From the IMG/VR virus record IMGVR_UViG_3300025141_016305, positions 96,001 through 160,000 of that record: a stretch of DNA of 64,000 nucleotides. The stretch is one strand, 5' to 3'. The first letter of the stretch is position 1; each line of letters opens with the position of its first letter. Below are positions 1-64,000 of this stretch, piece after piece. Source of the DNA: a virus. The notes beneath the pieces were generated by a model. The model was not told the DNA's origin and made no database searches. It worked only from the letters and a program-made list of their open reading frames with translations. The position numbers were made by a program, and so were the translations under genes.

Positions 1-2534
1 AGATAATTTGTTTTTGAATCATCATGTCTTGCTTCAAGCACTATCGTGTTTAAATCGTCATCATCACTAGCGCCGTCGATAATAGTGATCGTCGAACCAG
101 TTGGAGGCGAAGATGCTATTGATATATAGCCGGATGACGAGGTAGCCGCAACGGCCGGTGTTGTAACTACAGGAGCGGAATCATAAGTTGGGCCGCAGCC
201 ATAAAGGGAAGAATTAGTTATGGCTGCGGGTACATTAAGTTTTGGAAAAATAAAAGAACCCTCAGCTGTCCAAGGCGTCATCAAATAAGTTGAACCAGAC
301 ATAAACTTTCTAGTCTCTTCTTCATTAGAGGCTGAACTTGTTTGTATTATATTTGCGTCTTTATTAACCCCTTCGAAAGAGATCGTTTTCTTCTTTACAG
401 CAGTATAAACTGGTTCGTTTAAAATCTCTCTTTCTTCGTTGTTTGCATATACATTAAGGCGTATAAGATTTTCGTCAATACCAAAGCACCTTATAAGGTT
501 TCTGTATGAAGCTTCTGTTCCTTTAGATTTAAAAATATGATTTAAATTTCTATAAATATTTTTAAGAATCTTATTTTTAATATCATACGTATTTTGTTCA
601 AAAAGAATAGAAGGAGATTGGGGGTCTCCTTGTCCATAAAACATCTCTTCGATAGTTTCATATCTAGATAGCGCTGATTCTGTATAGTTCGATCCCTTTG
701 GAGGATCCACATTAAAGCCGCGGCCCATGAGCTGTAATCTTGCAAGCTTTGAATTATCTTCAAACCCTGCAGAATTAACTGAAAATTCATTTGCGCAACC
801 AAACAAATATTGATCATCAGAAAATACATAATTTGAACCTGTAACGTTTGTAAATTCTGTTAATTCTGACGATTTAATTCTTGTCAGATTATCGATATAA
901 GATTTAATGCTATCGAATTCTGAGGCCATGGCCTGTAGGAGAATCCCCATCTGACTCTTTATATTACTCGACCCCTCTCCGTCAGAATCGTACGCCCATT
1001 GTGGGACACTTTTCGCTAATGCTGTATGGTTTTGTGAATCATATCCTTTGCCGATCTTAATATATTCTTGCAGTGTACCCCTCGTTAGAGCCTCATACAT
1101 TACTGGGTCGGCGGATTCGTTATTAACTGCAGCGGAATCAGTTATAGCAGATCCGGCTACTCTAGAGGTGCTATTATAGCCAACAAATAAACCATTGGCT
1201 ATTCTTCCGGAATAGTCCAATATTATATTATCTGTCGAGTCTTGGCCTAAAATTCCTTCATTAAATTTATAATATAGCCCTAGGCCCGGGGCATGAGTGA
1301 TATCATCAACAGTTGCACCATATACCGGTTTGTCATAATAGACGCCTATTTCCCTTGCGTTTCGCTCAGTTTTCCAAAACCTAAAATCATCCACTGATCC
1401 GGATAATTTTCCCCAACCTAGGCCGGCTTGGGTAGTGGTTGTAACAGTAGAGACGGGTGCGGCTGCTGCACCAATAGTACCAGACATTGTTAATAACACT
1501 CTACCAACATTTGTACTATTCTTGATTGTCTCTTGTGGGTGGCCGGCAGTGTCTTTCTCCAAAACACCATCAACATAAAGTCTAGCTTTTAGAGCGCTGC
1601 CAGTATTTGCTACAGATACAGCATAGTGATGCCATTTACCATCAGCTACCTGGCCAGAAGTTAGATTAGTGGTTATTTGTCGACTTGAAAAGCCTACGTT
1701 GCCAGACAGATATGTAACCAAAAAAGGGTTAGAGCTAGATCCAGTTAATTCGACCAAAAATCGCCCATGGCCGGTATTAGCTGGAAGTGGTGAATTTACT
1801 GTGTATGAATCAAATACAACTTCTCTTTTGGATGCGTCTTCAAATTTAGATTTTTTCAACCAAAATTCAACAGTATTTCCATGTTCACCATCTATCTCTA
1901 TGTTGTTGGTCATCCTCAGCGAGGGAAGATATCTAGTATTAGGATTCACCCCACCATCAAAAGCAATATATTCTAATTTATCTGTAAGGTTATAATATGT
2001 AGAATTGGAACTTATAGAACCAGTATCACTTAAAGAAAAATTAACGTACCCAGTGGCTTTCGGATAAACATGTCTAAGAACTGAAACGTCTAACGCTGAA
2101 GCGCTCAATAACCACTCCAGCCTTTCGGCCCTTGAACCATCATAAGGATAAGTCTCTGTTATCCTATAAAACGCATCTCTATAATATTGTTCCGCGGAGC
2201 CATAACAAGCAAAAGTTGAAGGATCCTTAAAATCAACACTTGGCCTGATTAAGTTTTGAAGCTTGTGATGGGCGCTTATAAACCTATTTGACTCTATATC
2301 ATTCTCAATATTGCTGCCAATAGTGTCACTTATTCCCATACCGTGCTGAGGGCCTAAATACTGAGGGTTACCTATCGGCCTTGGTTCTTCCACTTCTGGG
2401 AGTCTATTCTGAATTCCTGATTCTGTATTTGCCCTGCCAGAAGGAGCACCAGGATTAAGATCCCTGTTGGTCTCTTCTTCTAAACCGGTAGCTCTGGTTC
2501 TTGGCGGGGGGAGGTTGTTGTTGTCATGACTCAT
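1..2534 (-). CDS. Large baseplate/tail structural protein with LamG (concanavalin-like) domain and gp7/tail-protein-I-like motif; runs off the window (partial, >840 aa); missing from the ORF track
   Basis: ATG at 2534 overlaps the upstream TGA (ATGA). Hand translation of segments, all in one frame, gives MSHDNNNLPP..., VDFKDPSTFACYGSAEQYYRDAF...YPYDGS, LamG motifs (TVEFWLKK, WHHYAVSV, LYVDG, SGSVDDFRFW) and NIYRNLNHIFKSKGT. No stop seen in the segments checked. Confidence 0.8.
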   Translation of the reverse strand, partial: MSHDNNNLPPPRTRATGLEEETNRDLNPGAPSGRANTESGIQNRLPEVEEPRPIGNPQYLGPQHGMGISDTIGSNIENDIESNRFISAHHKLQNLIRPSVDFKDPSTFACYGSAEQYYRDAFYRITETYPYDGSRAERLEWLLSASALDVSVLRHVYPKATGYVNFSLSDTGSISSNSTYYNLTDKLEYIAFDGGVNPNTRYLPSLRMTNNIEIDGEHGNTVEFWLKKSKFEDASKREVVFDSYTVNSPLPANTGHGRFLVELTGSSSNPFLVTYLSGNVGFSSRQITTNLTSGQVADGKWHHYAVSVANTGSALKARLYVDGVLEKDTAGHPQETIKNSTNVGRVLLTMSGTIGAAAAPVSTVTTTTQAGLGWGKLSGSVDDFRFWKTERNAREIGVYYDKPVYGATVDDITHAPGLGLYYKFNEGILGQDSTDNIILDYSGRIANGLFVGYNSTSRVAGSAITDSAAVNNESADPVMYEALTRGTLQEYIKIGKGYDSQNHTALAKSVPQWAYDSDGEGSSNIKSQMGILLQAMASEFDSIKSYIDNLTRIKSSELTEFTNVTGSNYVFSDDQYLFGCANEFSVNSAGFEDNSKLARLQLMGRGFNVDPPKGSNYTESALSRYETIEEMFYGQGDPQSPSILFEQNTYDIKNKILKNIYRNLNHIFKSKGTEASYRNLIRCFGIDENLIRLNVYANNEEREILNEPVYTAVKKKTISFEGVNKDANIIQTSSASNEEETRKFMSGSTYLMTPWTAEGSFIFPKLNVPAAITNSSLYGCGPTYDSAPVVTTPAVAATSSSGYISIASSPPTGSTITIIDGASDDDDLNTIVLEARHDDSKTNY

Positions 2535-4399
2535 GGATTCACTCTAAACTTAAACTTTTCTTTTTGCTCAACAAAATCAGTACTATCTTTGTAGAGAAAA
2601 CTTATTTCATATAAATAGTTTGGCTCTAAAATTGACATATCTAAATCGAAAAATAAACCTTTTTCATCATAAGATAATGAAGAAAAGCTAGGAGAACTAC
2701 CAGTGGAATAAGGTATAATCTCTAAATTGTCTGATACTCTCACAACTCTGTAATAGGCATCTTTTATAATCGTGGCTGTTGCTGTATTGCTAGCAACTGT
2801 ATAAATATTTGGTTGCCATGATTTATCTCTAGTAAAAATCCTAAAAGTATAAACTTCATTTTTGTCATATGAAGATTTTAAATTAGTAATATTTGTAAGA
2901 TAAGAAGGTATCTCCATATAGGAGCCAGGAGACTCAGTTGTTACCGTAAAGCCCGAACCTGTAAAAATTTGTTCGTGCCCTGAACTGCCTGTTGTACTCC
3001 AGACGTCTATCAACTTTGTCTCCGTGCCTGCATATGCAAACTCTGCTTTATATATCCCCTTGGAAGCTCTACTAGCGGTTATATGACTCAGGTTGATAGT
3101 AGTCACGCCACCGCCTTGAGAAAGGGCTTCAGCCGGGGCGGAGGCAGATGTATGCAATTGTACTAAGAGGGCTGACCCCGTATTTGGAATATCTACCAAA
3201 TTGTTTCTTCTTCTGTTATAGAGATAAATATTATTAAGATTATCTGCAGGGGGAGCTAAAGAGCTAGATTTTATAACACTGCTTCTGTCATCTTTAGTGG
3301 AAGCATCCCACTGTGCCTCTATAACCGGTCTTTTGAAAAAATTGTGAGAAGATCTTGCAAAAAACTTCTTAGTATAAAAAGATCTTAACTGTGCTCCATC
3401 TTCATATGAGCCGCTTAATCTTAATACAAAACCATTATTTGGGGCGCCTGTTCCGCCATTAAAGCTATTAAGTACAGCAACAGCTTCAGCCACACTTGAA
3501 GAAAGTGTTGTGTTTCCATAAAATCCCCTAATATTTTGGGTTAAGCTAGCAGTTACCTCTGAGGCGTTTTCATTTGCTCCGACTTTTGTTGCAGAAATGG
3601 CTGATCCTAAACCACTATTGTTTATCTCTTGAACTAAACTCTCGACAGATCCAGTGAGACCGGTCGACCCGATTGGGACCAAGACTGTTTTTCCAACAGA
3701 GCCACTAGTGTTAGAAAATTTAAATATTCTATGATCTCCCTCGTGAGAGTATATTTTAAATTCACTATCAACGGATACAGGCGTTGCAAGATTAGCCCCT
3801 TTAAAAACAATCGAACCAGTAGCTGCTGTTGATAACCCTTTGTAATCTTTTATGAATTCTTCTGTTATAGCTGTGACGTCGATTATAAAATCTTCCGTTC
3901 CGATATCAAACCCAGCTTGATAGTCTAATGGTGCCAATGGATTGTGTATAATTGCCGGGTCTGCGTAGTCGCTCCCCTGATTGTGCCAAGCTAAACCGGT
4001 ACTACATGAAACCCAGTTACTATTTCCAACATCTGTGAAGGATTCCATGTCGAGACCAGTACCCTCACTCCAATCCCTAACTAAAGGATGTGCAGTTACT
4101 GAAAACTTTTCGGGAGTAGTCTGCCCATGGGCAGCGTTAAAGAGTTTTAACTTAAAAGTAACGGATCCAGAACCCAGCATATATGCACTATCTCTATCAT
4201 TTGAAATTCCACTGACTGGGATTTGTACCAAAATTCTAGATTGCTCTAGTGAAGAAGTGTTGGATTGGCCAAATATTGAAAAAATCTCTACTATATCTGA
4301 AGAACCCATATTGGCCAGGGTCGCTCTGTTACTTAAATTTGTTTTAAAAGCAGAAGAAATGGTGTTGTCTTTTCCAGCTATATATCTTTTTATAGACAT
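2531..4399 (-). CDS. Virion structural protein (baseplate-associated; DNRLRE-like N-terminal region), Ser/Thr/Gly-rich
   Basis: 622-aa ORF between baseplate genes; N-terminal KDNTI...N.G...EQSRILV pattern. Confidence 0.55.
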   Translation of the reverse strand: MSIKRYIAGKDNTISSAFKTNLSNRATLANMGSSDIVEIFSIFGQSNTSSLEQSRILVQIPVSGISNDRDSAYMLGSGSVTFKLKLFNAAHGQTTPEKFSVTAHPLVRDWSEGTGLDMESFTDVGNSNWVSCSTGLAWHNQGSDYADPAIIHNPLAPLDYQAGFDIGTEDFIIDVTAITEEFIKDYKGLSTAATGSIVFKGANLATPVSVDSEFKIYSHEGDHRIFKFSNTSGSVGKTVLVPIGSTGLTGSVESLVQEINNSGLGSAISATKVGANENASEVTASLTQNIRGFYGNTTLSSSVAEAVAVLNSFNGGTGAPNNGFVLRLSGSYEDGAQLRSFYTKKFFARSSHNFFKRPVIEAQWDASTKDDRSSVIKSSSLAPPADNLNNIYLYNRRRNNLVDIPNTGSALLVQLHTSASAPAEALSQGGGVTTINLSHITASRASKGIYKAEFAYAGTETKLIDVWSTTGSSGHEQIFTGSGFTVTTESPGSYMEIPSYLTNITNLKSSYDKNEVYTFRIFTRDKSWQPNIYTVASNTATATIIKDAYYRVVRVSDNLEIIPYSTGSSPSFSSLSYDEKGLFFDLDMSILEPNYLYEISFLYKDSTDFVEQKEKFKFRVNP

Positions 4400-4412
4400 T
4401 CAATCAATCCCT

Positions 4413-6269
4413 TTAATAATTTCTTTTTCCATTGTATTGTTTCATCACTATATCCGATGGTCTCTTGATTTCCCATATATGATCCGGGTCGATTTTCAAA
4501 GATTCCATGGGTCTTAATTTGCCTCTAGTGTCATACAAATTTCCTTCGTAACCTGTACCAGCTTTGGAAACCAAATTGACTGAACGTACCATACTAACGC
4601 CCGGAAAGTTTTGGATTATAGACCAAACCTTTGAAATATTGAAATGTTCTCCGATTTCTGGTGGGTTCATTGTTAATTCTTTATACAAAGTGTCCCTTAA
4701 TGGGCCTGTTAATCTTTCTCTGCTTGTGTTGCCCTCTGCTACAATATCATATTCTATTCCCAAATTTACTATATATGCGGGAAAAAGATCAACACTGTCT
4801 GATATCATTCTTCTAGTATTCAGAAAGGTTTTCAAATTTGCATATAAAGAAGGTGTTGGAGCCTGCAACTTTCCATCCGGACCTTCAGCGATAATGTACA
4901 TGTTTAAGTTTCGTCTAAAATCGTTATCGTCTCTTATAACTGTCGCTCTTTTGATTTTTCCATAGCGCGGTGGCATAGCATAAACCGCAGCTGCATAATC
5001 CTGCAGTGTGACTGCTCTCTTTTGTGCTGCGAAAGCCCCGCGGTGGCGGTGCTTCATCTCATTTGTCGACATCATGGAAACATCACCATTTATTGGGTTT
5101 GGGTTTCTTACCCTTATGCTATCTCTTACATACTTAATATAAGAGGGGTTCAGCAAATGCTCACTCTTAAACGTCATCCCAGTACTTAAAACTTGATTAC
5201 ATGCACCGGCAGCGACATTTACATTGCTTTTTTCATTATATTTATATTTTATTGTTAATGTTGTGTTGATTGGAGAAACCCCTAATTTATCGTTAGAGAC
5301 TAATTTGGTAGGATCGACAGATCTTGTACCATCCAAAGTACTTTTTCCGCTCATTTTTATCGCTAAATTGCTAGGATCTGCAACTGCATCTTCTTTAATC
5401 TTGTTAGCAGATCCAAAAGAAAATTCTAAAAATGTTTTTCCTCTTCTTTTTCTAACTACAAATCTTCTCATAACTGCCTCTGGGCGCATTATAGAAGATA
5501 CTTGAGTATTTGTATCTGAGATATTTGGTATGCTTTTCAACATAGAATTGGAAGTTAATGAATCTAGTTGGTGATATTCGTTGCCCTCTGAATCCGTTAC
5601 GCTTACAATTCCACTTACGTTTGGATGCCTCACTTCAATAATTGGTGACCTTGTAGGAACACCAACCACAGTGGATTGTTGCGCAATTTGACCAGAAGTT
5701 ACAGGAATTGACAACTTTGCAAGAAAAACTTTAACTTTAGATCCGTCGATTTCGGCAACTTCAGTGTTTGTGAAGTCAACCAAAACATCTTGAATTGTTA
5801 TATCATTGTCCAAAGTGAAAGTCTGACCACTTTCTGTGGCCAACAACATAAAAGGAGAAGAGTCACCTGCGTGCAAAACACCATCAAGATACGTACTATC
5901 TGGCTGGCCGTTGGCATCAGCCGGGATGGATAGGATCATTTCTAACGTTGTTGAGACTCTGGCCGCCAAGTCAAACTCTGCGCCATGCTCCTCCGCGAGG
6001 TCCCTAACGCTATTCTCTTCCTGCGCAGTAACCAGATTTGATTCTGCTGCGATATAATCTGTATAAAACGCTAATTGATCTCCAACATAAGACACCAGAT
6101 CAAACATCAAAGACCCAAAAGATGAAGCATTAAAATCTTGATATGTGTCTGGGTAATTTACTTTTACATACTCTACGAGTCTTTGTTTTATTGTGTCAAA
6201 ATCTCTAGCAGTATAATCTATAAAATTTTTAGGCACATTAATTGCGCGGTTGTTTATTCTTATTCCCAT
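4413..6269 (-). CDS. Baseplate wedge subunit (T4 gp6 / baseplate J-like)
   Basis: DYTARDFDTIK...YPDTYQDFN.SSFG...DLVSYVGDQLAFY and AQKRAVTLQDY motifs; adjacent to the gp25-like gene. Confidence 0.9.
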   Translation of the reverse strand: MGIRINNRAINVPKNFIDYTARDFDTIKQRLVEYVKVNYPDTYQDFNASSFGSLMFDLVSYVGDQLAFYTDYIAAESNLVTAQEENSVRDLAEEHGAEFDLAARVSTTLEMILSIPADANGQPDSTYLDGVLHAGDSSPFMLLATESGQTFTLDNDITIQDVLVDFTNTEVAEIDGSKVKVFLAKLSIPVTSGQIAQQSTVVGVPTRSPIIEVRHPNVSGIVSVTDSEGNEYHQLDSLTSNSMLKSIPNISDTNTQVSSIMRPEAVMRRFVVRKRRGKTFLEFSFGSANKIKEDAVADPSNLAIKMSGKSTLDGTRSVDPTKLVSNDKLGVSPINTTLTIKYKYNEKSNVNVAAGACNQVLSTGMTFKSEHLLNPSYIKYVRDSIRVRNPNPINGDVSMMSTNEMKHRHRGAFAAQKRAVTLQDYAAAVYAMPPRYGKIKRATVIRDDNDFRRNLNMYIIAEGPDGKLQAPTPSLYANLKTFLNTRRMISDSVDLFPAYIVNLGIEYDIVAEGNTSRERLTGPLRDTLYKELTMNPPEIGEHFNISKVWSIIQNFPGVSMVRSVNLVSKAGTGYEGNLYDTRGKLRPMESLKIDPDHIWEIKRPSDIVMKQYNGKRNY

Positions 6270-6271
6270 TT

Positions 6272-6736
6272 TTAATAATCCCTATTAATAGTAGATTCTA
6301 TTTTTGTGTTTTGCTGTACCATATCCTCACTGTCATTAGCAACTGTCCAGCCGTCTGTGCCGACGTTCATGGATCCTTGTAAATTTAAGCGCTTAACATA
6401 ATAATGTATTGTAATATGCGCTTGGCTGATGTCGATTAACTCCGGGTCAGATTTAACATCTACTGACGTTATTTGTATTGCTGGTAGGTACCTTTTTACT
6501 TGTTGTTTTATTTTTCCTACAACTGCCATAAACTCTTGAGAATTTGCAGTTTCAAATAAATATTTTGTCAAACCCACTCCCAGAGCAGGTCTCATGGGCC
6601 ACTCGCCAGGTATTGTTCTTAAAAGAAACAAGAGGTCTTGATGTAGAGACCGGGCGACTTCCTCTCTCTCGATTGCCATATATGGCCCGTGTTCGAGATT
6701 CTTTTTTAATGGCCATACAGGCTGCAACAAGCTCAC
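6272..6736 (-). CDS. Baseplate wedge protein, gp25/GPW-like
   Basis: LLRTIPGEWPMRPALGVGLTKYLFE motif. Start moved to GTG at 6736 because a GGAGGA Shine-Dalgarno lies at 6744-6749. Confidence 0.85.
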   Translation of the reverse strand: MSLLQPVWPLKKNLEHGPYMAIEREEVARSLHQDLLFLLRTIPGEWPMRPALGVGLTKYLFETANSQEFMAVVGKIKQQVKRYLPAIQITSVDVKSDPELIDISQAHITIHYYVKRLNLQGSMNVGTDGWTVANDSEDMVQQNTKIESTINRDY

Positions 6737-6754
6737 AAAACTATCCTCCAGATA

Positions 6755-6762
6755 TAAATAGT
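6755..6762 (-). promoter_or_regulatory. Putative late promoter ACTATTTA upstream of the gp25-like gene
   Basis: Same CTAWTTA motif as before other structural genes; followed by a Shine-Dalgarno and GTG. Confidence 0.55.
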
Positions 6763-6801
6763 GATTTATCAATATTCTTTGCAAATAAGTTTGTTTACAT
6801 T

Positions 6802-9800
6802 TTACTCTTCACTCTCATCGCACAAATCATCTTCGTCAAGTAGATCTGAACAATTCTTCTTTACCAGCTCTCTTTCTCCTTTTATTTCCGGAGTAGCTAA
6901 GGCTAAATTAGTAAATACTGTCATTGGATGTCCATAACGACCGTATTGACCTATTTTCCACTTAAGGTCCCAACCCACATCTACTTCCATACACGGGGCC
7001 GCGAAAGCAAAAGAAAGGTCCATCATAGACAGGGGGCCACCGATGGAATAAGACAACATTCTACTAACAGTAGTTCCAAGTGCTTCCCACCCGGATGTGT
7101 TACTAGGGCCATGGGATAGTAATTCGCGACTAGTCGCGAACGGCTTGGGCGTAAGCAAATACGCAGATAGATACATATCTGCTAGAGCCGTTGGAAAAAT
7201 AGGGGCATATTTGCCATGGCCGGAGCCTCCTTCTTGTCTTCTTCGAGTCCTATCTATTAGGCCGGCCGGCATTTCATTCGTATTTCCGGCTGTAATAAAC
7301 TTTAGATCTGAATTTCTAAGATTCTTTAGATTACAATTTGAGTAATGATATCTCATCTCTTTATATGCAGGGTCTAAAACATTAGCAATTCCGCGCAAAA
7401 CTATCGATGGCATTTGCTTTATAATTTCATACAAATCCTCCACAAACATCTTAAGTAGATCTGTATCAAAAGGAAAATCAAAACAAGGCAAATTCGATCC
7501 GTCTGATAATGAACTTTGCAAATTCATCTTTAACATTTCTGATTGTGTAACATCCGACATGAAATTTAATTTTTCTTTTGGTGATAGCGAGCATACAAGA
7601 AAAACACTAGCTAGACTAGATTTTGCACCGGTGAGCAGACCGCCGGCGGTACGTGGGTCAGCCGGAATCTTTCCATATCCTCCTAGAATACTAGTGGAAA
7701 AAACTGTGGCTATAGACATATACCTTTTTACTGGAAAAATGTATTCTAAAGCCAACTTGCATTCTGGCTTTTCTATTAGCTTATGTAGCCTTTCGTTTTT
7801 AGAATGAATGTACTGATTTTGTATATTTACAATCGAAAAATTTTGAAAACCTACATCCTCTTCATGTGAAGCTAACGGGTGACTATATAAATATTTCTGT
7901 TCACCTTCTCTCGCCACTGTCTTATAACACCTCTCCTCGTTGGAAAGGTTACCATATGCTTCAGATCCGACCTTTTCTATTATTGATTCAAACAGAGCAG
8001 TTGAATCTTCACTAGGTGTATTGTGCATCAGGCGAACTCCGTAATTCACAACGGAGGAATCAAAAAGTGAATCAGTTTGTCGATATAATTCTGTCATGAA
8101 AGTATCTTTAAATTTATTATAAAAATAATAAACCCCTGTTTCTTCTAAAGCGCACACCCAAGAATCGTGCTGTTTTTGTATGCTTCTTCTTAAAAAGGTT
8201 TTCGCATGGCGCTGTATGTGATTTGTATAGCTGTTTCCAAAACCAAAACGATACAGGTGGTAATAATTAGATATTGTTGCAGCTCGGATTTTATCTCTTA
8301 CAAGATTATATTTGTCGCGACTAAAAAAGGTAGCTATCTTTTGATGCCTCTCCATTCCAGGAAAGCCGTTGAGCGCGATATCATTTAAATTGGTAAAGTC
8401 CAAAACATGATTTAGTGGATCTACAGCTGGTTGCCCATTCGGCAGGCGAGGTACTGATGATTCAAGACTGTTCATCAAATATAAATTAATCTCTGTGAAG
8501 TGATCTTTGAATCTTATTAATTCTGTTGGCAAATCAGTGTTGTTTGCTGTAAAAATATCATCAACAAACCGACTACTATTTATTCTATCTTCAACGATGA
8601 ATTCAAAATTTTGAAGCTGCTTTTTCAAAAATCTAAACACCAGCAACATATCATCCCTATATCTTATAAACGCTGGTGAAGTTAAAATACGTTGGGATGC
8701 TAAATTGATTAGCAGCGAGTCTTTATTCATTCTATGAGATTTGTACGCTTCAAAAAACTCATCGGGATTATAGCGGTCGTCGCCTAAAAATGGTGAGAAG
8801 CCACACATCATGTCTGGAATCTCAACGGAAGGAATTATATGTTCCACTTGTGCCCTTGTGCTGTTATTATCCCAATTTGTACTATACCGAGATTGGGATA
8901 TGTCCACTAACCCTCTCTCAACTCGGACTTGCTCTTCAACCAAGTCTGCATAAAATATCTCTGGGTCGACGCCATCTGCAAAGCCCTGGATTCTCCTGAT
9001 CAGCGGCGATGATAAATCTTCGAAATCAAGACCAGTGTCCTCCTCGAAAGCATTTGCTTGATGTCTAGAGGCGGCATCTAAGCGATCTGCGTCTTCGCGA
9101 ATGATACCTGATCTTATCCTGCCAGCGCTAGGTAATAATATATCTCTCACTCTTTCGAACTGTGCTTGTGTGATTTCTATGAATCGACCTTGGGGGCCCA
9201 TGTATTGGCCTCCCAATTGTGGAGTTCCAGTTTCGTCTCCAACATAATAACCGTAGCGACCCGTTCCAGTAACTGTATACTCGTCACCACCTAAAACATC
9301 ACTCTTTTCTGGGAGCCAACTTGGCATTGTTGTTCTTCCCCAAAAAGACTCCACTCTTCTCTGTTTAAACCAGTGTAATATATTTGCAATTGAAATGGCC
9401 AACTTATTTCTTAATCTTGCCGGTTGAAGAGGGGTAGCAACTATAGTGTTACCAGTTCTTTGCAATCTATCTGGTAGAGTATTCATGTTTAGTGCCGTAT
9501 TATAAAGAAAGTTTAAACCATACCTTTGTTGGCTTTTTAAGTTTTTAAAATGCTCTCTTCTCTTTCCCAATTCATCAGTAAAGATTACTTCTTCTACAGT
9601 TCCCAAAGCATAATTTATATTTCCCAAATTCGCCCGGGTTGGATCTGCGTCGGGGTTTCCAAGAAAAGCGTTTTCTACTTGTTCAAATATTTTCCTAGAT
9701 GCGCTTAGAAAATTAATTCCAGTGTCTTCCTCAAATTGTTCCATTGATGCCGCAGCGGCAGCAGAAAGGGCTTGACCCTCTGCAATATTTCTGGCCTCTG

Positions 9801-12800
9801 GAGATAATATGTCTCTTATTCTTTGAAATTGTTCCTCTGTAAGCTCTTTGAATTCACCACCCTCTATGTAACCCCTTCTTCCTGTTGTGTGGCTGCTAGT
9901 CTCTTCGCCAGGGTTTGTATAAAACAAATAATTTGGTGGTCTCTTAAGAATATTTTTATTATCTTTCATGAGATAGCCACAATCCGCAAACAACTTATCT
10001 ATGTCTGCTTGATTGTTCGAGAAATTGCCTAGGCCTTCGTCTGCTTCTATTTTACATGCGTAGGAATATATTTTTGACACGGAACAAAAAGACTTTCTAT
10101 TGTTATCCCTTTTTTGTAAGTTACTTTGTCTTATGAAGTAAGGAAAATTTGAAATTCTCTCGATTACATCATTGTATTTTTTTGACCTAGTTTGATCAGT
10201 AGAGTCTGGATTCATTGTCGCATATGCGTTTTCTATCATTTCAATATACTCATCAATGACCTTTTTAATCGCCCTCTTTAATAAGTCTTTTCGAAAATCT
10301 ACGGATGAAGTGTCTGAAAACTCCATCACTCTTGGTGTTACAACTTTTGAAAACACCTCTTTTATTGCGCCATCTCTATCATCTACGACTTGTGTAATCA
10401 AAATTCTAACTGGTACAATGTAGTCATTTACACCTAGGACCTTTTGGTTCGGAGGGTTTAGTCCCCGGTCAGTAGCCGAGAATTTCCCAGTTGTTATGTT
10501 ACGCGCAAACTCTTCTATTTTGTTAAACAAGACTTGGCGATCGAACCTTCTAACTTGATTCCCAACTCGAACTTCAGAAGAAATGTAAGGATTGTACCCC
10601 ATAGAGTGTGCTAATCCCACAGAGGTTATATTTTCTCTTGCACCCTTTGTGCATAGAACTAAATTTTGCAATTCTGCATTGCCAGGATTTATAATTTTTT
10701 CAATATACTGACCTTTGCGGGCTTCATCAGGGGGCGTGCCGGCATGTAAATCAGTCTCTTCCTCTAGATAATCTAACAGCTTCTTAAACGATTGTGTAAC
10801 TGGATCATCTGGCATCTGCGATGGCCATGTTGAGATAGCTTGATCATCACTGGCGCCAGGAGAATTAAAAATTATTGATGAATGACCTTTTAAATCAACC
10901 ACTGTCTCAACCCATCTCTCGGTGAAACCCTTTTCTGGGAGATCTTCTGTGTTTTCTTGTTCGGCATCTGTAATGGTTGAGTATAATGTTTCCAATTCAT
11001 TAAAATCTTGTTCTGGCATTTCTCCATAAACATTTAAGAAAACGGTCTTACCATTGCGAAGCTTGATCCAATCGTTTGGAAAGTTGTTATTGTTTATTAT
11101 TACTCTAGTCCCATCGGCGCCGTATCTATAAACATTAAGCCAAGGAGCATCTGGATCCAAAGGAGTGTGGTTAGTATTTCCAATTCCCAACATCTTATAT
11201 CCGCGGGAGATGGTATTAGAATCCTGGTCTGGATGGTCGACATTGTAAAGAGACTTTAAAAGTGCTCGGTCGGTCAAACCCTGAAATGTTATTTCTCTTT
11301 CGTCTGAAGTGTAATCTACTGTTGTTTCTCCATCCATAGGAATAAGATAAAATCTATTGCTTTCTTTTGTAAAACTATTTGGTAGAAATAATTTTTGCAT
11401 TTGCCTTGTAATCGTTCCAGCGGTGGACAAAGAGAGATCAAGATCTTGAGTATTAAAAAGCGAAGAGATATCTTCTTGTTTGTGATCGAAAAAATCGTAT
11501 GGATTGCCAGCATTTGATACGTTTAAAACCTGCCGCTGCCTTTTTATAAACCGGCCAGGGGACCTTTTAATGACCTCTGCTAAGTGATGAGCCTTGCTTT
11601 CAAGATTTTCAGTGGAAATAAAGCCGAACTTTGGTAAAATTGCATTGTCATATCTTCTTGTTAGTCCGTTAATTTGAGTAAATAAATTTTTTAAATCTTC
11701 TATACTATATATTTCTTGGTTTTTCCAAGCTTCAAGAGGATCCTCTGTCCCATCCAGAAAAGACAAGTCAGGAGCAAAGTCACCGCCTTGCATACTTAAA
11801 CTTAATAGACTATCAGGGAGAGCCTTAAGGATCCCGCCAGATGGTGGAAAAATACTATCTGTTGTTTGTTTTAAGGTTAAGTTTGTTGATGGGTCCTCTT
11901 CTGTTTCTATTACCGCCAGAAACTCATCAAAAGCCCTAGTCGTATCAAGCGTTAAATTGCTAAAATCTGCAAGCCCACCTTCTACTCTAATATAATGTTC
12001 GATTGATAGAAATGGATCATTTAAAATTTCAGTTTCAGGAATCGATGTTTTCCAAAGTTGCCGGTTGCCAAAAATCTCCTCAGTAATATCGCTAGATACG
12101 TCGACGTTTGGAATATTGTTTATGAACCAATCGCGATAAGAAACAGAAACATTATTATATATCTTTTTAGATAAATCTGGCATCAACAACAATTCGGTGG
12201 ATACCATCTTATCTACTGCTTTCTGGCCATCAGAAATGTTTGTTATTTTTTCCGCTACTGGTCTCCATATGTCTTTTAGAGATTGGCTTTTTTGTAATTC
12301 ACTATAGACGTATCTGGAGATAAAATCACTGTAAAACTGATCACCTAATACACCTTCGACATCCCATTCTGAATATGGTATTGAGCCCTTTAGCATAAGC
12401 TCGATCAAACAGATTCGAACAAAACCTTTCAGCGTTGCCACCTGTATAGCACTCTCTATGGGTCCGGGTTTTGAATAGTCTAAATTTTGTGGCTGATTTT
12501 CTGGCTTTGCAAGTTCTGTTGCTACAAGATCCGGAATCTCTTCTATCACCATTTTATCGAAAGATAAAATTCCATAATGACTTAGGTTAAATCGATTTCT
12601 AAGGCAGCCAGTAGTTTCATCTATATATCTGCCGCGGATACGATCACCAACGCGTTGGCCATAAGCCTCATCAAACATTCTAGAGCCCCTCAATTTAAAG
12701 AATATTTGTTCCATGATTCCTTCGAAACTCTTCTGATAGAGAGAATCGGTACCGGGGCCGTATATTAAATTCCTCGCGTCACTGTCACTTGGCATTGCAT

Positions 12801-15800
12801 ATTGTACATTGGAGTCGTAACTGTATCTACTTAAGTCTTCGTTGATTTTACTTAAGTATTGCTGAGCGAAAACCTCTCTTTTGGATATAATTTCCTGCTG
12901 TGGCGAAGGTTCGATTGACCTAAGCAGAAGATTTTGAAACTCTTCTGGAATGGGGTCACAATATCTAAAGTGCTGTTCTTCTGGGAAGAGCTTGTTGTCT
13001 TTTACGATTATGACTTGCGAGTCTTTATCCAGATAAGTTCCAAACTCCTTTAAAGAAATTTCTGGACCGAAGTCCTTCACCTCTCTTGGGAACTTAAGAG
13101 TCAAAACATTCTCAACAGATGTGCTAATTACGGATTGACGACCTTCATACTCTCGCCTATTTTCTTGGGCAATATCATGTACATCCTTTAGAAATACCAT
13201 ATATTCCGATTTTGTTTGTGTGGCAAAAACCTTTGGTGCTTCTCTTTCCAATATTTGTGATAATTCTCTGAGTCTTTCAAGTAATTTATTTTGCTTTTCT
13301 GGTAGTGTGATTTTATCCCCTACAAACTCATTTTCTTGCCCTTCTGCCAAGCGAATATTCGCGGCATCTTCCGAAAAGAAGTCCTTAAAAACCAACAAAT
13401 CTTTGAAATTTTGAGTTTCTGCAGTTGTGACCTCTTCCCCAAACCCAATTGGTGATAGAACCACTTGTAATGCCGCGGAGTCTTCCGGGCTTAGGTTCTT
13501 TAGTTGCTCTACGCTTATGACCGTTGGTGGCGAAAAGTTTTCTCTATACTTAACAGTTACAAAACTTCTCTCCTCAGTTGAAGGATCAATGTATTCTGCT
13601 GCCTCATAAACACTATATAAAATCTGGAACTGTTCCTCTATCGACTCTTGTGTTATAACTTGCTGAAATCTATCTCCTTGACTAGCATATCTTCTTATTG
13701 ATTCTGCTGCAGATTCGAACCTCAAGACTGCAGTGGCGTTGAAATTTGGATCTCCAGGGCGGGCGACACTCGGTACTTCTGTTGATAAGTTTGGAACAAA
13801 GGCTCCAAGAGAATTAACATAGGATGATTTTGCTTTTTCAAAAACACCTTTTGTTGTTCTTTCAATTGCCTCATTTAAACTATTTGGAAAAGAATTGAAC
13901 AGTGCATTTGAGTCGCCAACTCTAAATAGTTCTTCAGCTATTGGAGCTAAGCCATTTTCAGATAGGGCCTTTTGAGCTTCGAATTCGTCCAAAAGGTTCT
14001 GCTCTGCTAACTCTAAAGCTCTCCTAATTTCGTCATCTTGGACATTATCATTAGCCATAATCTTACGACGAATTTCATTCAACACTTCTGTTGTGGTTTC
14101 GCAAGTTGCGGCGCCAGCTATAGTACTGGTGGCTTGCAAGGCATCACACAGCGTAGATGGGACAAATGAACTAATAGTGTCAAAAAACTCAATTATATCT
14201 TCGTGAGTTTGAAAGCTATTCTGTAAATCAAATGTTTGAGAGAGGCGCCCAAGTATTCCCACCGCAGAGGGAGGGATTGGCTCACCAGAAAAAAGTCTAC
14301 ACAACTCTTCCCCTGAAAGTGTCCTCAAGGAAGCGTCTATGAAATCTGCGGCCTTCTCTCTATCTTCGTTTTCTAGTCGCAAATTAAACATTGCATCAGC
14401 CAGTGCTTTTTGTACAAAAGGAGACAAGCCTTCACCGCTTCCAAATGTGTTGGAAAACTGATCGGCACAGAATGGAAATTCTAAAAATTGAAGTATGGTA
14501 CGTAAAAATGTGCATATCAATCTATTAATAATCTCTTGCAATTTTTTATATAAAAGATCAAGAAAATCCACATCAAAACCAAAAATTGGTATTCTATCTG
14601 GTATTGGTATATTAAAGTTTGGTATTTTTATTGAAAACCCCGGAAGTTTTGCACACTTTAAATAATCACAAAGCAAACCAGTTAAATTAAGCTTTTTAAA
14701 AATCTCCTCTTTTAAGAGGTGTGCATTACATGTATCACCAAGCATGCTCAGTATCTCGTCTTTACCATAAGGGGTATCTGCAACATTTTTTGTTAGAAAA
14801 TTAATTTCTGTTAGTTTTTCTGCCCATTCAACTTGTGCTTGTGCGCCTTGTTTGGCCCACGAGCCAGCTTTGTGCCAATAGGCTTCATCCTCGTTTGTGC
14901 TTGTTCCGCTAGCGGAGATTCCCAGATTAAATGTGTGCTCCAACAAATAAGCAATTCCATTTTTTGGATCAAAAAGATCAGCGCAGCCGAAACCACCAGT
15001 ATCAACTTGATTTGATATATTGTCTGTAATTCCACTCACAATTGGAATTGGAGTGCTTGTCATTTGTCTGATTCTTGCCAAATACCCGACAGCATATGGT
15101 TTCATAAACTCCGTCGGCGCATGTACCTCTCTTGACCTAGGTGTCATACCGGGGGCGCGGGGTGCCATAACTGCAGTGTCTTCATATATAATTGCATTGC
15201 TTGTGACTATTTTGCTTATTATGATCACCGGGGATTTTGAAATAATTCGCTCCCGGGCGCGGTCTGTTTCGTAGTCTCCTAGTAAGCCCAAGCCTTCATT
15301 GCCCGGAATTGTAAAATCAAAATGAATTGTTATTTCTGGTGCGAATAGACCTAAATCAGCCCTGGGTGTGTTTGTTGTTATGAAACTAGGATCTCTTTCA
15401 TTGACAAGTGCCTTGATTTGATCCACAAGCATTTGTAAATTATTTGCCTCTTGCAAGGGGTCAAATCCACTGGGGTCAAACTGAAATCGTGCCTCTTTTG
15501 CTTGTTTTGCAGCTTCCCTTATATCTTCTTTGGCCACCTGCAATCTTCTGTCCAACTCTGCGATATCTATGGAAATAGAAAGGGGCGTTGTTTGAAAAGT
15601 GTTCAAAAAATCTGATGCTTTCGGATCAGAATCTGCAGCTAATTTAGACAAAGAGACAAGCGATTCGCCAATTATCTCGCTACCGTCAAATCTACCAAAC
15701 GGACCTAGGTCAATATCTATTCGAGACCTTTCTTGTGCTGACAATTCAGAATCTTCACGTGAAACTTTTAGGGCGGCCTCTCTAAATCTTCTGACTATTT

Positions 15801-17622
15801 CTCTTCTGTTTGCTGCAGCGTACGCTCTATATTCTTTAAATCTTCTTTTGTTTTCTTCTGGGGATAAATCTTCGCATGCCTCATCAATCCTAGCCGCTAG
15901 AGGATCCGGGACAGTATCTGTATAAGAGGACTCTTCTGGGTCGAGTGCAGGAGCTTCTTGAGTTGATATTGAGTACCCTTCCGTTATTAGATTTAATTTA
16001 TCTACATTTATTTCAAAATAGGCACGATAAGGGTCCCCGGTACGAAACGAAGGGGTTCGATATTGAATGAATTTAATTAATGGCTCTTGAAGGTTCAAAC
16101 CCTCTATTTCATCATAAAACTGAACTTCTGATTCTACTATTTCATTTGATTTTGAAAGATTTTCCCTTGTTGTTAATACCCAATATTTAGATCTATCTTC
16201 ACTTGCTATATCGTGCGGAAGCATGTTTGAATGTTCTGGCTGTGGTATGTCCGAGCCCACTACAAAATACTCATCCAAAAACTCTATTTTATCTTTATAT
16301 ATGTACCAGATATCTGGCTTATTATAAAAATCTAACACTTTACTTAAGGCTTTGTCTTCCAAAGATTTTATTGTTTCGGGATCATAATTAAAAATATTTT
16401 CAAAAGTAAACTCTGTGATATCGAAAAATCCAACTGTTTTACTATTCACAACAAATGGATCCGGATCTGTCAGGGGGTCTGGTTGCAAAGCTCTCTCTAT
16501 GTAACCTCTTGCTTGTTCTAAATCAATCGTAGGATCTATTTCATCCTCTGCAATCATTTCCATTGTTTTTACGGCGGCATCATATAATATACTAGCCTTT
16601 GCGGAATCTTGGCCGGTGGCTTTTGGTCTTGCCTTATAAATTATAGAAGCAGCAGACATAGAAATACTTTCTTCCGTCCCGCCAGAACGAACAGCTTCGG
16701 CGCTTGGAGAATCTTGCCCTAAGCGGCTGGCACTTTGCAGCACGGGACCCCTAGGGCGGATTGGGTCCCAATCATAAGAAGCTGGTGCCTTTTCTTTGAA
16801 AATAGCAACGTGGCCTTGGTTGTCTTTTAATGAATTCAAAACGTCTAGAGAGGCGAGCGGAAATGCAGGGGCGAATATTGCTCCTTGGCTTTCTGCAGAG
16901 TCTGGGCGTTGCGCTAAGAGGAGACTAACAAACCGGTTAAATAATTCATATGGTATTATATCTACAACTAGGCCCCCTTCCGCTGTCCCAAAACTTACTT
17001 CTTGTACTGTCCCATCCAAAACTATTGGTCTGGTTATAACATCCTCTCTATGGTAGTACCCTTCATTTGAAAGACCGGAAGCCTGAGGGAGCCATCCATG
17101 CATAACTGCAAGAGTCGCTTCTCCAAGTTGGCCATACTCTCTTTCAAACAAAGTTATAATTGAATCAATAACCTGCAAAGTTAGTGATTCTTTTCTTGCA
17201 ATTTTGCTAGCATTTGAAAGATCATTATACTCAACACCTTTTTCCAACTCGTTCAATTCAGCTATCATTCTATTGACACCAAATTTGTTAAAAAGATAAC
17301 AAAGTATAAAAAACTGGTTATCTAGTTGATATTTCATTATTCGAGATTGCAGGTCTTTATTGAAGGTTGCAACATCTCTAGGCGTAGAGCCAACTCCGGA
17401 AACACAGTCAAACCACCCATTTGGATCGTATGCTACGCCCTCATTTGCTTCTTCTTGTGGAGGTAGGTCTTGGGCTCTAACGACGGACCCTAAAGCTAAT
17501 TTAACAGCGGATATGTCACTACCGATATCGCCTATTTTTCGAGGTCCGAAAGATAAAGTTCTCTCTCCCTTGTCTGTAGTGTGCGTTACTTCTAGCTTGA
17601 ATGATCTGATCGTACTAGACAT
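6802..17622 (-). CDS. Giant hypothetical protein (3606 aa), probably virion/baseplate-associated
   Basis: Single long ORF with GGAGA Shine-Dalgarno, between gp5-like and gp25-like genes; acidic; contains an internal repeat. Confidence 0.75.
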   Translation of the reverse strand: MSSTIRSFKLEVTHTTDKGERTLSFGPRKIGDIGSDISAVKLALGSVVRAQDLPPQEEANEGVAYDPNGWFDCVSGVGSTPRDVATFNKDLQSRIMKYQLDNQFFILCYLFNKFGVNRMIAELNELEKGVEYNDLSNASKIARKESLTLQVIDSIITLFEREYGQLGEATLAVMHGWLPQASGLSNEGYYHREDVITRPIVLDGTVQEVSFGTAEGGLVVDIIPYELFNRFVSLLLAQRPDSAESQGAIFAPAFPLASLDVLNSLKDNQGHVAIFKEKAPASYDWDPIRPRGPVLQSASRLGQDSPSAEAVRSGGTEESISMSAASIIYKARPKATGQDSAKASILYDAAVKTMEMIAEDEIDPTIDLEQARGYIERALQPDPLTDPDPFVVNSKTVGFFDITEFTFENIFNYDPETIKSLEDKALSKVLDFYNKPDIWYIYKDKIEFLDEYFVVGSDIPQPEHSNMLPHDIASEDRSKYWVLTTRENLSKSNEIVESEVQFYDEIEGLNLQEPLIKFIQYRTPSFRTGDPYRAYFEINVDKLNLITEGYSISTQEAPALDPEESSYTDTVPDPLAARIDEACEDLSPEENKRRFKEYRAYAAANRREIVRRFREAALKVSREDSELSAQERSRIDIDLGPFGRFDGSEIIGESLVSLSKLAADSDPKASDFLNTFQTTPLSISIDIAELDRRLQVAKEDIREAAKQAKEARFQFDPSGFDPLQEANNLQMLVDQIKALVNERDPSFITTNTPRADLGLFAPEITIHFDFTIPGNEGLGLLGDYETDRARERIISKSPVIIISKIVTSNAIIYEDTAVMAPRAPGMTPRSREVHAPTEFMKPYAVGYLARIRQMTSTPIPIVSGITDNISNQVDTGGFGCADLFDPKNGIAYLLEHTFNLGISASGTSTNEDEAYWHKAGSWAKQGAQAQVEWAEKLTEINFLTKNVADTPYGKDEILSMLGDTCNAHLLKEEIFKKLNLTGLLCDYLKCAKLPGFSIKIPNFNIPIPDRIPIFGFDVDFLDLLYKKLQEIINRLICTFLRTILQFLEFPFCADQFSNTFGSGEGLSPFVQKALADAMFNLRLENEDREKAADFIDASLRTLSGEELCRLFSGEPIPPSAVGILGRLSQTFDLQNSFQTHEDIIEFFDTISSFVPSTLCDALQATSTIAGAATCETTTEVLNEIRRKIMANDNVQDDEIRRALELAEQNLLDEFEAQKALSENGLAPIAEELFRVGDSNALFNSFPNSLNEAIERTTKGVFEKAKSSYVNSLGAFVPNLSTEVPSVARPGDPNFNATAVLRFESAAESIRRYASQGDRFQQVITQESIEEQFQILYSVYEAAEYIDPSTEERSFVTVKYRENFSPPTVISVEQLKNLSPEDSAALQVVLSPIGFGEEVTTAETQNFKDLLVFKDFFSEDAANIRLAEGQENEFVGDKITLPEKQNKLLERLRELSQILEREAPKVFATQTKSEYMVFLKDVHDIAQENRREYEGRQSVISTSVENVLTLKFPREVKDFGPEISLKEFGTYLDKDSQVIIVKDNKLFPEEQHFRYCDPIPEEFQNLLLRSIEPSPQQEIISKREVFAQQYLSKINEDLSRYSYDSNVQYAMPSDSDARNLIYGPGTDSLYQKSFEGIMEQIFFKLRGSRMFDEAYGQRVGDRIRGRYIDETTGCLRNRFNLSHYGILSFDKMVIEEIPDLVATELAKPENQPQNLDYSKPGPIESAIQVATLKGFVRICLIELMLKGSIPYSEWDVEGVLGDQFYSDFISRYVYSELQKSQSLKDIWRPVAEKITNISDGQKAVDKMVSTELLLMPDLSKKIYNNVSVSYRDWFINNIPNVDVSSDITEEIFGNRQLWKTSIPETEILNDPFLSIEHYIRVEGGLADFSNLTLDTTRAFDEFLAVIETEEDPSTNLTLKQTTDSIFPPSGGILKALPDSLLSLSMQGGDFAPDLSFLDGTEDPLEAWKNQEIYSIEDLKNLFTQINGLTRRYDNAILPKFGFISTENLESKAHHLAEVIKRSPGRFIKRQRQVLNVSNAGNPYDFFDHKQEDISSLFNTQDLDLSLSTAGTITRQMQKLFLPNSFTKESNRFYLIPMDGETTVDYTSDEREITFQGLTDRALLKSLYNVDHPDQDSNTISRGYKMLGIGNTNHTPLDPDAPWLNVYRYGADGTRVIINNNNFPNDWIKLRNGKTVFLNVYGEMPEQDFNELETLYSTITDAEQENTEDLPEKGFTERWVETVVDLKGHSSIIFNSPGASDDQAISTWPSQMPDDPVTQSFKKLLDYLEEETDLHAGTPPDEARKGQYIEKIINPGNAELQNLVLCTKGARENITSVGLAHSMGYNPYISSEVRVGNQVRRFDRQVLFNKIEEFARNITTGKFSATDRGLNPPNQKVLGVNDYIVPVRILITQVVDDRDGAIKEVFSKVVTPRVMEFSDTSSVDFRKDLLKRAIKKVIDEYIEMIENAYATMNPDSTDQTRSKKYNDVIERISNFPYFIRQSNLQKRDNNRKSFCSVSKIYSYACKIEADEGLGNFSNNQADIDKLFADCGYLMKDNKNILKRPPNYLFYTNPGEETSSHTTGRRGYIEGGEFKELTEEQFQRIRDILSPEARNIAEGQALSAAAAASMEQFEEDTGINFLSASRKIFEQVENAFLGNPDADPTRANLGNINYALGTVEEVIFTDELGKRREHFKNLKSQQRYGLNFLYNTALNMNTLPDRLQRTGNTIVATPLQPARLRNKLAISIANILHWFKQRRVESFWGRTTMPSWLPEKSDVLGGDEYTVTGTGRYGYYVGDETGTPQLGGQYMGPQGRFIEITQAQFERVRDILLPSAGRIRSGIIREDADRLDAASRHQANAFEEDTGLDFEDLSSPLIRRIQGFADGVDPEIFYADLVEEQVRVERGLVDISQSRYSTNWDNNSTRAQVEHIIPSVEIPDMMCGFSPFLGDDRYNPDEFFEAYKSHRMNKDSLLINLASQRILTSPAFIRYRDDMLLVFRFLKKQLQNFEFIVEDRINSSRFVDDIFTANNTDLPTELIRFKDHFTEINLYLMNSLESSVPRLPNGQPAVDPLNHVLDFTNLNDIALNGFPGMERHQKIATFFSRDKYNLVRDKIRAATISNYYHLYRFGFGNSYTNHIQRHAKTFLRRSIQKQHDSWVCALEETGVYYFYNKFKDTFMTELYRQTDSLFDSSVVNYGVRLMHNTPSEDSTALFESIIEKVGSEAYGNLSNEERCYKTVAREGEQKYLYSHPLASHEEDVGFQNFSIVNIQNQYIHSKNERLHKLIEKPECKLALEYIFPVKRYMSIATVFSTSILGGYGKIPADPRTAGGLLTGAKSSLASVFLVCSLSPKEKLNFMSDVTQSEMLKMNLQSSLSDGSNLPCFDFPFDTDLLKMFVEDLYEIIKQMPSIVLRGIANVLDPAYKEMRYHYSNCNLKNLRNSDLKFITAGNTNEMPAGLIDRTRRRQEGGSGHGKYAPIFPTALADMYLSAYLLTPKPFATSRELLSHGPSNTSGWEALGTTVSRMLSYSIGGPLSMMDLSFAFAAPCMEVDVGWDLKWKIGQYGRYGHPMTVFTNLALATPEIKGERELVKKNCSDLLDEDDLCDESEE

Positions 17623-17637
17623 ATTTTATATTCTCCG

Positions 17638-19032
17638 TTAATTAACAGTGTTATATTTGCTGTTAATGTATTCCTCTGATTCGTGATCTAAAAATCTTAT
17701 TTTAAATTGGGCTAAGTTCAACTTGTTAAATGTACATTGCAAGTCCCCTGTTGTCAAGAGTGCAAGATCAGTTGAAATTCCCTTTGCCGCATTCATAAGA
17801 TTCCACAGGGCTGGGCCTGTTGCTGTCTCATGATGGTGCATCGCTAACGTTCGGTTAAATTCGGTCTGAAATGTTATGACATTGTTGATTATTCTTGTTG
17901 TCTCTTCAACTAATTTCACAATTTGCTCAAGTGCCATTTCCAAATTAGACCCAAGAACCATTGGTTGTTGAGGCAGGTCCTGGTCGGGGTGAGTTACTTT
18001 TTTCCCATTATTAGCAACCAGATGAATACCAACATCTGATGCATTGATTTGGTTGCCTTGCGAATTCACGGTCTCATGATTTCCTCTGGTTATAAATTTA
18101 ATATTTTGCCTTGCATGCATCCTTACTCTATCTGCTTTGAGCATAATGGCAGAAGCTGGTGCACCAGGATTATCAATTTTTGTATTTCTATAGGAAAGGA
18201 GCCCAAAGTCATCATATGCGACCATCTCTTTCTTTAGCGGTTTTGAGATTTTAAAATATTCATCAACATCTGTCATTTGACTTATATATATGCGGGCTGC
18301 GTCCATCATCATCCCGGGGTGAATTCCATCACTTAAACGCTTCCCTTGCAAGGAATTGGATCTAACAGTATTATATAAAGGACCAAGAACAATTGGCTTT
18401 CCAGTTCCAAAATCAGCTACTGGGAAAGGTGACATTCTACCTGCCACAATATCAATTGCACCAGCGGCCATATGGTCAGAATATCCAGATTTTTCGCTGC
18501 GGCTAAGAGAATCAGGTGACCAGTTTTCTGTTCTATCCGCCGGGTTCCTATCTCTACCTAAGCAGATCAAAGTATTATTCGCTCCTTGAAGTACAGTATC
18601 CGTTTCCCTATTAAAAAACTCCGGTATTACATGACTTTCGTCAAGTGGCCTATTTCCACTACCATCTGCGGGGGTGTCCGAGGGTCCAGCTAAAAACGAA
18701 AAAGCAGAATCCAAAGGCTTAAAAGAAAAATGGTTTCTCGGTATGCCTTTTGTTTGTACCTTTTTTGTACTATTTTCTGGTGTCCTCTCTTGTGGGCCGG
18801 ATCCAGGGGAAGATGCTGGCGGCTCGTCAGGTGGTGGGCTTTCTCCTCGCAATTTCGCGCCATGAGCCATGGCCCGATCAAAATCTTCTCTCCTGGCTTG
18901 GGCCGCGGTCTCTCTACGCTCAGCGCTTCGCCGCGCAGATTGTTCGAGGCGCAAATCTTCCATAGCATCAGCCTCTGCCTGTGCGGCTCTAGACTTAAAA
19001 TCGTTACCGTTATTGTTGTCGTTATCTGCCAT
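17638..19032 (-). CDS. Baseplate hub/spike protein (gp5-like C-terminal beta-helix with His metal site)
   Basis: QGANNTLICLGRDR, GAIDIVAGR, DAARIYISQ, AIMLKADRVR, QPMVLG and a C-terminal HHH; position in the baseplate module. Confidence 0.65.
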   Translation of the reverse strand: MADNDNNNGNDFKSRAAQAEADAMEDLRLEQSARRSAERRETAAQARREDFDRAMAHGAKLRGESPPPDEPPASSPGSGPQERTPENSTKKVQTKGIPRNHFSFKPLDSAFSFLAGPSDTPADGSGNRPLDESHVIPEFFNRETDTVLQGANNTLICLGRDRNPADRTENWSPDSLSRSEKSGYSDHMAAGAIDIVAGRMSPFPVADFGTGKPIVLGPLYNTVRSNSLQGKRLSDGIHPGMMMDAARIYISQMTDVDEYFKISKPLKKEMVAYDDFGLLSYRNTKIDNPGAPASAIMLKADRVRMHARQNIKFITRGNHETVNSQGNQINASDVGIHLVANNGKKVTHPDQDLPQQPMVLGSNLEMALEQIVKLVEETTRIINNVITFQTEFNRTLAMHHHETATGPALWNLMNAAKGISTDLALLTTGDLQCTFNKLNLAQFKIRFLDHESEEYINSKYNTVN

Positions 19033-19044
19033 TTTCTTTCTCTT

Positions 19045-19725
19045 TTATCTGATCGATTTTAAGATGCCAATACTAAAATTGTGTTTATTGGGAAATTCAA
19101 CTGCAGCCATCGCGCCGTTGCGAAGTCCATCAGCTTTATTAACGGAATAGAATCTAGGAAACCTATCCAATCTTTTAATTTGTTTTGGTACAGTTTTATA
19201 CCACTCTGGAGGCACAACTGCACCGGTGGCGTCTTTCTCGACGTACTCATCAGCGTCCATCTCAATACCTTCAAGAGTAAACAAGCCGGAATCGGCCACA
19301 CTACTAAATGGTTTGTCTGGATTAAGAATCGACGCGTCCGAGGGATCCATCAAAGTCATTTCTGAAATAAATCTATCAATTAATTTCATTTCTGGCAACG
19401 GCAAGCATCCTGAAATTTCTGGTATATACACTATTGCCTCTACTATGTTTGCATCTTTTGCATCTTCTGGTGTTTTGCTGCCCATCACCAAAGACAAGAA
19501 TGTATTATCATGTTTTTCCCAAAAAGTTTTATAATCCATATAAGACCAGTGCATGATTATGCCGTTGTAAGTTTGAGATGGCTTGTCTAGGCCCTTGGTA
19601 TTAGGGTGCCTAGGCTCTAACCCTTCTAAGGCATATCTCATAGGGTTGTATCTAAGATTCATCTGATCAGATGGTTGTCTTTTTTTGTCTCTTTCTTCTA
19701 CTGGGCCTGAACCGTAACCTGACAT
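19045..19725 (-). CDS. Hypothetical protein (baseplate module)
   Basis: 226-aa ORF, co-oriented, GGAGGAG upstream. Confidence 0.6.
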   Translation of the reverse strand: MSGYGSGPVEERDKKRQPSDQMNLRYNPMRYALEGLEPRHPNTKGLDKPSQTYNGIIMHWSYMDYKTFWEKHDNTFLSLVMGSKTPEDAKDANIVEAIVYIPEISGCLPLPEMKLIDRFISEMTLMDPSDASILNPDKPFSSVADSGLFTLEGIEMDADEYVEKDATGAVVPPEWYKTVPKQIKRLDRFPRFYSVNKADGLRNGAMAAVEFPNKHNFSIGILKSIR

Positions 19726-19726
19726 C

Positions 19727-20026
19727 TTACTCCTCCTCTTGATCCTGATTTATTAAATCAAAAAGTTCTTGCTTATCTTCTTCCGATATTCCTTCTTTGT
19801 TGTTTTCCTTCTTTTGCATTAAACCTGCCAACTTTACTAGTTGTTCATTTGATCTTTGTAGGGTTTCTAAGTATTTTGCAGCGATTAATCCAACTTCTTT
19901 ATGTCTATCATCAGATATCTGCATGTATTTTAAAAGATTCATAAGCAGGCTTTTTGTGGCTGCTCGATCATCAACTATGTTTTTCGTTGCATCTTCAATG
20001 AAGTCTATAACTGTCTTTTTTGCCAT
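19727..20026 (-). CDS. Hypothetical helical protein; first gene after the putative late promoter
   Basis: 99-aa ORF with CTAATTA 4 nt upstream of the ATG. Confidence 0.7.
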   Translation of the reverse strand: MAKKTVIDFIEDATKNIVDDRAATKSLLMNLLKYMQISDDRHKEVGLIAAKYLETLQRSNEQLVKLAGLMQKKENNKEGISEEDKQELFDLINQDQEEE

Positions 20027-20030
20027 ATTT

Positions 20031-20037
20031 TAATTAG
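20031..20037 (-). promoter_or_regulatory. Putative late promoter CTAATTA-N4-ATG
   Basis: Same motif and spacing at 53654, 60281 and 60924. Confidence 0.6.
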
Positions 20038-20054
20038 GTATGTGCTAAATTTTA

Positions 20055-20750
20055 CTATTCTTTATCCCACTTTGTTTTAAACAATCTATACTTTTCTCTT
20101 AATTTATTTAGATTATTTACAACTTGTTTTGTATTAAGGCCTGTTAATTCTCTCAAGTACAAATAAACCGCCTTCTTGTTGAATATTTCAATGTCCTCTA
20201 TATTGTGCAGGAGAACTTTTACAGCCTCAAGAACAGATTTTTCGTTTGGTTTTAAATTGCCGTTGTCCCACTTGTCAACTTGGCTTAGCAAACTGTTCCA
20301 AAATTCTATCTCTGTGCGTCTTTCTATATATGAATCAACTTCTGTGTCGGAGGTTCCATTTAGGACATCGGCTCCTCCATTTTCTACAAGGTTCTCATAC
20401 GAAACCTCTCTTTTAATTTTTTTAGAATTCTTTTTTACTTTGTGAATAAACCAATTTTTTGTAACAACAGAGAAATAAGAAAAAGCTTTTGACCCCTTGT
20501 TTGGGTCATATTTTTCTAATATCGTAGTTAGCCAAACTTTACAATCTTCCCTTAAAGAATCAATATTTGGAAGTGTATTGAACTTATAAGTAAAAATGAT
20601 TTTATTAACCATCTCATCAAAAGCAGGCTGGATTAGAGATCCATATAGTTTTTCTCTTTCCTTTTTGCAATTAGTTGATGCATAGCTTACTATTGCATCT
20701 TCATGTAATTTTGTAAAATAATCATTTTTCTTACTTTTCCTTCTTCTCAT
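20055..20750 (-). CDS. Phage RNA polymerase sigma-like factor (late, gp55-like)
   Basis: Region-2-like EKYDPNKGSKAFSYFSVVTKNWFI; C-terminal HTH-like YLYLRELTGLNTKQVVNNLNKLR. Confidence 0.8.
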   Translation of the reverse strand: MRRRKSKKNDYFTKLHEDAIVSYASTNCKKEREKLYGSLIQPAFDEMVNKIIFTYKFNTLPNIDSLREDCKVWLTTILEKYDPNKGSKAFSYFSVVTKNWFIHKVKKNSKKIKREVSYENLVENGGADVLNGTSDTEVDSYIERRTEIEFWNSLLSQVDKWDNGNLKPNEKSVLEAVKVLLHNIEDIEIFNKKAVYLYLRELTGLNTKQVVNNLNKLREKYRLFKTKWDKE

Positions 20751-21047
20751 TTAGTCTTCACCTAATCCAATTTCTTTTGTTTCTTTTGACTCGTTCAATA
20801 CCAAGTCCAGTCCACCTAGTATTGCTACTAACTCTCTACTATGCTCTAAAAGGTTGTGTAATGTGGTGTCACCATAAAACATTTCAAGTTCATGAATGCT
20901 ATTAATATGACTAGAAAAATCTGTGATCATCTCTGACAATGACTCCATATCTTGATTAGCTGTTGCTATAATTTGCAATAACCATCTTACATATAGCATT
21001 AAAACTAAAACTATCAATAAACTCACTATAAACAACCAAAACCACAT
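20751..21047 (-). CDS. Small membrane-anchored protein
   Basis: N-terminal hydrophobic helix MWFWLFIVSLLIVLVLMLYVRW. Confidence 0.65.
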   Translation of the reverse strand: MWFWLFIVSLLIVLVLMLYVRWLLQIIATANQDMESLSEMITDFSSHINSIHELEMFYGDTTLHNLLEHSRELVAILGGLDLVLNESKETKEIGLGED

Positions 21048-21295
21048 TACAATTCCTTATTTTTTAATTTTTGTTTTTCACTCTTCATTTCTTGCTTGGT
21101 TCTTTTGATATAATCATCTACAACCTGGCCAGTCTTTGAAGAATTAAAATTTGAAGTCTTTATGTCTAAAATTGCAGGGACCTTGTAAATATTTTCTCCT
21201 CCGCACAAAATGCACGCATTTTGCCCATCAAACATACTATGTTTCACTTCAAACGTTTCAAGACAATCCTTGCATTTATAAACATAGACCGGCAC
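21047..21295 (-). CDS. FmdB-family zinc-ribbon protein
   Basis: MPVYVYKCKDC...CILCG motif. Confidence 0.85.
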   Translation of the reverse strand: MPVYVYKCKDCLETFEVKHSMFDGQNACILCGGENIYKVPAILDIKTSNFNSSKTGQVVDDYIKRTKQEMKSEKQKLKNKEL

Positions 21296-21516
21296 TAATC
21301 AGAGCCCACAGTAGTGTTGGTCTCTTCTAGGCGATGCAAACTATTTTCGTTTTCGACCTTAAAATTTGGAGGATTAGTAACAACAAGTTCGCTCTGACTT
21401 GGGTCACTTACCACAAAATTAAATGATCTTAATACCGGTACAATATCTGTTTGTTCTAGTAAAGATTTTTGTAGGGCCATCATGATGGCTCCCATTGCTT
21501 GGTCTGATAATTTCAT
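21295..21516 (-). CDS. Hypothetical protein
   Basis: 73-aa ORF, GGAGA Shine-Dalgarno, tightly packed. Confidence 0.65.
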   Translation of the reverse strand: MKLSDQAMGAIMMALQKSLLEQTDIVPVLRSFNFVVSDPSQSELVVTNPPNFKVENENSLHRLEETNTTVGSD

Positions 21517-21517
21517 A

Positions 21518-22489
21518 TTACATATTCTCCTTTATCTTTTTGAAATCACTCTCATACATAATTTTGGCTAATTTCTTAAATGTTACTTTTGGCTGCCAAC
21601 CCAATACTCTTTTTGCCTTTGAACTATCGCCCAACAAAAGCGGTACTTCATGTGGTCTAAATAATCTTTCATCTATTTTAACATGCTTATCTACATCTAG
21701 GCCTGCTATAGTAAAAACTTCTTCCAAAAATTCTTTAACAGTATGTGTTTCCCCAGTTGAAATAACATAATCATCAGGGTATTTTTGTTGCAACATAAGC
21801 CACATTGCTTCAACATAGTCGCCGGCGAAACCCCAGTCACGTTTTGCTTCTAGGTTGCCCAAATATAAAGTATCCTGTAGGCCTAACTTGATCCTGGCTG
21901 CAGCAAGTGTTATCTTTCTAGTCACAAATGTTTCCCCTCGTTTAGGAGATTCGTGATTAAACAAGATACCAGAAGAAGCATGCATTCCGTACCCGGTCCT
22001 ATAATTATTCACTAAATTATGAGCAAACAATTTTGCACATGCATATGGAGATGCCGGCTGGAACGCTGTCTTTTCTGATTGTGGCACTTCTGGATTATCT
22101 CCAAACATCTCAGACGATGAGGCTTGATAGAATTTGCAATTCGGCCGGAGTTCTCTTAGTGCATTTAAAATTTTTAATGTGCCCATCGCGATGCCGTCGA
22201 CCGTATTTTCAGGTATATCGAAAGATACTCTAACGTGAGATTGTGCCGCAAGATTGTAGAATTCATCTGGCTTGTATTTATTGATTAATTTCCACACAGA
22301 CCCTGCATCATTTAGATCAAAAAACTCCATATGAAACCTGGGGTGACCGAAGACATGATCTACTCTTCCAGTGTTGAAAGAGGAGCTTCTTCTTTTGAGA
22401 CCTATAACTCTATATTTTTTATTCAATAAAAATTCGGCCAGATAGGCGCCGTCTTGGCCTGTGATTCCTGTGATCAATGCTGTTTTCAT
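21518..22489 (-). CDS. gmd: GDP-mannose 4,6-dehydratase
   Basis: [66 protein letters not shown]. Confidence 0.97.
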
Positions 22490-22491
22490 CT

Positions 22492-23493
22492 TTATTCCTT
22501 ATTTAGTTCTTCATTTAAAATATCTACAATTTTATCTGCGGAATTGCCGTCACCATATGGACATGGTAAATCTATAGACCAATCTGATTTTACCTTTTCA
22601 AAGGCCCTCTTTAGTTCCTTGGGCTTGGCGCACATAAACGCAAAACTACCTATACCCTCTAACCTCTCTGTCTGTTCTCTACAAACAATGCATTTTTTTT
22701 TCAGAAACGATGTTTCTTCTTGTAATCCGCCTGAGTCTGTTATGACAAACCTTGTTGTTGCCAAAATAGATATAAATTCACTATACTCCATTGGCTCGAT
22801 AATATTAACGTCTGATAGTAGATGTTTATGTTTTTGTACATTTGGATTAGGGTGTAAGGGTATTATAAAATCTAAATGCTTGTTATTTTTTGCAATATTG
22901 TTTATTTCTTTAAACCACATGTGCATTTGTTGATGGTTTTCTCTTCTATGCATAGTTACTACAACTTTATTAGAATAAGTTGGAACTAGATCTTTCAAAT
23001 TATCTAAAACTGTATTGCCTACTACTTCAATTCTTCCCTGCGTGGATTCATCGAGAAGAAATTTTTTCGATGTCTCAGTTGGGCACAGGTGTAAATCAGC
23101 AATTCTAGAAATAGCCTGCCTATTAAACTCTTCTGGATATGGTTGTAATTTATTATAAGTTCTTAGACCTGCTTCGAGATGTACAACTTTTATCTTTCTG
23201 TGAAATGCAGCCAAGGCCACCGCAAAGGCCGAGGTAGTGTCTCCTTGTACTAGTACCGCCTTTACGCCTTTGAACACTTCGTCTTGGTTCATTATGGAAG
23301 ACACAATTGAATCAAGTCTATTTTTTCCATGAACAATAGATAATCTAATTATATCCCCTTCCTCTGCTATAATCTTTCGTAGCAAATCTTCATGTTGCCC
23401 TGTAAACAACAATTTATAAGGCAGATTAATCTTGGCCAATATTGGTTTAATTTTTATAAACTCGGGCCTAGTCCCAAAAGATACTAATATCAC
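22492..23493 (-). CDS. wecB: UDP-N-acetylglucosamine 2-epimerase (non-hydrolysing type)
   Basis: [38 protein letters not shown]. Start moved to GTG at 23493. Confidence 0.9.
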
Positions 23494-23494
23494 T

Positions 23495-23800
23495 TTATAA
23501 CTCTTCTTCAAAAAAAGTATCAGAAGTAATTGCCTTATCACATATGAATAAATCATAGATCGGCTTCTTTAAAATTAGGTCATGATACTTAACACCCCAC
23601 TTTTTAAATTGTTTTTGTGTTGTTTCTGTCCAGTCTATACCTGAACCAGTGCCGCGGGCGGTCCAATAAATAATCTGATTACCTTGGTCAAAAAGTTCGT
23701 TTATTTTTGATATGCGATTCTTCAGCGGTGTAGCTTTTGAATAATCTCTATTCGGCGGTGAGGAACAAATTGTCTCATCTATATCAACATAAATTATCAT
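23495..23800 (-). CDS. Small HAD-family phosphatase (capsule-biosynthesis phosphatase type)
   Basis: YVDIDETI, WTARG, KP.YD motifs; paralog at 54991-55347. Confidence 0.8.
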   Translation of the reverse strand: MIIYVDIDETICSSPPNRDYSKATPLKNRISKINELFDQGNQIIYWTARGTGSGIDWTETTQKQFKKWGVKYHDLILKKPIYDLFICDKAITSDTFFEEEL

Positions 23801-24621
23801 TATTTTCCTCTTAGGCTTTCTCTTTTGGAAAGCTCTGAACCCAATACTTGTCTTGGGCCGGGATTTCCAAAAGATTTTTCAATATCTCTGATTCCTTTTA
23901 CAAGCTTCATTAAGCCAATTGGTTCTACTGACGCCATCTGATCGCTGCCCCACATTGTTCTGTCTAAAGTTATGTGTCGTTCGACCCATGTGCAGCCCAT
24001 GGCGACTGCTGCAAATGTGGTAACTAAACCATATTCATGGCCGCTATAGCCTATATCTTTATTGACGTTTTTACTGGAAAGGTGATGAATATAGTTCAGG
24101 TTTAATTCTTCTATTTTTGAAGGGTAGGAAGAGTTTGTATGCATTATAACATCCGGATCGCAAACATCTACGCACAATGAAATTTCCTCCTCCGTACTCA
24201 TTCCTGTGGAAATTATCAAATTATCACAATTTTGTCTTGCGTATAAACAAAGTTCAAGATCGGTTATAAGTGCAGATGGGATTTTCATTATAGAAGTATA
24301 TTGTTTCATGAAATCAACTGATGGCTTATCCCATACAGATGCGAATAATTTTACTTTCTTAGTTTCTGCATATTTATACAAATCATCATATTGTTCTTTT
24401 TCAAATTCGATCCTATTTTTATAATCAATATATTTCATCTCGCCCCAGGGTGTAGAGCGCATTTTATCTTTCTGATGTTCTGGGACGCAAAGTTCTGGTG
24501 TTCTTTTTTGAAACTTTGCATAATCACATCCGGAAACTTCGGCCAAATCAATTAGCTTTTTTGCCAATTCAATATCGCCATTGTGGTTTATTCCAATTTC
24601 TGCTATTATTTTAACTGCCAT
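23800..24621 (-). CDS. neuB: N-acetylneuraminate synthase family protein (short; no C-terminal SAF/antifreeze domain)
   Basis: IIAEIGINHNGD, AKFQKR, ISTGMS, GYSGHE, VERHITLDR, GSDQ.AS; 273 aa. Confidence 0.9.
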   Translation of the reverse strand: MAVKIIAEIGINHNGDIELAKKLIDLAEVSGCDYAKFQKRTPELCVPEHQKDKMRSTPWGEMKYIDYKNRIEFEKEQYDDLYKYAETKKVKLFASVWDKPSVDFMKQYTSIMKIPSALITDLELCLYARQNCDNLIISTGMSTEEEISLCVDVCDPDVIMHTNSSYPSKIEELNLNYIHHLSSKNVNKDIGYSGHEYGLVTTFAAVAMGCTWVERHITLDRTMWGSDQMASVEPIGLMKLVKGIRDIEKSFGNPGPRQVLGSELSKRESLRGK

Positions 24622-25255
24622 GTTTATTCTTGAATTCCTCTAAATCACTAAGAGTATCTATATCAATAACTTTTGGTATCTTGTAATATAAAGTATCTTT
24701 ATTATACAGGTTGTTGTTTAGGTTTTTAATCTCATTTGTTTTAAATATACTAATCATATGACATATTTTAAAACATTTGGGATAATCTTGCCTCCTATAG
24801 TAATCGTGCGGGACTATTTGAGAGCCCCTATTGTTATCCTCTTCTTTTAGAAATAAATAAGGACTAACATCTATTTCTTCTCTGCACAATAAAGATAGAG
24901 CTTTATTGCACTTAAACCATTCATACGCCTTCAATACATCTTCCCATTTTCTTTCTGGGTATGTCAAATACAGCATTATTACATCTCCAGATAATTGACA
25001 ATCTTCAACAACTTCCTCGACACACTGTAATGTGGAAGCTGTGTCTTTTGCGCTTTTAGCACTACGATTGTGAATATTGCACATTGCAAAATCACTGCGT
25101 ACGCGGGCAATAATCGATGGATCATCTGTACTAACAAAGACCTTATCACGATATTGTTTTGGGATCTTATTTAGCGTGGCATCTAACAGTATTTGATTTT
25201 TTTTTGGCAGGCCTTTGGAGCCCTTTCTGGCTGGTATGATAATGTTGAAGTTCAT
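24611..25255 (-). CDS. neuA: Acylneuraminate cytidylyltransferase
   Basis: IIPARKGSKGLPKKN, VSTDD, RRQDYP, DIDT. Confidence 0.88.
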   Translation of the reverse strand: MNFNIIIPARKGSKGLPKKNQILLDATLNKIPKQYRDKVFVSTDDPSIIARVRSDFAMCNIHNRSAKSAKDTASTLQCVEEVVEDCQLSGDVIMLYLTYPERKWEDVLKAYEWFKCNKALSLLCREEIDVSPYLFLKEEDNNRGSQIVPHDYYRRQDYPKCFKICHMISIFKTNEIKNLNNNLYNKDTLYYKIPKVIDIDTLSDLEEFKNKHGS

Positions 25256-25258
25256 TTT

Positions 25259-25903
25259 TCATCTATTTGCTTTTTCATATATGGGAAACTGTGATAAGTC
25301 TTTATGAATCCCTGAAGTTTCTAGATCTTCATTGTAATCCTCTATATTTTTGAATAGCTCCAAGCCCTCTGCCGCTTGTTCCGGGGGCATATACATATTC
25401 CACCCTATCATGTCGAAAGAGTCGTCCTTGTAAAGTTTATCTATATGGCGACCTTCATATCTAGCTACCTTGAACCAGTCGTATGCTTTTTTATCGTTTG
25501 TAAGAATCATTCCACCTTTGCCAATTGGAATATGTTTTCTGCGGTGAAAAGAGAGACAATAATAAGAATCTTGCACGTACATGTCTTTTCTCATTCTGGT
25601 TGCTGCATCATAAACTGGGTATGGAGATAATTGATATTCTCCTGACCAATCTATATCTTTAAATTTTACCTGACAACCTGCGTGAATCACTGTGCACGGG
25701 ACGGATACATAGGTTCTTTTTGGGAGCGTAATTTCTCCTTCTGCTTTTAAATACTTTAAGCACAAAAACATCGCATCAGTACAATTATCAATGGCTACAG
25801 CATATTTGCTTCCCGCGTAATTTGCCATCTTCTTTTCAAAAAGATCGACCACATCCCATGGATCAGATAAATTATAATCCTTTATATACTTTTCTACTAA
25901 CAT
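25259..25903 (-). CDS. Short DegT/DnrJ-family PLP aminotransferase
   Basis: FEKKMANYAGSKYAVAIDNCTDAM, DAA, LSFHRRKHIPIGKGGMILT; start set to the ATG at 25903. Confidence 0.8.
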   Translation of the reverse strand: MLVEKYIKDYNLSDPWDVVDLFEKKMANYAGSKYAVAIDNCTDAMFLCLKYLKAEGEITLPKRTYVSVPCTVIHAGCQVKFKDIDWSGEYQLSPYPVYDAATRMRKDMYVQDSYYCLSFHRRKHIPIGKGGMILTNDKKAYDWFKVARYEGRHIDKLYKDDSFDMIGWNMYMPPEQAAEGLELFKNIEDYNEDLETSGIHKDLSQFPIYEKANR

Positions 25904-25905
25904 AA

Positions 25906-26568
25906 TTATTGCGGGTCTTCTACTCGTATTAACAAATTGCATGCATCGGCTTGATTAAAACATCGATCGATAATGCACTGCTCGTCAGTAAAGCGACCAG
26001 CAGCGTCGACGCAGTTTGCCCTAACACAATTAGCAAAGTTGATATAGGCATTCTGTGCAGCTGCACTATACCGGTCCATGCACATGCGGCTGCATTCCAC
26101 TTGTTCTTCTTCCATCATATATTGGCCACAATTTTCCTGATCAAAACAACCAACCAATTCAAGACACTCAGCTGCTACGGCGCGATCTACTCCGGTGTCG
26201 GGAAACTGACTATCACTGCCGGTGGATGGCTGATCCTCTTCTACTGCCGGAGTGAAGTCGCTCATCGGTGCGGTACCGCCTGTTGGCTCGGCGGATTCTT
26301 CTTCGGTCATAATTCCTGCCATGACGCTAGGGGAGTTTGGAGTTTCTTGGCCGGCCGAGGGAATGTATTCATTAACAGGTGGGGTTTGCGTGTTGCTTGG
26401 CGTACATCCGTACCGGCTGCCTTCGAGAGTTAATTGTTCAGTACACTCAAGCCCATCGCCACAGTCGAAATCGCCAGCATTGCAGTTGCCGCTAGGAATG
26501 TGCCTTTTTTCTTTTTCGCACCCAAAAAGAAAAATAAGTGTTGTTAATAGTATAAAAATTAATTTCAT
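25906..26568 (-). CDS. Cys-rich lipoprotein
   Basis: Signal peptide with LFGC lipobox, Pro/Glu/Thr linker, two Cys-rich domains; visibly more GC-rich than its neighbours. Confidence 0.7.
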   Translation of the reverse strand: MKLIFILLTTLIFLFGCEKEKRHIPSGNCNAGDFDCGDGLECTEQLTLEGSRYGCTPSNTQTPPVNEYIPSAGQETPNSPSVMAGIMTEEESAEPTGGTAPMSDFTPAVEEDQPSTGSDSQFPDTGVDRAVAAECLELVGCFDQENCGQYMMEEEQVECSRMCMDRYSAAAQNAYINFANCVRANCVDAAGRFTDEQCIIDRCFNQADACNLLIRVEDPQ

Positions 26569-26571
26569 TTT

Positions 26572-27228
26572 TTATCCTTTTTTTCTTGTCATCTTATCAT
26601 AATATTCGCCAACTTTAAATGATTTACCCGTGGTCGCAGTAGTGCCCGCGAAATCTTCATCATAGGCAAAACCAGGAATAACTCTAAAATCAAAACTAAC
26701 TCTTGTCGCACCTGTCTTATTGGTTTTGTTTCCGTGGCGGACTTGATTTAAATAAGCAAACAAAAATTCGCCATATTCCAACTCTATTGGCTTAAAGTCT
26801 CCTAGGCCTGGTAGGGTTTCTGACCAGATTGTATTAGTTCCGTAACATTTAGTGATGGGCAAAAAGATATTTACCTCTCCTAATGGGTGCTTATGGTTAG
26901 AATCCCCATCGCAGTGCCAAAGATAGACTGCTTTTGCCCCAGGTCTATGAAATCGAATGTTCGGATATTTTTGATATATAAGCGTATCGTCTTGAAACAA
27001 GGGAAATACAACCTTTCGAAGGAAAGAGGTATATAAGTTCTCGAATTCTGGCCAGCCATCATCAATCTTTTTATAGAAAGCTTTATGGAAAGGTGTGTGA
27101 GTATCCTCTCCTAGTGCCAAATTTTTCTTTCGATCGTGACTGTCTAAATCTTCTAGGGGCACCTCGTATAAGGCGCGTACAAGCTGGGAAAAAGGATATT
27201 TTTTTGTATCATACTTTATTATTTTCAT
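26572..27228 (-). CDS. 2OG-Fe(II) oxygenase-like protein (StrG-like)
   Basis: WHCDGD...HP.GEVN..LP.T and HGN..N.TG.TRVSFDFRV. Confidence 0.7.
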   Translation of the reverse strand: MKIIKYDTKKYPFSQLVRALYEVPLEDLDSHDRKKNLALGEDTHTPFHKAFYKKIDDGWPEFENLYTSFLRKVVFPLFQDDTLIYQKYPNIRFHRPGAKAVYLWHCDGDSNHKHPLGEVNIFLPITKCYGTNTIWSETLPGLGDFKPIELEYGEFLFAYLNQVRHGNKTNKTGATRVSFDFRVIPGFAYDEDFAGTTATTGKSFKVGEYYDKMTRKKG

Positions 27229-27243
27229 TTATACTCTCCAATT

Positions 27244-28323
27244 TTAGTAATATTGTTTAGAAAATTTAATTATTTTTTCACAAATATAATCAATTTCTAA
27301 ATTTGTTAAATCCGGAAACGATGGAAAAACTACCACTTCCTTGTTTATCAATTTTGCATTTATATCTTTTCCGGAAAAATTTAAGTGTTTATGAGCCCTG
27401 TAGGAATAAAACATTGGCCTAGTATCGATTGCCGCGGCCATAAAGAAATCTTTTGCTACATCATATCCTTTTGAACCTGGTATTTTAATTCCGAACATCC
27501 ACTTTGAATGAGTAGTATTTTCTTCTTCTATTTGCAGTTTCACGTTGGGGATGTTTTTTAAATTTTCTTTGTACCTTGAAAAAATTCTTTTTTTACTTTC
27601 GATGATACTGTTGCTATCTTCTAATTGCCCAAGAAGCAGAGCAGCTTGTATATTCGTCATTCTATAGTTGTATCCTAATTCATCATGAATAAATCTGACT
27701 TCGCTCTGCCCTTGTCCTCTTAGTTTTGAAGCGTATTCATAAATATTTTTATCATTTGTCAAAAAAGCACCACCTTCACCACAAGTTATATTTTTATTGC
27801 CGTAAAAAGATAGTGAAGAACACAGGGATTGAGTACCAGAAGAATAGCCGGCATAAGACCCAAAAAAACCCTCACAGTTGTCTTCAATAATTGGACAATT
27901 AAATTTTTGTTTCAAATCTGGGACGTTTATTATGTTTCCCAAGTTATGTACAGCAAATATCGCGCTTCCCTCTTCAACCTTGTCTATTTCCATATTCCAA
28001 GTATTTAAATTCAGATCGACACACTCAACTGCCCATTCATTATTATCATACACTAGAGAATTGTAAGCTGCAACGTAACATGCACTAGGCACTATAATCT
28101 TTTTTATATCTGGGCGTGTTTTTTTTAGCGCTCTTACCACAAGGTGTGTGGCAGCGGTACCATTATTAGTAAGGAGTGCATATTTGTAGCCTCCTACTTC
28201 TGATAGTTTTTCTGAAGCTAAATCAACATATTTGCCTGTTGAAGATACCCAGGAAGACTTTATGGCATCATTAGCATAGTGCGCGCTTTTCGCGGAGATA
28301 GATGGCTTATATACCGGAATCAT
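27244..28323 (-). CDS. DegT-family aminotransferase (perosamine-synthase-like)
   Basis: WVSSTGKYV, NGTAATHL, IEDNCE, SFYGNKNITCGEGG, GYNYRMTNIQAA. Confidence 0.9.
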   Translation of the reverse strand: MIPVYKPSISAKSAHYANDAIKSSWVSSTGKYVDLASEKLSEVGGYKYALLTNNGTAATHLVVRALKKTRPDIKKIIVPSACYVAAYNSLVYDNNEWAVECVDLNLNTWNMEIDKVEEGSAIFAVHNLGNIINVPDLKQKFNCPIIEDNCEGFFGSYAGYSSGTQSLCSSLSFYGNKNITCGEGGAFLTNDKNIYEYASKLRGQGQSEVRFIHDELGYNYRMTNIQAALLLGQLEDSNSIIESKKRIFSRYKENLKNIPNVKLQIEEENTTHSKWMFGIKIPGSKGYDVAKDFFMAAAIDTRPMFYSYRAHKHLNFSGKDINAKLINKEVVVFPSFPDLTNLEIDYICEKIIKFSKQYY

Positions 28324-28729
28324 TTTCTCTTCTCATAAAAATAGTATCTTCTGTTTCTTTAAACTTGCTGAATTCGAATGTTTCATATACATGAATTGCT
28401 CTTTCGTTGTCCCTATCCACTGACAAATATATCTCTCCAGAGTACGAATCTATAAGCTTTTTCATTATCTTTTTGCCATAACCCTTTCCATAATGACCTT
28501 CTTTCACACATATTCCAAGCCACACTTTGTCGGATGCGTGATCTAGATCTAGGTGACCATAGCCGATTGCGGCCGTATCTATCAAAAGAAAAGTGACAAT
28601 ATGGTTTTCAATCGCGGTTTCGGGTGTGCGATTAGAATAATATCTAAACTTTTTTTCAGACGAACCTATTGAATGTATAAAATTTCTCAAAGTAGAAATA
28701 TTATTCTGATCAATTTTTAAGAATTTCAT
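28307..28729 (-). CDS. GNAT acetyltransferase
   Basis: LGICVKEGHYGKGYGK motif A; N.RAI..YE. Confidence 0.85.
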   Translation of the reverse strand: MKFLKIDQNNISTLRNFIHSIGSSEKKFRYYSNRTPETAIENHIVTFLLIDTAAIGYGHLDLDHASDKVWLGICVKEGHYGKGYGKKIMKKLIDSYSGEIYLSVDRDNERAIHVYETFEFSKFKETEDTIFMRRENDSGI

Positions 28730-29678
28730 TTACCTCTTCTACACAAGTTTCAGCATGTTTTTTCGACCCTATTCGAGTATGGTTTTGAAAAGTCACCGCA
28801 TCCCATCCGGCTTCACTACACCTTTTTGATATGTGCGCGCACGAATCTTTAAAATTTTCAAAAGAAAATGCGGCTTCCTCTTCTTTGGATAAGATATGTA
28901 CATCTCCATAAAGGTTTGTTCTAGAACCTATAGTGTGATTTTCTTCTCCTGGTACGCCCATTCGCCCCTTATAGGCCAAAATGCTCTTTTGAGGTCTGAT
29001 TGCAACTCTGTTCGGATGATGTTTTAGAACATAATTAAAATAAAGCTCATAAGTTGTAAACAAAAGAGGTAACTTATCATGAGCCGGTTTTGGAGATGGT
29101 ATGCAGCGATACTCTTGTTGGGTAACTGAAATATCTGCCTTCCAAAATGGCATATTATGACGCTTTTCAACCCTTTCAAACATCTCTTTTAGAATATCTT
29201 TTTGAATCAACATATGATGACATATTCCAGAATATCTACTTTGCTTTGTCAGGCCGGGAATTAGCTTTTCCATATGTTCTAAATACGGGTGCTGAGTGAC
29301 ATGGCTTGGTATATCATAACTTGCATTGTAAAGAGCAATATCATCTTCATTTATAAATTCTGTTTCTTTTAAAAATATAGTGTCTGCATCACAAACGAGT
29401 ACATCTCTTTCCAAATCAGGAATAACTAGAGCCGAAGTTGTTTGTATAAGGCCTCCATAATAGTTAAAAGTTTTTCTATGGAATCCTACAATATCTCCAA
29501 CATCTGTAAAGGAAAACGGAAACTTCTCTTCTGAATAAAACTCAGCTTTATCTGTTAGCTTTTCTTTGGATACAACTATGATCCTTCTAACGTTTTTTAC
29601 ATTTTTTCTGATCCCGTCGATACACAGATCCAGAGTATCGGTGTCTTTTCTATGAGCGGGTATAACTACGTCTATCAT
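28710..29678 (-). CDS. GT-A fold glycosyltransferase-like protein
   Basis: MIDVVIP, CDADTIFL; ATGA-coupled start at 29678. Confidence 0.7.
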   Translation of the reverse strand: MIDVVIPAHRKDTDTLDLCIDGIRKNVKNVRRIIVVSKEKLTDKAEFYSEEKFPFSFTDVGDIVGFHRKTFNYYGGLIQTTSALVIPDLERDVLVCDADTIFLKETEFINEDDIALYNASYDIPSHVTQHPYLEHMEKLIPGLTKQSRYSGICHHMLIQKDILKEMFERVEKRHNMPFWKADISVTQQEYRCIPSPKPAHDKLPLLFTTYELYFNYVLKHHPNRVAIRPQKSILAYKGRMGVPGEENHTIGSRTNLYGDVHILSKEEEAAFSFENFKDSCAHISKRCSEAGWDAVTFQNHTRIGSKKHAETCVEEVNEILKN

Positions 29679-30508
29679 ACTAATTTCCAAACATCATAAT
29701 AATCACTTTTCATATGATTCATATCGTGAAAAAACATCCCATTGCCAAAACTACTATACCATTTTTGATCTTCATGTTTAAACTGTTCAACAAAGTCTTT
29801 ACTGTGTATTATCTTTTTATGTTTTCCAATCATTCCGGCGGCGAGGACAAATGTGCTCGAACCTGCAATAAGTACGTCACACTCTGACAATATTGAGAAA
29901 TCTGCCATATAGTTGTTTTCTGGCTTGAAATAGAATCGAATGTTTTTGTTTTTTAAATATGTGTATGTTTCGTAAAAAGAAGGATAGTTTATATCTGGAT
30001 CATCCGTACAGAGCGCAAAAATGATATCATTATCATATTCTTTCAACACTGTGTCTATTGCTTTTATATAATATTCTGCAGGGTGTATTTCTCTCCCATT
30101 CATTCCATCAGCACCTCTGGTATCTCCTCCTCTTATGTGAATTCCCACCACCGCTTTTGAGTCGTGTATCAAAGATGCAGGATTCCTTAGTTTAATAAAA
30201 TCTCGGGGATCTTTTTTCGTTACTCGATAAAAAGGACCACACAGAGATAGTGTGTGTAATCTCCAGTTACCGCGGGAGTACGTGTCTATTAATTCTTCTT
30301 GATTTTTATATATTAAATCACCGAAGGGTATTTCTTCAGCTTCTATTTTGTCTTTTAAAATATCACAGGTTTGTTCAAAGCTATGATAACTATCCCACAT
30401 AGCTGTTGAGCATGGTTGCCCCAACATGCTCCCAAGCTGCATTAGAGTATTAAAATGAAAAATTTTGTTTCCATGTCTTCCTCTTGTCTGTTTGTCTATT
30501 ATAATCAT
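29675..30508 (-). CDS. GT11 alpha-1,2-fucosyltransferase-like protein
   Basis: GRHGN, GIHIRGGD, YYIKAI, TDDP, DF..LSECD..I...STF. Confidence 0.8.
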   Translation of the reverse strand: MIIIDKQTRGRHGNKIFHFNTLMQLGSMLGQPCSTAMWDSYHSFEQTCDILKDKIEAEEIPFGDLIYKNQEELIDTYSRGNWRLHTLSLCGPFYRVTKKDPRDFIKLRNPASLIHDSKAVVGIHIRGGDTRGADGMNGREIHPAEYYIKAIDTVLKEYDNDIIFALCTDDPDINYPSFYETYTYLKNKNIRFYFKPENNYMADFSILSECDVLIAGSSTFVLAAGMIGKHKKIIHSKDFVEQFKHEDQKWYSSFGNGMFFHDMNHMKSDYYDVWKLV

Positions 30509-30509
30509 T

Positions 30510-31169
30510 TTATTTATTCCATTCCGGTAGGTGTTCTACTTCCTTAATAGGGTACCAATAAGTTGTCATTGCAATGCGGATCCCTTCTGATATTTCTTTT
30601 CCTCTATGTACATACGTAGAATCAAATAAAACGCAAGTTCCGGCATTTCCTGTCACTTCTACTATCTTATCATCTCCAAAATTGTTGCGAATATAAGAAT
30701 CTTCAAGTCGAAGATTGGAAAAAAACGGCAACTCTGAATTTCGGGCCTTGGACCCCCTCAAGAACATAAACGGACCGTTTTCTGATTTGACATTTGTGAG
30801 ATATATCATTGATTTAAATTGTGCCGGCTTTTGACTATCCAGATGCCAGCCTCCCCCGGAGTCTGAGGGACTATCTTGTGCAAACTTTACAACATTTGAC
30901 TGTACATTTTCTGGGAGGTGGCAATTCGAATATTGCTTTGCTATATCATATATAAATTTGTCATTTTTGAAATCAGACGCACATAAACTATATGGCTCTG
31001 ATGGGCGAAGTCTGAGGTCTCCTCCTTGACCTGAAGAGAATGCTTCCAGAGGGGCTTTGGAAAGTTCCTTTATAGCCATGTCGCATTTTTCTTTGTTCCA
31101 ATAATCTCGAAGTATGCATATGCCTTCTTTTCGAAGAATATTTAGAACTTCATGTATCATGTGGTTCAT
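30510..31169 (-). CDS. PhyH-family 2OG-Fe(II) dioxygenase
   Basis: GWHLD, IYLT.V..ENGPF, FDST.VHRG, R. Confidence 0.82.
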   Translation of the reverse strand: MNHMIHEVLNILRKEGICILRDYWNKEKCDMAIKELSKAPLEAFSSGQGGDLRLRPSEPYSLCASDFKNDKFIYDIAKQYSNCHLPENVQSNVVKFAQDSPSDSGGGWHLDSQKPAQFKSMIYLTNVKSENGPFMFLRGSKARNSELPFFSNLRLEDSYIRNNFGDDKIVEVTGNAGTCVLFDSTYVHRGKEISEGIRIAMTTYWYPIKEVEHLPEWNK

Positions 31170-31953
31170 TTATTTTTTTCCATTTCCATTTCCATCGATC
31201 TTCAATTTCTCTTAACTTTAGTGTTTTTTCAGAGTTGCTTAAAAGATGGTGCTTAATTGTATTTCCATAATTAGCACCATGGTGTTGGTGGTCCCAGGCT
31301 GCGCGGTCGCGATGAGACTCTCCAGAAGTAAAATAGTGACTTAACTTTCCATAATGTAATATTACTGGGTCTTTTTCTACATCTTCATAAGGTCTCGGGG
31401 TGTTGATAGGTTGATTTGACGGTCGTACTCTATGTTGAGTTATATCATACTTTAGAGTATGTCCGGGAATGTTTTTCACTAAAAAACCTTTCCTATAGGA
31501 CGTTCCTATTTCCCATGGGTCCCATCTTATAATTTGGCCATTATTTCCTACATAACTATCGACTCTGTAGTGGTTTTCGTCTCTCCATAAATGAATCCAT
31601 GGGAAAGTATACATATTGACATCGGGATCTAAGCCTCCATTTTTTATCCAATCTGCGAAATTAGCAGAAGGTATTTCGTCGGCATCTAAAAACAAAAAAT
31701 AATCCGGGTTATATTTGTAACAGCGATCTAATATTTCTTGTCTCTGCAGGCTGCCTTGCCTGTCTTTCCAGTCGTGTGGAGGTCTTTTGTATATTTCCAC
31801 GTTTGGATACTTTTTGCAAATCTCATATGTTTCATCATCACTTTGATCATCGCTAATCACTATTGCGTCACAAAATGTTGATAAAGCTTGTATTTGTTTA
31901 TCAGCTATATACGCGGCGTTTTTGGCTGGTATGCCTGCTACTATTTTAACCAT
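31150..31953 (-). CDS. GT2-family glycosyltransferase
   Basis: DDQSDDET, FLDADE, ILHYG. Confidence 0.8.
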   Translation of the reverse strand: MVKIVAGIPAKNAAYIADKQIQALSTFCDAIVISDDQSDDETYEICKKYPNVEIYKRPPHDWKDRQGSLQRQEILDRCYKYNPDYFLFLDADEIPSANFADWIKNGGLDPDVNMYTFPWIHLWRDENHYRVDSYVGNNGQIIRWDPWEIGTSYRKGFLVKNIPGHTLKYDITQHRVRPSNQPINTPRPYEDVEKDPVILHYGKLSHYFTSGESHRDRAAWDHQHHGANYGNTIKHHLLSNSEKTLKLREIEDRWKWKWKKINEPHDT

Positions 31954-32209
31954 TTATACTGCTCCAAATATTAGACACATAAAGACTTGGGTCTTCATCG
32001 ATTATCTCTTTCTTTACCGCTACAATTGTTGCAGCCCCGGGGCACAAACACTTTGGATGCACTATTCCTCTGGCTCCGGCATCAATAACAAAAGAAAAAA
32101 AGTTTTCAGGATACGCGTCGTGCATGTATTCTCCCACTTTTCGGTGATTGTATTTTTGAATTTTTGGAAATGCCCACGATACACTTTTTTCACTAAGGTC
32201 TATTCTCAT
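31946..32209 (-). CDS. Hypothetical protein, possibly a chimeric gene remnant
   Basis: 87-aa ORF overlapping both neighbours; VIDAGA resembles a SAM-binding motif I but the protein is too short for a full fold. Confidence 0.4.
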   Translation of the reverse strand: MRIDLSEKSVSWAFPKIQKYNHRKVGEYMHDAYPENFFSFVIDAGARGIVHPKCLCPGAATIVAVKKEIIDEDPSLYVSNIWSSING

Positions 32210-33285
32210 TTTATTTCTCCCTTGTTTATTGTATATCTAACTAGTCTAGTTAATGGCGTTTGTATTCCCTCCAAAACACACAAAGTATATACACTCGGAT
32301 CCTCAGAAAATGATACAACATGAGGAGGGCCCATGTGGGTTGCCATAGATGAAACACAACCACTTTCTCGACTTTCCTTCACGGATTCCGGGTCTTGAGA
32401 GAATATGCTCCCGGCCTCTTTCCAATGAACTCCATCTTTTGATGTCATTATTAGTGTCTTTTTATCAAAATATTTTCGCTGTGAGCCGTCTGGGGTTAGG
32501 ATTTCATTTCTAAAAAAATGAGAAAATGCAATGTACCCTTTTTTTGAAGAGAGAGGATATGCTCCCATAAAGTAAAGATTTTCATTTTCAAAATCAAAAC
32601 CAGGATCTTTTGTTATCAACTTTGGCACGGACCAAGAAATTAAATCTTTTGATTTGATATAAAACACATGGCGTACGCCCAAGGCCTCATTTGATCTCAA
32701 GTACGCTACATATTCTTGTATATTCTCGTCGTAAAAAATACTTGGCATATTATCTGATCCGATTATTCCAGATTCACATTTAGTTAAATTACTAAGAACT
32801 GGCTTGTCATGGTAAAGACTCCACTTAATTCCGTCTTCTGACTTGAAAACATAATAACCATTTGCATGATATGGGTGGTGAAAATCATCTCCAAAAATAA
32901 GACGCTCTTCCAAAGGCCAACATGGACTAGGAACATTAAAAAGTTTTGCTCCTTTACTTACTTGACAATCTCTCAAAAGAGGGTGGCTCGGGCCGGCGTG
33001 GTAGCCACCAATAGCTTTATATTTCTCTCCCGGGGGAGTTCTGGGATTTGTGTCAATAAATACTCTAAAGTTTTCTATTGCCAAAGAATTAACTAAAACA
33101 GTATTGTTTTCAGGCTTTATAAACACGTTGCTATTCTTTTTAGCGAAGCAAATAGCTGAAGGGTTGTCTAGTCTGTAGTAAATTTTATCTCCTGCAAGAT
33201 GTGAATACACCCCTGTCCAAGTCCCGTTTTTTTCCCGCGGCGTTTCTCTCAAATTAAGCATTGTTTCATGTCTTTGCATTTTCAT
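32206..33285 (-). CDS. Beta-propeller glycoside-hydrolase-like protein
   Basis: Three S-x-D-[G/L]-x-x-W motifs (SEDGIKW, SKDLISW, SKDGVHW). Confidence 0.6.
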   Translation of the reverse strand: MKMQRHETMLNLRETPREKNGTWTGVYSHLAGDKIYYRLDNPSAICFAKKNSNVFIKPENNTVLVNSLAIENFRVFIDTNPRTPPGEKYKAIGGYHAGPSHPLLRDCQVSKGAKLFNVPSPCWPLEERLIFGDDFHHPYHANGYYVFKSEDGIKWSLYHDKPVLSNLTKCESGIIGSDNMPSIFYDENIQEYVAYLRSNEALGVRHVFYIKSKDLISWSVPKLITKDPGFDFENENLYFMGAYPLSSKKGYIAFSHFFRNEILTPDGSQRKYFDKKTLIMTSKDGVHWKEAGSIFSQDPESVKESRESGCVSSMATHMGPPHVVSFSEDPSVYTLCVLEGIQTPLTRLVRYTINKGEIK

Positions 33286-33911
33286 GAATTTGGTTTTCCT
33301 TTAAAAGTGATATTTTTATCAGATTGCTGTATTAGGGAGAGTATTGTATTTTTTGCAAGATCTCCGCCGTGCGCGCTGGTTTGGTTCATTTTTCCATCTT
33401 CTGTATAAGTTCCATTTTTCCATAAGTAATGCAAACTGGACTTTGTTTCCTCTTTTGAAAAATAATAAACATCTTTCCCAGTTTGAAAAAAGTCAAACCC
33501 TATCAAAGAAATAGTATCATGATCTGGGCTATTTAAAAAATAATGAAATGCCATTACTCCTGTTGATGGCCAAAAGCCATATTGTTTTTCATAAAGTTGT
33601 TTGACATAAGCTCCATAATCTTCAAAATAAATTACTTGGTGATCTGGAAGAAAACACTTGTTTGGAGGCACAATATCTCTGCTTGTATTGAAAACTCTTT
33701 TTAGGCCTAAATTGTTAATAAACTCTTTACTATACGGGAACGGATCTCCTGCATTTAGAAAATGATAGGTTGCCCTGTTTGATATAAAATGCTGATATTT
33801 TTCCATTGGAGGAAAATTACAAATTGCAATTTCGTCAAACGAATCAACAAATTCTTTAGTGCTATACTTAACACTGGGTCCTTTTCCTATTATTGCAACT
33901 GATTTTTTCAT
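33282..33911 (-). CDS. GT29 sialyltransferase-like protein
   Basis: Sialylmotif-L-like VAIIGKGPS...VDSFDEIAICN and motif-S-like PSTGVMA...ISLIGFDFF. Confidence 0.72.
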   Translation of the reverse strand: MKKSVAIIGKGPSVKYSTKEFVDSFDEIAICNFPPMEKYQHFISNRATYHFLNAGDPFPYSKEFINNLGLKRVFNTSRDIVPPNKCFLPDHQVIYFEDYGAYVKQLYEKQYGFWPSTGVMAFHYFLNSPDHDTISLIGFDFFQTGKDVYYFSKEETKSSLHYLWKNGTYTEDGKMNQTSAHGGDLAKNTILSLIQQSDKNITFKGKPNS

Positions 33912-33913
33912 CT

Positions 33914-34687
33914 CTAACCCCTTAAGCTTAAGGGTATTCTTTTATCGTTTATGTCTAATTCTTCAATATCAAAATCGACATCAGTGTCAAAAGGGTATTT
34001 CTTGTTCTGTATTGCATCCTCTAACAAGTCTTTTTTTGCGCAGAATCTATACTGTGGGTGACTATAAGTATGCAATTTATGCACCATCTCTTCAGCAGAC
34101 ATGCACCAAGAAAAATGGCCTCCGACATATTCCTCTGTGTGTCTGGGAAAATCTCTCCAATTATTGGGATAGGCCGGGTTCATTAAGCCATAATATGTTG
34201 CAATTGGAGAAGTAAAATCCTTGTTTCTCCATAAATAATTTTTCTTATAAAAAAATTGCCTAAGCTTAAGCCCTATTACTCCGTACTTCTCCACTTGTTC
34301 TTTGATGTATTCAATTTTATCACCATAAATAATCTCATCAGCATCGATTGATATAACGATATCATTTGGAGAAAAATTATAAAGCTTAGTGAACCAACTT
34401 CTCATAACTGGTTCGTTGATATTGTGTATATCTGCCTCGTTATTATATGCTTCAACTGTATGGTCATGAATAGAACATTGGTGATATTCCAACTTATCTT
34501 GTAGTTCAATTGGGATATTGTCCTTAATATTTCCAAACTTAAAATCTCTTTTCATACCAGTATGATTGACATCAAATTCACAGACTATCATCTTCTCTAA
34601 AAAAGGATAACACTCTTGTAAATTTGCCCTTATAAAATCAATCTCATGAGGAGCATAACAATATGTCTTGAGGTATAATTTGCTCAA
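33914..34687 (-). CDS. GT17 (MGAT3-like) glycosyltransferase
   Basis: E...NHTG, ISIDADEI, GGHFSW...KL.TYSH pattern. Confidence 0.7.
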   Translation of the reverse strand: MSKLYLKTYCYAPHEIDFIRANLQECYPFLEKMIVCEFDVNHTGMKRDFKFGNIKDNIPIELQDKLEYHQCSIHDHTVEAYNNEADIHNINEPVMRSWFTKLYNFSPNDIVISIDADEIIYGDKIEYIKEQVEKYGVIGLKLRQFFYKKNYLWRNKDFTSPIATYYGLMNPAYPNNWRDFPRHTEEYVGGHFSWCMSAEEMVHKLHTYSHPQYRFCAKKDLLEDAIQNKKYPFDTDVDFDIEELDINDKRIPLSLRG

Positions 34688-35325
34688 CTTTGCACTCTCA
34701 ATCGCGAGGCACCTAAAATGTTTATTGGTGGAACTTCTTTGCTTAAATCATACACTTTTCCTTCGTATGAGTATATTTCGTCACCCATTTCAATATTAAT
34801 ATCATTTTCCCAATACAACTCCACAACAAAGCTAGATCTAAAAAAAGGATAAAGGCTGTTAAGCTCTGGTATATCTACCGTTTTATGAACTAAATTTCTT
34901 CTGGGTCTTACTATTATCTTTTCGTTTGAATCATCATAATAAACCCACCATTTATGACCATTAGGATCATGTATGTCGTCCCCAGAAACAAGATTATCTA
35001 TAAGAGGTGTTGGCACTTCAATGTAACCTCTATCTGAAATTCTGATCATTTCTTTTATAAAAGATATCGGATCTCTAACATGCTCCAAGATGTGACTTGC
35101 CCAGCAAAAATCAAATTGTTTGTCTTCAAAAGGGAGTGGAAGATTATTTAAATCGTGAATTATCAATTCCTTATCTTCTGGCTTTTGATCCCAATCATTT
35201 AAATCAACAAACGTTGAAGCATGTTCGCAGGACCCGTTTTCTCCACTACCTAAATCTACTACGTTCCATTCAGGGTTTTCTTGTAGGGTTTGTAAAATAT
35301 CAAACCTGTTACTTCTTTTAATCAT
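34684..35325 (-). CDS. Class I SAM-dependent methyltransferase
   Basis: VVDLGSG, LPFEDKQFDF..ASHILEHV.DP, GYIEVP; ATGA-coupled start. Confidence 0.88.
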   Translation of the reverse strand: MIKRSNRFDILQTLQENPEWNVVDLGSGENGSCEHASTFVDLNDWDQKPEDKELIIHDLNNLPLPFEDKQFDFCWASHILEHVRDPISFIKEMIRISDRGYIEVPTPLIDNLVSGDDIHDPNGHKWWVYYDDSNEKIIVRPRRNLVHKTVDIPELNSLYPFFRSSFVVELYWENDINIEMGDEIYSYEGKVYDLSKEVPPINILGASRLRVQS

Positions 35326-36038
35326 ACCAATCTCCATATTTCATAATCTTTATTTCCGCCGGCGGCGCGGAGGTCACACCAAAACTTATCGTTTTCCGAA
35401 ACTCGATAAGTAACCCAATCTTTTGAATGAATTATTTTTTTATATTTACCAATAAACCCAGCTGAAATACAGAAGGTCGATGGACTCGAAATTATATGAC
35501 TGCACTCAGTCATAATAGAAAAATCATGTGCATAGTTGAGTCTATTCCCTGTGTTTTTACCTATAAAAAAATCAAGATTATTTTTCCCTAAATAATCTTT
35601 TACTATCTTATAACTCTCCAGGCCTGGGTCGTCTGTAAAGAGGACAAAACTAGATACATCGTTTTTTACTATATCTATACTATCACAGTAATATTTACTT
35701 TTTAATATAGATTTAGGATTCCAATCTTTAAAGTCTGTACCTCTAAAATGGATCGCGCAGACATTATCTGATATTATTGGCTTCTCTTTTAGGTTGAAAA
35801 CTTCCCTTGTTGAAATTCCGGATTCTTCGAAGAATTTATCTCCGAGACAAAAATCAAAAACTTCAAACCCTTCCGCTGGTGGGGGATGACCAACAAGATC
35901 CCCTTCAAATAAATTATGGCCATGAAATGGAGTACAAAAATAATTCACACCTCTTTTGTGTGCTTCTTGCCTAAGATTGTAGTAGTATATAAGCCTATTT
36001 CCAAAGCCGCAACCAGGCATGTTCATTATTCCAAGCAT
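35322..36038 (-). CDS. GT11-like glycosyltransferase (second copy)
   Basis: GFGNR, AIHFRGTDF, YY..SI, FTDDP, DF..M.EC..II...STF; TAATG-coupled start. Confidence 0.75.
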   Translation of the reverse strand: MLGIMNMPGCGFGNRLIYYYNLRQEAHKRGVNYFCTPFHGHNLFEGDLVGHPPPAEGFEVFDFCLGDKFFEESGISTREVFNLKEKPIISDNVCAIHFRGTDFKDWNPKSILKSKYYCDSIDIVKNDVSSFVLFTDDPGLESYKIVKDYLGKNNLDFFIGKNTGNRLNYAHDFSIMTECSHIISSPSTFCISAGFIGKYKKIIHSKDWVTYRVSENDKFWCDLRAAGGNKDYEIWRLV

Positions 36039-36802
36039 TATTTGCTTTCTCTCACGCACAACGGTTGCCATCCCTTCTCAACCCAATACTGCACAACGCC
36101 GTCTCGAATGCCAGCGTGCGTATTCGTCTTGTAAGTGGCAAAGTCATCGTGACCTAAGTAGTTCTCTGCGTCACCCCACAAACTCCTGTCAGAGGCCGGC
36201 ATTCGCGGTACAAAGCAACCTATACCTTGATGTATCTGACAGGAAGCTGCGAAATGAATGTCTTCTCCATTATCCCAACTATAAGGCTTATCTTTCCATA
36301 TGTTTCTGGCCCACTCTGTTTTGAAAAACCAGCAGTGGCCCACGAAATCAACCTCTGTCTCTGTTTCCACTGGGGACCCATCTCCATGATTAAAACAGTG
36401 CGAATTTAATATTTCTTTTCCCTTTTCGAATGTTCGACCATTGGCGCCAACAATACAATTATTTCGCTTAGATGTATCAAGGCAGTTTTCTAACCATCGA
36501 GGACCGGGCATTGTATCATCATCAAATATTGCCACATATTCGGTATCACATAAGAGAGGCAAGGAAAATCTTCCATGAAATTTAAAGTTTATATCTCTAG
36601 ATTGAATGATTGAAATATTATAGTTTTTTTTATCTTCCTCTGATAATTCAATATTTAAGTGGGATTCATTTTGGTATATCCAAATTTGATAAGGTTTTTT
36701 TGTTTGGTTCAAGAGATAATTTATCTGTTTTACAAGATGGTTTCTTTTCCAGACTGTTAAAATAACTGTTATCTCATCTTTAAGTATATTTATGTTGCTC
36801 AT
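36038..36802 (-). CDS. GT-A fold glycosyltransferase (GT2/GT64-like)
   Basis: ITVILTVWKR, IFDDD, GEDIHF; ATGA-coupled start. Confidence 0.72.
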   Translation of the reverse strand: MSNINILKDEITVILTVWKRNHLVKQINYLLNQTKKPYQIWIYQNESHLNIELSEEDKKNYNISIIQSRDINFKFHGRFSLPLLCDTEYVAIFDDDTMPGPRWLENCLDTSKRNNCIVGANGRTFEKGKEILNSHCFNHGDGSPVETETEVDFVGHCWFFKTEWARNIWKDKPYSWDNGEDIHFAASCQIHQGIGCFVPRMPASDRSLWGDAENYLGHDDFATYKTNTHAGIRDGVVQYWVEKGWQPLCVRESK

Positions 36803-37746
36803 TTCCAGTAACAAGATCCTTCCACAATGTGTGTATTTTTTGGTGTTTCTTCTTCTGAAGGGAACACCCAATGTTCATTAAAAAATTTATTTATTATATC
36901 ATGCGGCAGCCACCTATTGCCTTTGATTCCAAACATGACTTGCAAACCCCCACCTAGGTGTATAGCTGATTTATTTTTATTCTTTATAAAGCTACAAAGA
37001 GGTAAAGAATAGGCCCCTGCTCCAATTAAAGCAACATCAAAATCAATATTTTCTATTTTTTTGCACATATCTTCTAGCGAGAGAAGCCAAGAATCTGCCG
37101 CGGGGGTCTGAAGGGCGGGGGACAATGGGCATTTTAAAAATTTTATATCAAAATCTGGATTTATATCCTTCTCTAAAATGTTCCAAACTTTTGCTTTATT
37201 TTTGTATTGTTTCCCCACTGTCTTTACGAAGGGGCTTATTATTAAAACCTTCTTAGATTCTAGTGCTCGGGTCCATGGCTGGCTGTGATAAAAAGGCTCT
37301 AAGGCCCTCGTTGCACACAAGTTACTCATAAAGGCCCACTCTTTTACAATATGATCCTCTTGAAACTGTGGGCTCCAAACACCCATTAAATCAATATCAA
37401 TCAAAGAACTAGAATATTTGTCGGCCCACTGATCTAAACCCGGGGAGTTTTCAGGAAAGACTCCTGCATTGTTATGCAAAGCTGAGGCCAAAGTAGACCA
37501 CCACATTGGCTTAAACCAGGAGGGTTTTTTTTTGCTTATAAGATACTCTTGCATTGCTGAACATTCGATTCCTCCAATTTTACCTGCGGCGAAAGGAATA
37601 TTCTGTGTAAGACAAGACCTAAGATAGTCATTACCCCATTTTTGCGAATGTACTAATTTGTTTGTGACGCCATAAATTTTGTTAGCCAGCGCAGAGTCTT
37701 CAGGTGTGTCAATTAGGTTATTTTGTTTTTGTTGCCCAATAGTCAT
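36799..37746 (-). CDS. Glycosylation-associated protein (possible GT-D-like fold)
   Basis: KKVLIISPF, FDVALIGAGAYSLPL, AIHLGGGLQVMFGI; located in the sugar island. Confidence 0.55.
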   Translation of the reverse strand: MTIGQQKQNNLIDTPEDSALANKIYGVTNKLVHSQKWGNDYLRSCLTQNIPFAAGKIGGIECSAMQEYLISKKKPSWFKPMWWSTLASALHNNAGVFPENSPGLDQWADKYSSSLIDIDLMGVWSPQFQEDHIVKEWAFMSNLCATRALEPFYHSQPWTRALESKKVLIISPFVKTVGKQYKNKAKVWNILEKDINPDFDIKFLKCPLSPALQTPAADSWLLSLEDMCKKIENIDFDVALIGAGAYSLPLCSFIKNKNKSAIHLGGGLQVMFGIKGNRWLPHDIINKFFNEHWVFPSEEETPKNTHIVEGSCYWK

Positions 37747-39130
37747 ATATTTTCTTTTCTATTTCATATTCTAAATCTTTTACGGGTCGTTCGGGCTGTT
37801 CATCTGCCCAATCGGCCATTTTTTCTATAACATTTCTTAAGTTTGTCTCATCGACAAAACTTAAATGCTTTTTGGCTTTGTCGTGATCACAATAAGCCAC
37901 ATGCACCTCTTCTCTTTTTGCCATATAAACCTTCTTAGGTTCGTGGCCGCGGGACTTCATAATTTCGATTAAAAGATCAGCGGCATCGTCGATCGTACAA
38001 TATTCATCTGAACCAATATTGTATGTTTGCCCGTTTGTTCTTTCATCTTTTATCAATTTTTCTAAAGGCTCCATACAAAAATTAATATCTGAAAATGCTC
38101 GGATTTGGCTTCCATCTCCAAACACTGTTATTGGTTCATTATTTAATACCTGTCTAATCCATATCCCTATAACATTTCTATACCTATCCCATATATTTTG
38201 ATATAACCCAACCACATTGTGAGGCCTAATAATAGAATAGTCTAACCCAAACATCTTATTGGCAATTGCCAAATCCATTTCAACAGCATATTTGGCTACG
38301 CCGTATGGATCATCTGGGTTTGGTATTTGACCCTCTTTGAAGGGCGGTTCTCCAAAACCATACACTGCCATGGAACTAGTGAATACTAGTTTTTTTACAC
38401 TATTATTAATACACGCATTAATGATGTTTGCAGAACACAACACATTGCTTGTATAATTATAGTTTCTTACAAACCTACTTAAGCCCTCGGATGCATATGC
38501 AGCAAAGTGATAAACAAAGTCAGGCCTTTCGCGAGCAAAGATCTCTTCTGTTAGTTTTCTATCTTCTAAATCTGTCTGGTAAAACTTTACACCCTCCGGA
38601 ACACTGGAGTGATACCCTCCACTCAGATTGTCTATCCCCACAACATCATAACCATTCTCTAATAAGTGTCTTGAAAAGTTTGCTCCAAAGAGACCCGCAA
38701 CACCAGTTATCAGTACTTTCAATCTTTCATCCTCATTTGTCTTTATTTTATTTAGTTCTGCTTTAAAATCATCATAGTCTCGAATATAGTCTTCTTTATC
38801 ATACTCTTCAGAACACAAACACAAGACAGTGGTGTTTTTCTTTTTTAAATTTAACACGGCCCATTCTAAGTTTTCATGTAAAAAACTTTGGCCCGGGTCT
38901 AGATTTATAAAATTTTTCCCCTCTTTATTTTCGACGGATATTTCAACTTGCCCAGAAAGGCACACCAATACCTGTTTGCATTTAAGGTGAGCATGCTTGC
39001 CTCTAACACAATTAGATTTTGAACCAGAAGTTATATAAAAAATTCTTTTTACTTCGAAAGGGGTGTGACTAAAGTCAAAAACACCCAGCATAGATTCATC
39101 TACGCGTTTGAAGATCTTTAAAATATCCAT
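37718..39130 (-). CDS. Fusion of FdtA/QdtA-type sugar 3,4-ketoisomerase cupin and NAD-dependent epimerase/dehydratase
   Basis: N-terminal PFEVKRIFYI, RGKHAH, YD..DYIRDY; C-terminal VLITGVAGLFG, TSSMAVYG, YGVAK. Confidence 0.88.
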   Translation of the reverse strand: MDILKIFKRVDESMLGVFDFSHTPFEVKRIFYITSGSKSNCVRGKHAHLKCKQVLVCLSGQVEISVENKEGKNFINLDPGQSFLHENLEWAVLNLKKKNTTVLCLCSEEYDKEDYIRDYDDFKAELNKIKTNEDERLKVLITGVAGLFGANFSRHLLENGYDVVGIDNLSGGYHSSVPEGVKFYQTDLEDRKLTEEIFARERPDFVYHFAAYASEGLSRFVRNYNYTSNVLCSANIINACINNSVKKLVFTSSMAVYGFGEPPFKEGQIPNPDDPYGVAKYAVEMDLAIANKMFGLDYSIIRPHNVVGLYQNIWDRYRNVIGIWIRQVLNNEPITVFGDGSQIRAFSDINFCMEPLEKLIKDERTNGQTYNIGSDEYCTIDDAADLLIEIMKSRGHEPKKVYMAKREEVHVAYCDHDKAKKHLSFVDETNLRNVIEKMADWADEQPERPVKDLEYEIEKKIYDYWATKTK

Positions 39131-40037
39131 GAGTTTTAACTAGTTTTATTACTCTCCCTAATTCTTTTTCTGTTAAGTTCTCGTGAAAAGGAATCGAAAT
39201 AGTTGTTTTCGATTCCTTTTCACTTTTCGGTAAAACCTTTTTTGCTTTGCAGTATATAGGTTTGTTGTGTAACGATTCATAATGAATTCCAATCTCTATT
39301 TGTTCTTTTTTCGCTTTTCTAATAAAGGTGTGTCTATCATTCACATTCAATCGATATAGGTGAAAACTATCATTATTGAGGCCGAACTCTGAATTGTATC
39401 TTTCTCTTATCTCTTCTAGCGATTGATATTTTTGCTTTAATTTATCAAAATTTTTATTTGCAATATACGCTTGAATTGCATTTAGATACATTTTAAATCC
39501 TGGCTTTATTATCTTTCTTTTCCAGCTTTTTTCGTCAAATATGCAACCATTCATAACCATCATTTTAAAAAAATCAATCTTCTCTTTATCGTTACTAACA
39601 ATTATACCGCCATCAAAACTTCCAATTGGCTTTGTCGGGTAAAAACTAAATATCATTAAATCTTGAGGCTCCGCTTCAATTAAAAACTGATTTTTTGTAA
39701 TTTTTTGTGCAGAATCTATTATCTTATATGCGCCGAAATCATGAAGAATATACGAGCCCCCAACCCACTCAATATCATCTCTAAAAGATATGTTATTCCC
39801 AGAAGTTTTTATGGCATTACAAACAACCGGAGGTAATATCGACGGGACTTCGACAGTTACATCTTTATTTAGCAATGCCATGAAAATGGCGTTTGTAGCA
39901 CTATTAAACCCACACGCATATTTAGCTCCGGTGAATTCAGCTATTCTTTTCTCGAACTTATCAACTATGTCGTCGTGCAGACCGGTCAATTTAGAAGTAT
40001 CGATTGTGTAATTGTTTATGTTAAAAAGATTAATCAT
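39096..40037 (-). CDS. DegT-family aminotransferase
   Basis: NSATNA, DSAQ, FSFYPTKPIGSFDGG, GIHY, TISIPFH. Confidence 0.85.
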   Translation of the reverse strand: MINLFNINNYTIDTSKLTGLHDDIVDKFEKRIAEFTGAKYACGFNSATNAIFMALLNKDVTVEVPSILPPVVCNAIKTSGNNISFRDDIEWVGGSYILHDFGAYKIIDSAQKITKNQFLIEAEPQDLMIFSFYPTKPIGSFDGGIIVSNDKEKIDFFKMMVMNGCIFDEKSWKRKIIKPGFKMYLNAIQAYIANKNFDKLKQKYQSLEEIRERYNSEFGLNNDSFHLYRLNVNDRHTFIRKAKKEQIEIGIHYESLHNKPIYCKAKKVLPKSEKESKTTISIPFHENLTEKELGRVIKLVKTHGYFKDLQTRR

Positions 40038-40044
40038 ATATGTT

Positions 40045-40884
40045 TTATAACTGAAAAGACTCAGTTATTGCCTTTGGATGAAGCCCTATGAATTTTCTAG
40101 TTCGACATGGGCCGCGGTGTTCTGGTTTCCATTCGTGCACTCCATGGTATTTATTTTCTAAGAGGTATCTCTCGACCCTTCCGCCATTTACCCATGGAAC
40201 AAAAACCTTTTCGTAATAATCAGGAATACATTTAAACCTGCTAACTTTTGCTTCATAATACTCTGCCTTGTTTTTGACTTGTCTATCAAAGACGTAGGAA
40301 TAATGATACATCATTACGCCTGTCATATTATAAAATGAATCACTATTAATGTGTTTAAGATCATGTTTCGATGAATACTTCATTGTCGGAGGGCGATGTG
40401 TCAGCCAAGTACAGCCTTTTTCATATTTAAAAATTCTTATAAAATTATCAACATTTTGTTCAAACCCAGTAAGATAATCCTCAAAACCACCATAAAAAGT
40501 ACAACTTTGAACCCCAACGCTAGTTGGTTGATGTTCTTTTAAAAAATTTATTGTTTTTAATATATCTTCCGTTTTATATACTTCGTCGCTATCAACCATC
40601 CAAAGATAGTCTGTATCTTCCTTCAAAAGAGACATATACGCATTACACTGATCGTCTTTTTCGTCATATTGGCCATGGACGACAAAAATTTTATTATCAG
40701 GATCAGGGAAACTATCTAATATTTCATTAGTTTTGTCTGAAGATGTGTTTCTTCCTTTACTTTGCCAAAACTTTACCGGACCTTCGGCAATAACTATTTG
40801 ATGCGCATGAGGGTATATTTGTTCTAAACACTCTTTTAGAACATAGTCTCCTTCAAATACAATCATTCCAAATGATATTTTCAT
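40045..40884 (-). CDS. GT2-like glycosyltransferase
   Basis: S.DKT, VDSDEVY, YHYSYV. Confidence 0.7.
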   Translation of the reverse strand: MKISFGMIVFEGDYVLKECLEQIYPHAHQIVIAEGPVKFWQSKGRNTSSDKTNEILDSFPDPDNKIFVVHGQYDEKDDQCNAYMSLLKEDTDYLWMVDSDEVYKTEDILKTINFLKEHQPTSVGVQSCTFYGGFEDYLTGFEQNVDNFIRIFKYEKGCTWLTHRPPTMKYSSKHDLKHINSDSFYNMTGVMMYHYSYVFDRQVKNKAEYYEAKVSRFKCIPDYYEKVFVPWVNGGRVERYLLENKYHGVHEWKPEHRGPCRTRKFIGLHPKAITESFQL

Positions 40885-41764
40885 TCAAACTCTCCATATC
40901 TTTAAAATATTGCTCGTATAAAGAAAAAACAAATTTATTATTTTTAAGATTTAATATACCATGGCGTGGGGCTGGAATATAGGTTTTATTTTTCAAATCT
41001 TCCTTGAAGTTTGAAAAATGATAAAATAGTAGTTTCTGCAACTTTCCGTTCCATAATATTTTATCGGCTATATATTGATGGTGATGTATGTTCCATGGTG
41101 CTAGGTGTCCAAGATAATCATCAATTTTAAATACACTATTGTAGAGTTTTGGAAACAGCTCTAAATATTTTTGATCCCCGCAAGTACCATAAGCGCTAGC
41201 GTACTCGTTATCGTCATGAAGCAAACAGTCTTTCCAAAAGGCCGCGCATGATTGACCATCTTTGTCGTTTTTAAAATACACTATTCCTACATTGTACAAC
41301 CCATTGACTGGGTTATAGGGTACCCTGTTCTCTATAAGACCTATTGACCCGAAATCTTTTAAATCTAAAATCCTTGTTGGATCTTCAAAGAAATAAATAT
41401 CCGCATCAACATAGACAATATCGTCTATGTTGCAATGTTTCAAACAATACCAAGAATAATAAGAAGCTAAAGACCATATGAATTGCAGCTTTTTTGCACC
41501 TTTCTCGTTTCCTCCGCAGAGGTTTAAAGATTCGAAAGATGGCTTATTGTTTTGTGATTTTTTTAATTCTTTGTCTGAATTTAAGAGGTCTTTTATATTA
41601 TGACAATTTACTTCTTTACAATTATTGTTAATTAATTTAAAAATATCGTCATCTAAGCACAGTAAATTAATCGTATACTCTGAGGTATGATTTCTTATAC
41701 TTTCTCTTAATGCTAAGAACTTTATGGCAAATTTGCTGTCAGCCAATGTACAAATGCTGATCAT
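40853..41764 (-). CDS. GT8-like nucleotide-diphospho-sugar transferase
   Basis: YVDADIYFF, YNVGIVYF, GDQKYL, APWN, FYHFS. Confidence 0.75.
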   Translation of the reverse strand: MISICTLADSKFAIKFLALRESIRNHTSEYTINLLCLDDDIFKLINNNCKEVNCHNIKDLLNSDKELKKSQNNKPSFESLNLCGGNEKGAKKLQFIWSLASYYSWYCLKHCNIDDIVYVDADIYFFEDPTRILDLKDFGSIGLIENRVPYNPVNGLYNVGIVYFKNDKDGQSCAAFWKDCLLHDDNEYASAYGTCGDQKYLELFPKLYNSVFKIDDYLGHLAPWNIHHHQYIADKILWNGKLQKLLFYHFSNFKEDLKNKTYIPAPRHGILNLKNNKFVFSLYEQYFKDMESLNENIIWNDCI

Positions 41765-43830
41765 GTACTAGGTTTTTGTGCTCTTGCGAGATAAGAAGCT
41801 TGATGTTTTTTAAACACTTCTCTTTCTTCTCGACTCTTCCAAACTGCGTTGTCCGTATCTGTTGATACACCTTTCGGGTTAAAATAATATAGACCTAAAG
41901 GTTTATAATATTTTTTAAATTTTGAACCATTTAGCGCGCAGCGTAACCAGAAATCCCAATCTGCTGCTGACTTATATTTATCATCAAAAAAGCCATTTTT
42001 ATCGTGAATAGTCTTGCGCCACATCGGCATACAGTGGGGCGCGTTGCCTCTTAGCATTGACTCTATAGAAAAATCTTCTGCCGGATATATTTGTCCTTGT
42101 GATGAGTTTTCTTCAAAAGTCTCATTTTCATGAAAAGTCAAAAGATTTTCAGAGTAAACTAGATCGGCATCTTCGTTCGTAGATAAGAAAAACCCTAATT
42201 GCTCCATAAAATCTATTGCATGCCTATCATCCAAGTTGGCATTCGTGATAAATTTACCAGAAGCCATTTCAACAGCCATGTTCCAGACACCATAAATACC
42301 GGGGTCGTGATCTAATCTTTTATAAATAATGTTGTCCGGATGGGAGTTTGCATATTCTAAGATTGTAGGCTCTTCGTTGCCGGGGGAGTTCGCATTTATT
42401 AGTATTAATTCACACTTTTCTCTAAAGATTGTTTGTCGTGTTATATCTTCCAAAAAGGGCTTTATAAAATTGTCCGCATCATATACAGATGTAATAATGG
42501 ATATTTTCGGTATCTTTGATCTATCGACCTTTTTTATCTGAGAGTCGACTCTGTCGAATAGACTCTTTTTTTTGCTTCTGGTCTGGTCATTTACAGTTAA
42601 ATATTCAATAGTTTGATCTCCGAGAATCGCGCTACTCATTTGTTTTAATATTTTCTGCTTTTCGTGAGAAATAGAGATGTCTTTTTTTAGTGTTTTTGCC
42701 CAACTTTTATAGAGGCTATAATTACTTTTAACATTTCTGATTTGTTTTCTAAAAGACAATTCATTTGGATACGCCCACTTGCTGCCTTCAACTAAGATAT
42801 TTTCCCACTCCGCGGACTTTTGAATCGCTTTTAATTCATATTCAACTCTTGCAAAAAGTTTTTTATCTTTTAATTTTTTAGTTTTCTTTTGTTTTACTTT
42901 TGTAGTTAAAAAATCCAAATGAGCTGACCAGTCTGTTGCCACGACGGGCATGCCAGAATACGCTGCTTCAAACAAAGGAAGACCATAACCCTCGCCATGA
43001 GTAGTGGAGACTACTGCTTTAATCTTTGGATTGTTATATAATCCATGTATTTTCTCTTCTGAGAGGGATCCATGAAGTAGATAAATTTTACACTTCTTTT
43101 CTCCGAAACCACTAATAAGTGTTTTTAAATATTTCTTAGTTGCTGCTCGATCTATTTTATTACCAGCAACAAAGCCCGTCTTCAAAATTAAACCTACGTC
43201 CGCATCATTTCTAAACTCTTTAATAAACCACTCAATTGTTTGGTTTAAGTTCTTTCTAGGACCGAAGAGTGCGAGGGTTAAAAAATTAAACTCTGTTTCT
43301 AAATCTAAATCGATTTGTTCCGGAACTATATCTTTTACTGGGTAAGGTACAACTTCGACTGGACATTGACACTCTAGTATAGTGACCTCATCTTGTTTTG
43401 AATGGTTCGTAATTTCATACTTAGTTTTAACAAATCCGTCTTTTGCGTGTTGAGATGGTACAATTAACTTGTTAATCCCTTTTGTTTTTTCAAGCCAGGT
43501 ATGAGAAACTCTATCTGTTTCAATCCCAGCTGTAACACAAATTGAATAATTTGCTCTTTTTGTAAATTCAAAAGGGATTCCCACGTGCACCTGCATATCA
43601 AAGACTGGTTGTGCGTCATGAGCCTGGCACTGTGTCATGTATCTCTGAAACTTTTCAATATTGTCGTTTATTGTTTGATCTCTGGGTGGTGACCATGCGG
43701 TGTTTCCCCACGGGAGTGGGACTATATACATGTCTAGGCCTCTTATTTGTTTCAAAGATTCATACACCAACCGTGCATGCTCACCATACCCAGATTGAGT
43801 CAATATTGGTGCTTCTAATAATACTCTCAT
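41761..43830 (-). CDS. GT4-GT2 fusion glycosyltransferase
   Basis: SGYGEH, THGEGYGLPLFEAA (GT-B), then ISIITSVY, NANLDD, ADWDFWLR (GT-A). Confidence 0.88.
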   Translation of the reverse strand: MRVLLEAPILTQSGYGEHARLVYESLKQIRGLDMYIVPLPWGNTAWSPPRDQTINDNIEKFQRYMTQCQAHDAQPVFDMQVHVGIPFEFTKRANYSICVTAGIETDRVSHTWLEKTKGINKLIVPSQHAKDGFVKTKYEITNHSKQDEVTILECQCPVEVVPYPVKDIVPEQIDLDLETEFNFLTLALFGPRKNLNQTIEWFIKEFRNDADVGLILKTGFVAGNKIDRAATKKYLKTLISGFGEKKCKIYLLHGSLSEEKIHGLYNNPKIKAVVSTTHGEGYGLPLFEAAYSGMPVVATDWSAHLDFLTTKVKQKKTKKLKDKKLFARVEYELKAIQKSAEWENILVEGSKWAYPNELSFRKQIRNVKSNYSLYKSWAKTLKKDISISHEKQKILKQMSSAILGDQTIEYLTVNDQTRSKKKSLFDRVDSQIKKVDRSKIPKISIITSVYDADNFIKPFLEDITRQTIFREKCELILINANSPGNEEPTILEYANSHPDNIIYKRLDHDPGIYGVWNMAVEMASGKFITNANLDDRHAIDFMEQLGFFLSTNEDADLVYSENLLTFHENETFEENSSQGQIYPAEDFSIESMLRGNAPHCMPMWRKTIHDKNGFFDDKYKSAADWDFWLRCALNGSKFKKYYKPLGLYYFNPKGVSTDTDNAVWKSREEREVFKKHQASYLARAQKPST

Positions 43831-45092
43831 AAGTCCTTAATCAATTCCCAACTTTGATAGTTTTTTCTATTTTCCCATGAGCCCAGATTTTGTGTTACAT
43901 ACTCAAAAAGTTCGCGCCAATTACTTTCGTACTGCTCAAAACCATAATTCGTTAAAACATGATTTCTTCCAGATTTACCCATCTTTAATCGTTCCTCTTT
44001 TGGAGTATTATAAAAATCCTCTAGTGCTTTTAAAAAGTCCCCTCTTGAAATACGGTCTTCGTAAATATAAGGTACATCTTGAGAGCCGATAACAGCTTTA
44101 GAGGAAGGCTCTATACCAATCCCAAACCAATTACCTTGACCATCAGTCACCTGTTCCTGCAGGCCGCCTGTCATATTTACAATTACTGGAGTTTCACATG
44201 CAAGAGACTCTAAAGTAGAGAGACCGAAACCTTCAGCATCTGATATGTTTATTGTGCAATCCACAAAGGAATAAATTTTTGCTAATTCTTCCGGGGGCAT
44301 TTTCTGTGTTGAAAACATTATTTGATCTGATTTTAGGCCTAGGCGTTCTGCGATTACTTCCAAATCTTGACCATTTGGATCCTTTGGTTCCGTGTGCATT
44401 ATTAGCGCAGCTTTGTCGTGCCCCACTTTATCTAAAAAATCTTTAAACCAAAATATTAAAGTTCCGGATTGCTTTCTTCTTGCATTTCTATTGTTCCAGA
44501 AAAACACCATTTTATTGCTTAAGCTATTTAATTTTTCATTTAAAGTACCCAATTTAGAAGTAGGCAGGGCTTTGAATATTTCAGTATTAACAGTGTGTGG
44601 AATTCTTACACATTTAACGTCCGGGCTGACTTTTCTGACGATTTGATCAGTTACATCACTAATTGTGCAAATAACATCATTTGAATCATAGAAACTTTTA
44701 TTATAATATGGATATGGAAAATTATCCCAAACATGATAATAAACCATGGGGACATTCTTTCTTATTTCATCTTCCAGTTGCCACAACCAAATAAAAAATC
44801 TTGGATCTGTCATAAACCACAAAACGTCTGGCTTAAATTGGTGAAGAACTTGCCTGACAATAGTTGCGTTGCCATACCCATCAACTGGATGGATTATTAG
44901 ATCCTCTCCGTATGGTTCCACCTTAATAGGCCGATAATCATTGTGTTTTAGGGCGCCAGCTAGGCATAGAAACTTATATTCACCCGTCTTTAGTAAAGCC
45001 TCAATCATGTATTTTGTTTGAGTTCCAACCCCGGAAGGTACTAGTGGGCTATCAGCAATAACGAAGATCTTTTTTTTAGGTTTTGTGGTCAT
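43827..45092 (-). CDS. GT4-family glycosyltransferase
   Basis: NRNARRK, SDAEGFGLSTLESLAC.TP; ATG at 45092 overlaps the TGA of the duplicated nuclease end. Confidence 0.9.
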   Translation of the reverse strand: MTTKPKKKIFVIADSPLVPSGVGTQTKYMIEALLKTGEYKFLCLAGALKHNDYRPIKVEPYGEDLIIHPVDGYGNATIVRQVLHQFKPDVLWFMTDPRFFIWLWQLEDEIRKNVPMVYYHVWDNFPYPYYNKSFYDSNDVICTISDVTDQIVRKVSPDVKCVRIPHTVNTEIFKALPTSKLGTLNEKLNSLSNKMVFFWNNRNARRKQSGTLIFWFKDFLDKVGHDKAALIMHTEPKDPNGQDLEVIAERLGLKSDQIMFSTQKMPPEELAKIYSFVDCTINISDAEGFGLSTLESLACETPVIVNMTGGLQEQVTDGQGNWFGIGIEPSSKAVIGSQDVPYIYEDRISRGDFLKALEDFYNTPKEERLKMGKSGRNHVLTNYGFEQYESNWRELFEYVTQNLGSWENRKNYQSWELIKDL

Positions 45093-45104
45093 ATGCAATG
45101 TTTA

Positions 45105-45213
45105 GTTTTATAAAATTTACAATATTTACAAGAAAGTCTATTTTTAATAAAGTTTTTTCTTTCTATATTTATAGCAGCTTTCTCTAACATTTTTAAAGAA
45201 TTTTGTGTTTTTT
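45105..45213. repeat. Direct repeat copy A: duplicated 3' end of the PD-(D/E)XK nuclease gene
   Basis: 106/109 nt identical to 45945-46053 (offset 840 bp). Confidence 0.95.
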
Positions 45214-45248
45214 CTTTGTTTATAGCTTCATTTACTTTCTCGCTCTTG

Positions 45249-45932
45249 CTATGGAAATTTTACATATATCCAATCGATTGGACAATCCGAATACGGGCGG
45301 TGGTTGCGAAGATCAAAATACTTTCTTAAAACAGTATCATGCTCTGACATCTTCTTGCCTAGCTCTTTAGTGTTCTCGATGGTGCCGAGATTGTCATGAT
45401 AATCTAAATAAAGCTGACGTATTGTTATATTATCAAGAACTTTAGATTCGAACATATGATCCAAAACATCAAATTCTGCTCCTTCGATGTTCATAACAAT
45501 ATAAAGTTCAAACTTATCTTTTGGAAAGTTTTTTAAAATTTCTACAAAATCAACGGCTTCAACATTGTATGATTGAACATATTTCCCCGATCGTTTGCCT
45601 CTGTGTGTCGAGTTTGAACCTTTCCCAAAATCATGAAATTCTACAGTCCCATCAGCATTCCACACTGCCGCATTATATAGACGCGTCTTTGCGCGTGTGT
45701 TAGGTTCTAGATAAGACAACTCTTTTTCTATATCAAAATCTTTTAAAGCTTCAAATCCCAGGATTTGATCGAAAAAATCACCAAGTTGTTCTGGTTTTGT
45801 CGGCAGACCATTTGGACGATTGAGGGTACATTCGTGGCGACCCCATGGGGCGATGTGATGAAAATATGAGGCGCCTTTGGTATACCACCCGCAAATGATT
45901 AATACTTTTTTTCTTTTTGTTTTCAAAATCAC
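45249..45932 (-). CDS. FkbM-like methyltransferase inserted between the direct repeats
   Basis: GFEA, NAAVW..DG, VEAVDF, MNIEGAEFDVL; GTG start overlaps the nuclease TGA. Confidence 0.65.
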   Translation of the reverse strand: MILKTKRKKVLIICGWYTKGASYFHHIAPWGRHECTLNRPNGLPTKPEQLGDFFDQILGFEALKDFDIEKELSYLEPNTRAKTRLYNAAVWNADGTVEFHDFGKGSNSTHRGKRSGKYVQSYNVEAVDFVEILKNFPKDKFELYIVMNIEGAEFDVLDHMFESKVLDNITIRQLYLDYHDNLGTIENTKELGKKMSEHDTVLRKYFDLRNHRPYSDCPIDWIYVKFP

Positions 45933-46702
45933 GTACAGTATTCTGTTTTATAAAATTTACAATATTTGCAAGAGAGCCTATTTTTAATAAAGTTTTTTCT
46001 TTCTATATTTATAGCAGCTTTCTCTAACATTTTTAAAGAATTTTGTGTTTTTTTCTTTCCGGCAGTAACTCTATATATTTCAACATTATCTTTTTTTGCA
46101 GTTCTTTTTAGTAAAGCGAAGTGTACTTCTATATTTTTAGGATCAATATTATGTTTTTTGGAAAAATAATTCTTATAATACACTAACTGATATGTTGTCA
46201 TTGGAGCTGATTTTCTTCTACTATCCCAACCCCAGGAGCATGTTTTCCAATCAATAATGTGGTATTTACCATCAGATGTCTTTAAGACCAAATCAATAAA
46301 GCCTTTAAATTTTCTACCACAAGACTCCACTTCATCTATATCTTCTAAAATCTCTTCTTCAACAGAAACAACAGCATAATCTCCAAAAACCTTTTTTAAT
46401 TCTGGAAGTATAAGATTTGAAAGCAATTTACTTTGTATTTTCATTTCTCTTATCAATTTTTGGTTCAGGTCGCAATCTAAAATTGATAGTTCTTCTTCAA
46501 ACTTTTTTAGAAAAAAGCCGTATTTATCTTCTATGTCCTTATTTACGATATTTTCACAAAGATAATGTATAGCTGTGCCAAAGGCGGTATATTCATTACC
46601 AGAAAAATAAGGTAATTTATCGATATGAATTAATTTATGTCTGTATGGACACTCTGTCCAGTTTTTCAATTCTGAAAAACTTATTCTTTTTATTTCTTTC
46701 AC
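45929..46702 (-). CDS. PD-(D/E)XK nuclease (AddB/Cas4-like, with Fe-S cysteines)
   Basis: ISFSEL...CPY, GTAIH, KGFIDLV...IIDWKT, QL..Y, C-terminal CKYC...C. Confidence 0.9.
   Translation of the reverse strand: MKEIKRISFSELKNWTECPYRHKLIHIDKLPYFSGNEYTAFGTAIHYLCENIVNKDIEDKYGFFLKKFEEELSILDCDLNQKLIREMKIQSKLLSNLILPELKKVFGDYAVVSVEEEILEDIDEVESCGRKFKGFIDLVLKTSDGKYHIIDWKTCSWGWDSRRKSAPMTTYQLVYYKNYFSKKHNIDPKNIEVHFALLKRTAKKDNVEIYRVTAGKKKTQNSLKMLEKAAINIERKNFIKNRLSCKYCKFYKTEYCT
45945..46053. repeat. Direct repeat copy B (within the intact nuclease gene)
   Basis: Pairs with 45105-45213. Confidence 0.95.
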
Positions 46703-47169
46703 GAACTCTCTTTTGTTTTGTTACTAATATTTTTCATCTTATCACGAATTGATCTAGATGTCGAGGCTTTTTTTGTGGATGGTCTTCTTCGTCGTGGTCG
46801 AGGGGGAGGTGTAGGTATTGTAGTTTCTTCTTTCTCTTTAGTTTTGGTTTTAAGCTGAGGTTCCTCTTCTTTTTTTGAAGGGGTTTCTATTGAATTTTTC
46901 TTTTTGGTTTCAAGTTCTATCTGAACAACCCATGTTCCAATTTGTTTGATGCCACTGCGAATTGAATTGCCTACAGCATTTTTCGGTCTGGAAATTATTC
47001 TTGACACTTTATAGTTTTTACTTGCAATCTTTATTATATCTTTATCGTTTAAAATTATTGTTGGATTTATAATAAAGTCTCTCACCTCTGTGTGAATAGT
47101 GATCTTTAGTTCGTCTCCGTTTAATTCTTCAATTACCTTCCTAATCACCGGTATCAACTCCATCCTCAA
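46699..47169 (-). CDS. Hypothetical protein with basic low-complexity C-terminus
   Basis: 156-aa ORF in the operon. Confidence 0.55.
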   Translation of the reverse strand: MRMELIPVIRKVIEELNGDELKITIHTEVRDFIINPTIILNDKDIIKIASKNYKVSRIISRPKNAVGNSIRSGIKQIGTWVVQIELETKKKNSIETPSKKEEEPQLKTKTKEKEETTIPTPPPRPRRRRPSTKKASTSRSIRDKMKNISNKTKESS

Positions 47170-47821
47170 AAGATAAATTTAAAATCTTTTGATATAAGAC
47201 AGGACTGATGGATTTCAATCTGCCTACATCTTTAGATATGAAGAAAGACTCAAAACCATTTGCAAAATATTCTCTAAGTGAGGTAGCTGCGTAAGGGGAG
47301 TAGAATAAATTTGCAGTCAAACTTGATAAAGTGGGATACCCTATTTCGCGGTACAAAAAATCATCAAACTCAAAAGAGAAATCAGTTTCTAAGAAATCAT
47401 CTAAATCAACACTAACACCTTTTCTATCCAATATTGTCCATAATTTTTTTCTTTTTCTTATAAACTCGTTTGCAATCTTTTGATCAGAATATATATAAAA
47501 AGCATTTGCATCCTCAATTGAGTGTGCTATTTCATGAGCCAAATCATCAACCATGTCTTCAACTGAATCTTGCTCATTTGTTATAAAAATAGATGAATTT
47601 TCATACATAGCTTGAACATTTCTTTGCAATAAAAAATCAAACTCCCCAACGTAAATAGAATCAACGTTGGCCAACAAAAAAGAAGGAATAGATTCTTTTA
47701 TTTTCATAAGCACTTCCTGGATCGAAACATTGTTTGTTATCGCATCCTTTATAAAGACCTCAATCCCAAGAAAAGTAAAATGAATAGGTTTTTTATTTTT
47801 TATATAATTCTTAAGACTCAT
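47141..47821 (-). CDS. Putative zincin-like metallopeptidase
   Basis: HEIAH (HExxH) and downstream YAATSLREYFANGF. Confidence 0.55.
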   Translation of the reverse strand: MSLKNYIKNKKPIHFTFLGIEVFIKDAITNNVSIQEVLMKIKESIPSFLLANVDSIYVGEFDFLLQRNVQAMYENSSIFITNEQDSVEDMVDDLAHEIAHSIEDANAFYIYSDQKIANEFIRKRKKLWTILDRKGVSVDLDDFLETDFSFEFDDFLYREIGYPTLSSLTANLFYSPYAATSLREYFANGFESFFISKDVGRLKSISPVLYQKILNLSFEDGVDTGD

Positions 47822-48086
47822 CTTCTTGATTCCGAGTAGTTATATTGTTCTTAACATATTCCACGTCAGTTAAAGCCTGTGTGTATCCATTGACCCAGTT
47901 TTCTTCTGCCACCGCTAATAAAAATTCTGGGAATTGTTCTGCAAAAATGCTGATAACACTTTCAACAGTTACTTCATCGTTTTCGGGATTTGTCTTTTCA
48001 CCAACATAATTAACAATTATTTCTTTTAATTCAGATTCAGTTGGAATAACCTCTTTTTGTAAATCAGAATTCTTTATCTCTGTCAT
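47811..48086 (-). CDS. Hypothetical protein
   Basis: 91-aa ORF, ATGA-coupled to phoH. Confidence 0.65.
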   Translation of the reverse strand: MTEIKNSDLQKEVIPTESELKEIIVNYVGEKTNPENDEVTVESVISIFAEQFPEFLLAVAEENWVNGYTQALTDVEYVKNNITTRNQEDES

Positions 48087-49393
48087 AATTTTGTTGCCGC
48101 AATAGTTGCTACTTGCGATCGTTCTCCTTTCATCAGTGTAATGTGTCCTGTTATTTGTTCCTGTTTAAGCCTCTCTACCACGTATGAGAGTCCGTTATTC
48201 GTTTCATCTATATACATGTTGTCAATTTGTTCAATATCCCCTGTGAGGACAATCTTGGTACCTTCTCCGACCCTTGTTAAAACCGTTTTAATCTCATGCT
48301 GGGTCATATTTTGTACTTCGTCGATAATAATGAACGCGTTTGATATGGACCTACCTCGGATAAATGTCATCGCCTCTACTTCGATTTTTCCTTGATCCAT
48401 ATACATAGCCAATGTGGTTTTATCATCGCCCATCAAAAATTGTAAATTATCTTGTATTGGCGCCAGCCATGGCAACATCTTCTCTTCCATGGAACCTGGG
48501 AGGAAACCAATATCCTTTCCCATTGGTTCAACCGGCTTGGTTACAACTACTTTTTTATAGGTCGCGCCTTTGCCGAAAGTCTGCTCTAACCCAGCTGCTA
48601 AAGCCAAGAGAGTTTTTCCAGAGCCGGCTTTACCCACCAAAGAAACAACTGGGATCTTGCTGTTCAACAGCAAATCGAATGCAAATTGCTGCTCTTTATT
48701 TCTTGGGTAAGTTCCCCAGATTCCTTTTGTTGATTTTGCTATTCTATCCAAAGGAGATAAGCTATTGATATATTTTGCCAAGGCAGTTTTTTTGTCATTT
48801 GAATTCGAGATAAGCATAACAAACTGATTTGGGGAAAGATTATATTCATCTCCTAAAAATACTTCCTCATCTTCATAAAAACTATTTATTATCTGCTCAT
48901 CTACTAATATTTCAGTTTTTCCGGAAAACAAACCATCAGAACTTTCCAAAACCTGTTCACCATGATAATCCTCAGTGAGGAGACCTAGAGCATCACACTT
49001 AACTCTCATATTAATATCTCGGGAAACAACAATAACTTTTCTCGGCTTATTTTCCTCTTGGACAGATAAAGCCGTTGCAAGAATTTGATTATCGGAATCC
49101 TCCAGGTCTAAATCATCAGGAAGACAAAAGGGGTTATAAGAACTAACTCTCAATATGCCCTTTCCTTTTCCCATTCTTACGCCTTTTGAAAGATTACCTC
49201 CAGATCTGAATGCATCTAAACGGCGTATTATCTCTCTAGCTTGAGATCCTACAGAATCTTGTCTTTTTTTATGTTTGTCTATTTCGTCTAGTATTTTTAA
49301 AGGTATGACAATATCATTATTGCCAAATGTATTGATCGCCGCGGCGCTTGTTAAATACACATTAGTGTCGAGAACGTATGTTTTTTTAGCCAA
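48083..49393 (-). CDS. phoH: PhoH-family protein with N-terminal PIN domain
   Basis: VLDTNV (PIN), D.DNQIL, GKAGSGKT Walker A, IGFLPG, RGRS, IIDEVQN, TGDIEQID. Confidence 0.95.
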   Translation of the reverse strand: MAKKTYVLDTNVYLTSAAAINTFGNNDIVIPLKILDEIDKHKKRQDSVGSQAREIIRRLDAFRSGGNLSKGVRMGKGKGILRVSSYNPFCLPDDLDLEDSDNQILATALSVQEENKPRKVIVVSRDINMRVKCDALGLLTEDYHGEQVLESSDGLFSGKTEILVDEQIINSFYEDEEVFLGDEYNLSPNQFVMLISNSNDKKTALAKYINSLSPLDRIAKSTKGIWGTYPRNKEQQFAFDLLLNSKIPVVSLVGKAGSGKTLLALAAGLEQTFGKGATYKKVVVTKPVEPMGKDIGFLPGSMEEKMLPWLAPIQDNLQFLMGDDKTTLAMYMDQGKIEVEAMTFIRGRSISNAFIIIDEVQNMTQHEIKTVLTRVGEGTKIVLTGDIEQIDNMYIDETNNGLSYVVERLKQEQITGHITLMKGERSQVATIAATKL

Positions 49394-49421
49394 AAAAATA
49401 TCCTTTTTTGATATAGTATCA

Positions 49422-49595
49422 CTAATAATTAGGTTTTTTAGCTATTTTTATCCACTCAGTTGGAATCTTTATATATTTTGGTTTTTGTTTCTTTGGTGCT
49501 AAAATAGTTGATTTTTCAATAGGTTTTTCAATTTTCCCGCTTGTGTGAGGGCATGGGGCTGAAAGTATTAAAAGTATCATATACGCAGTAATCAT
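49422..49595 (-). CDS. Small hypothetical protein (57 aa), missing from the ORF track
   Basis: AGGAGA Shine-Dalgarno; MITAYMILLILSAPCPHTSGKIEKPIEKSTILAPKKQKPKYIKIPTEWIKIAKKPNY. Confidence 0.5.
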   Translation of the reverse strand: MITAYMILLILSAPCPHTSGKIEKPIEKSTILAPKKQKPKYIKIPTEWIKIAKKPNY

Positions 49596-49646
49596 GAGAG
49601 TTCTCCTAAATTAAAAATTATTTTGTGGTATATTTAATATATAAGT

Positions 49647-50405
49647 ATGAACACAAAAACCAAAAAACTAACTTTATTAATGTTTTTTTCCATCTTCCTG
49701 GCTAGTTGTCCAACTGCTAGCAGTGTTGGTGCAAATAAAAAAATCAATCCACCTACCTACAGCTTTGTAAAAGTCTTCAACGAGCTTCAAATAGAAGAAT
49801 GCAAAGGAGATAAAGATGAACGCGGTAAAGAATGCCCTGTTGGGTTTTATTTTTCCACCGGGAGTGGCATGGCTGCAGATGTAGTCGAAAATGAAATGAT
49901 TGTTTTAACAGCTGGGCATGTTTGTGAGGCAAAGCTTAACCCTTTTATAACGAAATACACTTTGACAATAACCGTTATGGGACATGATGGTAGAAAACAC
50001 CAATCTCATATAATAAAATCCTCTTTTGACAATTCAAAAGGAGATCCAGATATGTGTGCCCTATATGTTCCGACTTTAAGAATCAAAAAAGTGCAGATTT
50101 CTGGGAGGCCTCCTCAAATAGGAGACGAGATATATTATATCGGGGCGCCCATGGGAGTTTATCATAACCCAGTTGCTCCGATCTTCAGAGGAATATATAG
50201 CGGAATAATTGACCCGTCATCAGCACTAGTAACTGCTCCAGCTGCAGGAGGCTCTTCTGGTTCTTCTGTTTTAAACCAAAATAACAGAATTATTGGAATC
50301 TTATATGCTACTCATCCCGGGTTTCATCATGTTACTGTTATGACAAATTATTATGCTACACTGTTGTTTTTAAATGATGTGAAAAAAGAATTCAAAAAAC
50401 AATAA
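49647..50405 (+). CDS. Trypsin-like serine protease, probable lipoprotein
   Basis: FLASC lipobox; triad motifs LTAGHVC, DMC, GGSSGS. The only credible plus-strand gene. Confidence 0.88.
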   Translation: MNTKTKKLTLLMFFSIFLASCPTASSVGANKKINPPTYSFVKVFNELQIEECKGDKDERGKECPVGFYFSTGSGMAADVVENEMIVLTAGHVCEAKLNPFITKYTLTITVMGHDGRKHQSHIIKSSFDNSKGDPDMCALYVPTLRIKKVQISGRPPQIGDEIYYIGAPMGVYHNPVAPIFRGIYSGIIDPSSALVTAPAAGGSSGSSVLNQNNRIIGILYATHPGFHHVTVMTNYYATLLFLNDVKKEFKKQ

Positions 50406-50414
50406 AATTATTTT

Positions 50415-50588
50415 CTATTTTATACCGCGAACATTAGGGTAGTTGCTTGCAAACCAGTCGCAAGTTTCTTTTAATGATTCTTTAAAATTAGTATATTTAC
50501 ATTCATATCCCATCGATCTTAACAATGAATTACTAGATGGCTTTCTTTGTTGTCCTGTTGGTTTCGAGGTGTCCCAAACTTTTTTCAT
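50415..50588 (-). pseudogene. fcl: C-terminal remnant of GDP-L-fucose synthase
   Basis: 57-aa frame MKKVWDTSKPTGQQRKPSSNSLL...SLKETCDWFASNYPNVRG matches the WDTSKPDG..RK C-terminus of Fcl; no Rossmann fold upstream. Confidence 0.7.
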
Positions 50589-50608
50589 TATATTTTAAAA
50601 ACTTAGAA

Positions 50609-50779
50609 TCAATATTCCGCTTGATTATAAGTGTTTAGTATCTCTTTTTTCTTTTTTATAATTATCTCTAAGCGCTTGGCAAAATGAATTTTATTACCCC
50701 TCTTTGCCTGAGATATTGTTTTCTCTAAATGCACTATATCTTCTCTTATTTTTCTTATCTTATTTGAGTTCATACTCAT
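50609..50779 (-). CDS. Small basic hypothetical protein (56 aa), missing from the ORF track
   Basis: MSMNSNKIRKIREDIVHLEKTISQAKRGNKIHFAKRLEIIIKKKKEILNTYNQAEY; GGAGG upstream. Confidence 0.5.
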   Translation of the reverse strand: MSMNSNKIRKIREDIVHLEKTISQAKRGNKIHFAKRLEIIIKKKKEILNTYNQAEY

Positions 50780-50784
50780 GATAT

Positions 50785-51111
50785 TTATTCATCCTCCACT
50801 TCATGATATTCGACATAAACTTTATATCTCATAGATATCGAGTCAATGCCGCCGCCAGGCGGCGGAGACGATGGCGCAAAATACACATTCTTAACAGCAT
50901 CATCTTCCATTAAACTTATTATAAAATCAAAAGAGATTACTCTTACTGTAAATCTATAAGTGTTAACTGCTTTTCTAAATTTTTTATGATTTGAAAATCC
51001 AACAAGGTATTGGTTTATACTTTCCATGTGAGTCCGCAATACCTCCATAGACTCGGCTTCTGTAAGTGCGCGCCACTTAATATCGTCTTCGCTCTTGTTT
51101 TCTGTGGCCAT
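50785..51111 (-). CDS. Hypothetical protein
   Basis: 108-aa ORF in the operon. Confidence 0.6.
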   Translation of the reverse strand: MATENKSEDDIKWRALTEAESMEVLRTHMESINQYLVGFSNHKKFRKAVNTYRFTVRVISFDFIISLMEDDAVKNVYFAPSSPPPGGGIDSISMRYKVYVEYHEVEDE

Positions 51112-51114
51112 GGT

Positions 51115-51291
51115 CTAATCTCTCTGAGATTTCAATATTAAAGCTCTCAATTCTTTCAATTCTTTTATTGCTGTCATAGAATTTTTGCGTACGCGGCGGC
51201 CGGCTGAAACATTCCCGTCCTCAGATTTTTCTGCGTCCAGTGCAGAACTCTGCAATATATCAATAATTTCTGCTAATTTTTCGTTAATCAT
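51115..51291 (-). CDS. Hc1-family histone H1-like protein (58 aa), missing from the ORF track
   Basis: AAGGAG Shine-Dalgarno; MINEKLAEIIDILQSSALDAEKSEDGNVSAGRRVRKNSMTAIKELKELRALILKSQRD carries the D.EK...GN.SAG.R.RK signature. Confidence 0.8.
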   Translation of the reverse strand: MINEKLAEIIDILQSSALDAEKSEDGNVSAGRRVRKNSMTAIKELKELRALILKSQRD

Positions 51292-51649
51292 GACTTTCTC
51301 CTTCTATTCTGTTGTAATCGTCACTATATCTAATTATATCCTCTTCCTGAAAAGTTTCCCCTGTCTGGACTTCTACAAATATTAAACACTGATTTTTGTT
51401 TGTATTTTCGATTCTATGTTTTGTTCCTTTGGGTATGCTTATGATGCTACCGTATTTTACTGGACTCTTCTTGTCATCGATGGTAACTTCTCCATAACCT
51501 GAGACAACTACCCAAATTTCATTTCTCTTTTTATGAGATTGATAGCTGATTCTATGACTAGGATTAATAATTATTCTTTTTAATTTATATTGAAGCTCAT
51601 CCAAAAGTACTTCATAAGTTCCCCACGGTCGATGAATATGATTTGGCAT
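51284..51649 (-). CDS. Mannose-6-phosphate isomerase type II cupin domain protein
   Basis: HRPWGTYEVL, SYQSH..R.E.W, HRIEN, EVQTG..F.EEDIIRY.DDY. Confidence 0.9.
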   Translation of the reverse strand: MPNHIHRPWGTYEVLLDELQYKLKRIIINPSHRISYQSHKKRNEIWVVVSGYGEVTIDDKKSPVKYGSIISIPKGTKHRIENTNKNQCLIFVEVQTGETFQEEDIIRYSDDYNRIEGESHD

Positions 51650-51671
51650 TTTTCCCTTTTATATTTTGTTT

Positions 51672-51748
51672 TGGTGGGCCTCCGCGGACTTGAACCGCGA
51701 ACCTGCCGGTTATGAGCCGGATGCTCTAACCTATTGAGCTAGAGGCCC
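51672..51748 (-). tRNA. tRNA-Ile2 (anticodon CAT, lysidine substrate)
   Basis: GGGCCTC...TCCGG-CTCATAA-CCGGC...GGTTCAAGTCC...GAGGCCC-ACCA. Has C4:G69 and C5:G68, lacks initiator features, and sits next to tilS. Confidence 0.9.
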
Positions 51749-51769
51749 GATACTTATTTATACCAAACA

Positions 51770-52372
51770 TTACTTATAAATTTCAATTAATTTTTTTCTA
51801 ATTGTTGTCCTCAGCCCGGGATTGACCACTAATACTTGAGGTAAAATATTTATTCTTGTATGATTTCTCATAAAATTTAAATGAGAATTAGAAGGGTCTT
51901 GAATCCAAGAAACTTTTTTTTTAATTGCATAATCTTTTATCGTTTTTTTATTTGTCATCAAAAACGGTCTAAAAATATTCTCACCTCTTTTATAGGGTAT
52001 TAGACGGCCATGGCCATGCAAACTTGACATAATCCAAGTTTCTACGCAATCATCGAGGTGATGACAAGTAATAATAAACCTACTACCAAGATTGTTGAGG
52101 AAATCATATCTTTCGTCTCTCCAAAACTCTTCTAAAGAACGCTTGCCTTTAACTCCATTGACCCTACCAATAATTAGTTCTAGTTTATTCTCATTTGCAT
52201 AGTTTTCAACAAATTCTTGAGCTTTTTGCGAATGATTCGTGTCATGATTAAAGTAAGCTAATTTTATTCTTCTTTTTCCCTGCTTGAGAAAATGAGCGAA
52301 AACCATCGAATCAATGCCGCCAGAACATGCAATAGTTACATTTCTAGGGATTTTTCCAATTATACGTATCAT
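51770..52372 (-). CDS. tilS: tRNA(Ile)-lysidine synthetase, minimal (catalytic domain only)
   Basis: PP-loop CSGGIDS, RDERY, CHHLDD..ET, RPFL, DPSN....RN..R; 200 aa. Confidence 0.92.
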   Translation of the reverse strand: MIRIIGKIPRNVTIACSGGIDSMVFAHFLKQGKRRIKLAYFNHDTNHSQKAQEFVENYANENKLELIIGRVNGVKGKRSLEEFWRDERYDFLNNLGSRFIITCHHLDDCVETWIMSSLHGHGRLIPYKRGENIFRPFLMTNKKTIKDYAIKKKVSWIQDPSNSHLNFMRNHTRINILPQVLVVNPGLRTTIRKKLIEIYK

Positions 52373-52379
52373 ACTTTAT

Positions 52380-52408
52380 ATGATATAAGATTGCTTTAAA
52401 AAAATCAA
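52380..52408 (-). promoter_or_regulatory. Sigma70-type promoter for tilS-tRNA: TTGATT-N17-TATCAT
   Basis: -35 at 52403-52408, -10 at 52380-52385, 7 nt from the tilS ATG. Confidence 0.55.
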
Positions 52409-52623
52409 GCTTTTCTTTTGTCTGCGTGTTCTTTTCCTTTTTTCAACCATTCATGAGTTGCGTCAAGATTTAAGTGTTTTGGAATCTCGACCATAGGCAA
52501 AAATCCATGAACCAAGAAAAAAGCAGATCGGTATAAAAAACCAAGTCCCAAAGATCCAGCAAACTTAAGATGAGAGATATAAGTTTCATTATTTTCCTTA
52601 AGGTGCTTCATATTATTAAACAT
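52405..52623 (-). CDS. Small conserved hypothetical protein (DUF6356-like)
   Basis: HLKENNETY.SHL.FA...VHG.LP pattern; true start may be the ATG at 52611. Confidence 0.65.
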   Translation of the reverse strand: MFNNMKHLKENNETYISHLKFAGSLGLGFLYRSAFFLVHGFLPMVEIPKHLNLDATHEWLKKGKEHADKRKA

Positions 52624-52650
52624 CTCCCAACAAGAGAAAAGTTGGTGGAG
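52609..52650 (-). repeat. tmRNA-3'-end/promoter repeat, copy C (degenerate)
   Basis: 16-bp exact match AGAAAAGTTGGTGGAG (52635-52650) to 53672-53687, followed on the minus strand by GGGAGATGTTTA...ATG. Confidence 0.8.
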
Positions 52651-52662
52651 AGGGTGGGTTTC

Positions 52663-53649
52663 TTACCAGGTAGAGAGAGCAGACCGCTTCCAAGTATTTG
52701 TCGCGACACAAACATAGACATAGTTTGTATCCCAGCAAATCATCCCGGCTGTGCCTGTGGCTGTGGCGCTAGCTGGAGTTTGCGAATCTCTGAGTCTTAT
52801 CGCGTCTGCGTCGATATCCAACACTTCTGTCGGAGAGGTTGTGCCAATACCGACCTTTGGCGCGCCATAAGCATCATATTTAAATGTCATAACATCTATA
52901 GGAGTACCGGTTGGGGCTTGTTGAATTACAAGATTGTTTGAATCATTGTGCAAAGCCCAATCTACAAATCCGTGCCTATCGTTTTGGAGGACAATCCAAT
53001 TTTCACCATCGTTTCGGGAATGGACCGACAATATTCCGTTACCATAGTTGTTGAATGAGTTGATCGACACTGTTTCACCAAACGTATGTGTAGTTCCATC
53101 TTCAGAGGTTATATGAAGACTAGATTCGGTACCATCTAGTTCTTGAGAACTCCACAAAGCAACCTGACCATCGGTAGGAGCATATACCTCTTTAACGGAT
53201 ATCGAATCAATTGAAAAAGCGGTGGAAGAACCTATTGAGCTTATCTCTAGAGACGTGCCGCCGGCCTTTATCAGTTGGGTATATGTATTTGCGCCGTTCC
53301 CACCAATGTATGTTGGCGAAGTACTTGGCGAAACATTGCCAAGCTTCACCATCATATTTGAAGCAGTTGTTACGTTGCTGATTGTGAATTGAATTAAGTA
53401 CAAGGTACCAGATGATACCCCCGACAATGTTTGGGTTAAAGCGCTGTACGTGTAACCAGAACCGGCGGACTTAGTTAATTTTCCGGAGTCATAAGCCCAA
53501 TCAGTCCCTAACGACCAACTGCTAGCATCACTATCAAAAGTCCCATTTGTGACCAGTTCGGTACCTAAATCGGTTGTACCAAGCTTTATACTTTTTGTAA
53601 TTGCTTCTGACCAACCTATTTGTTCTACATCTAGTTTTGCTCTAGCCAT
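52663..53649 (-). CDS. Tail-fibre/receptor-binding-like protein with carbohydrate-binding-like module
   Basis: ELVTNGTFD...W...IDSISVKE module, KVGIGTTSP repeat, C-terminal GMICWDTNYVYVCVATNTWKR; late-promoter motif upstream. Confidence 0.7.
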   Translation of the reverse strand: MARAKLDVEQIGWSEAITKSIKLGTTDLGTELVTNGTFDSDASSWSLGTDWAYDSGKLTKSAGSGYTYSALTQTLSGVSSGTLYLIQFTISNVTTASNMMVKLGNVSPSTSPTYIGGNGANTYTQLIKAGGTSLEISSIGSSTAFSIDSISVKEVYAPTDGQVALWSSQELDGTESSLHITSEDGTTHTFGETVSINSFNNYGNGILSVHSRNDGENWIVLQNDRHGFVDWALHNDSNNLVIQQAPTGTPIDVMTFKYDAYGAPKVGIGTTSPTEVLDIDADAIRLRDSQTPASATATGTAGMICWDTNYVYVCVATNTWKRSALSTW

Positions 53650-53653
53650 ATTT

Positions 53654-53661
53654 TAATTAGT
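53654..53661 (-). promoter_or_regulatory. Putative late promoter ACTAATTA-N4-ATG
   Basis: Fixed 4-nt spacing to the ATG at 53649. Confidence 0.6.
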
Positions 53662-53679
53662 CTCCAATATTAGAAAAGT

Positions 53680-53989
<310 letters not shown>

Positions 53990-54085
53990 TTAACAGCAAC
54001 CACTCTTGCAAGTGCAACACCCGCAACAGCAGCAGCAATGTTTTGAATTAAATAAATTAACCAATCTATGCAATAAACCTTTCAT
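53990..54085 (-). CDS. 31-aa Cys-rich micropeptide MKGLLHRLVNLFNSKHCCCCCGCCTCKSGCC, missing from the ORF track
   Basis: AAGGGGG Shine-Dalgarno-like sequence before the ATG; 10 Cys in the last 15 residues using mixed TGC/TGT codons; stop abuts the tmRNA 5' end. Confidence 0.65.
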   Translation of the reverse strand: MKGLLHRLVNLFNSKHCCCCCGCCTCKSGCC

Positions 54086-54108
54086 GATAATTACCCCCTT
54101 TTAAGTAA

Positions 54109-54978
54109 TTACCACTCTTCTGGAAAATTAGTCTTAAGAAAATTTAGTGCTCTCTCTTTTTGAGCTTGAGTTTCCCAGGAATATTCTTCGTCTCCTGTTG
54201 TTCTGGGTATTATGTGCTCTACTTTTGAATGGGGATTAAAATCTAGCTTTAAACTTTCATCTTTTCGCACCCTATAAGACCATTCTATGTCATCTCCATA
54301 ATAATGAAGCAAATCTTCGTTAAGTGGATACTTTTCCCATGCGGCTTTTTTACCTACAGTATAATTCCCGTCAAAATATTGATGTCTAGTAAAGGATTTT
54401 TGATCATATGGTAACAACATCCTCTTTGGTAGTGTCGGATGATCCCACAAAATCCAGTCCCTATATCTTTCCCCAGAAATTGTATGTTTCACATTCCAAC
54501 AAAAATCCCAATCATATCCAAATTTATTAAAACCATTGAACCAGTCTTTATCAAATTTATAATAATCATGAAAAATAACCACATTCTCATATTTTGCATT
54601 TTGCCAAATAAGATTCTTCTTTTTGGTTGTCCAACCACTCTTAATACCCGGGTGTTTTCTTTTATTTATATCTAACTTCTTTACAACATATTCTTCGGAT
54701 TTTTCATCTTTTATAGAGAGTCCGTTTCTTAGTTTTAAGAAACTGTCGTCTTTAATCCAATCTGTTTGATCGTCAAAAGGGATATGTTTAACATCTCCAA
54801 AAGCATGTAGGCGGTATGCATTGCGGCCATTTTTTGGATACGGACCTCCAACTATAATGATTTCATATTCCGGAATATTCAAATTTCTTATTGAGTCCAA
54901 TATCGTTAATATCTTATCTCTCCAAGCTAAATGATTTTCATTTTCGCTAGCTACCGTTGGAAAACCAAATGTCCACAT
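54109..54978 (-). CDS. GT-A fold glycosyltransferase-like protein
   Basis: YEIIIVGG, KKN....AKYENVVIFHDY, DDIEWS; GGAGA Shine-Dalgarno. Confidence 0.65.
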   Translation of the reverse strand: MWTFGFPTVASENENHLAWRDKILTILDSIRNLNIPEYEIIIVGGPYPKNGRNAYRLHAFGDVKHIPFDDQTDWIKDDSFLKLRNGLSIKDEKSEEYVVKKLDINKRKHPGIKSGWTTKKKNLIWQNAKYENVVIFHDYYKFDKDWFNGFNKFGYDWDFCWNVKHTISGERYRDWILWDHPTLPKRMLLPYDQKSFTRHQYFDGNYTVGKKAAWEKYPLNEDLLHYYGDDIEWSYRVRKDESLKLDFNPHSKVEHIIPRTTGDEEYSWETQAQKERALNFLKTNFPEEW

Positions 54979-54990
54979 AAACTTTATCTC

Positions 54991-55347
54991 CTATTTGCTC
55001 ACTAAGCGTTTATTATAATTAATTGTTATGATGCATTGCTGCAGCGGGTCGTCGTAATCTAAAATCGACGCATTTATATTTTTGTCATCAATAAATATAT
55101 CATACTCAGGTTTGCCAACCATAAATTTATGATATTTTACTCCCCATTTTTTTAATTGATTTTTAGTAAATTCGTACCAATCTTTTTTGGTAATCGTACC
55201 CCTAGCGGTCCAATACACGATTTCATGGCCGTTTTCATACAGTTTGTTTATCTTTTCTATTCTATCTTTTAGCGGTCTAGAATTTTCATAATTTAAATCT
55301 AATTGGCGCGTACATATAGTACCATCAATATCAACAAAAATTTTCAT
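54991..55347 (-). CDS. Small HAD-family phosphatase (paralog of 23495-23800)
   Basis: FVDIDGTI, WTARG, KPEYDIFIDDK. Confidence 0.82.
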   Translation of the reverse strand: MKIFVDIDGTICTRQLDLNYENSRPLKDRIEKINKLYENGHEIVYWTARGTITKKDWYEFTKNQLKKWGVKYHKFMVGKPEYDIFIDDKNINASILDYDDPLQQCIITINYNKRLVSK

Positions 55348-55350
55348 TTT

Positions 55351-56295
55351 TCAACTTTCAACTTCACAATATGGATCTTTATTATCCAATATATTTACTG
55401 CTGTGGTACATGCTTTTCTTCTCATTTCTTCAAAAGACTGCTCAGAATAAAACGATGTATGAGGATTAATGATTACGCGGTTACTATAATAACCGCTAAG
55501 CCACTTATCTAAAAAAGAACACCTAAGTGGGGGTTCCGTTTTTAAAACATCCAAATAAACATTTGAAATTTCTTTAGAATCTAGTGCCTTTTCTAAAGAT
55601 TTATAATCTTCAATTAAATTACCTCTTGCAGTATTCACTATTGTAGACCCTTTTTTCATATTTTTTAAAAATTCTTTATTTATCATACCAACTGTTTCAT
55701 TGTTACATGGTACGTGAATTGAAATAAAGTCTGAAGTTTTTAACAAATCATTTAAAATGTTAACTCTTTTGCATTCCAAGACCTTTTCGTATCCTTGGGA
55801 AACATATGGATCGTAAAATAAAACATCAAAACCGAAAGACTTACATAAACGGATTAACACACTACCGATTCGGCCAGCGCCTATAACTCCTACTTTTATT
55901 AAGTTGGCTCTTTGTATGTTCTTGTTTGGCAATTGCCATTTTTCAGATAAATAGTTTTGTTTAGATAAACAATTATATTCATATATATTTCTATATTTTG
56001 CAAAAATAAAAGCGGCGGCTGATTGTGCGACCTCATGAACTCCATAATCTGGTATTATACAGACTTTTATTCCTCTTTTTTGAGCTTCTTTTACATCTAC
56101 ATTATCATATCCCACACCATATCTAACCACAGCTCTTAACGACTTGAATTTATCAAAAAAAACATTATTTATTTTTTCATTCCAAGCTAGATAAACAGTT
56201 GCATCATAGTTTTCCCTACTAATCTCGTTACCTAAAATCTCTTTTTCTATATCAGTGATTTCAATATCATTGGATATACACACTCTACGCATCAA
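55351..56295 (-). CDS. D-isomer-specific 2-hydroxyacid dehydrogenase
   Basis: RYGVGYDNVD, GVIGAGRIG, VNTARG, LDV...EP, PHTSFYS. Confidence 0.92.
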   Translation of the reverse strand: MMRRVCISNDIEITDIEKEILGNEISRENYDATVYLAWNEKINNVFFDKFKSLRAVVRYGVGYDNVDVKEAQKRGIKVCIIPDYGVHEVAQSAAAFIFAKYRNIYEYNCLSKQNYLSEKWQLPNKNIQRANLIKVGVIGAGRIGSVLIRLCKSFGFDVLFYDPYVSQGYEKVLECKRVNILNDLLKTSDFISIHVPCNNETVGMINKEFLKNMKKGSTIVNTARGNLIEDYKSLEKALDSKEISNVYLDVLKTEPPLRCSFLDKWLSGYYSNRVIINPHTSFYSEQSFEEMRRKACTTAVNILDNKDPYCEVES

Positions 56296-56987
56296 ATGCC
56301 TCTGTTGTTTAAAATCAGTTTATAGGAATCCATTAATACAGTTGTATCCATCCCCAAAGCAAAAAAAGAAAAATCATCTTCGTATTTCTCTACATCCAAA
56401 GAATTTCTAACCAGATGAATCGCTGCCTTGTTTTTCGGAATAAGTAATTTATATTTTTTTATTGCATTCAAAAAATTTTCATTTTCAAAATCCCCAACGC
56501 AACCATAACTGGCAGATAGATCATACATCCCTATAAGAAAATGATCAATATCAAAATTGATCATTTCATCCAGAATGTCAATCCCCTCTTTTGATTCAAT
56601 CATAGCAATTATTTTTGGGTTTGCTTTATCTAAATCCCTAGTTCCCCACATGTTTTCGCGAACTAATCCCTGGCCGCGTTGGCCGCCATGGCGAGGATAT
56701 TTACACATTTTAATAATTTTTTGACAATATTGAATACTATCTACAGTAGAAAAAATAGCATAATCTATACCACTATCTAAACAGGTTCGAACCAAATGAT
56801 CATCAGCATATGTAAATCTTACACCACATTTTTTACCACACAATTTTACAGTCTGTATACATGAAAACAAACTTTCATTAGAAAAATTTGAATGTTCTGC
56901 ATCCAGGATTACTCCTTCACAATCTGCATTACAAAGAATCTCACTAATAATGGTACTGGGTATCTGTTGCCAGGAAAACTTTCTCAC
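56292..56987 (-). CDS. HpcH/HpaI-family class II aldolase
   Basis: LDAEH, KYP..GQRG, AMIES.EG, IGMYDLSAS; GTGA-coupled start at 56987. Confidence 0.88.
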   Translation of the reverse strand: MRKFSWQQIPSTIISEILCNADCEGVILDAEHSNFSNESLFSCIQTVKLCGKKCGVRFTYADDHLVRTCLDSGIDYAIFSTVDSIQYCQKIIKMCKYPRHGGQRGQGLVRENMWGTRDLDKANPKIIAMIESKEGIDILDEMINFDIDHFLIGMYDLSASYGCVGDFENENFLNAIKKYKLLIPKNKAAIHLVRNSLDVEKYEDDFSFFALGMDTTVLMDSYKLILNNRGI

Positions 56988-57652
56988 CCCAGCACTCCGG
57001 GGGCCATCAAACATGCCATTTCAAAATCATCCCAATAATCTATTTCCACTGCTTCTTTTTTCGAAACTCTAAATTTAAATGGATTAGTTCCCATCCAGTA
57101 TTTAACTTCTCTTTGTTTTTTTACACTAGCTGTATATGCTGCTCCGGTTATTTGATCCCAAGATGGTAATTCCTGTGTAAAATTATGCCAGGGCCCTGGA
57201 TTAAAATTGATGCATCTTCCCTTTTCGTCCAATAAAAAATCGTTATAAGGTACAGTTGTTACAACACTATCTTTCGTATTTTTATCAATCACTTCCTTTT
57301 CATAAGCTTCTATAATTTGGTCATATCTAGTAAAAAACGGATTTGTTACCATCGCCCATGTAATAATATCCTCTTCAGAAAAATGTGATATAATATCTAA
57401 AATATATTCATGAAGGCGTGCGTCATTACACATGTAGTCGCTTCTCGAAATAAAACTTATGTTATTCTGCTCAGCTATAAGCCTTGCTTTAGAACTGTTA
57501 CTTGCCACTACGATATCGTCGACTTTGGTGCATGATTTAAGTTGTTCTATTTTAAGATTAAGTAAAGACTTGTCCTTATGAAAGTTTCTAAAATTCTTAT
57601 TTTTAACCCTTGTTGAACCCTCTCTTACAGGAATTACTGCAATGTGTTTCAT
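56984..57652 (-). CDS. Acylneuraminate/KDO-type cytidylyltransferase
   Basis: IPVREGSTRVKNKN, TNPF, TQELP, EID..DDF. Confidence 0.85.
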   Translation of the reverse strand: MKHIAVIPVREGSTRVKNKNFRNFHKDKSLLNLKIEQLKSCTKVDDIVVASNSSKARLIAEQNNISFISRSDYMCNDARLHEYILDIISHFSEEDIITWAMVTNPFFTRYDQIIEAYEKEVIDKNTKDSVVTTVPYNDFLLDEKGRCINFNPGPWHNFTQELPSWDQITGAAYTASVKKQREVKYWMGTNPFKFRVSKKEAVEIDYWDDFEMACLMAPGVLG

Positions 57653-58680
57653 GTTATATCCAACTTTTGGTAGAGAGATATTTGATCCACAACTCTACTA
57701 GCATACCCGAATTCATTGTCATACCACAAAACCAATTTTAAAACATTTCCCTTAGTTTCTGTCCAGCGATGATCAATATGGCAAGAATAAGGAGACTTAA
57801 TAAAATCTGTTGAAACCAGAGGTTCAATATCGTTTTTAAAAATTTTACAAGTTTGTTCACTCTCCGCATCTAAAAAGATTTCTTTAATTTCTTTCTTATC
57901 AACGGTTTTCTCTAAAATAATTGTAAGGTCCGCTGATCCAACAATGGCATGGGGTGTTCTATAGGAAAAAACCAACAACTTATCCTCAATACCTGTTAAA
58001 ACTCGGTTTGTTGCAACTAAAGCTGTCGTCCATTTGGGAATAATATTATTAGAACTGGAGCGGCCTAGGGCATAGTTATGATAAGTTTGTTTCGGATTAG
58101 ATTGATATTTTGATTGTCCATCTAAAACGTTCTGATAATTTAGCCATGGATGAACAGTAGTGATGCTGCCACCAGAGATACCAAAAGAATTATCTAATCT
58201 CTTTAGTACCGGGGCGAGAGCCGTAGTATCGCAAATACTACATGAAACCACCTTATGACATTTATCTGCAAACTTTTCGTTAACACCCAAAACTAATTCA
58301 AAATCAGAAATTGAACTTGAGTTAGTTATATAAACCCTTTTTACTCCCCACTTTTGTATAACCTGAGGTGCTGAACTTATATTTCTTCCTATTCCAGATG
58401 CATCAATAACATAATCTGTGTTGCTCCAATCTACGTTTTCTATTTTCGATTCACAAAAAACTTTAATCTCATGACCATTTAAAACTAGTTTATCGTTGGC
58501 GGTGCATTCGACATGGCCCTGAAAGCGACCATATAAAGAATCATACTTTATTGTATATTCAATATTCCTAACATCAAAATTTATATCATTGATAGTGGTA
58601 ATTTGAAAGTTATTATTATTGGCCAAGATTCTTAATATTTGGCGGCCGATGCGGCCAACGCCGTTGATACCAATTTTCAT
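57649..58680 (-). CDS. GAPDH/erythrose-4-phosphate dehydrogenase-family protein (divergent active site)
   Basis: IGINGVGRIGR, KYDSLYG, SICDTTALAP, TTVH, WYDNEFGYASRVVD. Confidence 0.88.
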   Translation of the reverse strand: MKIGINGVGRIGRQILRILANNNNFQITTINDINFDVRNIEYTIKYDSLYGRFQGHVECTANDKLVLNGHEIKVFCESKIENVDWSNTDYVIDASGIGRNISSAPQVIQKWGVKRVYITNSSSISDFELVLGVNEKFADKCHKVVSCSICDTTALAPVLKRLDNSFGISGGSITTVHPWLNYQNVLDGQSKYQSNPKQTYHNYALGRSSSNNIIPKWTTALVATNRVLTGIEDKLLVFSYRTPHAIVGSADLTIILEKTVDKKEIKEIFLDAESEQTCKIFKNDIEPLVSTDFIKSPYSCHIDHRWTETKGNVLKLVLWYDNEFGYASRVVDQISLYQKLDIT

Positions 58681-58795
58681 TTTTCTTAAAAAACCTTACT
58701 AGCTATGGATGTAGATCTCTATACCTTTATAGCATAAAACACTTTTTTTTTTAAGAATATAGATTTTTGTATATTTATTTATTTTTATTGCTTCT

Positions 58796-59989
58796 CTAGC
58801 GTGATTTAAGTGTTTTGATGTGTTCTAGGGCAGTTTGTAGCAGGTCTTTATTTAATTGAAAAATTTGTCTCTCCCGGTTAGGGCCGCCTATTTTAGTTTT
58901 GACAAGGCCTAATTCTTTCAATACATCCACCATTCGGGCAGCCCGATTATAACCTATACTTAATTTTTTTTGCAAGAACCCATGGATTCCTCCAAGGGTG
59001 GGTGGAGATTGTTTTTTAGGATACTTAATAAGAACATGTAATGCATCAAGAAATCGAGGGTCTTGTATAGCTACTCGAATCAAATCATCGCTAAGTAAAG
59101 TGTCTCTGGCTTTTGGGCTTCTTCTAGGAGGGTTTTCATATGCTCTAGGAATCTCATCTGGAATGAAATCCAAAGTGTCGTCTTTTCCAATATTTGCATC
59201 TCTTTCTTTTACTTTCTGTCTGACAAAATTTTGTGCATCCAAAAATCTTTCATGAACTGTTTTTGGCAATTCTTTCGCTACACTGTCAGTCATCCACTCG
59301 CTAGGTTTTCCTGCTTGGTCTAATAGACCCATTTGAGGTGTTGCAACTCGCTTGATCGGAGCTGATGGGAGAGGATCACTCATGCTACTTGGCAAAGGTG
59401 GAAAATCTACTTGTGTTTTCTTTTTTCCTAAACTAGATAATTTATCCAAAGACGTTGGTTCGTCTCCAATAGGAGGCCTCTGGTAAATCTGCCTATCTTT
59501 AACTTTTGATCCGGATTTTCTGATTGCTTCTCTGGTTTGTTTTTCGACAACATCTGTAACCTTATCTACCTGGTCGACATAATAAAATATTTTTTCGGCT
59601 ACTTCGTTTTGTGGTGCTCTCACTAAAGCATCGGATGATTTTAAAGATTTGCTAGCTTTTTTTAATTTTAGGGCACCTTTTAGCGCTCGACCTGCTTGGC
59701 CAAGCAAAGGAAGGGCCGCGGCCAGTGATATAGCTAGATTGGCAGCTGCAAAAATGTTGCGATACTTCTCAAATGCTTCGATGGCAGGAGGGATGTCCGG
59801 ATAAGCTGATATCCCTGTTGGATCGAAAAGTCCTATAACCGTGCGTAAGTTTTCAAAATCTTCTTCTGATACTTTAACGTTTCCGAGATCTGGATCTGGG
59901 GAAGTGATCACCCGGGCGGTGTCTGGATCTGTTATATCTATTTCTCTTAGATACTTTCTCCAGCTTTCCATTATGAGTTGATGTTTCAT
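58796..59989 (-). CDS. Putative head-packaged protein with C-terminal FtsK-gamma winged-helix domain
   Basis: N-terminal MKHQLIMESWRKYLRE; C-terminal DPRF.DA...LQKKLSIGYNRAARMVDVL.E.GLV. Confidence 0.75.
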   Translation of the reverse strand: MKHQLIMESWRKYLREIDITDPDTARVITSPDPDLGNVKVSEEDFENLRTVIGLFDPTGISAYPDIPPAIEAFEKYRNIFAAANLAISLAAALPLLGQAGRALKGALKLKKASKSLKSSDALVRAPQNEVAEKIFYYVDQVDKVTDVVEKQTREAIRKSGSKVKDRQIYQRPPIGDEPTSLDKLSSLGKKKTQVDFPPLPSSMSDPLPSAPIKRVATPQMGLLDQAGKPSEWMTDSVAKELPKTVHERFLDAQNFVRQKVKERDANIGKDDTLDFIPDEIPRAYENPPRRSPKARDTLLSDDLIRVAIQDPRFLDALHVLIKYPKKQSPPTLGGIHGFLQKKLSIGYNRAARMVDVLKELGLVKTKIGGPNRERQIFQLNKDLLQTALEHIKTLKSR

Positions 59990-60000
59990 GATATATTCTC

Positions 60001-60276
60001 TTATTCAAGCTGGCCTAAATCTCTGGCAGCATTTCCAGATATATATTTTACAGCTGAATTCATGTAATCTCCTGCTTTTGTTATTTTTGTTTCAAGCCAT
60101 TCTGGTAAATCATCTTTATCTTCTATGAGGCTTAAAAGAATTTTTGTATCTGCCAATAGATGAGCTAAAGTTGTACGATGCATTCTAGCTTCTTCTTGAT
60201 TCTGCGCATTTGGCATCGATGATACCTTGGCATCCGTACAGCCACAACTTTCTTGTATACTAATTTTAATTTTCAT
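60001..60276 (-). CDS. Conserved phage hypothetical protein (DDLPEW..KIT.A.DY motif)
   Basis: 91 aa; late-promoter motif 4 nt upstream. Confidence 0.7.
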   Translation of the reverse strand: MKIKISIQESCGCTDAKVSSMPNAQNQEEARMHRTTLAHLLADTKILLSLIEDKDDLPEWLETKITKAGDYMNSAVKYISGNAARDLGQLE

Positions 60277-60320
60277 ATATTAAATAGTCCCCGATAAGAG
60301 AAAAGCTTGGTGGAGGTGGC
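60274..60320 (-). repeat. tmRNA-3'-end/promoter repeat, copy A (includes ACTATTTA-N4-ATG)
   Basis: 40 of 47 aligned positions identical to 53647-53692. Confidence 0.85.
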
Positions 60321-60337
60321 AGTTCGAGTTCAAATGC

Positions 60338-60919
60338 TTATTGTTTTCGAAAAACATATATACTATCAGGCTCGCCGGGTACCTTCTCTCTGATTATTAG
60401 CTCTTTATTGTTATATGATATTGCCCAGTTCTCTACTCTTTGGCCGCTGTTCGGGTCGAAGAAGTGTAGTTTTCCTTTCTCATCAGCATCAGCTTTAAAA
60501 ATCAATTCGCGGTTACGGCGCTGGCGGTTGATTCTTTTTCGCTGTGAGACTCTGCTGCCGGAAAAAAAACGCAAGTTCCAACGTAGATCTACGCTTGGGG
60601 GCGTAGCTCGTATTGGCTGGCCAGGGTATGGCTTCAAGGGGTTGGTATATGTATGCACCTTGGATCTTTCGTGATCAAGATCCCAGGCCGTGTCTTCGAG
60701 ATCTTTTGCAGCTTGGAGCTGTTCTGCTTGTTGTTTTGCTTCTTTCGCGGAGGCCTCTTTTTTAGCTTTCATTTGATTATGCTTCACCAGCGCCTTCATG
60801 CGGGCCTTATGGATTTTGGATATAGGACGAGGTTCTGGTTCGTCCTCGATATCGGTAGCCAGTGTCGTCTCTATTTCTTCTTCGATTATTCTTAGCAAAT
60901 ATTGTTTTGTGATCTTCAT
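60338..60919 (-). CDS. Putative head-packaged hypothetical protein
   Basis: N-terminal MKITKQYLLRIIEEE leader; late-promoter motif upstream. Confidence 0.65.
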   Translation of the reverse strand: MKITKQYLLRIIEEEIETTLATDIEDEPEPRPISKIHKARMKALVKHNQMKAKKEASAKEAKQQAEQLQAAKDLEDTAWDLDHERSKVHTYTNPLKPYPGQPIRATPPSVDLRWNLRFFSGSRVSQRKRINRQRRNRELIFKADADEKGKLHFFDPNSGQRVENWAISYNNKELIIREKVPGEPDSIYVFRKQ

Positions 60920-60923
60920 ACAT

Positions 60924-60931
60924 TAAATAGT
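60924..60931 (-). promoter_or_regulatory. Putative late promoter ACTATTTA-N4-ATG
   Basis: Fixed 4-nt spacing to the ATG at 60919. Confidence 0.6.
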
Positions 60932-60940
60932 ATAAATTAT

Positions 60941-61288
60941 TTAAAAATCAATATTATAGCTTTTGATATATCGTTGGAGGTCTATTTTTTTTATTCCCAA
61001 AATTAGGCTAGCCTCTCTTATGTTTTTCGATTCAGATAAAGCATACCTAACTACTGCTTCTTTACAAATATCAGAAGAATATTTAAGAAGAGGAAAATTA
61101 AATAACTTACCCCTTAATGATTTACTAGCAACTAGTAACTTTAAAGTAATAAGCTCTTCTAAAGTGAGAAAATTTAATTTTTCTAAGAAATCTTTATTTA
61201 TTTTATTATTTGAAAGAAGTTCTTTTCTAAGATCATAATTTTCATTATTTGATTTAAACTTGGCTTCTTTTAATGTGTTGTCTTTCAT
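60941..61288 (-). CDS. Hypothetical protein with possible Fis-like HTH C-terminus
   Basis: AVVRYALSESKNIREASLILGI...LQRYIK. Confidence 0.55.
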   Translation of the reverse strand: MKDNTLKEAKFKSNNENYDLRKELLSNNKINKDFLEKLNFLTLEELITLKLLVASKSLRGKLFNFPLLKYSSDICKEAVVRYALSESKNIREASLILGIKKIDLQRYIKSYNIDF

Positions 61289-61321
61289 AACCCCTGTGCT
61301 GTTTTGCCAACCTTCCTACCA

Positions 61322-61350
61322 AGGGTATCATATGAAGCTTAAAAATTCAA
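61322..61350 (-). promoter_or_regulatory. Possible sigma70 promoter TTGAAT-N17-TACCCT with extended -10 TG
   Basis: Spacing of 17 nt; intergenic, upstream of the 115-aa gene. Confidence 0.35.
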
Positions 61351-61363
61351 GGGTAATGAGCAA

Positions 61364-64000
61364 CTATTCTGCTGCCTGAGTAAATTCACCCATTCCCGGG
61401 GCTGATGAAGCTTGAGTCGAGGCTTGATCATAAGCTGTATTTGTTGGCTCTTCCACATTAATGGCTGTTTCATTATCCCATTTATCAAAATAAAGTTTAA
61501 CATTTGCAATGAGATAATCGTGATACATTTCCTGATCTTCAGGATTGTCTAGTTCTCCATAGTAATTAACAATAGACTTTTCAATTGCTGGGTAGATTCT
61601 TTCTGCTTTATTTCTACCAGTAGTATCTTCCCCTTCTATGGAAGCCATAGTTTCTTCTTCAGGCTCATCTGGTAGTTCCTTTTCTGATCCGTCGTCAGCA
61701 TCGATAAACATTTCAGCATCGACACCTTGAACATCTACTCCAACCTCTTCACTTATAGTTACTTCTGCAAGTTGGTCTGCTCCAACGTCATTTAAGCGAA
61801 CCGGCGTTAAAGTATCTTGAATCCATTTTACAATATGAGCCCTAAAGGAACTCTTCTGATCCTCATCAGTAGTTAAGGTTTTGTAGGCTTCTCTCATAGT
61901 TGCTAAAATATTAGTATTTTTTAAGAGGTCTTTAAGAGTGTTAATTCCAGTATTATCATGCACATCAACAGTTGGATCTTCAACTTCGTTAAGGGAAGTT
62001 TCGAAAATAATATTTCTAAGTTGCATTCTTAATCTGTGTTCTTCTAACGCTCCAGCGATAACCTCTTCATGTTGAGAAGCCTTTTTATTAAAAAATTCCC
62101 TAAGCCCTATTCTTATCTTTTTTCGCAATCTTTTTTCTTCTTTGGTCATTTCATCATCCCTTTTGTTGTTTTTGATAGGTCCAGCATAACCAGCCACTGC
62201 GCCAGAAGACATAGATGACATTTCTTCTATGTCTTCTTCTGCTAAAAATGCATTTGAAACGTTTTTCGTTCTATCTTTCCTGAACCCACCGCCATGTTTA
62301 GTTAAATCATGCCGGCCTTGATCTAAATAGTCCGAATGTGCTTTCGAAAGTCTTTTGCGCATATTCTTTTGAAATTTTCCACTGCCCGGGACGCCTTTTG
62401 GAGCAGTTTGCGCCCGGAACTCCTCAAATAGTTTTTCAGCTTCTTTTACGATAATTTCCTGTAGTGGGTCCAGTTCTGGCTCTTCGACTTGATCTTCAAC
62501 AGATTGTGAAGAAACATCTGTATCTGCTGGGTTAAGGCCCATAATTCCCATAAATGCTAAAGCATCATCTCTGTTTGGTAAAAAGTGCTGCAGTAATTGT
62601 AGGCCGATGGGGTTTTCAGTTGCGAAATCCATTAGGGCTCGCATGTCACTTGCGTTAAATGCTGTATAATCTTTTTTCAGTTTAGATTTAATCTCTGGTA
62701 ACTCTTCGATCATTTTGATGTATTCAGAATCGTGAGTCACAAGTGGCACAAGACCAGATAAAAGCTCCAGATCTGGCCTAGACTTCTGAACCGAGGCTCT
62801 CAAGCCTTTAAACCGTTTTGCATCATTTTCTTTGTCTCCAACCCCGACAATCACTTTTGCGTTAGGAGGTGCAATCAACAAATCTGTTGGATCCGCCGGC
62901 TTTGTTACATAATCTATCGTTAAACTCACCGGTGTCACGCGGCCTTGGTCTGCCACTATTATTTGAGTCTTACTTCTTATAGGTGAATCCTCAAGCATGA
63001 CAGTCCACATTTGTTTTGCCTGTTCTGCAGTAATAACTTTTCCAGATACAGGCAGAGGTCTAGAGTTCTTCATAGGGCTTGACACTATGATATATATTTT
63101 ATCAGCCTCCGGTAAATCGCCCCGCGGGCCCCCCATCGCGATTATTTCAGCGGCCTGCCGATGGCCTTTGTGTGGTGGCTTAAAGGACCCGGGCAATATT
63201 GCAATCACTAGAGGCTCAGAACTGGCTTTTAAGACCTGTTCTCCTTCTCCGGCAGGCTCTATAGGGCCAAAGCGGTTAAATGGCCTCATACCGAGGATTT
63301 GATTGGCCGGAGCAAAGTTTCCAGTGAACTTGTAGGTAACACCATTCCACGCAAAGACGAACCCTTCAGATGGTGTATTTACACCGTCAATTGATTTAAG
63401 TTTAACCATCTGCTTTTCAAGCTCGGCTTTTGCTCTCTCGTTAGTAGATCCGCGAATGGCATCAATTTCCGTTTTAATTTTATCTTGTAAAAATTTTATT
63501 TGTTTTGGGTTATCTCCAATAAATGCAGAATCAAAACCTTCCAGTGCCGCCGAAGAAAAGTCATGAAGAATACGTTGAAGATCTAAAGTGTAGTTAGCAT
63601 AATTAAAAGTCTTTACAAATTGGCTAACTTCTCTCTTTAGTTCTATGGGCATTCCTTTTGTAATTTGGGGCAGCCCCGGATAATCTCCTATTTTCATAAC
63701 TCTTTTTAAAATCATGCGATTAACATCTTCTGTTAAGCCAAACTGTTCAATCTGGGGGGATACTTGTTCTGATACATAATGATTGATTGTATCAGAGTCA
63801 TTAACTTGAATATCTTGCATAAGATTATTTATCGCGTCAATTGTTGGCTGTAAAGTATTGTTTATACTCTCTAAGCCTGCAGGGGCTAGTTTTCTTTGAG
63901 TGTGTGTCTCAACAGAGAAAATCGTCGGATCATCCGTTGCTTTGCCTCTAACAACTCGCTCAAGTTTGTTGTAGTTTGGAGAAACATCTACTTTCTTGTT
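61364..64000 (-). CDS. Multidomain protein: DUF6267-like domain + HxGH cytidylyltransferase-like domain + acidic C-terminal domain (5'-partial)
   Basis: Frame stays open from 63820 to the window end. EGFVFAWNGVTYKFTGNFAPANQILG, PGSFKPPHKGH, ASDMR. Confidence 0.8.
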   Translation of the reverse strand, partial: NKKVDVSPNYNKLERVVRGKATDDPTIFSVETHTQRKLAPAGLESINNTLQPTIDAINNLMQDIQVNDSDTINHYVSEQVSPQIEQFGLTEDVNRMILKRVMKIGDYPGLPQITKGMPIELKREVSQFVKTFNYANYTLDLQRILHDFSSAALEGFDSAFIGDNPKQIKFLQDKIKTEIDAIRGSTNERAKAELEKQMVKLKSIDGVNTPSEGFVFAWNGVTYKFTGNFAPANQILGMRPFNRFGPIEPAGEGEQVLKASSEPLVIAILPGSFKPPHKGHRQAAEIIAMGGPRGDLPEADKIYIIVSSPMKNSRPLPVSGKVITAEQAKQMWTVMLEDSPIRSKTQIIVADQGRVTPVSLTIDYVTKPADPTDLLIAPPNAKVIVGVGDKENDAKRFKGLRASVQKSRPDLELLSGLVPLVTHDSEYIKMIEELPEIKSKLKKDYTAFNASDMRALMDFATENPIGLQLLQHFLPNRDDALAFMGIMGLNPADTDVSSQSVEDQVEEPELDPLQEIIVKEAEKLFEEFRAQTAPKGVPGSGKFQKNMRKRLSKAHSDYLDQGRHDLTKHGGGFRKDRTKNVSNAFLAEEDIEEMSSMSSGAVAGYAGPIKNNKRDDEMTKEEKRLRKKIRIGLREFFNKKASQHEEVIAGALEEHRLRMQLRNIIFETSLNEVEDPTVDVHDNTGINTLKDLLKNTNILATMREAYKTLTTDEDQKSSFRAHIVKWIQDTLTPVRLNDVGADQLAEVTISEEVGVDVQGVDAEMFIDADDGSEKELPDEPEEETMASIEGEDTTGRNKAERIYPAIEKSIVNYYGELDNPEDQEMYHDYLIANVKLYFDKWDNETAINVEEPTNTAYDQASTQASSAPGMGEFTQAAE

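Follow-up and report, generated by a model that had tools for sequence, protein, structure and literature searches.

Cytoplasmic O-glycosylation of many Ser residues in a beta-rich surface protein, at a short strand-loop-strand element, is catalyzed by the bacterial autotransporter heptosyltransferases (BAHTs; TibC/TibA, Aah/AIDA-I), GT9-like enzymes that transfer heptose and assemble as dodecamers containing iron. In the serine-rich-repeat (SRR) adhesins, a GT4-type pair (GtfA/GtfB), followed by GT8, GT2, and GT-D enzymes, modifies S-x-S-type acceptors in the cytoplasm before assembly/export. Flagellin O-glycosylation (Campylobacter, Helicobacter, Aeromonas) is also cytoplasmic, and uses CMP-nonulosonate (pseudaminic or legionaminic acid) to modify Ser/Thr in exposed domains of the self-assembling filament with no strict sequon, while the general O-glycosylation system of Bacteroidota is periplasmic and recognizes the three-residue sequon D-[ST]-[AILVMT]. 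Among phages, virion O-glycosylation by phage-encoded glycosyltransferases (GTs) has been described for mycobacteriophages (Freeman et al. 2023, Cell Host Microbe, as cited in PMC12619734 and PMC11256854), with glycans reported on the C-termini of capsid and tail-tube subunits.

We analyzed a window of 64,000 nucleotides from the 175-kb genome (G000) of an uncultured marine phage of the 'Far-T4-like' myophage lineage. The first three ORFs below are on the minus strand as initially annotated, and the gp25-like gene anchors the region as a baseplate module; the giant LamG protein extends past the left end of the window as an ORF of 3357 aa (G000 88461-98534).

3..2534, minus strand: giant tail/fibre protein, N-terminal 844 aa in the window, with a Laminin_G_3 (concanavalin-like) domain at aa 214-396 (Pfam)
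2531..4399, minus strand: 622-aa tail/baseplate-module protein (B622), the strongest motif carrier (15 [ST][GAS]S, 9 [ST]GS)
4413..6269, minus strand: gp6-like baseplate wedge protein, 618 aa (PHROG), an internal control without the motif
6272..6784, minus strand: gp25-like baseplate wedge protein (Pfam GPW_gp25, 2.4e-11; PHROG baseplate wedge)
20055..20750, minus strand: gp55-like late sigma factor, between the baseplate genes and the sugar island (PHROG 234, 7.2e-06)
21518..41764, minus strand: variable sugar island, all products soluble (Pfam)
within 21518..41764, minus strand: GDP-mannose-type 4,6-dehydratase, UDP-GlcNAc 2-epimerase, NeuB, cytidylyltransferase
within 21518..41764, minus strand: three DegT-type aminotransferase ORFs, GNAT, FdtA-SDR fusion, PhyH dioxygenase, methyltransferase
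within 21518..41764, minus strand: transferases, namely three GT2, GT8, GT11-like, GT17-like, GT29-like, GT-D-like
41761..43830, minus strand: GT4b fused to a C-terminal GT2 domain, 689 aa, EX7E intact
43827..45098, minus strand: GT4a, a soluble GT4-family glycosyltransferase, EX7E intact, a lineage core gene
45929..46702, minus strand: PD-(D/E)XK nuclease, the synteny anchor, conserved next to GT4a on its left in every relative

The initial annotation had counted 15 [ST][GAS]S tripeptides by hand in the 622-aa protein, and this number is correct (TGS six times, SGS three, SSS and TAS twice each, SAS and TSS once each, SGT none) against about 5.0 expected. Composition shuffles gave 5.08 +/- 2.18 and reached 15 in 0 of 2000 cases, shuffles inside 40- or 20-residue blocks still predicted 5.0-5.2, and [ST]GS alone occurs 9 times against 1.3-1.7 expected. 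The LamG protein, in which repeated motifs had been noticed, is enriched too, both in its in-window part (13 vs 4.03, p = 0.0005) and at its full 3357 aa (34 vs 12.3). The excess is chiefly Gly-centred ([ST]GS 4.8-fold; [ST]AS and [ST]SS ~2-fold), the codons at the motif sites are mixed, and TGT shows no enrichment in the proteins tested for it. The motif is directional in the 622-aa protein (S[GAS][ST], its reverse, 7 vs 5.1) but not as a general rule: the 3357-aa and 777-aa proteins have an excess of the reverse as well. The gp6-like protein does have zero motifs, but with 1.67 expected this is no significant depletion; its homologues in the relatives G001 and G002 and in Mel-JY01 and immuto are likewise at or below expectation.

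The motif was picked after inspection of the sequence, and the 3357-aa protein by itself does not reach family-wise significance (p = 0.30), so the excess might be post hoc or an artefact of composition. However, when all tripeptides are scanned without prior choice, TGS comes out as the most over-represented one in the 622-aa protein (family-wise p = 0.016) and again the top one in the second, unrelated 3357-aa protein. A scan pooling 471 proteins of five lineage genomes ranks SGS, TGS, and SGT (z = 15.4, 11.5, and 10.6) as the top three of 8000 tripeptides, none of which stands out in T4. Together with the local shuffles, these scans effectively refute an artefact, whose probability we regard as negligible.

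The claim that only some virion proteins carry the motif is borne out: the excess is limited to a subset of tail proteins and is retained in more than 100 homologues. Seven carriers, viz., the sheath (outer domains), its 777-aa neighbour, the 622-aa and 3357-aa LamG proteins, and proteins of 723, 455, and 404 aa, together contain 47 [ST]GS versus 9.8 expected (z = 12). The proteome minus the five top proteins lies at chance level (47/47 = 1.01), as do MCP, portal, the gp6-like protein, and a 3606-aa protein. All sheath motifs (8/8) are in the N-terminal residues 1-636, outside the C-terminal region matching sheath family profiles. The capsid is not enriched, so the proposed coating of the 'virion surface' should instead read 'tail'; this also counts against a glycosylation sequon. 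BLAST finds no similarity among the carriers, except between the 404-aa and 455-aa proteins at their C-termini; together with the mixed codons this indicates selection on the peptide, independently in each protein. Turn-forming tripeptides with N/D next to Gly are not enriched in the seven proteins ([ND]G[ST] 11 vs 13.8; [ST]G[ND] 9 vs 14.0), which points to a requirement for the hydroxyl residues rather than for turn-formers. The [ST]GS excess is hence a real motif, kept by selection at the amino-acid level. We tentatively favour, at somewhat short of an even chance, the reading that it is an acceptor tag for O-glycosylation of tail proteins by the conserved GT4s of the lineage; the original interpretation is partly supported.

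A hydrophobic residue follows [ST]GS in 23 of the 47 cases, against a 30% background, and the motif occurs in hexad repeats of immuto and RM378 fibre-like proteins (e.g., TGSLSTSGSLGVTGSI in immuto). These features count against a sequon and fit a purely structural role, a substantial if minority possibility, in which [ST]-G-S-hydrophobic is a turn/strand-start or fibre-rung block of beta-rich tail folds, inherited and re-invented because it is good for folding and assembly, and the GTs do something else. One SGS indeed belongs to the canonical LamG C-terminal strand (GKLSGSVDDFRFW). The AF2 model of the 622-aa protein (pLDDT 82.6) is a chain of Ig/FN3-like beta-sandwich domains, matched in Foldseek by multi-Ig/FN3 proteins and uncharacterised viral structural proteins, and its motifs are placed where secondary-structure elements meet, in parts folded with confidence. 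The nine [ST]GS are in loops and hairpins, before strands, and at helix N-termini; such mixed contexts imply that no single conformational role is shared and speak against the structural explanation. Among at least 363 homologues (mean 16.4 motifs vs 5.1 expected), ~10 of ~16 motifs per homologue occupy conserved positions of the well-folded beta-sandwich, which are conserved no more than average columns, i.e., like ordinary core positions, as a structural block would be and contrary to a sequon. On the other hand, homologues with ~36% identity retain 9-20 motifs (3-6 expected) while having ~5 positions in common with the window protein, and the 81 distinct motif columns among 21 sequences indicate that density is maintained through positional turnover. 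This turnover, the sequence-unrelated carriers, and the lack of enrichment of generic turns (N/D-G-x, x-G-N/D) sit poorly with structure alone.

Over whole genomes, [ST]GS has a ratio of 1.5-2.7 in every one of the six phages that carry the PD-(D/E)XK-GT4a(-GT4b) module, namely G000, the cultured Flavobacterium phage immuto, Microcystis phage Mel-JY01, and Rhodothermus phage RM378, and two complete marine relatives, with hosts in at least three phyla, and [ST]GS-[FLIV] words are common to immuto, Mel-JY01, and RM378 proteins. The ratio is 0.76-1.5 in T4, Bellamy, SP-15, ACG-2014a, and HTVC008M, with no excess in T4, the two cyanomyophages, and SP-15, and weak enrichment in HTVC008M. In T4, TGS occurs 2 times against 8.4 expected across the proteins scanned, and [ST]GS is absent from Hoc, gp10, gp12, and gp7; that T4 beta-rich fibres, Hoc, and baseplate proteins have no excess again argues against a structural block. 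Conversely, the sheaths of phages without the GT4 pair show a roughly twofold [ST][GAS]S excess (T4 4/1.9, Bellamy 6/2.1, HTVC008M 6/2.2) and the fibres of HTVC008M, which has no GT4, an SGS excess (35/14), both supporting the structural explanation at the expense of the sequon. Sheath excess is also missing from G001 and RM378 (both with GT4a) and LR756508 (GT4a only), and motif excess from TJE1 and phiPsal1, which have distant GT4 homologues; these too count against a sequon. The suggested co-occurrence of motif and GTs is thus found for the GT4 pair in every module phage tested, but it is one lineage-level association: no complete relative lacks the pair, the two contigs without it are incomplete (the sequence of the relative G003 ends ~5 kb beyond the baseplate genes), and the association is confounded by shared ancestry.

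The '24-kb exporter-less glycosylation island' proved to be a true island of sugar-nucleotide and glycosyltransferase genes (21.5-45.1 kb), encoding no polytopic membrane protein and no exporter. The island itself is not the companion of the motif, since the complete relative G001 has a different ~10 kb island at the same place and the motif is still in excess, albeit more weakly, in the G001 counterparts of the 622-aa and LamG proteins. Island content varies between relatives, some of it encoding sulfotransferases and kinases, and the GT4a/GT4b pair alone is constant. GT4a shows 56-72% identity in the top 80 among 342 related stretches from IMG/VR and is more conserved than the 622-aa protein, its putative substrate; EX7E is present in the orthologues of G001, G002, immuto, RM378, and LR756508, that of Mel-JY01 being split. 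In relatives, GT4b is a separate ~420-aa protein, with a separate GT2 nearby in some. Profile searches with GT4a/b matched generic GT4s alone (BshA, MshA, chlorovirus B736L), with scores well under the family cut-offs, and no known protein O-glycosyltransferase, which weakens the case for a sequon.

GT clusters that occur variably and sporadically in large phages have been taken to remodel host glycans (PMC7824862). The island, including the GT4 pair, might likewise remodel host envelope glycans, to exclude superinfection or mask receptors as has been suggested for clusters in cyanophages, or might act on another non-virion acceptor, with the motif coincidental; we consider this, too, a minority possibility, and the differing island content of close relatives speaks for it. 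A peripheral GT can act on undecaprenyl-linked intermediates without having a transmembrane segment; an 'exporter-less' island is hence compatible with the use of host exporters, and the soluble GTs could act on host lipid-linked glycans rather than on tail proteins. However, the ~60% identity of the GT4a/b pair across phages of Bacteroidota, Cyanobacteria, and Rhodothermota hosts is odd for host-specific glycan enzymes, and the island has no initiating phosphoglycosyltransferase, flippase, or polymerase.

DNA glycosylation is unlikely: no thymidylate-synthase-type hydroxymethylase was found, and a Tet/JBP search, run without a positive control, returned nothing. LC-MS of immuto DNA gave dA, dC, dT plus fdPreQ1 (bioRxiv 10.1101/2023.04.13.536721).

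The motif statistics would equally fit any chemically specific, selected linear motif, and the island has a cytidylyltransferase, methyltransferases, and GNAT besides the sulfotransferases and kinases of relatives. The reader could then be something other than a glycosyltransferase, acting in phosphorylation, phosphoglycerol/CDP-linked or acyl transfer, or being a tail-assembly chaperone or a host/environmental ligand; but no kinase or protein-modifying enzyme was found conserved with the motif, and the lineage-constant enzymes found beside the island are GT4a and GT4b only, making such a reader improbable.

Returning to the favoured glycosylation of tail proteins, we infer that an enzyme reads the motif, that this is probably GT4a/b, and that the product would be a tail glycan. 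The proposal draws on the strength and specificity of the motif, its recovery in the unbiased scan, its restriction to unrelated carriers, its turnover and mixed AF2 contexts, the distribution in module phages, the conservation of GT4a with its EX7E, an island without membrane proteins, and the improbability of DNA glycosylation. Under it, [ST]-G-S, usually with a following hydrophobic residue, would be a short linear motif selected in outward-facing tail proteins, whose position-3 Ser, and perhaps position-1 Ser/Thr, may be glycosylated in the cytoplasm. GT4a and GT4b would prime the glycan, and enzymes of the adjacent island, differing from genome to genome, would extend and decorate it; the G000 island encodes a nonulosonic-acid pathway.

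Among the known systems, the Bacteroidota sequon is similar in having a hydrophobic residue after the acceptor, and some lineage hosts are Bacteroidota, but D-[ST]-[AILVMT] is not enriched here (2 vs 2.5 in the 622-aa and 15 vs 11.4 in the 3357-aa protein) and the proposed site of action is cytoplasmic. ST-turns/Asx-turns and beta-hairpin turns also have Ser/Thr then Gly at strand or helix starts; in the phage proteins, however, the Asn/Asp equivalents are unenriched and the excess is a feature of this lineage, not a general one. The NeuB, cytidylyltransferase, aminotransferase, and GNAT set recalls flagellin glycosylation, although no Maf-type transferase was identified (a weak GT29-like match only) and conservation of the NulO genes does not extend to relatives, none being present among the ten G001 island ORFs scanned. 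The strand-loop-strand element of BAHT acceptors resembles the hydrophobic-x-[ST]-G-S-hydrophobic pattern at strand starts and in the hexad repeats, but the candidate enzymes here are GT4s and no BAHT-type enzyme was seen. As in the SRR system, the enzymes are soluble throughout and comprise an adjacent GT4-fold pair together with GT8, GT2, and GT-D-like transferases. The differences are that the phage GT4s have no GtfA/GtfB match in NCBIfam, that both retain the catalytic EX7E whereas GtfA/GtfB are a catalytic/non-catalytic pair, and that isolated tripeptides in folded domains replace the long disordered acceptor tracts. The mycobacteriophage system belongs to a different lineage with different hosts and GT sequences (21-25% identity at best), the actinophage phiPsal1 having a distant GT4 homologue between its capsid and neck genes. 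In contrast to the acceptors in the accounts cited above, the capsid is unenriched here and the candidate sites are internal [ST]GS in folded tail, baseplate, and fibre proteins. What the two would share is cytoplasmic modification of a phage's structural proteins by soluble GTs that it encodes itself, with no need for export machinery.

The left end of the window is a baseplate module, and nearly all window genes are carried on the minus strand. The window covers bases 96001-160000 of a source virus record that spans 175,011 bp and is 96% complete (IMG/VR).

Features at the left end of the window (window coordinates)
3-2534: Laminin_G_3 (LamG) protein, running past the window edge to position 88461 of the whole genome (G000), where it has 3357 aa
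2531-4399: 622-aa protein, baseplate module
4413-6269: gp6-like protein, baseplate module
6272-6784: gp25-like protein, baseplate module

The LamG protein of the window is just the first quarter of the 3357-aa ORF; its homologue has 3430 aa in one complete marine relative (G001), and a second such relative (G002) has a 2417-aa ORF at the matching position. By phmmer searches with T4 proteins, the genome interval 45.6-67.6 kb holds the sheath, gp13-like neck protein, MCP, prohead protease, portal, and terminase. Among cultured phages, comparison of sheath and GT4 puts Microcystis phage Mel-JY01, Flavobacterium phage immuto, and Rhodothermus phage RM378 nearest. No GenBank phage matches the 622-aa protein; marine metagenomes yield at least 363 homologues of it, and IMG/VR at least 578 related stretches.

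The 622-aa protein contains 15 tripeptides of the broad pattern [ST][GAS]S against 5.08 ± 2.18 expected, a total reached in 0/2000 composition shuffles; the hand counts of the initial annotation, which had proposed this enrichment, proved exact on recount. The LamG protein, for which it had reported repeats of the same kind, is likewise enriched, both in its window part (13 vs 4.0) and over the full 3357 aa (34 vs 12.3). With shuffling confined to 40- or 20-residue blocks, the comparison for the 622-aa protein stays at 15 vs 5.0-5.2, ruling out local S/T/G-rich patches as the cause; chance and composition are excluded as the source of the excess. The 76 sites use mixed codons in line with general usage, so that the signal acts at the peptide level, and a nucleotide-level cause, i.e., a DNA motif translated as TGS, is ruled out. 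TGS tops all tripeptides for over-representation in the 622-aa (family-wise p=0.016) and 3357-aa proteins. When the seven enriched tail proteins are pooled, the core is Gly-centred, with [ST]GS at 47 vs 9.8, [ST]AS and [ST]SS at about twofold, and [ND]G[ST] and [ST]G[ND] at or below chance; TGT is at chance in the proteins tested. The residue after [ST]GS is hydrophobic in 23 of the 47 sites vs a 30% background. The directionality claimed for the motif holds for the 622-aa protein only, as SG[ST] is also enriched elsewhere, and the gp6-like protein, described as free of the motif, does have a count of 0, but against an expectation of 1.7 this depletion is not significant.

Across the whole genome the excess is limited to seven proteins, namely the sheath and the 777-, 404-, 455-, 723-, 3357-, and 622-aa proteins, and the proteome ratio drops to 1.01 once the five top carriers are removed. 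In the sheath, all eight sites fall within residues 1-636, outside the C-terminal region matching sheath family profiles, and the 777-aa carrier adjoins the sheath. MCP, portal, terminase, and the gp6-like, 3606-, 1006-, 1061-, and 1045-aa proteins are at chance. The suggested coating of the virion surface should be narrowed to the tail: MCP has 2 motifs vs 2.0 expected, and the sites occupy internal positions of tail, baseplate, and fibre proteins. Generic sequon-directed O-glycosylation calls for a short motif in excess over composition in candidate substrates only, which is the distribution found here. A repeated domain common to the carriers is ruled out, since BLASTP between them finds similarity only at the C-termini of the 404- and 455-aa proteins. 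The 3606-aa ORF (window 6802-17622, upstream of gp25) has 5 vs 7.5 for the broad pattern and 0 vs 2.1 for [ST]GS. A DnaB-like helicase encoded outside the window (G000 26715-28118) has four [ST][GAS]S vs 0.65 and zero [ST]GS; the broad pattern thus also catches non-virion proteins.

The glycosylation island to which the motif had been tied is borne out by Pfam at window 21.5-45.1 kb. Its enzymes include a GDP-mannose-type dehydratase, a UDP-GlcNAc 2-epimerase, NeuB, a cytidylyltransferase, DegT aminotransferases, a GNAT, and an FdtA-SDR fusion, and its glycosyltransferase domains are of the GT2, GT4, GT8, GT11-like, GT17-like, GT29-like, and GT-D-like types, with about eight in addition to those of GT4a (43827-45098) and the GT4b-GT2 fusion (41761-43830). 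Its description as exporter-less also stands: no polytopic membrane protein is encoded among 34 ORFs, and no Pfam domain for an initiating phosphoglycosyltransferase, Wzx/Wzy, or an ABC exporter was detected among them. Host enzymes could still supply the initiating phosphoglycosyltransferase and export functions. What is constant across relatives is a module of a PD-(D/E)XK nuclease, GT4a, and GT4b; the remaining island is variable. GT4a is 56-72% identical in the best 80 of 342 related IMG/VR stretches, and GT4a and GT4b match generic GT4 enzymes only. Judged by predicted gene content, the locus is a hypervariable glycan-chemistry hotspot beside a constant GT4 pair. The island might alternatively serve the remodelling of host glycans, a role judged independently of the motif and one that we consider rather unlikely.

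At the same locus in G001 (136.8-146.2 kb) lies a smaller island, different from window 21.5-41.8 kb, with Glyco_trans_1_2, an SDR dehydratase, a sulfotransferase, an FkbM methyltransferase, a DegT fragment, and a PfkB kinase; NeuB was not found among the ten ORFs scanned there. The window NeuB homologue (23800-24621) has only 273 aa, filled by the NeuB domain, and no C-terminal SAF domain was detected in it.

DegT-type and related ORFs of the island (window coordinates)
25259-25942: DegT-type or related ORF
25906-26568: DegT-type or related ORF
39096-40037: DegT-type or related ORF

Two DegT-type ORFs cover the profile partially, one its N-terminal positions 17-113 and the other its C-terminal positions 164-359; a 220-aa ORF without a Pfam match follows the first. 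Splitting or truncation of aminotransferase genes may explain this arrangement. A 144-nt direct repeat (45070-45213 and 45910-46053; 88% identity, spacing 840) flanks an FkbM methyltransferase gene (45249-45932) on both sides and duplicates the junction between the nuclease 3' end and the GT4a start. Since nuclease and GT4a overlap directly in G001, the window methyltransferase looks like an inserted cassette with junction duplication. An argument for a late promoter from the pattern TATAAATA upstream of GT4a was dropped, as the pattern sits in the 144-nt duplicate of the nuclease 3' end and is not above chance within the window.

A role of the island or the GT4 pair in DNA glycosylation is unlikely, because the 96%-complete genome has no PF00303 match (TS-like hydroxymethylase), a search for TET/JBP (PF12851), run without a positive control, found no match, and the DNA nucleosides of immuto are dA, dC, and dT plus fdPreQ1 only (bioRxiv 10.1101/2023.04.13.536721).

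All six module phages are enriched in [ST]GS genome-wide (observed to expected: G000 1.88, G002 2.38, G001 1.47, immuto 2.51, Mel-JY01 2.45, RM378 2.73), and the five outgroups are weak or negative (T4 0.76, Bellamy 1.16, SP-15 1.12, ACG-2014a 1.37, HTVC008M 1.51); the six belong to one lineage, and the sheath panel is mixed. In an unbiased scan of five lineage genomes, SGS, TGS, and SGT rank first to third of 8000 tripeptides, and [ST]GS-[FLIV] words, some in hexad repeats, recur in proteins of immuto, Mel-JY01, and RM378. In immuto, two tail proteins, of 373 and 1053 aa, have 17 and 60 motifs, respectively. As a generic trait of beta-rich phage structural proteins the excess was not seen in Bellamy, ACG-2014a, SP-15, or 28 T4 proteins; T4 structural proteins including Hoc, gp7, gp10, gp12, and gp34-37 have none. 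There are counter-examples: the sheaths of T4, Bellamy, and HTVC008M reach about twofold on the broad pattern, those of G001, RM378, and LR756508 (a 484-kb uncultured huge phage) have no excess, and HTVC008M fibres are rich in SGS (35/14) without any GT4. The GT4 pair occurs in 10 of the 12 long relatives, and the two without GT4 matches are incomplete (the G003 sequence, 88% complete, stops some 5 kb after the baseplate genes; G009 is 55% complete), so that the 12 give no contrast for a within-lineage comparison and no control naturally without the pair. A GT4a profile search of IMG/VR likewise returned the same lineage only. Two siphophages with distant GT4 homologues, TJE1 and phiPsal1, have no motif excess, a result that is uninformative because the enzymes are just 21-25% identical. 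Read from these genomes, the motif-GT4 link is one phylogenetically confounded association. LR756508 keeps a neighbourhood of PD-(D/E)XK nuclease, GT4a, and cytidylyltransferase (297-315 kb) and has two sheath paralogues related to that of G000; GT4b was not found in the 17 kb examined there, nor a motif excess in 43 kb around the sheaths. In Mel-JY01 (PP395634 83441-84932) the GT4a orthologue is split into ORFs of 190 and 302 aa, by a frameshift, a sequencing error, or a broken gene, and its tail proteins are motif-rich despite the split.

AF2 models the 622-aa protein (pLDDT 82.6) as successive beta-sandwich domains, for which Foldseek returned solely multi-Ig/FN3 arrays and uncharacterised viral structural proteins; a match to a solved phage protein was rejected, the hits being generic Ig/FN3 arrays with no PDB sequence relative. 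By AF2 secondary structure only, three of its nine [ST]GS sites immediately precede strands (77, 194, 407), two lie at a helix start or ahead of one (249, 329), three are in hairpins (232, 470, 480), and one is in a loop (566). Although mixed in context, every site is in an ordered region. Across 120 homologues the mean is 16.4 motifs vs 5.1 expected, with a lowest ratio of 2.1. In those of at least 46% identity, 12 conserved columns hold about 10 motifs per sequence, with the remainder near chance, and the motif columns are conserved about like the whole protein. At about 36% identity, totals are still 9-20 vs 3-6, just six reference sites persist, and 21 sequences have 81 distinct motif-bearing columns, a turnover possibly inflated by alignment error in variable regions. 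Steady totals with few persisting sites indicate that motif density is kept while positions turn over. That the motif is purely structural is a serious possibility, though one we lean away from. Sites that are ordered and flanked by hydrophobic residues, the repeats of hexads, and a weak excess even where the pair is lacking would suit a lineage-specific structural unit. A generic turn fits poorly, given that the motif is chemically specific, absent from T4, set in mixed structural contexts, carried by unrelated proteins, and subject to turnover of its positions.

O-glycosylation of the motif by GT4a/b, with [ST]GS as a candidate sequon, is possible and not far from an even prospect; it is strengthened by the constancy and strong conservation of the pair in phages of several host phyla and by its position beside a hypervariable decorating island. 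Recognition of the motif by another reader, or a different modification of it, is improbable. Building on the sequon reading, we tentatively propose that an abundant lineage of aquatic T4-like myophages, world-wide in marine and freshwater, to which immuto, Mel-JY01, and RM378 belong, would add O-glycans to its own tail, baseplate, and fibres within the cytoplasm of the host. The GT4a/GT4b pair would prime serines of a hydrophobic-[ST]-G-S-hydrophobic sequon, and the hypervariable island would then build strain-specific glycans, capped in G000 with nonulosonic acid, so that the tail, and not the head, would carry a diversifying 'glycan coat'. Should [ST]GS prove to be a sequon, a very abundant aquatic myophage lineage (at least 578 related IMG/VR contigs by the 622-aa protein, 342 by GT4a) would join the phages with virion glycosylation, and the motif would be the first sequence rule to predict phage glycosites, account for the constant GT4 pair adjoining a hypervariable sugar island, and bear on adsorption, host and grazer recognition, and particle stickiness in the sea. 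If structural only, it would still be a lineage-specific signature for spotting outer tail proteins. With three cultured relatives combining motif excess and GT4 module, the idea is directly testable.

Compared with known systems, G000 differs from phage DNA glycosylation (T4 a/b-GT, 5hmC/5hmU hypermodification), whose hydroxymethylated-base pathway genes were not found in it, and from lipid-carrier O-antigen/CPS loci, whose initiating phosphoglycosyltransferase and Wzx/Wzy or ABC exporter were not found in 34 ORFs. The N-x-[ST] sequon of NGT/chlorovirus-type N-glycosylation is not in excess (8 vs 8.3 in the 622-aa and 27 vs 38 in the 3357-aa protein), nor, in the same two proteins, is the D-[ST]-[AILVMT] sequon of Bacteroidota O-glycosylation. 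To our knowledge, mycobacteriophages are the only phages for which virion glycosylation by phage-encoded enzymes has been demonstrated. G000 likewise encodes glycosyltransferases; however, the mycobacteriophage acceptors are reported at capsid and tail-tube C-termini, whereas its motifs are internal and its MCP, the one of these subunits compared, is at expectation. The GT4 enzymes also have no NCBIfam match to GtfA/GtfB of the accessory-Sec SRR-adhesin system, and whereas one partner of GtfA/GtfB is non-catalytic, GT4a and GT4b both keep the EX7E motif.

Follow-up and report, generated by a model that had tools for sequence, protein, structure and literature searches.

The glycan island at this locus fills positions 21518-45932 of the window, the whole stretch of 64,000 nucleotides that was analysed, with 29 ORFs in the ORF list of the window, all on the minus strand. 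It makes up 14% of the genome of its source, an uncultured marine T4-like phage (175 kb, 96% complete). Coordinates and total agree with the earlier note, which had counted 11 glycosyltransferase (GT) genes on top of the 29; these are already included. Fourteen genes serve sugar-nucleotide synthesis or decoration, 11 are GT-like and four are without assignment. The GT-like genes carry 12 GT domains, nine genes lying above a Pfam cut-off and two being assigned on phrog_2644 only. Neighbouring genes overlap or are at most 15 nt apart, with the single exception of a 150-nt gap. The word TATAAATA in this gap is at most a candidate promoter; its 12 occurrences in the window do not amount to an enrichment over the 8.5 expected.

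45929-46702, minus: upstream anchor, PD-(D/E)XK nuclease (PF12705 E=2e-18; phrog_69 exonuclease); 215 related viral stretches
45249-45932, minus: FkbM-type methyltransferase (PF05050 28.6 bits; TIGR01444 38.6 bits); 0/160 related loci
45099-45248, minus: sole sizeable intergenic gap of the island, 150 nt, with TATAAATA at 45166-45173, minus strand
43827-45098, minus: conserved GT4 no. 1, candidate initiating transferase (PF00534 48.6 bits)
41761-43830, minus: conserved GT4 no. 2 with C-terminal GT2 fusion (PF00534 residues 181-306; PF00535 444-605)
40853-41764, minus: GT8-like glycosyltransferase (PF01501 29.4 bits, cut-off 24.3); 0/160 loci
40045-40884, minus: GT2 glycosyltransferase (PF00535 30.9 bits, cut-off 23.3); 0/160 loci
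39096-40037, minus: DegT/PseC-like aminotransferase, match in C-terminal part (PF01041 E=3e-33; TIGR03588 95 bits, below cut-off)
37718-39130, minus: fusion of FdtA-like 3,4-ketoisomerase and SDR epimerase/dehydratase (PF05523 93 bits; PF01370 162 bits)
36799-37746, minus: GT-D-fold-like protein, marginal (PF22882 28 bits, cut-off 27, C-terminal 48 residues only); 0/160 loci
36038-36871, minus: GT2 glycosyltransferase (PF00535 31.8 bits); 3/160 loci
35322-36071, minus: GT11-like glycosyltransferase (phrog_2644 E=3e-12; PF01531 22.8 bits, just below the 23.9 cut-off)
34684-35337, minus: SAM methyltransferase (PF08241 32.6 bits)
33914-34687, minus: GT17-like glycosyltransferase (PF04724 55.3 bits, cut-off 26); 0/160 loci
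33282-33911, minus: GT29 (sialyltransferase)-like, marginal (PF00777 24 bits, cut-off 23, E=3e-5, no single stretch passes); 0/160 loci
32206-33285, minus: weakly GH32-N-like ORF (PF00251 20.2 bits, below the 22.1 cut-off)
31946-32209, minus: 87-aa ORF, no family match (Pfam, PHROG, NCBIfam)
31150-31953, minus: GT2-like glycosyltransferase (PF13704 37.2 bits, cut-off 27.5)
30510-31169, minus: PhyH-type 2OG-Fe(II) oxygenase (PF05721 36.7 bits; phrog_61)
29675-30508, minus: glycosyltransferase on PHROG basis only (phrog_2644 E=3e-9), without Pfam match
28710-29690, minus: ORF resembling viral DUF6492 clusters (ESM Atlas feature scores 0.97-0.99; the 0.99 match is DUF6492 in its automatic name only and may be the ORF's own cluster; PF20102 on 21-26% of members of the 0.97 matches); no Pfam, PHROG or NCBIfam match
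28307-28729, minus: GNAT N-acetyltransferase (PF00583 44.3 bits)
27244-28323, minus: LegC/PseC-family sugar aminotransferase (PF01041 211 bits; TIGR04181 211 bits, below the 420 cut-off)
26572-27228, minus: 2OG-Fe(II) oxygenase, 'sporadic carbohydrate cluster' type (TIGR04324 E=1e-8, below cut-off)
25906-26568, minus: 220-aa ORF, no family match (Pfam, PHROG, NCBIfam); 0/160 loci
25259-25942, minus: short DegT-like protein, N-terminal half only (PF01041 84.6 bits)
24611-25255, minus: CMP-sugar (nonulosonic acid) synthetase-like (PF02348 41.3 bits, cut-off 22.6; TIGR03584 PseF 53 bits, below cut-off)
23800-24621, minus: NeuB-family nonulosonic acid synthase without SAF domain (PF03102 205 bits; TIGR03569 200 and TIGR03586 155 bits, both below equivalog cut-offs)
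23495-23800, minus: miniature HAD phosphatase, 101 aa (phrog_1238 E=5e-27); 30/80 sigma-anchored loci
22492-23556, minus: UDP-GlcNAc 2-epimerase, non-hydrolysing type (TIGR00236 wecB 237.7 bits, cut-off 210; NeuC model 66.8, below 235.9)
21518-22489, minus: GDP-mannose 4,6-dehydratase (TIGR01472 462.5 bits, cut-off 415); 43/80 sigma-anchored loci, some of which may be cross-matches to other SDR enzymes
20055-20750, minus: downstream anchor, gp55-like late sigma, weak label (phrog_234 E=7e-6); at least 593 related viral stretches
51284-51649, minus: cupin resembling the mannose-6-phosphate isomerase C-terminal domain (PF01050 94.7 bits)
54109-58680, minus: second, separate sugar-acid cluster beyond the island range, by domain matches (HAD phosphatase, 2-hydroxyacid dehydrogenase, HpcH aldolase, CTP_transf_3 cytidylyltransferase, GAPDH-like enzyme, 289-aa ORF)

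The soluble enzymes of the island are predicted to make unusual sugars and to link them into a chain. The short DegT-like gene is probably not a broken gene, since a similar short form recurs as a cluster in relatives, and the cupin might possibly feed GDP-mannose or heptose chemistry.

A fixed slot with variable cargo

We found that the island occupies a fixed slot between the PD-(D/E)XK nuclease gene and the weakly gp55-like gene. As this slot is kept in well over 200 viral contigs and the GC content is only mildly shifted (0.361 versus 0.392), the island is genuine phage DNA, and the host origin that the earlier note had weighed against its own reading was not borne out. The island lies, as that note had described, upstream of a late sigma gene and of gp25/gp6-like baseplate genes, but the sigma label is weak, and a search for a solved relative of the gp55-like family profile found none. 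Co-orientation and position upstream of late genes are in any case uninformative, because 160 of the 165 ORFs of the genome share the strand of the island.

At the nuclease end of the slot, two GT4 genes are conserved. In 71 of the 80 relatives having both matches, fewer than 50 nt separate the nuclease from the start of the GT4 match. GT4 no. 1 was detected in 77 of 80 nuclease-anchored loci (median identity 59%) and GT4 no. 2 in 69, mostly as a stand-alone protein (median 430 aa), while the source phage has the GT2 fusion. Both are predicted to be catalytically intact, with E289-x7-E297 invariant in 36 sequences of no. 1 and E280-x7-E288 in 34 sequences of no. 2. The cargo downstream of the pair is swapped freely between relatives. 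Sixteen middle genes have homologs in none of the 160 related loci, whose 1,542 island-side ORFs fall into 448 clusters, and the distance between the anchors, worked out by hand, is 25.2 kb in the source phage versus 9.9-18.6 kb in 10 relatives. The FkbM-type gene is an insertion specific to the source phage. The islands of relatives include a GT9 heptosyltransferase-like gene together with heptose-type kinase and nucleotidyltransferase genes, which are typical of LPS.

Expression of the island is probably early or middle, because a sigma-70-type promoter lies directly 5' of the GT4 gene in one relative (L118) and no candidate late-promoter motif was found in the island.

Export, priming and membrane proteins

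A Pfam scan of 164 of the 165 ORFs of at least 60 aa (all but one plus-strand ORF of 101 aa that lies within a GT2 gene) and of two further ORFs detected no flippase, polymerase, ABC exporter, priming transferase or oligosaccharyltransferase. Six-frame searches of the source genome gave no match for Wzx, Wzy_C, Glycos_transf_4, Bac_transf or STT3, and for ABC_tran only two sub-cut-off P-loop matches, in the SbcC-like and PhoH genes; the controls for these families were positive in between 4 and all 14 of the reference genomes. Export, priming and oligosaccharyltransferase families were likewise not found, with working controls, in 19 related genomes, 11 of which reach 90% completeness or more, or among 148 pan-island cluster representatives. 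By a simple Kyte-Doolittle window, used without a calibrated positive control, the maximum is four hydrophobic segments per ORF in the genome (in a 116-aa ORF), and four is not reached by any of the 1,542 ORFs that lie on the island side of the 160 related loci in the same orientation. The absence of Wzx, Wzy, ABC transporter and priming transferase, which the earlier note had reported for the island, thus extends to the genome and to its relatives, and the flippase search and membrane prediction it had proposed agree with this. Since all enzymes are soluble and a phage-encoded lipid-linked export route is lacking, action at the cytoplasmic side is supported, as had been suggested.

The acceptor of the glycan

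The earlier note had further placed the glycan on phage substrates. This is also the reading that we favour, but it does not follow from absent export genes, because host LOS and O-antigen routes need no phage export genes. For LOS-type glycans, soluble or peripheral GTs act on lipid A-core and host MsbA flips the product, and neither Wzx nor Wzy is needed; for an Und-PP-linked unit made by the phage, host WecA, Wzx and WaaL could be another route. It is quite possible, if on balance doubtful, that phage enzymes build the oligosaccharide at the inner membrane face on such a host lipid, either lipid A-core (LOS) or an Und-PP-sugar primed by host WecA or WbaP, and that host MsbA, Wzx, WaaL or an ABC transporter exports it. 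The cell surface would then be altered, for example by a superinfection block or by progeny not sticking to debris. The mix of NeuB, CMP-synthetase, sialyltransferase-like and GT2/4/8/11 genes resembles bacterial LOS and O-antigen loci, the GT9-like and heptose-type genes of relatives and the hints of early or middle expression point the same way, and the hypervariability of the island could follow that of host surface loci. Similar clusters have been published for cyanomyoviruses; as far as the available part of that source goes, the 22 'cell wall synthesis and modification' genes and the 13 GTs of S-SCSM2R are read as host-surface modification, the standard reading (PMC12801897). Against this, the initiating pair is common to phages of Bacteroidota, Cyanobacteria and Rhodothermus and to the source lineage, whose host envelope glycolipids differ. 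Moreover, 12 GT domains together with complete precursor pathways suggest that an entire glycan is made de novo, which normally needs a cognate Wzy or a tolerant exporter, and there is no polytopic member among the 1,542 island ORFs. Known seroconverting phages alter the surface with one to three genes, usually for membrane proteins.

That the conserved pair, and perhaps further GTs, glycosylate phage DNA bases against host restriction, as in T-even phages, seems highly improbable to us. In every clade member examined, the pair is linked to replication genes, PhoH and a nuclease; GT4 no. 1 has a sub-dominant match to 'GT4-conflict' (PF20706, 27 bits, cut-off 26), and the island contains two 2OG-Fe(II) oxygenases. 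Phage GTs that put diverse glycans on DNA have been described (Pyle et al. 2024, as cited in the available part of PMC12619734). The island oxygenases, however, occur in only 3 of 160 loci each. A ThyA-family dCMP/dUMP hydroxymethylase was found neither in the source genome (control positive in 10 of 14) nor in any of 19 relatives, and a C5-DNA methylase only in one of the 19 and in none of the source-genome ORF scans, so that DNA, which the earlier note had kept as an option, is disfavoured. The T4 alpha- and beta-GT families and Tet_JBP gave no match in the ORF scans. ThyX and dUTPase are both encoded in the genome, which fits ordinary thymidine. DNA modification is not known to involve 12 GT domains or a nonulosonic acid. 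A glycan on host proteins (flagellin, pilin, S-layer), a small molecule or a free oligosaccharide, rewiring the infected cell, is unlikely. The folds nearest to GT4 no. 1 after chlorovirus B736L are MshA, sucrose-phosphate synthase and BshA, all acting on small soluble molecules, and cluster representatives of four relatives matched the MptE/Maf family weakly, below cut-off. The Maf lead was rejected, as two family profiles gave no solved Maf structure and the best link to the source phage had a blastp E of 0.022. Host proteins differ among the phyla having the core pair, and a small-molecule glycoside would hardly require as many as 12 GT domains.

We therefore tentatively favour, at somewhat less than an even chance, one or more virion proteins of the phage as the acceptor. 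Conservation of the initiating pair across phyla is a better argument for a phage-borne acceptor than absent export genes, because a GT4 or GT4 pair kept in phages of hosts from several phyla speaks against a host-specific acceptor. The cultured Flavobacterium phage immuto and Microcystis phage Mel-JY01 have the order nuclease, GT4, GT and sugar genes. In Rhodothermus phage RM378, a GT4 homolog lies beside one gene that carries no annotation. The virion-protein reading is also supported by gene content and coupling, the lack of membrane or export proteins, the two-tier architecture, the intact E-x7-E motifs, the B736L match and the missing known DNA routes. In Pontimonas phage phiPsal1, genes for a distant homolog of the GT4 (21.6% identity), for a methyltransferase and for a GT2 lie between capsid and neck genes, which adds to this support. 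So does the tripeptide S/T-G-S, over-represented in three large structural proteins (9 versus 1.4 expected, 18 versus 4.5 and 8 versus 1.6), although these counts are small and the enrichment has no chemical backing. The virion-protein reading is weakened by the linkage of the pair to replication and nucleotide genes (PhoH and nuclease in the source phage; polymerase, RNR and clamp loader in Mel-JY01 and RM378) instead of structural genes, and by the probable early or middle expression. Neither mycobacteriophage-style Ser/Thr-rich C-terminal tails nor mucin-like tracts were found on capsid or other structural proteins. The small-molecule acceptors of the next-best folds, the LPS-typical genes of relatives and the supply of WecA, Wzx, WaaL and MsbA by the host also count against it.

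Overall, the island reads as a two-tier, phage-owned glycan factory with a fixed slot, a conserved GT4 start and variable cargo. Soluble enzymes would turn host GDP-mannose, UDP-GlcNAc, PEP and CTP into a GDP-4-keto-6-deoxyhexose derivative, a CMP-nonulosonic acid and aminated, N-acetylated, methylated or hydroxylated variants. The two conserved GT4s would start the glycan with a core of two sugars, added in the cytoplasm either ahead of particle assembly or in its course. The acceptor of this core would be shared by all these phages and would most likely be their own virion protein(s). A lineage-specific outer glycan would then be built by the variable cargo; in the source phage it may be unusually large and carry a sialic-acid-like sugar.

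Chlorovirus NY-2A B736L (3oy2) is the best solved match to GT4 no. 1, both by profile (E=1.9e-13) and by fold (AF2 model with pLDDT 89.6; E=2.8e-20, TM 0.72/0.76). The analogy to giant viruses drawn in the earlier note thus has some basis, since the closest solved structure is a chlorovirus enzyme. Capsid glycosylation in chloroviruses is described as autonomous in the available part of PMC9614988.

Genome context and gene content of the island

The window lies within a 175,011-bp linear viral contig (completeness 96%; coordinates below are those of the window unless marked as genome). A T4-type portal, the Gp23 capsid protein, a prohead protease, a sheath and gp25/gp6-like baseplate wedge proteins mark the genome as that of a T4-like myovirus. 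It also encodes PolIII-alpha, GroEL/GroES, ribosomal protein S21, ThyX and PhoH, and 160 of its 165 ORFs of at least 60 aa are located on the minus strand. No nucleotide-level match to any deposited phage was found. The portal protein is at most 42% identical to that of any deposited phage, the nearest cultured phages being Flavobacterium phage immuto (42%), Microcystis phage Mel-JY01 (39%) and Rhodothermus phage RM378 (33%). Outside the island, a tRNA with anticodon CAT (51672-51748) adjoins a TilS-type PP-loop ATPase gene (51770-52372; PF01171, 119 bits); a phage-borne tRNA-Ile2 may be paired here with the lysidine synthase that would recode it. A phage-encoded tmRNA with the tag peptide ANDDIEIFEDFALAA is found at 53680-53989.

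An earlier note on this DNA had described about 29 tightly coupled genes for sugar synthesis and decoration plus about 11 glycosyltransferase (GT)-like genes. We found 29 consecutive ORFs over exactly this interval and the tight coupling held, while the total had to be corrected: 14 ORFs for sugar-nucleotide synthesis or decoration, 11 GT-like ORFs and 4 unassigned ones make 29 in all, not 29 plus 11. Adjacent ORFs overlap or are separated by at most 15 nt, with a single 150-nt gap (45099-45248) as the sole exception; since each ORF start was placed at the first possible start codon, the overlaps are perhaps overstated. The island accounts for 14.0% of the genome.

21518-45932, minus strand: island of 29 ORFs
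43827-45098, minus strand: GT4 number 1
41761-43830, minus strand: GT4 number 2, fused to a C-terminal GT2 domain

Table. Island genes with domains for sugar-nucleotide synthesis or decoration (14 ORFs; Pfam, PHROG, NCBIfam) and GT-like genes (11 ORFs, 12 GT domains)
GDP-mannose 4,6-dehydratase: one, above equivalog cut-off
UDP-GlcNAc 2-epimerase, non-hydrolysing: one, above cut-off
HAD phosphatase: one, 101 aa
NeuB-family synthase without SAF domain: one, PF03102 205 bits, above Pfam cut-off
CMP-sugar synthetase-like: one, PF02348 41 bits, above Pfam cut-off
DegT-family proteins: three
GNAT acetyltransferase: one
2OG-Fe(II) oxygenases: two
FdtA-SDR fusion: one
Methyltransferases: two
GT2: three stand-alone genes, and the domain fused to GT4 number 2
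GT4: two genes
GT8 and GT17: one each
GT-D: one, marginal
GT29: one, marginal (24 bits, cut-off 23)
GTs matched by phrog_2644 only: two, one of them also GT11-like

Four island ORFs are unassigned, one of which resembles viral DUF6492 clusters, and ORF-level Pfam scans of the remaining genome found no further GT. The core of a nonulosonic-acid pathway is present, with a NeuB-family condensing synthase and a CMP-activating cytidylyltransferase both over their Pfam cut-offs; both score below the NCBIfam equivalog cut-offs, and the product may be of the sialic, legionaminic or Kdn type. The candidate for the corresponding transferase is the marginal GT29-like ORF. Maf-type nonulosonic-acid protein transferases were considered and dropped: PF01973 (Maf) matches stay below cut-off in cluster representatives from four relatives, the two Maf-like family profiles reach no solved Maf, and the best link to the GT29-like ORF of this phage has E=0.022. 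A second sugar-acid cluster lies outside the island at 54109-58680 (HAD phosphatase, 2-hydroxyacid dehydrogenase, HpcH aldolase, cytidylyltransferase and a GAPDH-like enzyme), and a stand-alone cupin at 51284-51649 resembles the C-terminal domain of mannose-6-P isomerase. Counting both, the genome holds about 35 sugar-related genes.

A conserved slot with a GT4 pair and swapped cargo

The island occupies a slot between a PD-(D/E)XK nuclease gene upstream and a weakly gp55-like gene downstream, which have 215 and at least 593 relatives in IMG/VR, respectively. The "late sigma" identity of the latter is kept as a weak label only, since its family profile reaches no solved relative. In the ten contigs with both anchors, the distance between them, computed by hand from match coordinates, is 9.9-18.6 kb, compared with 25.2 kb here. 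A tblastn comparison of the window genes with 160 loci from viral relatives (80 per anchor, 10 kb flank) gave a two-tier pattern. GT4 number 1 is present in 77 and GT4 number 2 in 69 of the 80 nuclease-anchored loci, Gmd in 43 and the mini-HAD in 30 of the 80 sigma-anchored ones, and 16 middle genes are present in none of the 160.

The 1,542 co-oriented island-side ORFs of these loci fall into 448 clusters. According to Pfam, the 148 most widespread cluster representatives cover a very broad range of sugar-related functions: GTs (GT1/2/7/9/10/11/15/29, FUT8-like and RXYLT1-like), NeuB with SAF, CMP- and NDP-sugar enzymes, formyl-, carbamoyl-, sulfo- and C-methyltransferases, APS kinase and radical SAM enzymes, with no export or priming family among them. 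The island has a GC content of 0.361, against 0.392 elsewhere, and a codon-use cosine of 0.979, where controls average 0.994 and do not fall below 0.986. This mild shift in composition fits an accessory island rather than a host fragment or chimera; a host-derived or chimeric origin was rejected in view of the flanking phage genes, the conserved slot and the mildness of the shift. The gene at 47141-47821 encodes a 226-aa protein that is kept in 78 of 80 related loci and has an ATLF (lethal-factor N/C domain) match under the cut-off (20.1 bits, cut-off 27.4).

Of the 80 relatives matched by both genes, 71 have a GT4 number 1 match that starts less than 50 nt away from the nuclease match, and in this phage an FkbM methyltransferase gene is inserted between the two. 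The E-x7-E motif is invariant in both conserved GTs, so that both look catalytic. For the same reason we rejected a pair of the GtfA/GtfB type, which O-glycosylates serine-rich-repeat proteins and consists of a catalytic GT4 and a non-catalytic GT-B; moreover, Gtf1 chains match the GT4 number 1 profile only at E=0.003-0.005. The best solved relative of a profile built from 36 GT4 number 1 sequences is 3oy2, B736L of chlorovirus NY-2A (E=1.9e-13). The same structure is the top fold match of an AlphaFold model of GT4 number 1 (pLDDT 89.6; E=2.8e-20, TM 0.72/0.76), followed by MshA, sucrose-phosphate synthase and BshA, at an identity of about 19% between B736L and the phage enzyme. In a Chem Rev 2022 review (PMC9614988), B736L is described as binding GDP-mannose, with no acceptor assigned. 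A Foldseek search against viral models returned mixed GT4s of phages, giant viruses and archaeal viruses and was not discriminating.

Immuto, Mel-JY01, RM378 and an uncultured phage of 484 kb carry homologs of GT4 number 1 with 26-33% identity. The order of nuclease, GT4, GT and variable sugar genes is retained in immuto and Mel-JY01. RM378 has its GT4 homolog next to a single 425-aa gene that lacks annotation; both lie among replication genes, and no gene in their vicinity is annotated for sugar synthesis. In Pontimonas phage phiPsal1, a distant homolog (21.6%) is found together with a GT2 and a methyltransferase in the interval from the capsid to the neck genes. Scanning contigs of cellular genomes, we found further homologs with 50-68% identity on 11 contigs of metagenome-assembled genomes (MAGs). 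These are labelled Woesearchaeota (3), Pelagibacter (2), Flavobacteriales, WOR-3, Maricaulis, Neomarinimicrobiota and others; one of them, in a Pelagibacter MAG, is 116 kb long. They are most likely mis-binned phage DNA contaminating the MAGs, and the use of these homologs as a guide to cellular context and host was dropped, given only 11 contigs with assorted taxon labels.

Cytoplasmic assembly and the glycan acceptor

The absence of Wzx, Wzy, ABC transporter and priming transferase that had been noticed in the window extends to the rest of the 96%-complete genome and to 19 related genomes, 11 of which are at least 90% complete. A Pfam scan of 164 of the 165 ORFs, and of two ORFs earlier removed by an overlap filter, detected no Wzx, Wzy, Wzz, Wza, ABC exporter, WecA/WbaP-type primer, GtrA or oligosaccharyltransferase. 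Six-frame searches were also performed, with controls positive in 4-14 of 14 control genomes. The priming transferases PF00953 (WecA/MraY; control 12/14) and PF02397 (WbaP/PglC; control 10/14) gave no match in the genome and none in the 19 relatives, and the same was true for the flippase Wzx (PF01943), sought throughout the rest of the genome, and for the Wzy polymerase/ligase domain PF04932 (Wzy_C), which is also the family of PglL-type O-OTases. STT3 had no match in the genome either (control 4/14, all archaea). For ABC_tran (PF00005), only two sub-cut-off P-loop matches in SbcC-like and PhoH genes were seen, and the ABC-2 permease (PF01061) is missing from the ORF scans of this genome and from all 19 relatives. 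By Kyte-Doolittle analysis, no ORF of the genome has more than four hydrophobic segments, no island ORF more than one, and none of the 1,542 island-side ORFs four or more.

A Wzx/Wzy-dependent O-antigen or capsule locus was therefore rejected for want of a primer, flippase, polymerase or polytopic ORF, and an ABC-transporter-dependent pathway for want of an ABC ATPase and ABC-2 permease pair. Likewise, a gtrABC-type cassette of seroconverting phages would not agree with island ORFs of at most one hydrophobic segment and no such Pfam family, nor en-bloc protein glycosylation of the PglB/STT3 or PglL type with the lack of an oligosaccharyltransferase. The gene set, with virus-encoded soluble GTs and no virus-encoded lipid-linked export, is the one expected for autonomous viral glycosylation. 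The soluble enzymes are predicted to use GDP-mannose, UDP-GlcNAc, PEP and CTP as inputs and would yield a sugar derived from GDP-4-keto-6-deoxyhexose, a CMP-nonulosonic acid, and variants bearing amino, N-acetyl, methyl and hydroxyl groups. The earlier note had proposed that glycans are built in the cytoplasm directly on virion proteins or possibly DNA. Cytoplasmic assembly is supported by the soluble enzymes and the lack of a phage route across the membrane; the virion as target is only plausible, and DNA is unlikely.

We propose that the two conserved retaining-type GT4s would attach the same core to an acceptor that all these phages have in common, and that the variable cargo would then extend this core. 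For this acceptor we tentatively favour a virion protein, a reading to which we give a little less than an even chance. It is suggested by a core pair kept across phages whose hosts belong to different phyla with differing envelopes, by a nearest solved relative from viruses that carry out the glycosylation of their own capsid, by the distant homolog inside the structural operon of phiPsal1, and by an over-representation of S/T-G-S in three large structural proteins (9 observed and 1.4 expected, 18 and 4.5, 8 and 1.6). We are held back by the fact that the conserved pair is linked to genes of replication and nucleotide metabolism rather than to structural genes, by the promoters discussed below, and by structural proteins devoid of Ser/Thr-rich tails: neither mycobacteriophage-style C-terminal tails nor mucin-like tracts were found in them (Ser+Thr at most 0.5 in a 30-residue window, 0.07 at the capsid C-terminus). 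A further restraint is that remodelling of the host envelope by the phage enzymes, which we regard as quite possible if on the doubtful side, would work without any phage export genes. For LOS, soluble or peripheral GTs assemble the glycan on lipid A-core, which MsbA then flips, and an Und-PP-linked unit made by the phage could use host WecA, Wzx and WaaL.

Glycosylation of the phage DNA is very unlikely. A ThyA-type hydroxymethylase (PF00303) is absent from the six-frame translation of this genome and from the 19 relatives, the C5-methylase PF00145 occurs in just one of these relatives, and no Tet_JBP was found in ORF-level Pfam scans (the six-frame search for it had a control without any match). 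T-even or TET-dependent DNA glycosylation was thus rejected, as these searches found no enzyme in this genome to make the hydroxymethylated base. The one C5 DNA methylase is a full-length gene in a related genome (G017:C1:88592-89548, 283 bits) and has no counterpart in this phage. Other acceptors are unlikely; the Maf lead was dropped after testing, as was the analogy to GtfA/GtfB.

The T4 late promoter TATAAATA is not enriched, with 12 matches in the window and 8.5 expected. Across the whole genome, the motif CTATTTA[TA] has 24 matches on the coding strand, compared with 6 on the opposite one. Of the 24, 15 are found no more than 120 nt ahead of a start, in most cases that of a structural gene (for example at genome positions 7763, 13948, 43155, 59238 and 79094), and the motif is a candidate late promoter distinct from that of T4. 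Within the island there is no copy of this motif and no sigma-70-like promoter, and TTGACA-N-TATAAT promoters stand ahead of some other genes of this genome. In the related stretch L118, a sigma-70-type promoter (TTGACA ... TATATT) occupies the 95-nt gap directly before the conserved GT4 (6901-6996), which hints at early transcription of this gene by the host polymerase. Together, this promoter and the absence of the late motif from the island count against a virion protein as acceptor.

Two giant ORFs, at 6802-17622 (3,606 aa) and genome 88461-98534 (3,357 aa), follow shortly downstream of the island and the baseplate genes; the 3,357-aa ORF combines an S/T-G-S excess with a Laminin_G_3 domain of the ConA-like type. 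Both are candidate fibre proteins and candidate glycan acceptors. The more specific proposal that, in an abundant, uncultured oceanic T4-like lineage, the GT4 pair primes a virion protein with a two-sugar core, that up to about 25 kb of cargo diversifies it into a strain-specific coat, and that the module is ancestral (phages of Bacteroidota, Cyanobacteria and Rhodothermus) must be called doubtful. The outer glycan of such a coat would be sialic-acid-like, and that of relatives possibly sulfated, carbamoylated, formylated or methylated; the particles would then bear "phage serotypes" analogous to bacterial O-antigens.

Sugar genes of marine phages are usually annotated as "LPS" or as auxiliary and host-directed. 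If the virion is decorated, very common ocean phages would have variable glycan coats that bear on adsorption, host range, aggregation, decay, grazing and how host defences recognise them, and rare sugars, nonulosonic acids for example, would have an overlooked reservoir in phage particles. If the host surface is remodelled instead, this would be among the most elaborate envelope rewritings by a lytic phage. With either acceptor, the fixed slot, conserved GT pair and swappable cargo make a defined system, and the question can be addressed at the bench because the cultured phages immuto, Mel-JY01 and RM378 share the core.

Comparison with known glycosylation systems

Large sugar and GT clusters are known from T4-like cyanomyoviruses: S-SCSM2R has been reported to carry 13 GTs, perhaps the most in any marine phage, and 22 genes for cell wall synthesis and modification, read as host-surface or DNA modification (PMC12801897). 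As in the "cell wall synthesis and modification" or LPS clusters described there for S-SCSM2R, S-SCSM1 and P-SSM2, we see a large marine T4-like phage with many soluble GTs; NDP-sugar epimerases and Kdo-type sugar genes are also mentioned for the cyanomyoviruses, as is the export protein PgaA of S-SCSM2R, which has no counterpart here (PMC12801897). In contrast to these phages, ours belongs to another lineage, as judged from the portal identity and the lack of a nucleotide match, and its island combines a fixed slot, a conserved GT4 pair and swapped cargo with a NeuB/CMP-synthetase nonulosonic-acid branch.

Virion glycosylation in mycobacteriophages uses a few genes, compared with 29 here. There, phage-encoded GTs are reported to glycosylate capsid and tail-tube proteins of the phage itself, and no export machinery is involved (Freeman et al. 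2023, cited in PMC12619734). Phage-encoded GTs and the absence of export machinery are shared with our system. The mycobacteriophage glycans sit on C-terminal tails of a kind not found here, and our island lies outside the structural operon, with a distant GT4 homolog in phiPsal1.

Chloroviruses and mimiviruses glycosylate autonomously, with their own nucleotide-sugar pathways and soluble cytoplasmic GTs, and are described as combining a conserved glycan core with variable decoration (PMC9614988, PMC7826918). The closest solved structure to the conserved GT4 is that of a chlorovirus enzyme. These viruses infect eukaryotes, and their glycans on capsid or fibril proteins have been characterised chemically.

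The sialylated LOS loci of Campylobacter and Neisseria comprise NeuB, CMP-synthetase, sialyltransferase and several soluble GTs without Wzx/Wzy, and their glycan is built on a lipid A-core acceptor flipped by MsbA. These are cellular loci with a known lipid acceptor, whereas here the genes belong to a lytic phage and the first two GTs are common to phages of unrelated hosts.

We know of no DNA system with as many GTs and sugar pathways as the island. As in T-even DNA glucosylation, the GT genes adjoin genes of DNA metabolism. Unlike the T-even system and the diverse DNA-glycosylating phage GTs (Pyle et al. 2024, cited in PMC12619734), this phage showed no hydroxymethylase, TET/JBP enzyme or C5-methylase that would provide a glycosylatable base. 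A description of the nuclease-GT4-GT-sugar module was not found in the literature searched. Overall, the system differs from the published clusters in its very abundant uncultured lineage, its fixed slot with a GT4 pair and hypervariable cargo, and its nonulosonic-acid branch.

Follow-up and report, generated by a model that had tools for sequence, protein, structure and literature searches.

Variable accessory cassettes in marine T4-like phages are bordered by remnants of the phage's own tmRNA gene end, each joined with a promoter-like start region

Why should the 3' end of a phage tmRNA gene recur directly upstream of unrelated genes? The question arises in the 64,000-nucleotide stretch of DNA analysed here (the window), which belongs to a 96%-complete, 175,011-bp marine T4-like phage genome from a metagenome assembly (G000). 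A first-pass annotation had pointed out three copies of a unit made up of a tmRNA 3' end, a late promoter and an ATG, and had proposed that the phage's own tmRNA end is a recombination hotspot that loads accessory genes in integron-like fashion or, alternatively, that the CCA-ending units are RNA-processing signals. The tmRNA gene, the anchor of the repeats and cassettes, comprises a tRNA-like domain and a tag reading frame (ANDDIEIFEDFALAA, by ARAGORN), scores above the Rfam gathering threshold (Table 1) and has 84-93% identity with its counterparts in ten IMG/VR relatives. All three minus-strand units lie exactly where they had been reported, that is, at the tmRNA (53647-53692, hereafter the master unit) and at copies A (60274-60320) and C (52609-52650), and they end at the ATGs of different genes (the 328-aa, 91-aa and 68/72-aa ORFs, respectively), with a stop codon located 17 nt before the start of copy A and 12 nt before that of copy C.

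Table 1. Features in and around the tmRNA locus, in window positions
Feature	Positions	Strand	Description
Conserved right border of variable region	51672..52372	-	PP-loop gene + tRNA
tRNA	51672-51748	-	CAU anticodon; right border
PP-loop gene	51770-52372	-	TilS-type family; right border
68/72-aa gene	52405..52623	-	membrane-like; family F20
Copy C	52609..52667	-	degraded remnant of the tmRNA 3' end, from T-arm position to CCA; CTTTTCT, SD-like GGGAG, ATG of 68/72-aa gene
328-aa gene	52663..53649	-	tail-fibre-like; flanked by master unit and copy C
Master unit	53647..53699	-	tmRNA T-loop to CCA (ends 53680), A-CTTTTCT, TTGGAG, ACTAATTA, ATG of 328-aa gene
tmRNA gene	53680..53989	-	one-piece; ARAGORN and Rfam RF00023 (127.2 bits, gathering threshold 47 bits)
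Low-GC accessory block	54109..58680	-	30-35% GC; between copy A and tmRNA
397-aa protein gene	58796..59989	-	C-terminal FtsK-gamma domain; N-terminal leader MKHQLIMESWRKYLRE
91-aa gene	60001..60276	-	short member of family F9
Copy A	60274..60327	-	tmRNA 3' remnant, G-CTTTTCT, GGGG, ACTATTTA (60281-60288), ATG of 91-aa gene
193-aa gene	60338..60919	-	ends 17 nt before copy A; own ACTATTTA-N5-ATG start

The repeats are specific to these positions. The window contains three instances of CCACCAA[N]CTTTTCT, and so does the full 175,011-bp genome (0 expected), with none on the plus strand of either, and a profile search of the whole genome returned just the three known copies (E = 1.1e-12 for copy A; E = 1.5e-10 for copy C, family D8). 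When aligned locally to the tmRNA end, copy A (40/47 identical) scored 57 and copy C scored 41, compared to 18-19 ± 2.4 (maximum 30) for shuffled nulls. The similarity of copy C extends upstream to the T-arm position (41 nt at 76%) and the stop codon of the 328-aa gene falls within it, while the remnant in copy A holds a possible TCGAACT trace of the T-loop followed by GCCACCTCCACCAA. The 16-bp exact repeat CTCCACCAACTTTTCT indeed flanks the 328-aa gene (52635-52650 and 53672-53687; 0.03 matches expected). Since exact identity among the three copies amounts to only 14-16 bp, they may no longer be recombining in this genome. The unit has two segments: ~20 nt from the very end of the tmRNA gene (T-loop to CCA), and ~30 nt natively 3' of the gene that include CTTTTCT, TTGGAG and a promoter-like ACTA(Y/A)TTA. 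The layout of the master unit is also found 3' of the tmRNA in most relatives, in which the unit often reaches the first ~45 nt of a common coding leader, MKLIMENW.

The promoter component of the unit stood up in part. Copy A, alone among the three units, carries the genome-enriched ACTATTTA, but in the master unit it is replaced by the variant ACTAATTA and from copy C it is missing, and the term late promoter is a reading of the motif. ACTAYTTA also sits before tail-sheath and baseplate genes and is probably a promoter-like motif of the late class. Most units have their own ACTAYTTA or a sigma-70-like motif before the ATG, promoter-like as judged by sequence, with TTGACA-N17-TATAAT in just a few, and promoter-only half-units without a tmRNA remnant also precede cassettes.

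To see how gene content varies at this junction, we compared the locus with its equivalents in ten relatives from IMG/VR and on 80 contigs from marine metagenomes, all with the same one-piece tmRNA and all within a conserved frame. The ten relatives share the frame F0-F1-F11...tmRNA...PP-loop gene-tRNA(CAU), and the PP-loop gene and tRNA(CAU) form the border in 9/10 of their regions. Between tmRNA and tRNA, an interval ranging from 1.9 to 8.1 kb, the genes are different in each genome; the invariance that would have spoken against the hotspot is thus not what we found. Downstream of the tmRNA unit there are three remnants in G003, two each in G001 and G002 and one in G005, and 17/38 metagenome contigs with at least 2 kb of downstream sequence have one to four, the largest arrays containing five units. 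All units of the relatives lie 3' of the tmRNA on the same strand, separated by single-gene cassettes of 0.26-1.8 kb that are packed tightly, with stop codon, remnant and next start in succession. Modules also change slots: [unit-F10-IscU] occupies the first slot in G001 and G003, the second in L218 and the fourth in L153, another cassette takes the first slot in L209 but at least the third in L220, and IscA directly follows the tmRNA in G005 and G010 while in G003 it comes after the remnant that follows IscU. Ends of homology blocks fell in or near units in 16% of cases versus 4.1% expected from coverage, in a count of non-independent sequences. In this lineage of marine T4-like phages, the surroundings of the tmRNA form a hyperplastic (cassette) region, in which tmRNA-end remnants with a promoter-like start region mark the borders of accessory cassettes that vary among dozens of uncultured relatives. 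Variable content, arrays, modules changing slots and the arrangement in G006 (see below) together lend comparative support to the proposal that recombination is concentrated at the 3' end of the phage's own tmRNA gene, a hotspot at which accessory genes are placed behind a ready-made start region.

The genes around copy C illustrate how such a locus may grow. The C-terminal 47 aa of the 328-aa protein match the C-terminus of PHROG 17312 (tail protein), the protein is 63% identical to one encoded upstream of the tmRNA in G010, and the GC content of its gene region is 43% versus a genome average of 38.8%. G006 has a homologue of the 68-aa family directly after the tmRNA, without the tail-fibre-like gene (40% identity over 43 aa, E = 2e-7). 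We infer that, of the insertions at the tmRNA end, the 328-aa cassette is probably the newest, placed between the tmRNA and an older module of copy C plus the 68-aa gene, such that copy C would mark the insertion.

Copy A, by contrast, does not fit a simple platform downstream of the tmRNA, as it is the sole unit upstream of a tmRNA among ~33 loci. The F9 family, to which its 91-aa gene belongs, is found in relatives downstream of the tmRNA, towards the far end of the array, and the position of the 193-aa gene corresponds in relatives to F11/F19/F22 and the tmRNA. The low-GC block encodes a GAPDH-like protein, a cytidylyltransferase, an HpcH-type aldolase, a 2-hydroxyacid dehydrogenase, an HAD phosphatase and a 289-aa unknown; a search of IMG/VR did not find a close relative of the 289-aa or the GAPDH-like gene. 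The 397-aa protein is the sole leader-bearing cassette protein in this genome. In our reconstruction, a further tmRNA copy would once have preceded the F9 gene, the gene for the leader-bearing protein and the low-GC metabolic block; it has since been lost, and copy A is probably the scar of its deletion.

The edges of the remnants bear on mechanism. Copy C and 39 remnants in relatives are direct repeats of the 3' part of the tmRNA gene. Among matches pre-selected as full length, conservation is 80-99% from ACTCCCGCC... to ...ACTAYTTA and 30-50% just upstream, and in 38/39 remnants the left edge is at the 5' edge of the T-loop, inside it or within a few bases. Five or six of the 39 retain an intact TTCGACTC; as a rule, mutation has turned the T-loop portion into a stop codon and no exact overlap is kept. 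Some remnants are fused to other sequences: a promoter of sigma-70-like type, the spacer 'cacacaactg', or an ATG with nothing in between. L147 has a second, degenerate tmRNA copy inside its array, indicating that whole-gene duplicates do arise at the locus, and G003 has a tmRNA 5' remnant.

Taken together, we favour the view, with a probability of about 60%, that the unit is a PeSL-like portable patch of homology through which homologous recombination inserts, deletes and shuffles cassettes, copies A and C being decayed scars. A UvsX/RecA homologue is present, and the shuffling is most likely the work of ordinary homologous recombination, not of an integron-type enzyme. UvsX-type recombination, during replication or co-infection, could join the tmRNA-adjacent unit with a remnant unit, two remnant units with each other, or a unit with a small circle putatively excised between two units, and whole gene cassettes would be inserted, deleted or reordered as a result. 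An insertion beside the tmRNA would shift the older module (remnant, start region and gene) further downstream, and the remnants would be passengers or scars that decay unless recombination renews them. Some observations fit this reading less well: a search of close pairs revealed breaks solely at the tmRNA-adjacent unit, those remnants that join unrelated downstream contexts offer only ~20 bp of homology for recombination, and the T-loop edge in 38/39 remnants fits homologous recombination only if one founder duplication then spread.

That edge is what a site-specific enzyme would leave, as tyrosine integrases targeting tRNA or tmRNA genes cross over at the T-loop. An enzyme acting in trans (an integrase of the host or of a satellite, a phage recombinase that escaped recognition or a homing nuclease specific to the T-loop) could have made the remnants as attR-type scars of serial integrations, in the manner of bacterial islands at ssrA and tRNA genes, a reading with which the intact TTCGACTC in a few of them, the position of all units 3' of the gene on one strand, the older modules seemingly pushed outward and the linkage of remnants to several distinct downstream contexts agree. 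Serial integrations at tRNA/tmRNA genes are known to push older insertions outward (bioRxiv 10.1101/2020.12.28.424599). Yet a search for tyrosine recombinases elsewhere, as the first-pass annotation had suggested, gave no PF00589 match in this genome and five relatives, including the 100%-complete G003, with controls positive in 14/14 genomes; the serine recombinase family PF00239 had no match in this genome, and the best Pfam families assigned to 119 clusters of cassette proteins include no integrase. A search of 185,579 species genomes for a 26-mer spanning remnant and spacer gave no match and hence no sign of a donor island in cells, and the single-gene size of the cassettes, the usual loss of an exact overlap at the T-loop and the 5' remnant of G003 and second tmRNA of L147, which imply breaks also outside the T-loop, argue against this reading as well, leaving it unlikely. 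We regard as quite unlikely the bolder form, in which T-loop to CCA is the true recombination site of a dedicated cassette-capture system in a widespread marine T4-like lineage, whose recombinase or nuclease would be unrecognisable by homology or supplied in trans by the host and would stack and exchange single-gene cassettes; if true, it would be a phage counterpart of the integron for infection-stage effectors, many captured cassettes encoding leader-tagged proteins that are putatively packaged and injected.

The CCA-ending copies might instead be RNA elements of cassette transcripts, maintained by selection and not by recombination, with roles as processing or termination signals or as anti-Shine-Dalgarno-like regulators (CACCUCC pairing with the downstream GGAG). 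The conservation of full-length remnants across divergent genomes (80-99%, having been pre-selected as such), the complementarity, read from the letters, of CUCCA to UGGAG within the unit and the tight packing of stop codon, remnant and next start would suit such a role. But ten remnants folded with their flanks revealed no stable RNA fold or common helix (z-scores -0.6 to +2.5), and remnants lack the 5' strands of the acceptor stem and T-stem, both required by tRNA-type processing enzymes. Orthologous remnants diverge at least as fast as their surroundings (4/21 positions differ between G003_10907 and G001_10856 in a block that is 89% identical overall), copies A and C are degraded too, and cassettes headed by promoter-only half-units have no remnant at all. 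The RNA-processing alternative is therefore very unlikely. That the repeats reflect chance or faulty assembly is barely credible: the genome does come from a metagenome, repeats can seed chimeric joins and eight contigs stop <50 nt from the tmRNA 3' end, but the alignment scores are well above shuffled nulls and dozens of independent assemblies from different projects have the same architecture, with copies that are diverged and decayed, not identical.

How does this locus compare with known systems? Like integrons, it has ordered single-gene cassettes, a recurrent short site between them and a fixed anchor adjoining, but the analogy drawn at the outset fails on the parts that define an integron (IntI, hairpin-forming attC and a common Pc promoter): we found no tyrosine integrase in six records, no serine recombinase in this genome and no attC-like hairpin, and in place of promoterless cassettes under a common Pc, most units bear their own promoter-like motifs. 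The T-even internal-protein locus (Repoila et al. 1994, cited in PMC3012670) is reportedly polymorphic, with diverse proteins sharing just a capsid-targeting leader. Here, too, unrelated small proteins stand in a row at a variable locus, with own start regions and a short conserved N-terminal leader, (M/H)KLIMExW..., that starts 53/282 ORFs and contains I-x-E and L-x-E motifs, although this leader is unrelated in sequence to that of T4, packaging or cleavage of the proteins is putative and the T-even locus has no tmRNA link.

Tandem islands at tRNA/tmRNA 3' ends, exemplified by Prochlorococcus tycheposons (bioRxiv 10.1101/2020.12.28.424599), resemble the locus in that direct repeats of the 3' part flank inserted DNA, the remnant edge is in the T-loop, and serial insertions displace older ones, leaving integrase-less remnants and scattered partial genes. 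Those islands reside in cellular chromosomes and encode their integrases, whereas here the target is a T4-like phage gene, no integrase was found in element or neighbour and no integrase stub was seen, the cassettes are single genes and the repeat reaches ~30 nt past the gene into the promoter-like region. PeSLs of T4-type phages mediate shuffling of this kind and form mini-circles, and T4 recombination requires <50 bp of homology (Arbiol et al. 2010, PMC2839356; Comeau et al. 2014, PMC4122927). For PeSLs, homologous recombination with mini-circles and without a dedicated recombinase has been proposed and experimentally shown, while the circles at the tmRNA locus are putative. A PeSL combines a terminator stem-loop with a sigma-70 early promoter; the tmRNA-end unit has no stem-loop and mostly an ACTAYTTA promoter-like motif (probably late), with few sigma-70-like ones. 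PeSLs and tmRNA-end units alike are repeated regulatory modules of small size (~50-80 bp); they lie on either side of small non-essential ORFs in T4-like hyperplastic regions and mark indel or replacement boundaries between related phages, as found here, and what sets the tmRNA-end unit apart is an upstream half that is a fragment of a structural RNA gene, and a one-sided array anchored on that gene.

The phage genome (38.8% GC, completeness estimate 96%) encodes a tail sheath, a baseplate wedge protein, a DnaB-type helicase and a RecA/UvsX homologue, a gene set that fits a marine T4-like phage, and its tmRNA is a standard RF00023 member. The first-pass annotation had described three units in the window, each joining a copy of the tmRNA 3' end to a promoter-like start region and an ATG, and all three were found in their places: one adjoining the tmRNA, copy A before a 91-aa gene of family F9 and copy C before a 68/72-aa gene. 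The 16-bp exact repeat CTCCACCAACTTTTCT that it had placed on both sides of the 328-aa tail-fibre-like gene is likewise present (expected matches 0.03). As reported there, copy A is identical to the tmRNA end at 40 of 47 positions; its local alignment score is 57 and that of copy C 41, compared to about 18.5 ± 2.4 for shuffled nulls. In copy C the similarity reaches further upstream, to the T-arm position, and takes in the stop codon at the end of the 328-aa gene. The core pattern, for which no match is expected, has three copies in the window and three in the whole 175-kb genome, all on the minus strand, and a whole-genome search with a profile from the units of this phage group also returned three copies only. 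We rejected a genome-wide regulatory signal, as CTTTTCT...GGRG is confined to the three units and the unit profile matches nothing else in 175 kb. When the 8.1-kb region was compared by megablast with 50,697 phage records, the single match was 39 bp long and irrelevant.

Features of the tmRNA region and its surroundings (positions within the window, except in the first line)
Feature	Position	Strand	Remark
Window	96,001-160,000 of record	nearly all genes of record (-)	IMG/VR virus record of 175,011 bp
Direct repeat	45070-45213 and 45910-46053		144 nt, 88% identical, spacing 840 nt; no relation to the tmRNA units
F11 gene	51284-51649	(-)	beyond tRNA(CAU)
PP-loop ATPase gene and tRNA(CAU)	51672-52372	(-)	gene of TilS-type family PF01171, directly upstream of the tRNA
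Copy C	52609-52650	(-)	
tmRNA-adjacent unit	53647-53699	(-)	
tmRNA, one-piece	53680-53989	(-)	tag ANDDIEIFEDFALAA
10-cysteine ORF	53990-54085	(-)	31 aa; ends on the base preceding tmRNA G1
Low-GC block	54991-58680	(-)	30-35% GC
FtsK-gamma protein gene	58796-59989	(-)	397 aa; leader MKHQLIMESWRKYLRE
Copy A	60274-60320	(-)	

Each unit runs from the T-loop, 3' T-stem, 3' acceptor strand and ACCA of the tmRNA into A-CTTTTCT, about 5 nt, GGAG-like bases and an A/T-rich stretch of about 11 nt that leads to the ATG. The start region had been labelled a late promoter in every unit. The motif (A)CTATTTA is enriched between genes of this phage (14 of 31 minus-strand copies fall within the intergenic 4.6% of sequence); it stands 5 bases ahead of the ATG in copy A, and the tmRNA-adjacent unit has the variant ACTAATTA, frequent in units of relatives, but copy C has lost the motif. 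Since the motif precedes the tail-sheath and baseplate-wedge genes but also a helicase and other genes, its role as a late promoter is plausible but unproven.

An exact-match scan with the tmRNA 3' end yielded ten IMG/VR relatives (denoted by G numbers), whose whole tmRNAs are 84-93% identical, and a group-specific 35-mer picked out 80 contigs in marine metagenomes of the Tara, GOS and JGI projects. The frame F7-F0-F1-F11-(F19, F22)-tmRNA-variable segment-PP-loop gene-tRNA(CAU)-F17-F8-F2-F18 (F numbers denote protein families) is common to all ten IMG/VR relatives. The first-pass annotation had suggested comparing gene content at the tmRNA junction, which proved variable rather than invariant: the tmRNA lies 1.9 to 8.1 kb from tRNA(CAU), and the intervening genes differ in every genome.

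The PP-loop gene and tRNA(CAU) are paired in nine of the ten relatives; ARAGORN calls the latter tRNA-Met(CAU), and it may instead be tRNA-Ile2, its CAU anticodon being turned to lysidine by the phage PP-loop enzyme. F11 is found between F1 and the tmRNA in relatives, as opposed to its place in our phage, and this relocation is a second rearrangement of the region, outside what the recombination model described below explains. The 10-cysteine ORF is kept in G001, G003, G007 and G010 (...SKHCCCCCGCC.C.SGCC), with an F22 or F23 gene standing between it and the tmRNA. Such conservation marks it out as a real small gene, which abuts the tmRNA 5' end in our phage alone.

A search of the relatives for the unit, also proposed at the outset, revealed arrays of remnants (tmRNA-end copies away from the tmRNA) downstream of the tmRNA: three in G003, two plus a promoter-only half-unit in G001, two in G002, one in G005/G009, and one to four, spaced 0.26-1.8 kb apart, in 17 of 38 metagenome contigs with at least 2 kb of downstream sequence. 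In relatives the upstream side of the tmRNA was free of units, also at the roughly 23 loci where it extends for 4.7 kb or more, and copy A is the sole unit seen on that side. Of 39 remnants, 38 begin to resemble the tmRNA within the T-loop or at its 5' edge. Five or six of the 39 retain TTCGACTC intact; in those without an intact T-loop sequence, TAGACTC, TAACTC or TAGCTC gives the preceding ORF its stop codon. Across 26 distinct remnants, a set pre-selected for full length in which decayed copies are under-represented, conservation is 80-99% from ACTCCCGCC to ACTAYTTA and 30-50% directly upstream. The unit in relatives is often prolonged by about 45 nt of common leader coding sequence.

The arrays also reveal movement of the genes between the units. 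Between G003 and G001, identity is 89% over the stretch that starts at the tmRNA, takes in F10-IscU and stops at the second unit; beyond it the cassettes differ, similarity returns for 76 nt at the next unit and is then lost once more. The unit-F10-IscU-unit module occupies slot 1 (counted from the tmRNA) in G001 and G003, slot 2 in contig L218 and slot 4 in contig L153, and a further cassette sits in slot 1 in L209 and in the third slot or beyond in L220. IscA directly follows the tmRNA in G005 and G010, while in G003 it comes after IscU, behind a remnant, and the remnant therefore moves together with its downstream gene. As a descriptive figure for the related sequences, homology blocks 150 nt or longer end in or near units in 16% of cases, versus 4.1% expected from coverage. 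Eight contigs terminate within 50 nt of the tmRNA 3' end, probably assembly breaks of the kind expected from population heterogeneity there. Among near-identical genome pairs we found no clean unit-bounded indel except for breaks at the tmRNA-adjacent unit.

The metagenome contigs have 282 ORFs in the 7 kb that follow the tmRNA, grouped into 119 clusters, 75 of them singletons. A Pfam census of the 119 cluster representatives (top 25 of 59 families) included peptidoglycan-binding, M23, M15, LysM and LamG domains, IscU, IscA and a CysK-type PLP enzyme, PhoH, ThyX and ClpP, and glycosyltransferases. IscU (NifU_N), IscA (Fe-S_biosyn) and the CysK-type enzyme are recurrent cassettes in the arrays of loci L117, L118, L119, L121 and L124, where IscU and IscA occur in either order and a tmRNA remnant sometimes splits the pair. 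The leader (M/H)KLIMExW[RK]x[FY]L.E begins 53 of the 282 ORFs, in 42 of the 119 clusters (L116-L124, L145-L224); the FtsK-gamma protein is the sole leader protein of our phage. The leader contains I-x-E and L-x-E motifs that resemble T4 prohead-protease sites, and by this likeness the leader-bearing cassette proteins may be capsid-targeted and injected.

We favour, at a probability of roughly 0.6, cassette shuffling at the units by homologous recombination. The closest documented mechanism, by analogy, is modular shuffling mediated by promoter-early stem-loops (PeSLs), short repeated regulatory modules that flank ORFs in hyperplastic regions of T4-type phages and recombine through the phage general recombination system, which needs less than 50 bp of homology and gives rise to mini-circles that can reinsert (PMC2839356, PMC4122927). 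Homologous recombination would yield the uniform T-loop boundary only if a founder duplication of the tmRNA end had then spread, and accounts for it incompletely, whereas an integrase-type or nuclease-type event would do so directly. A trans-acting, site-specific process at the tmRNA T-loop is nevertheless rather unlikely: the tyrosine recombinase that the first-pass annotation had thought worth seeking elsewhere was not found, PF00589 having no match in our phage or in five relatives, complete G003 included, with positive controls found throughout, and PF00239 has no match in our phage, where its positive control was found. No integrase appeared among the cassette proteins in the top 25 of 59 Pfam families (119 cluster representatives). 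A phage-encoded site-specific system is thus not supported.

The CCA-ending units had alternatively been offered as RNA-processing signals. In the remnants, acceptor stem and T-stem are left without their 5' strands, per-sequence folding gave no stable structure, and an orthologous remnant pair differs at 4 of 21 positions within a block that is 89% identical, which argues against an RNA-level function and leaves it improbable. That the units are an assembly artefact is scarcely credible. A cellular source was also rejected: none of 185,579 bacterial and archaeal species genomes contains the unit 26-mer, so the repeats belong to the phage lineage and did not come from host islands.

Shuffling by homologous recombination also offers a history of the locus in our phage. 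A homologue of the 68-aa gene immediately follows the tmRNA in G006, and copy C with the 68-aa gene is therefore the older tmRNA neighbour; the tail-fibre-like gene and a fresh tmRNA end would have been inserted between the two. The 328-aa protein has a 63% identical counterpart in G010, encoded immediately upstream of the tmRNA there, and MAR(T/K)GI-type starts come after remnants in several metagenome arrays, making it a recurrent mobile array member. Copy A is followed by the short F9 gene and then by a protein with an MKLIMENW-type leader, content that in relatives is typical of the distal array downstream of the tmRNA. Moreover, metagenome contig Ga0098035_1022410 (L147) has a second tmRNA-like copy within its array, about 430-920 nt downstream of the tmRNA, which is degenerate (acceptor and T-loop altered, a 79-codon ORF in the pseudoknot region, no ARAGORN call) and may be a decaying duplicate. 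G003 also retains a tmRNA 5' remnant of 28 nt (L118:9271-9300), upstream of the F22 gene and some 470 nt ahead of the intact tmRNA, and rearrangement scars therefore occur on the 5' side too. From these three observations, we infer that copy A is probably what is left of a lost upstream tmRNA copy.

The low-GC block would then sit between the copy A scar and the surviving tmRNA. It encodes a GAPDH-like dehydrogenase, a CMP-sugar-type cytidylyltransferase, an HpcH/HpaI aldolase, a D-2-hydroxyacid dehydrogenase and a small HAD phosphatase, and looks like a horizontally acquired sugar-acid or nucleotide-sugar pathway. The related-locus search found no relatives of its 289-aa protein, and for the GAPDH-like protein only loci with identities of up to 35%, set in unrelated contexts; through these two proteins its source was untraceable in other phages, as was the origin of copy A.

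To our knowledge, the gain and swap of accessory genes in large lytic phages is understood in outline only (hyperplastic regions, PeSLs), from few cultured coliphage and vibriophage pairs. The remnants, pieces of a universally conserved RNA gene in many ocean metagenomes, are a natural and easily spotted marker of such events that allows insertion order to be read from sequence. The cassettes include a receptor-binding-type tail-fibre gene, peptidoglycan-binding and -cleaving domains, Fe-S cluster and cysteine-synthesis genes and dozens of unrelated proteins with one common N-terminal leader, and the tmRNA locus is therefore likely a site of host-range and counter-defence innovation. If a specific enzyme does lie behind the T-loop boundary, a new recombination mechanism would be acting on a lytic phage genome.

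Phage tmRNAs are already known, marine myophages included (PMC9004378), and full-text literature searches gave no account of tmRNA-end remnants arrayed in a phage genome. The integron analogy drawn by the first-pass annotation does not hold, as IntI, attC hairpins and a common promoter are all missing from the array. Bacterial tmRNA and tRNA islands share its repeat geometry, but the array has no integrase. The units have no stem-loop and so fall outside the structural definition of PeSLs, being instead a tmRNA gene fragment with an ACTAYTTA-type start region; yet, by comparative evidence, they do the same job, flanking ORFs and shuffling them.
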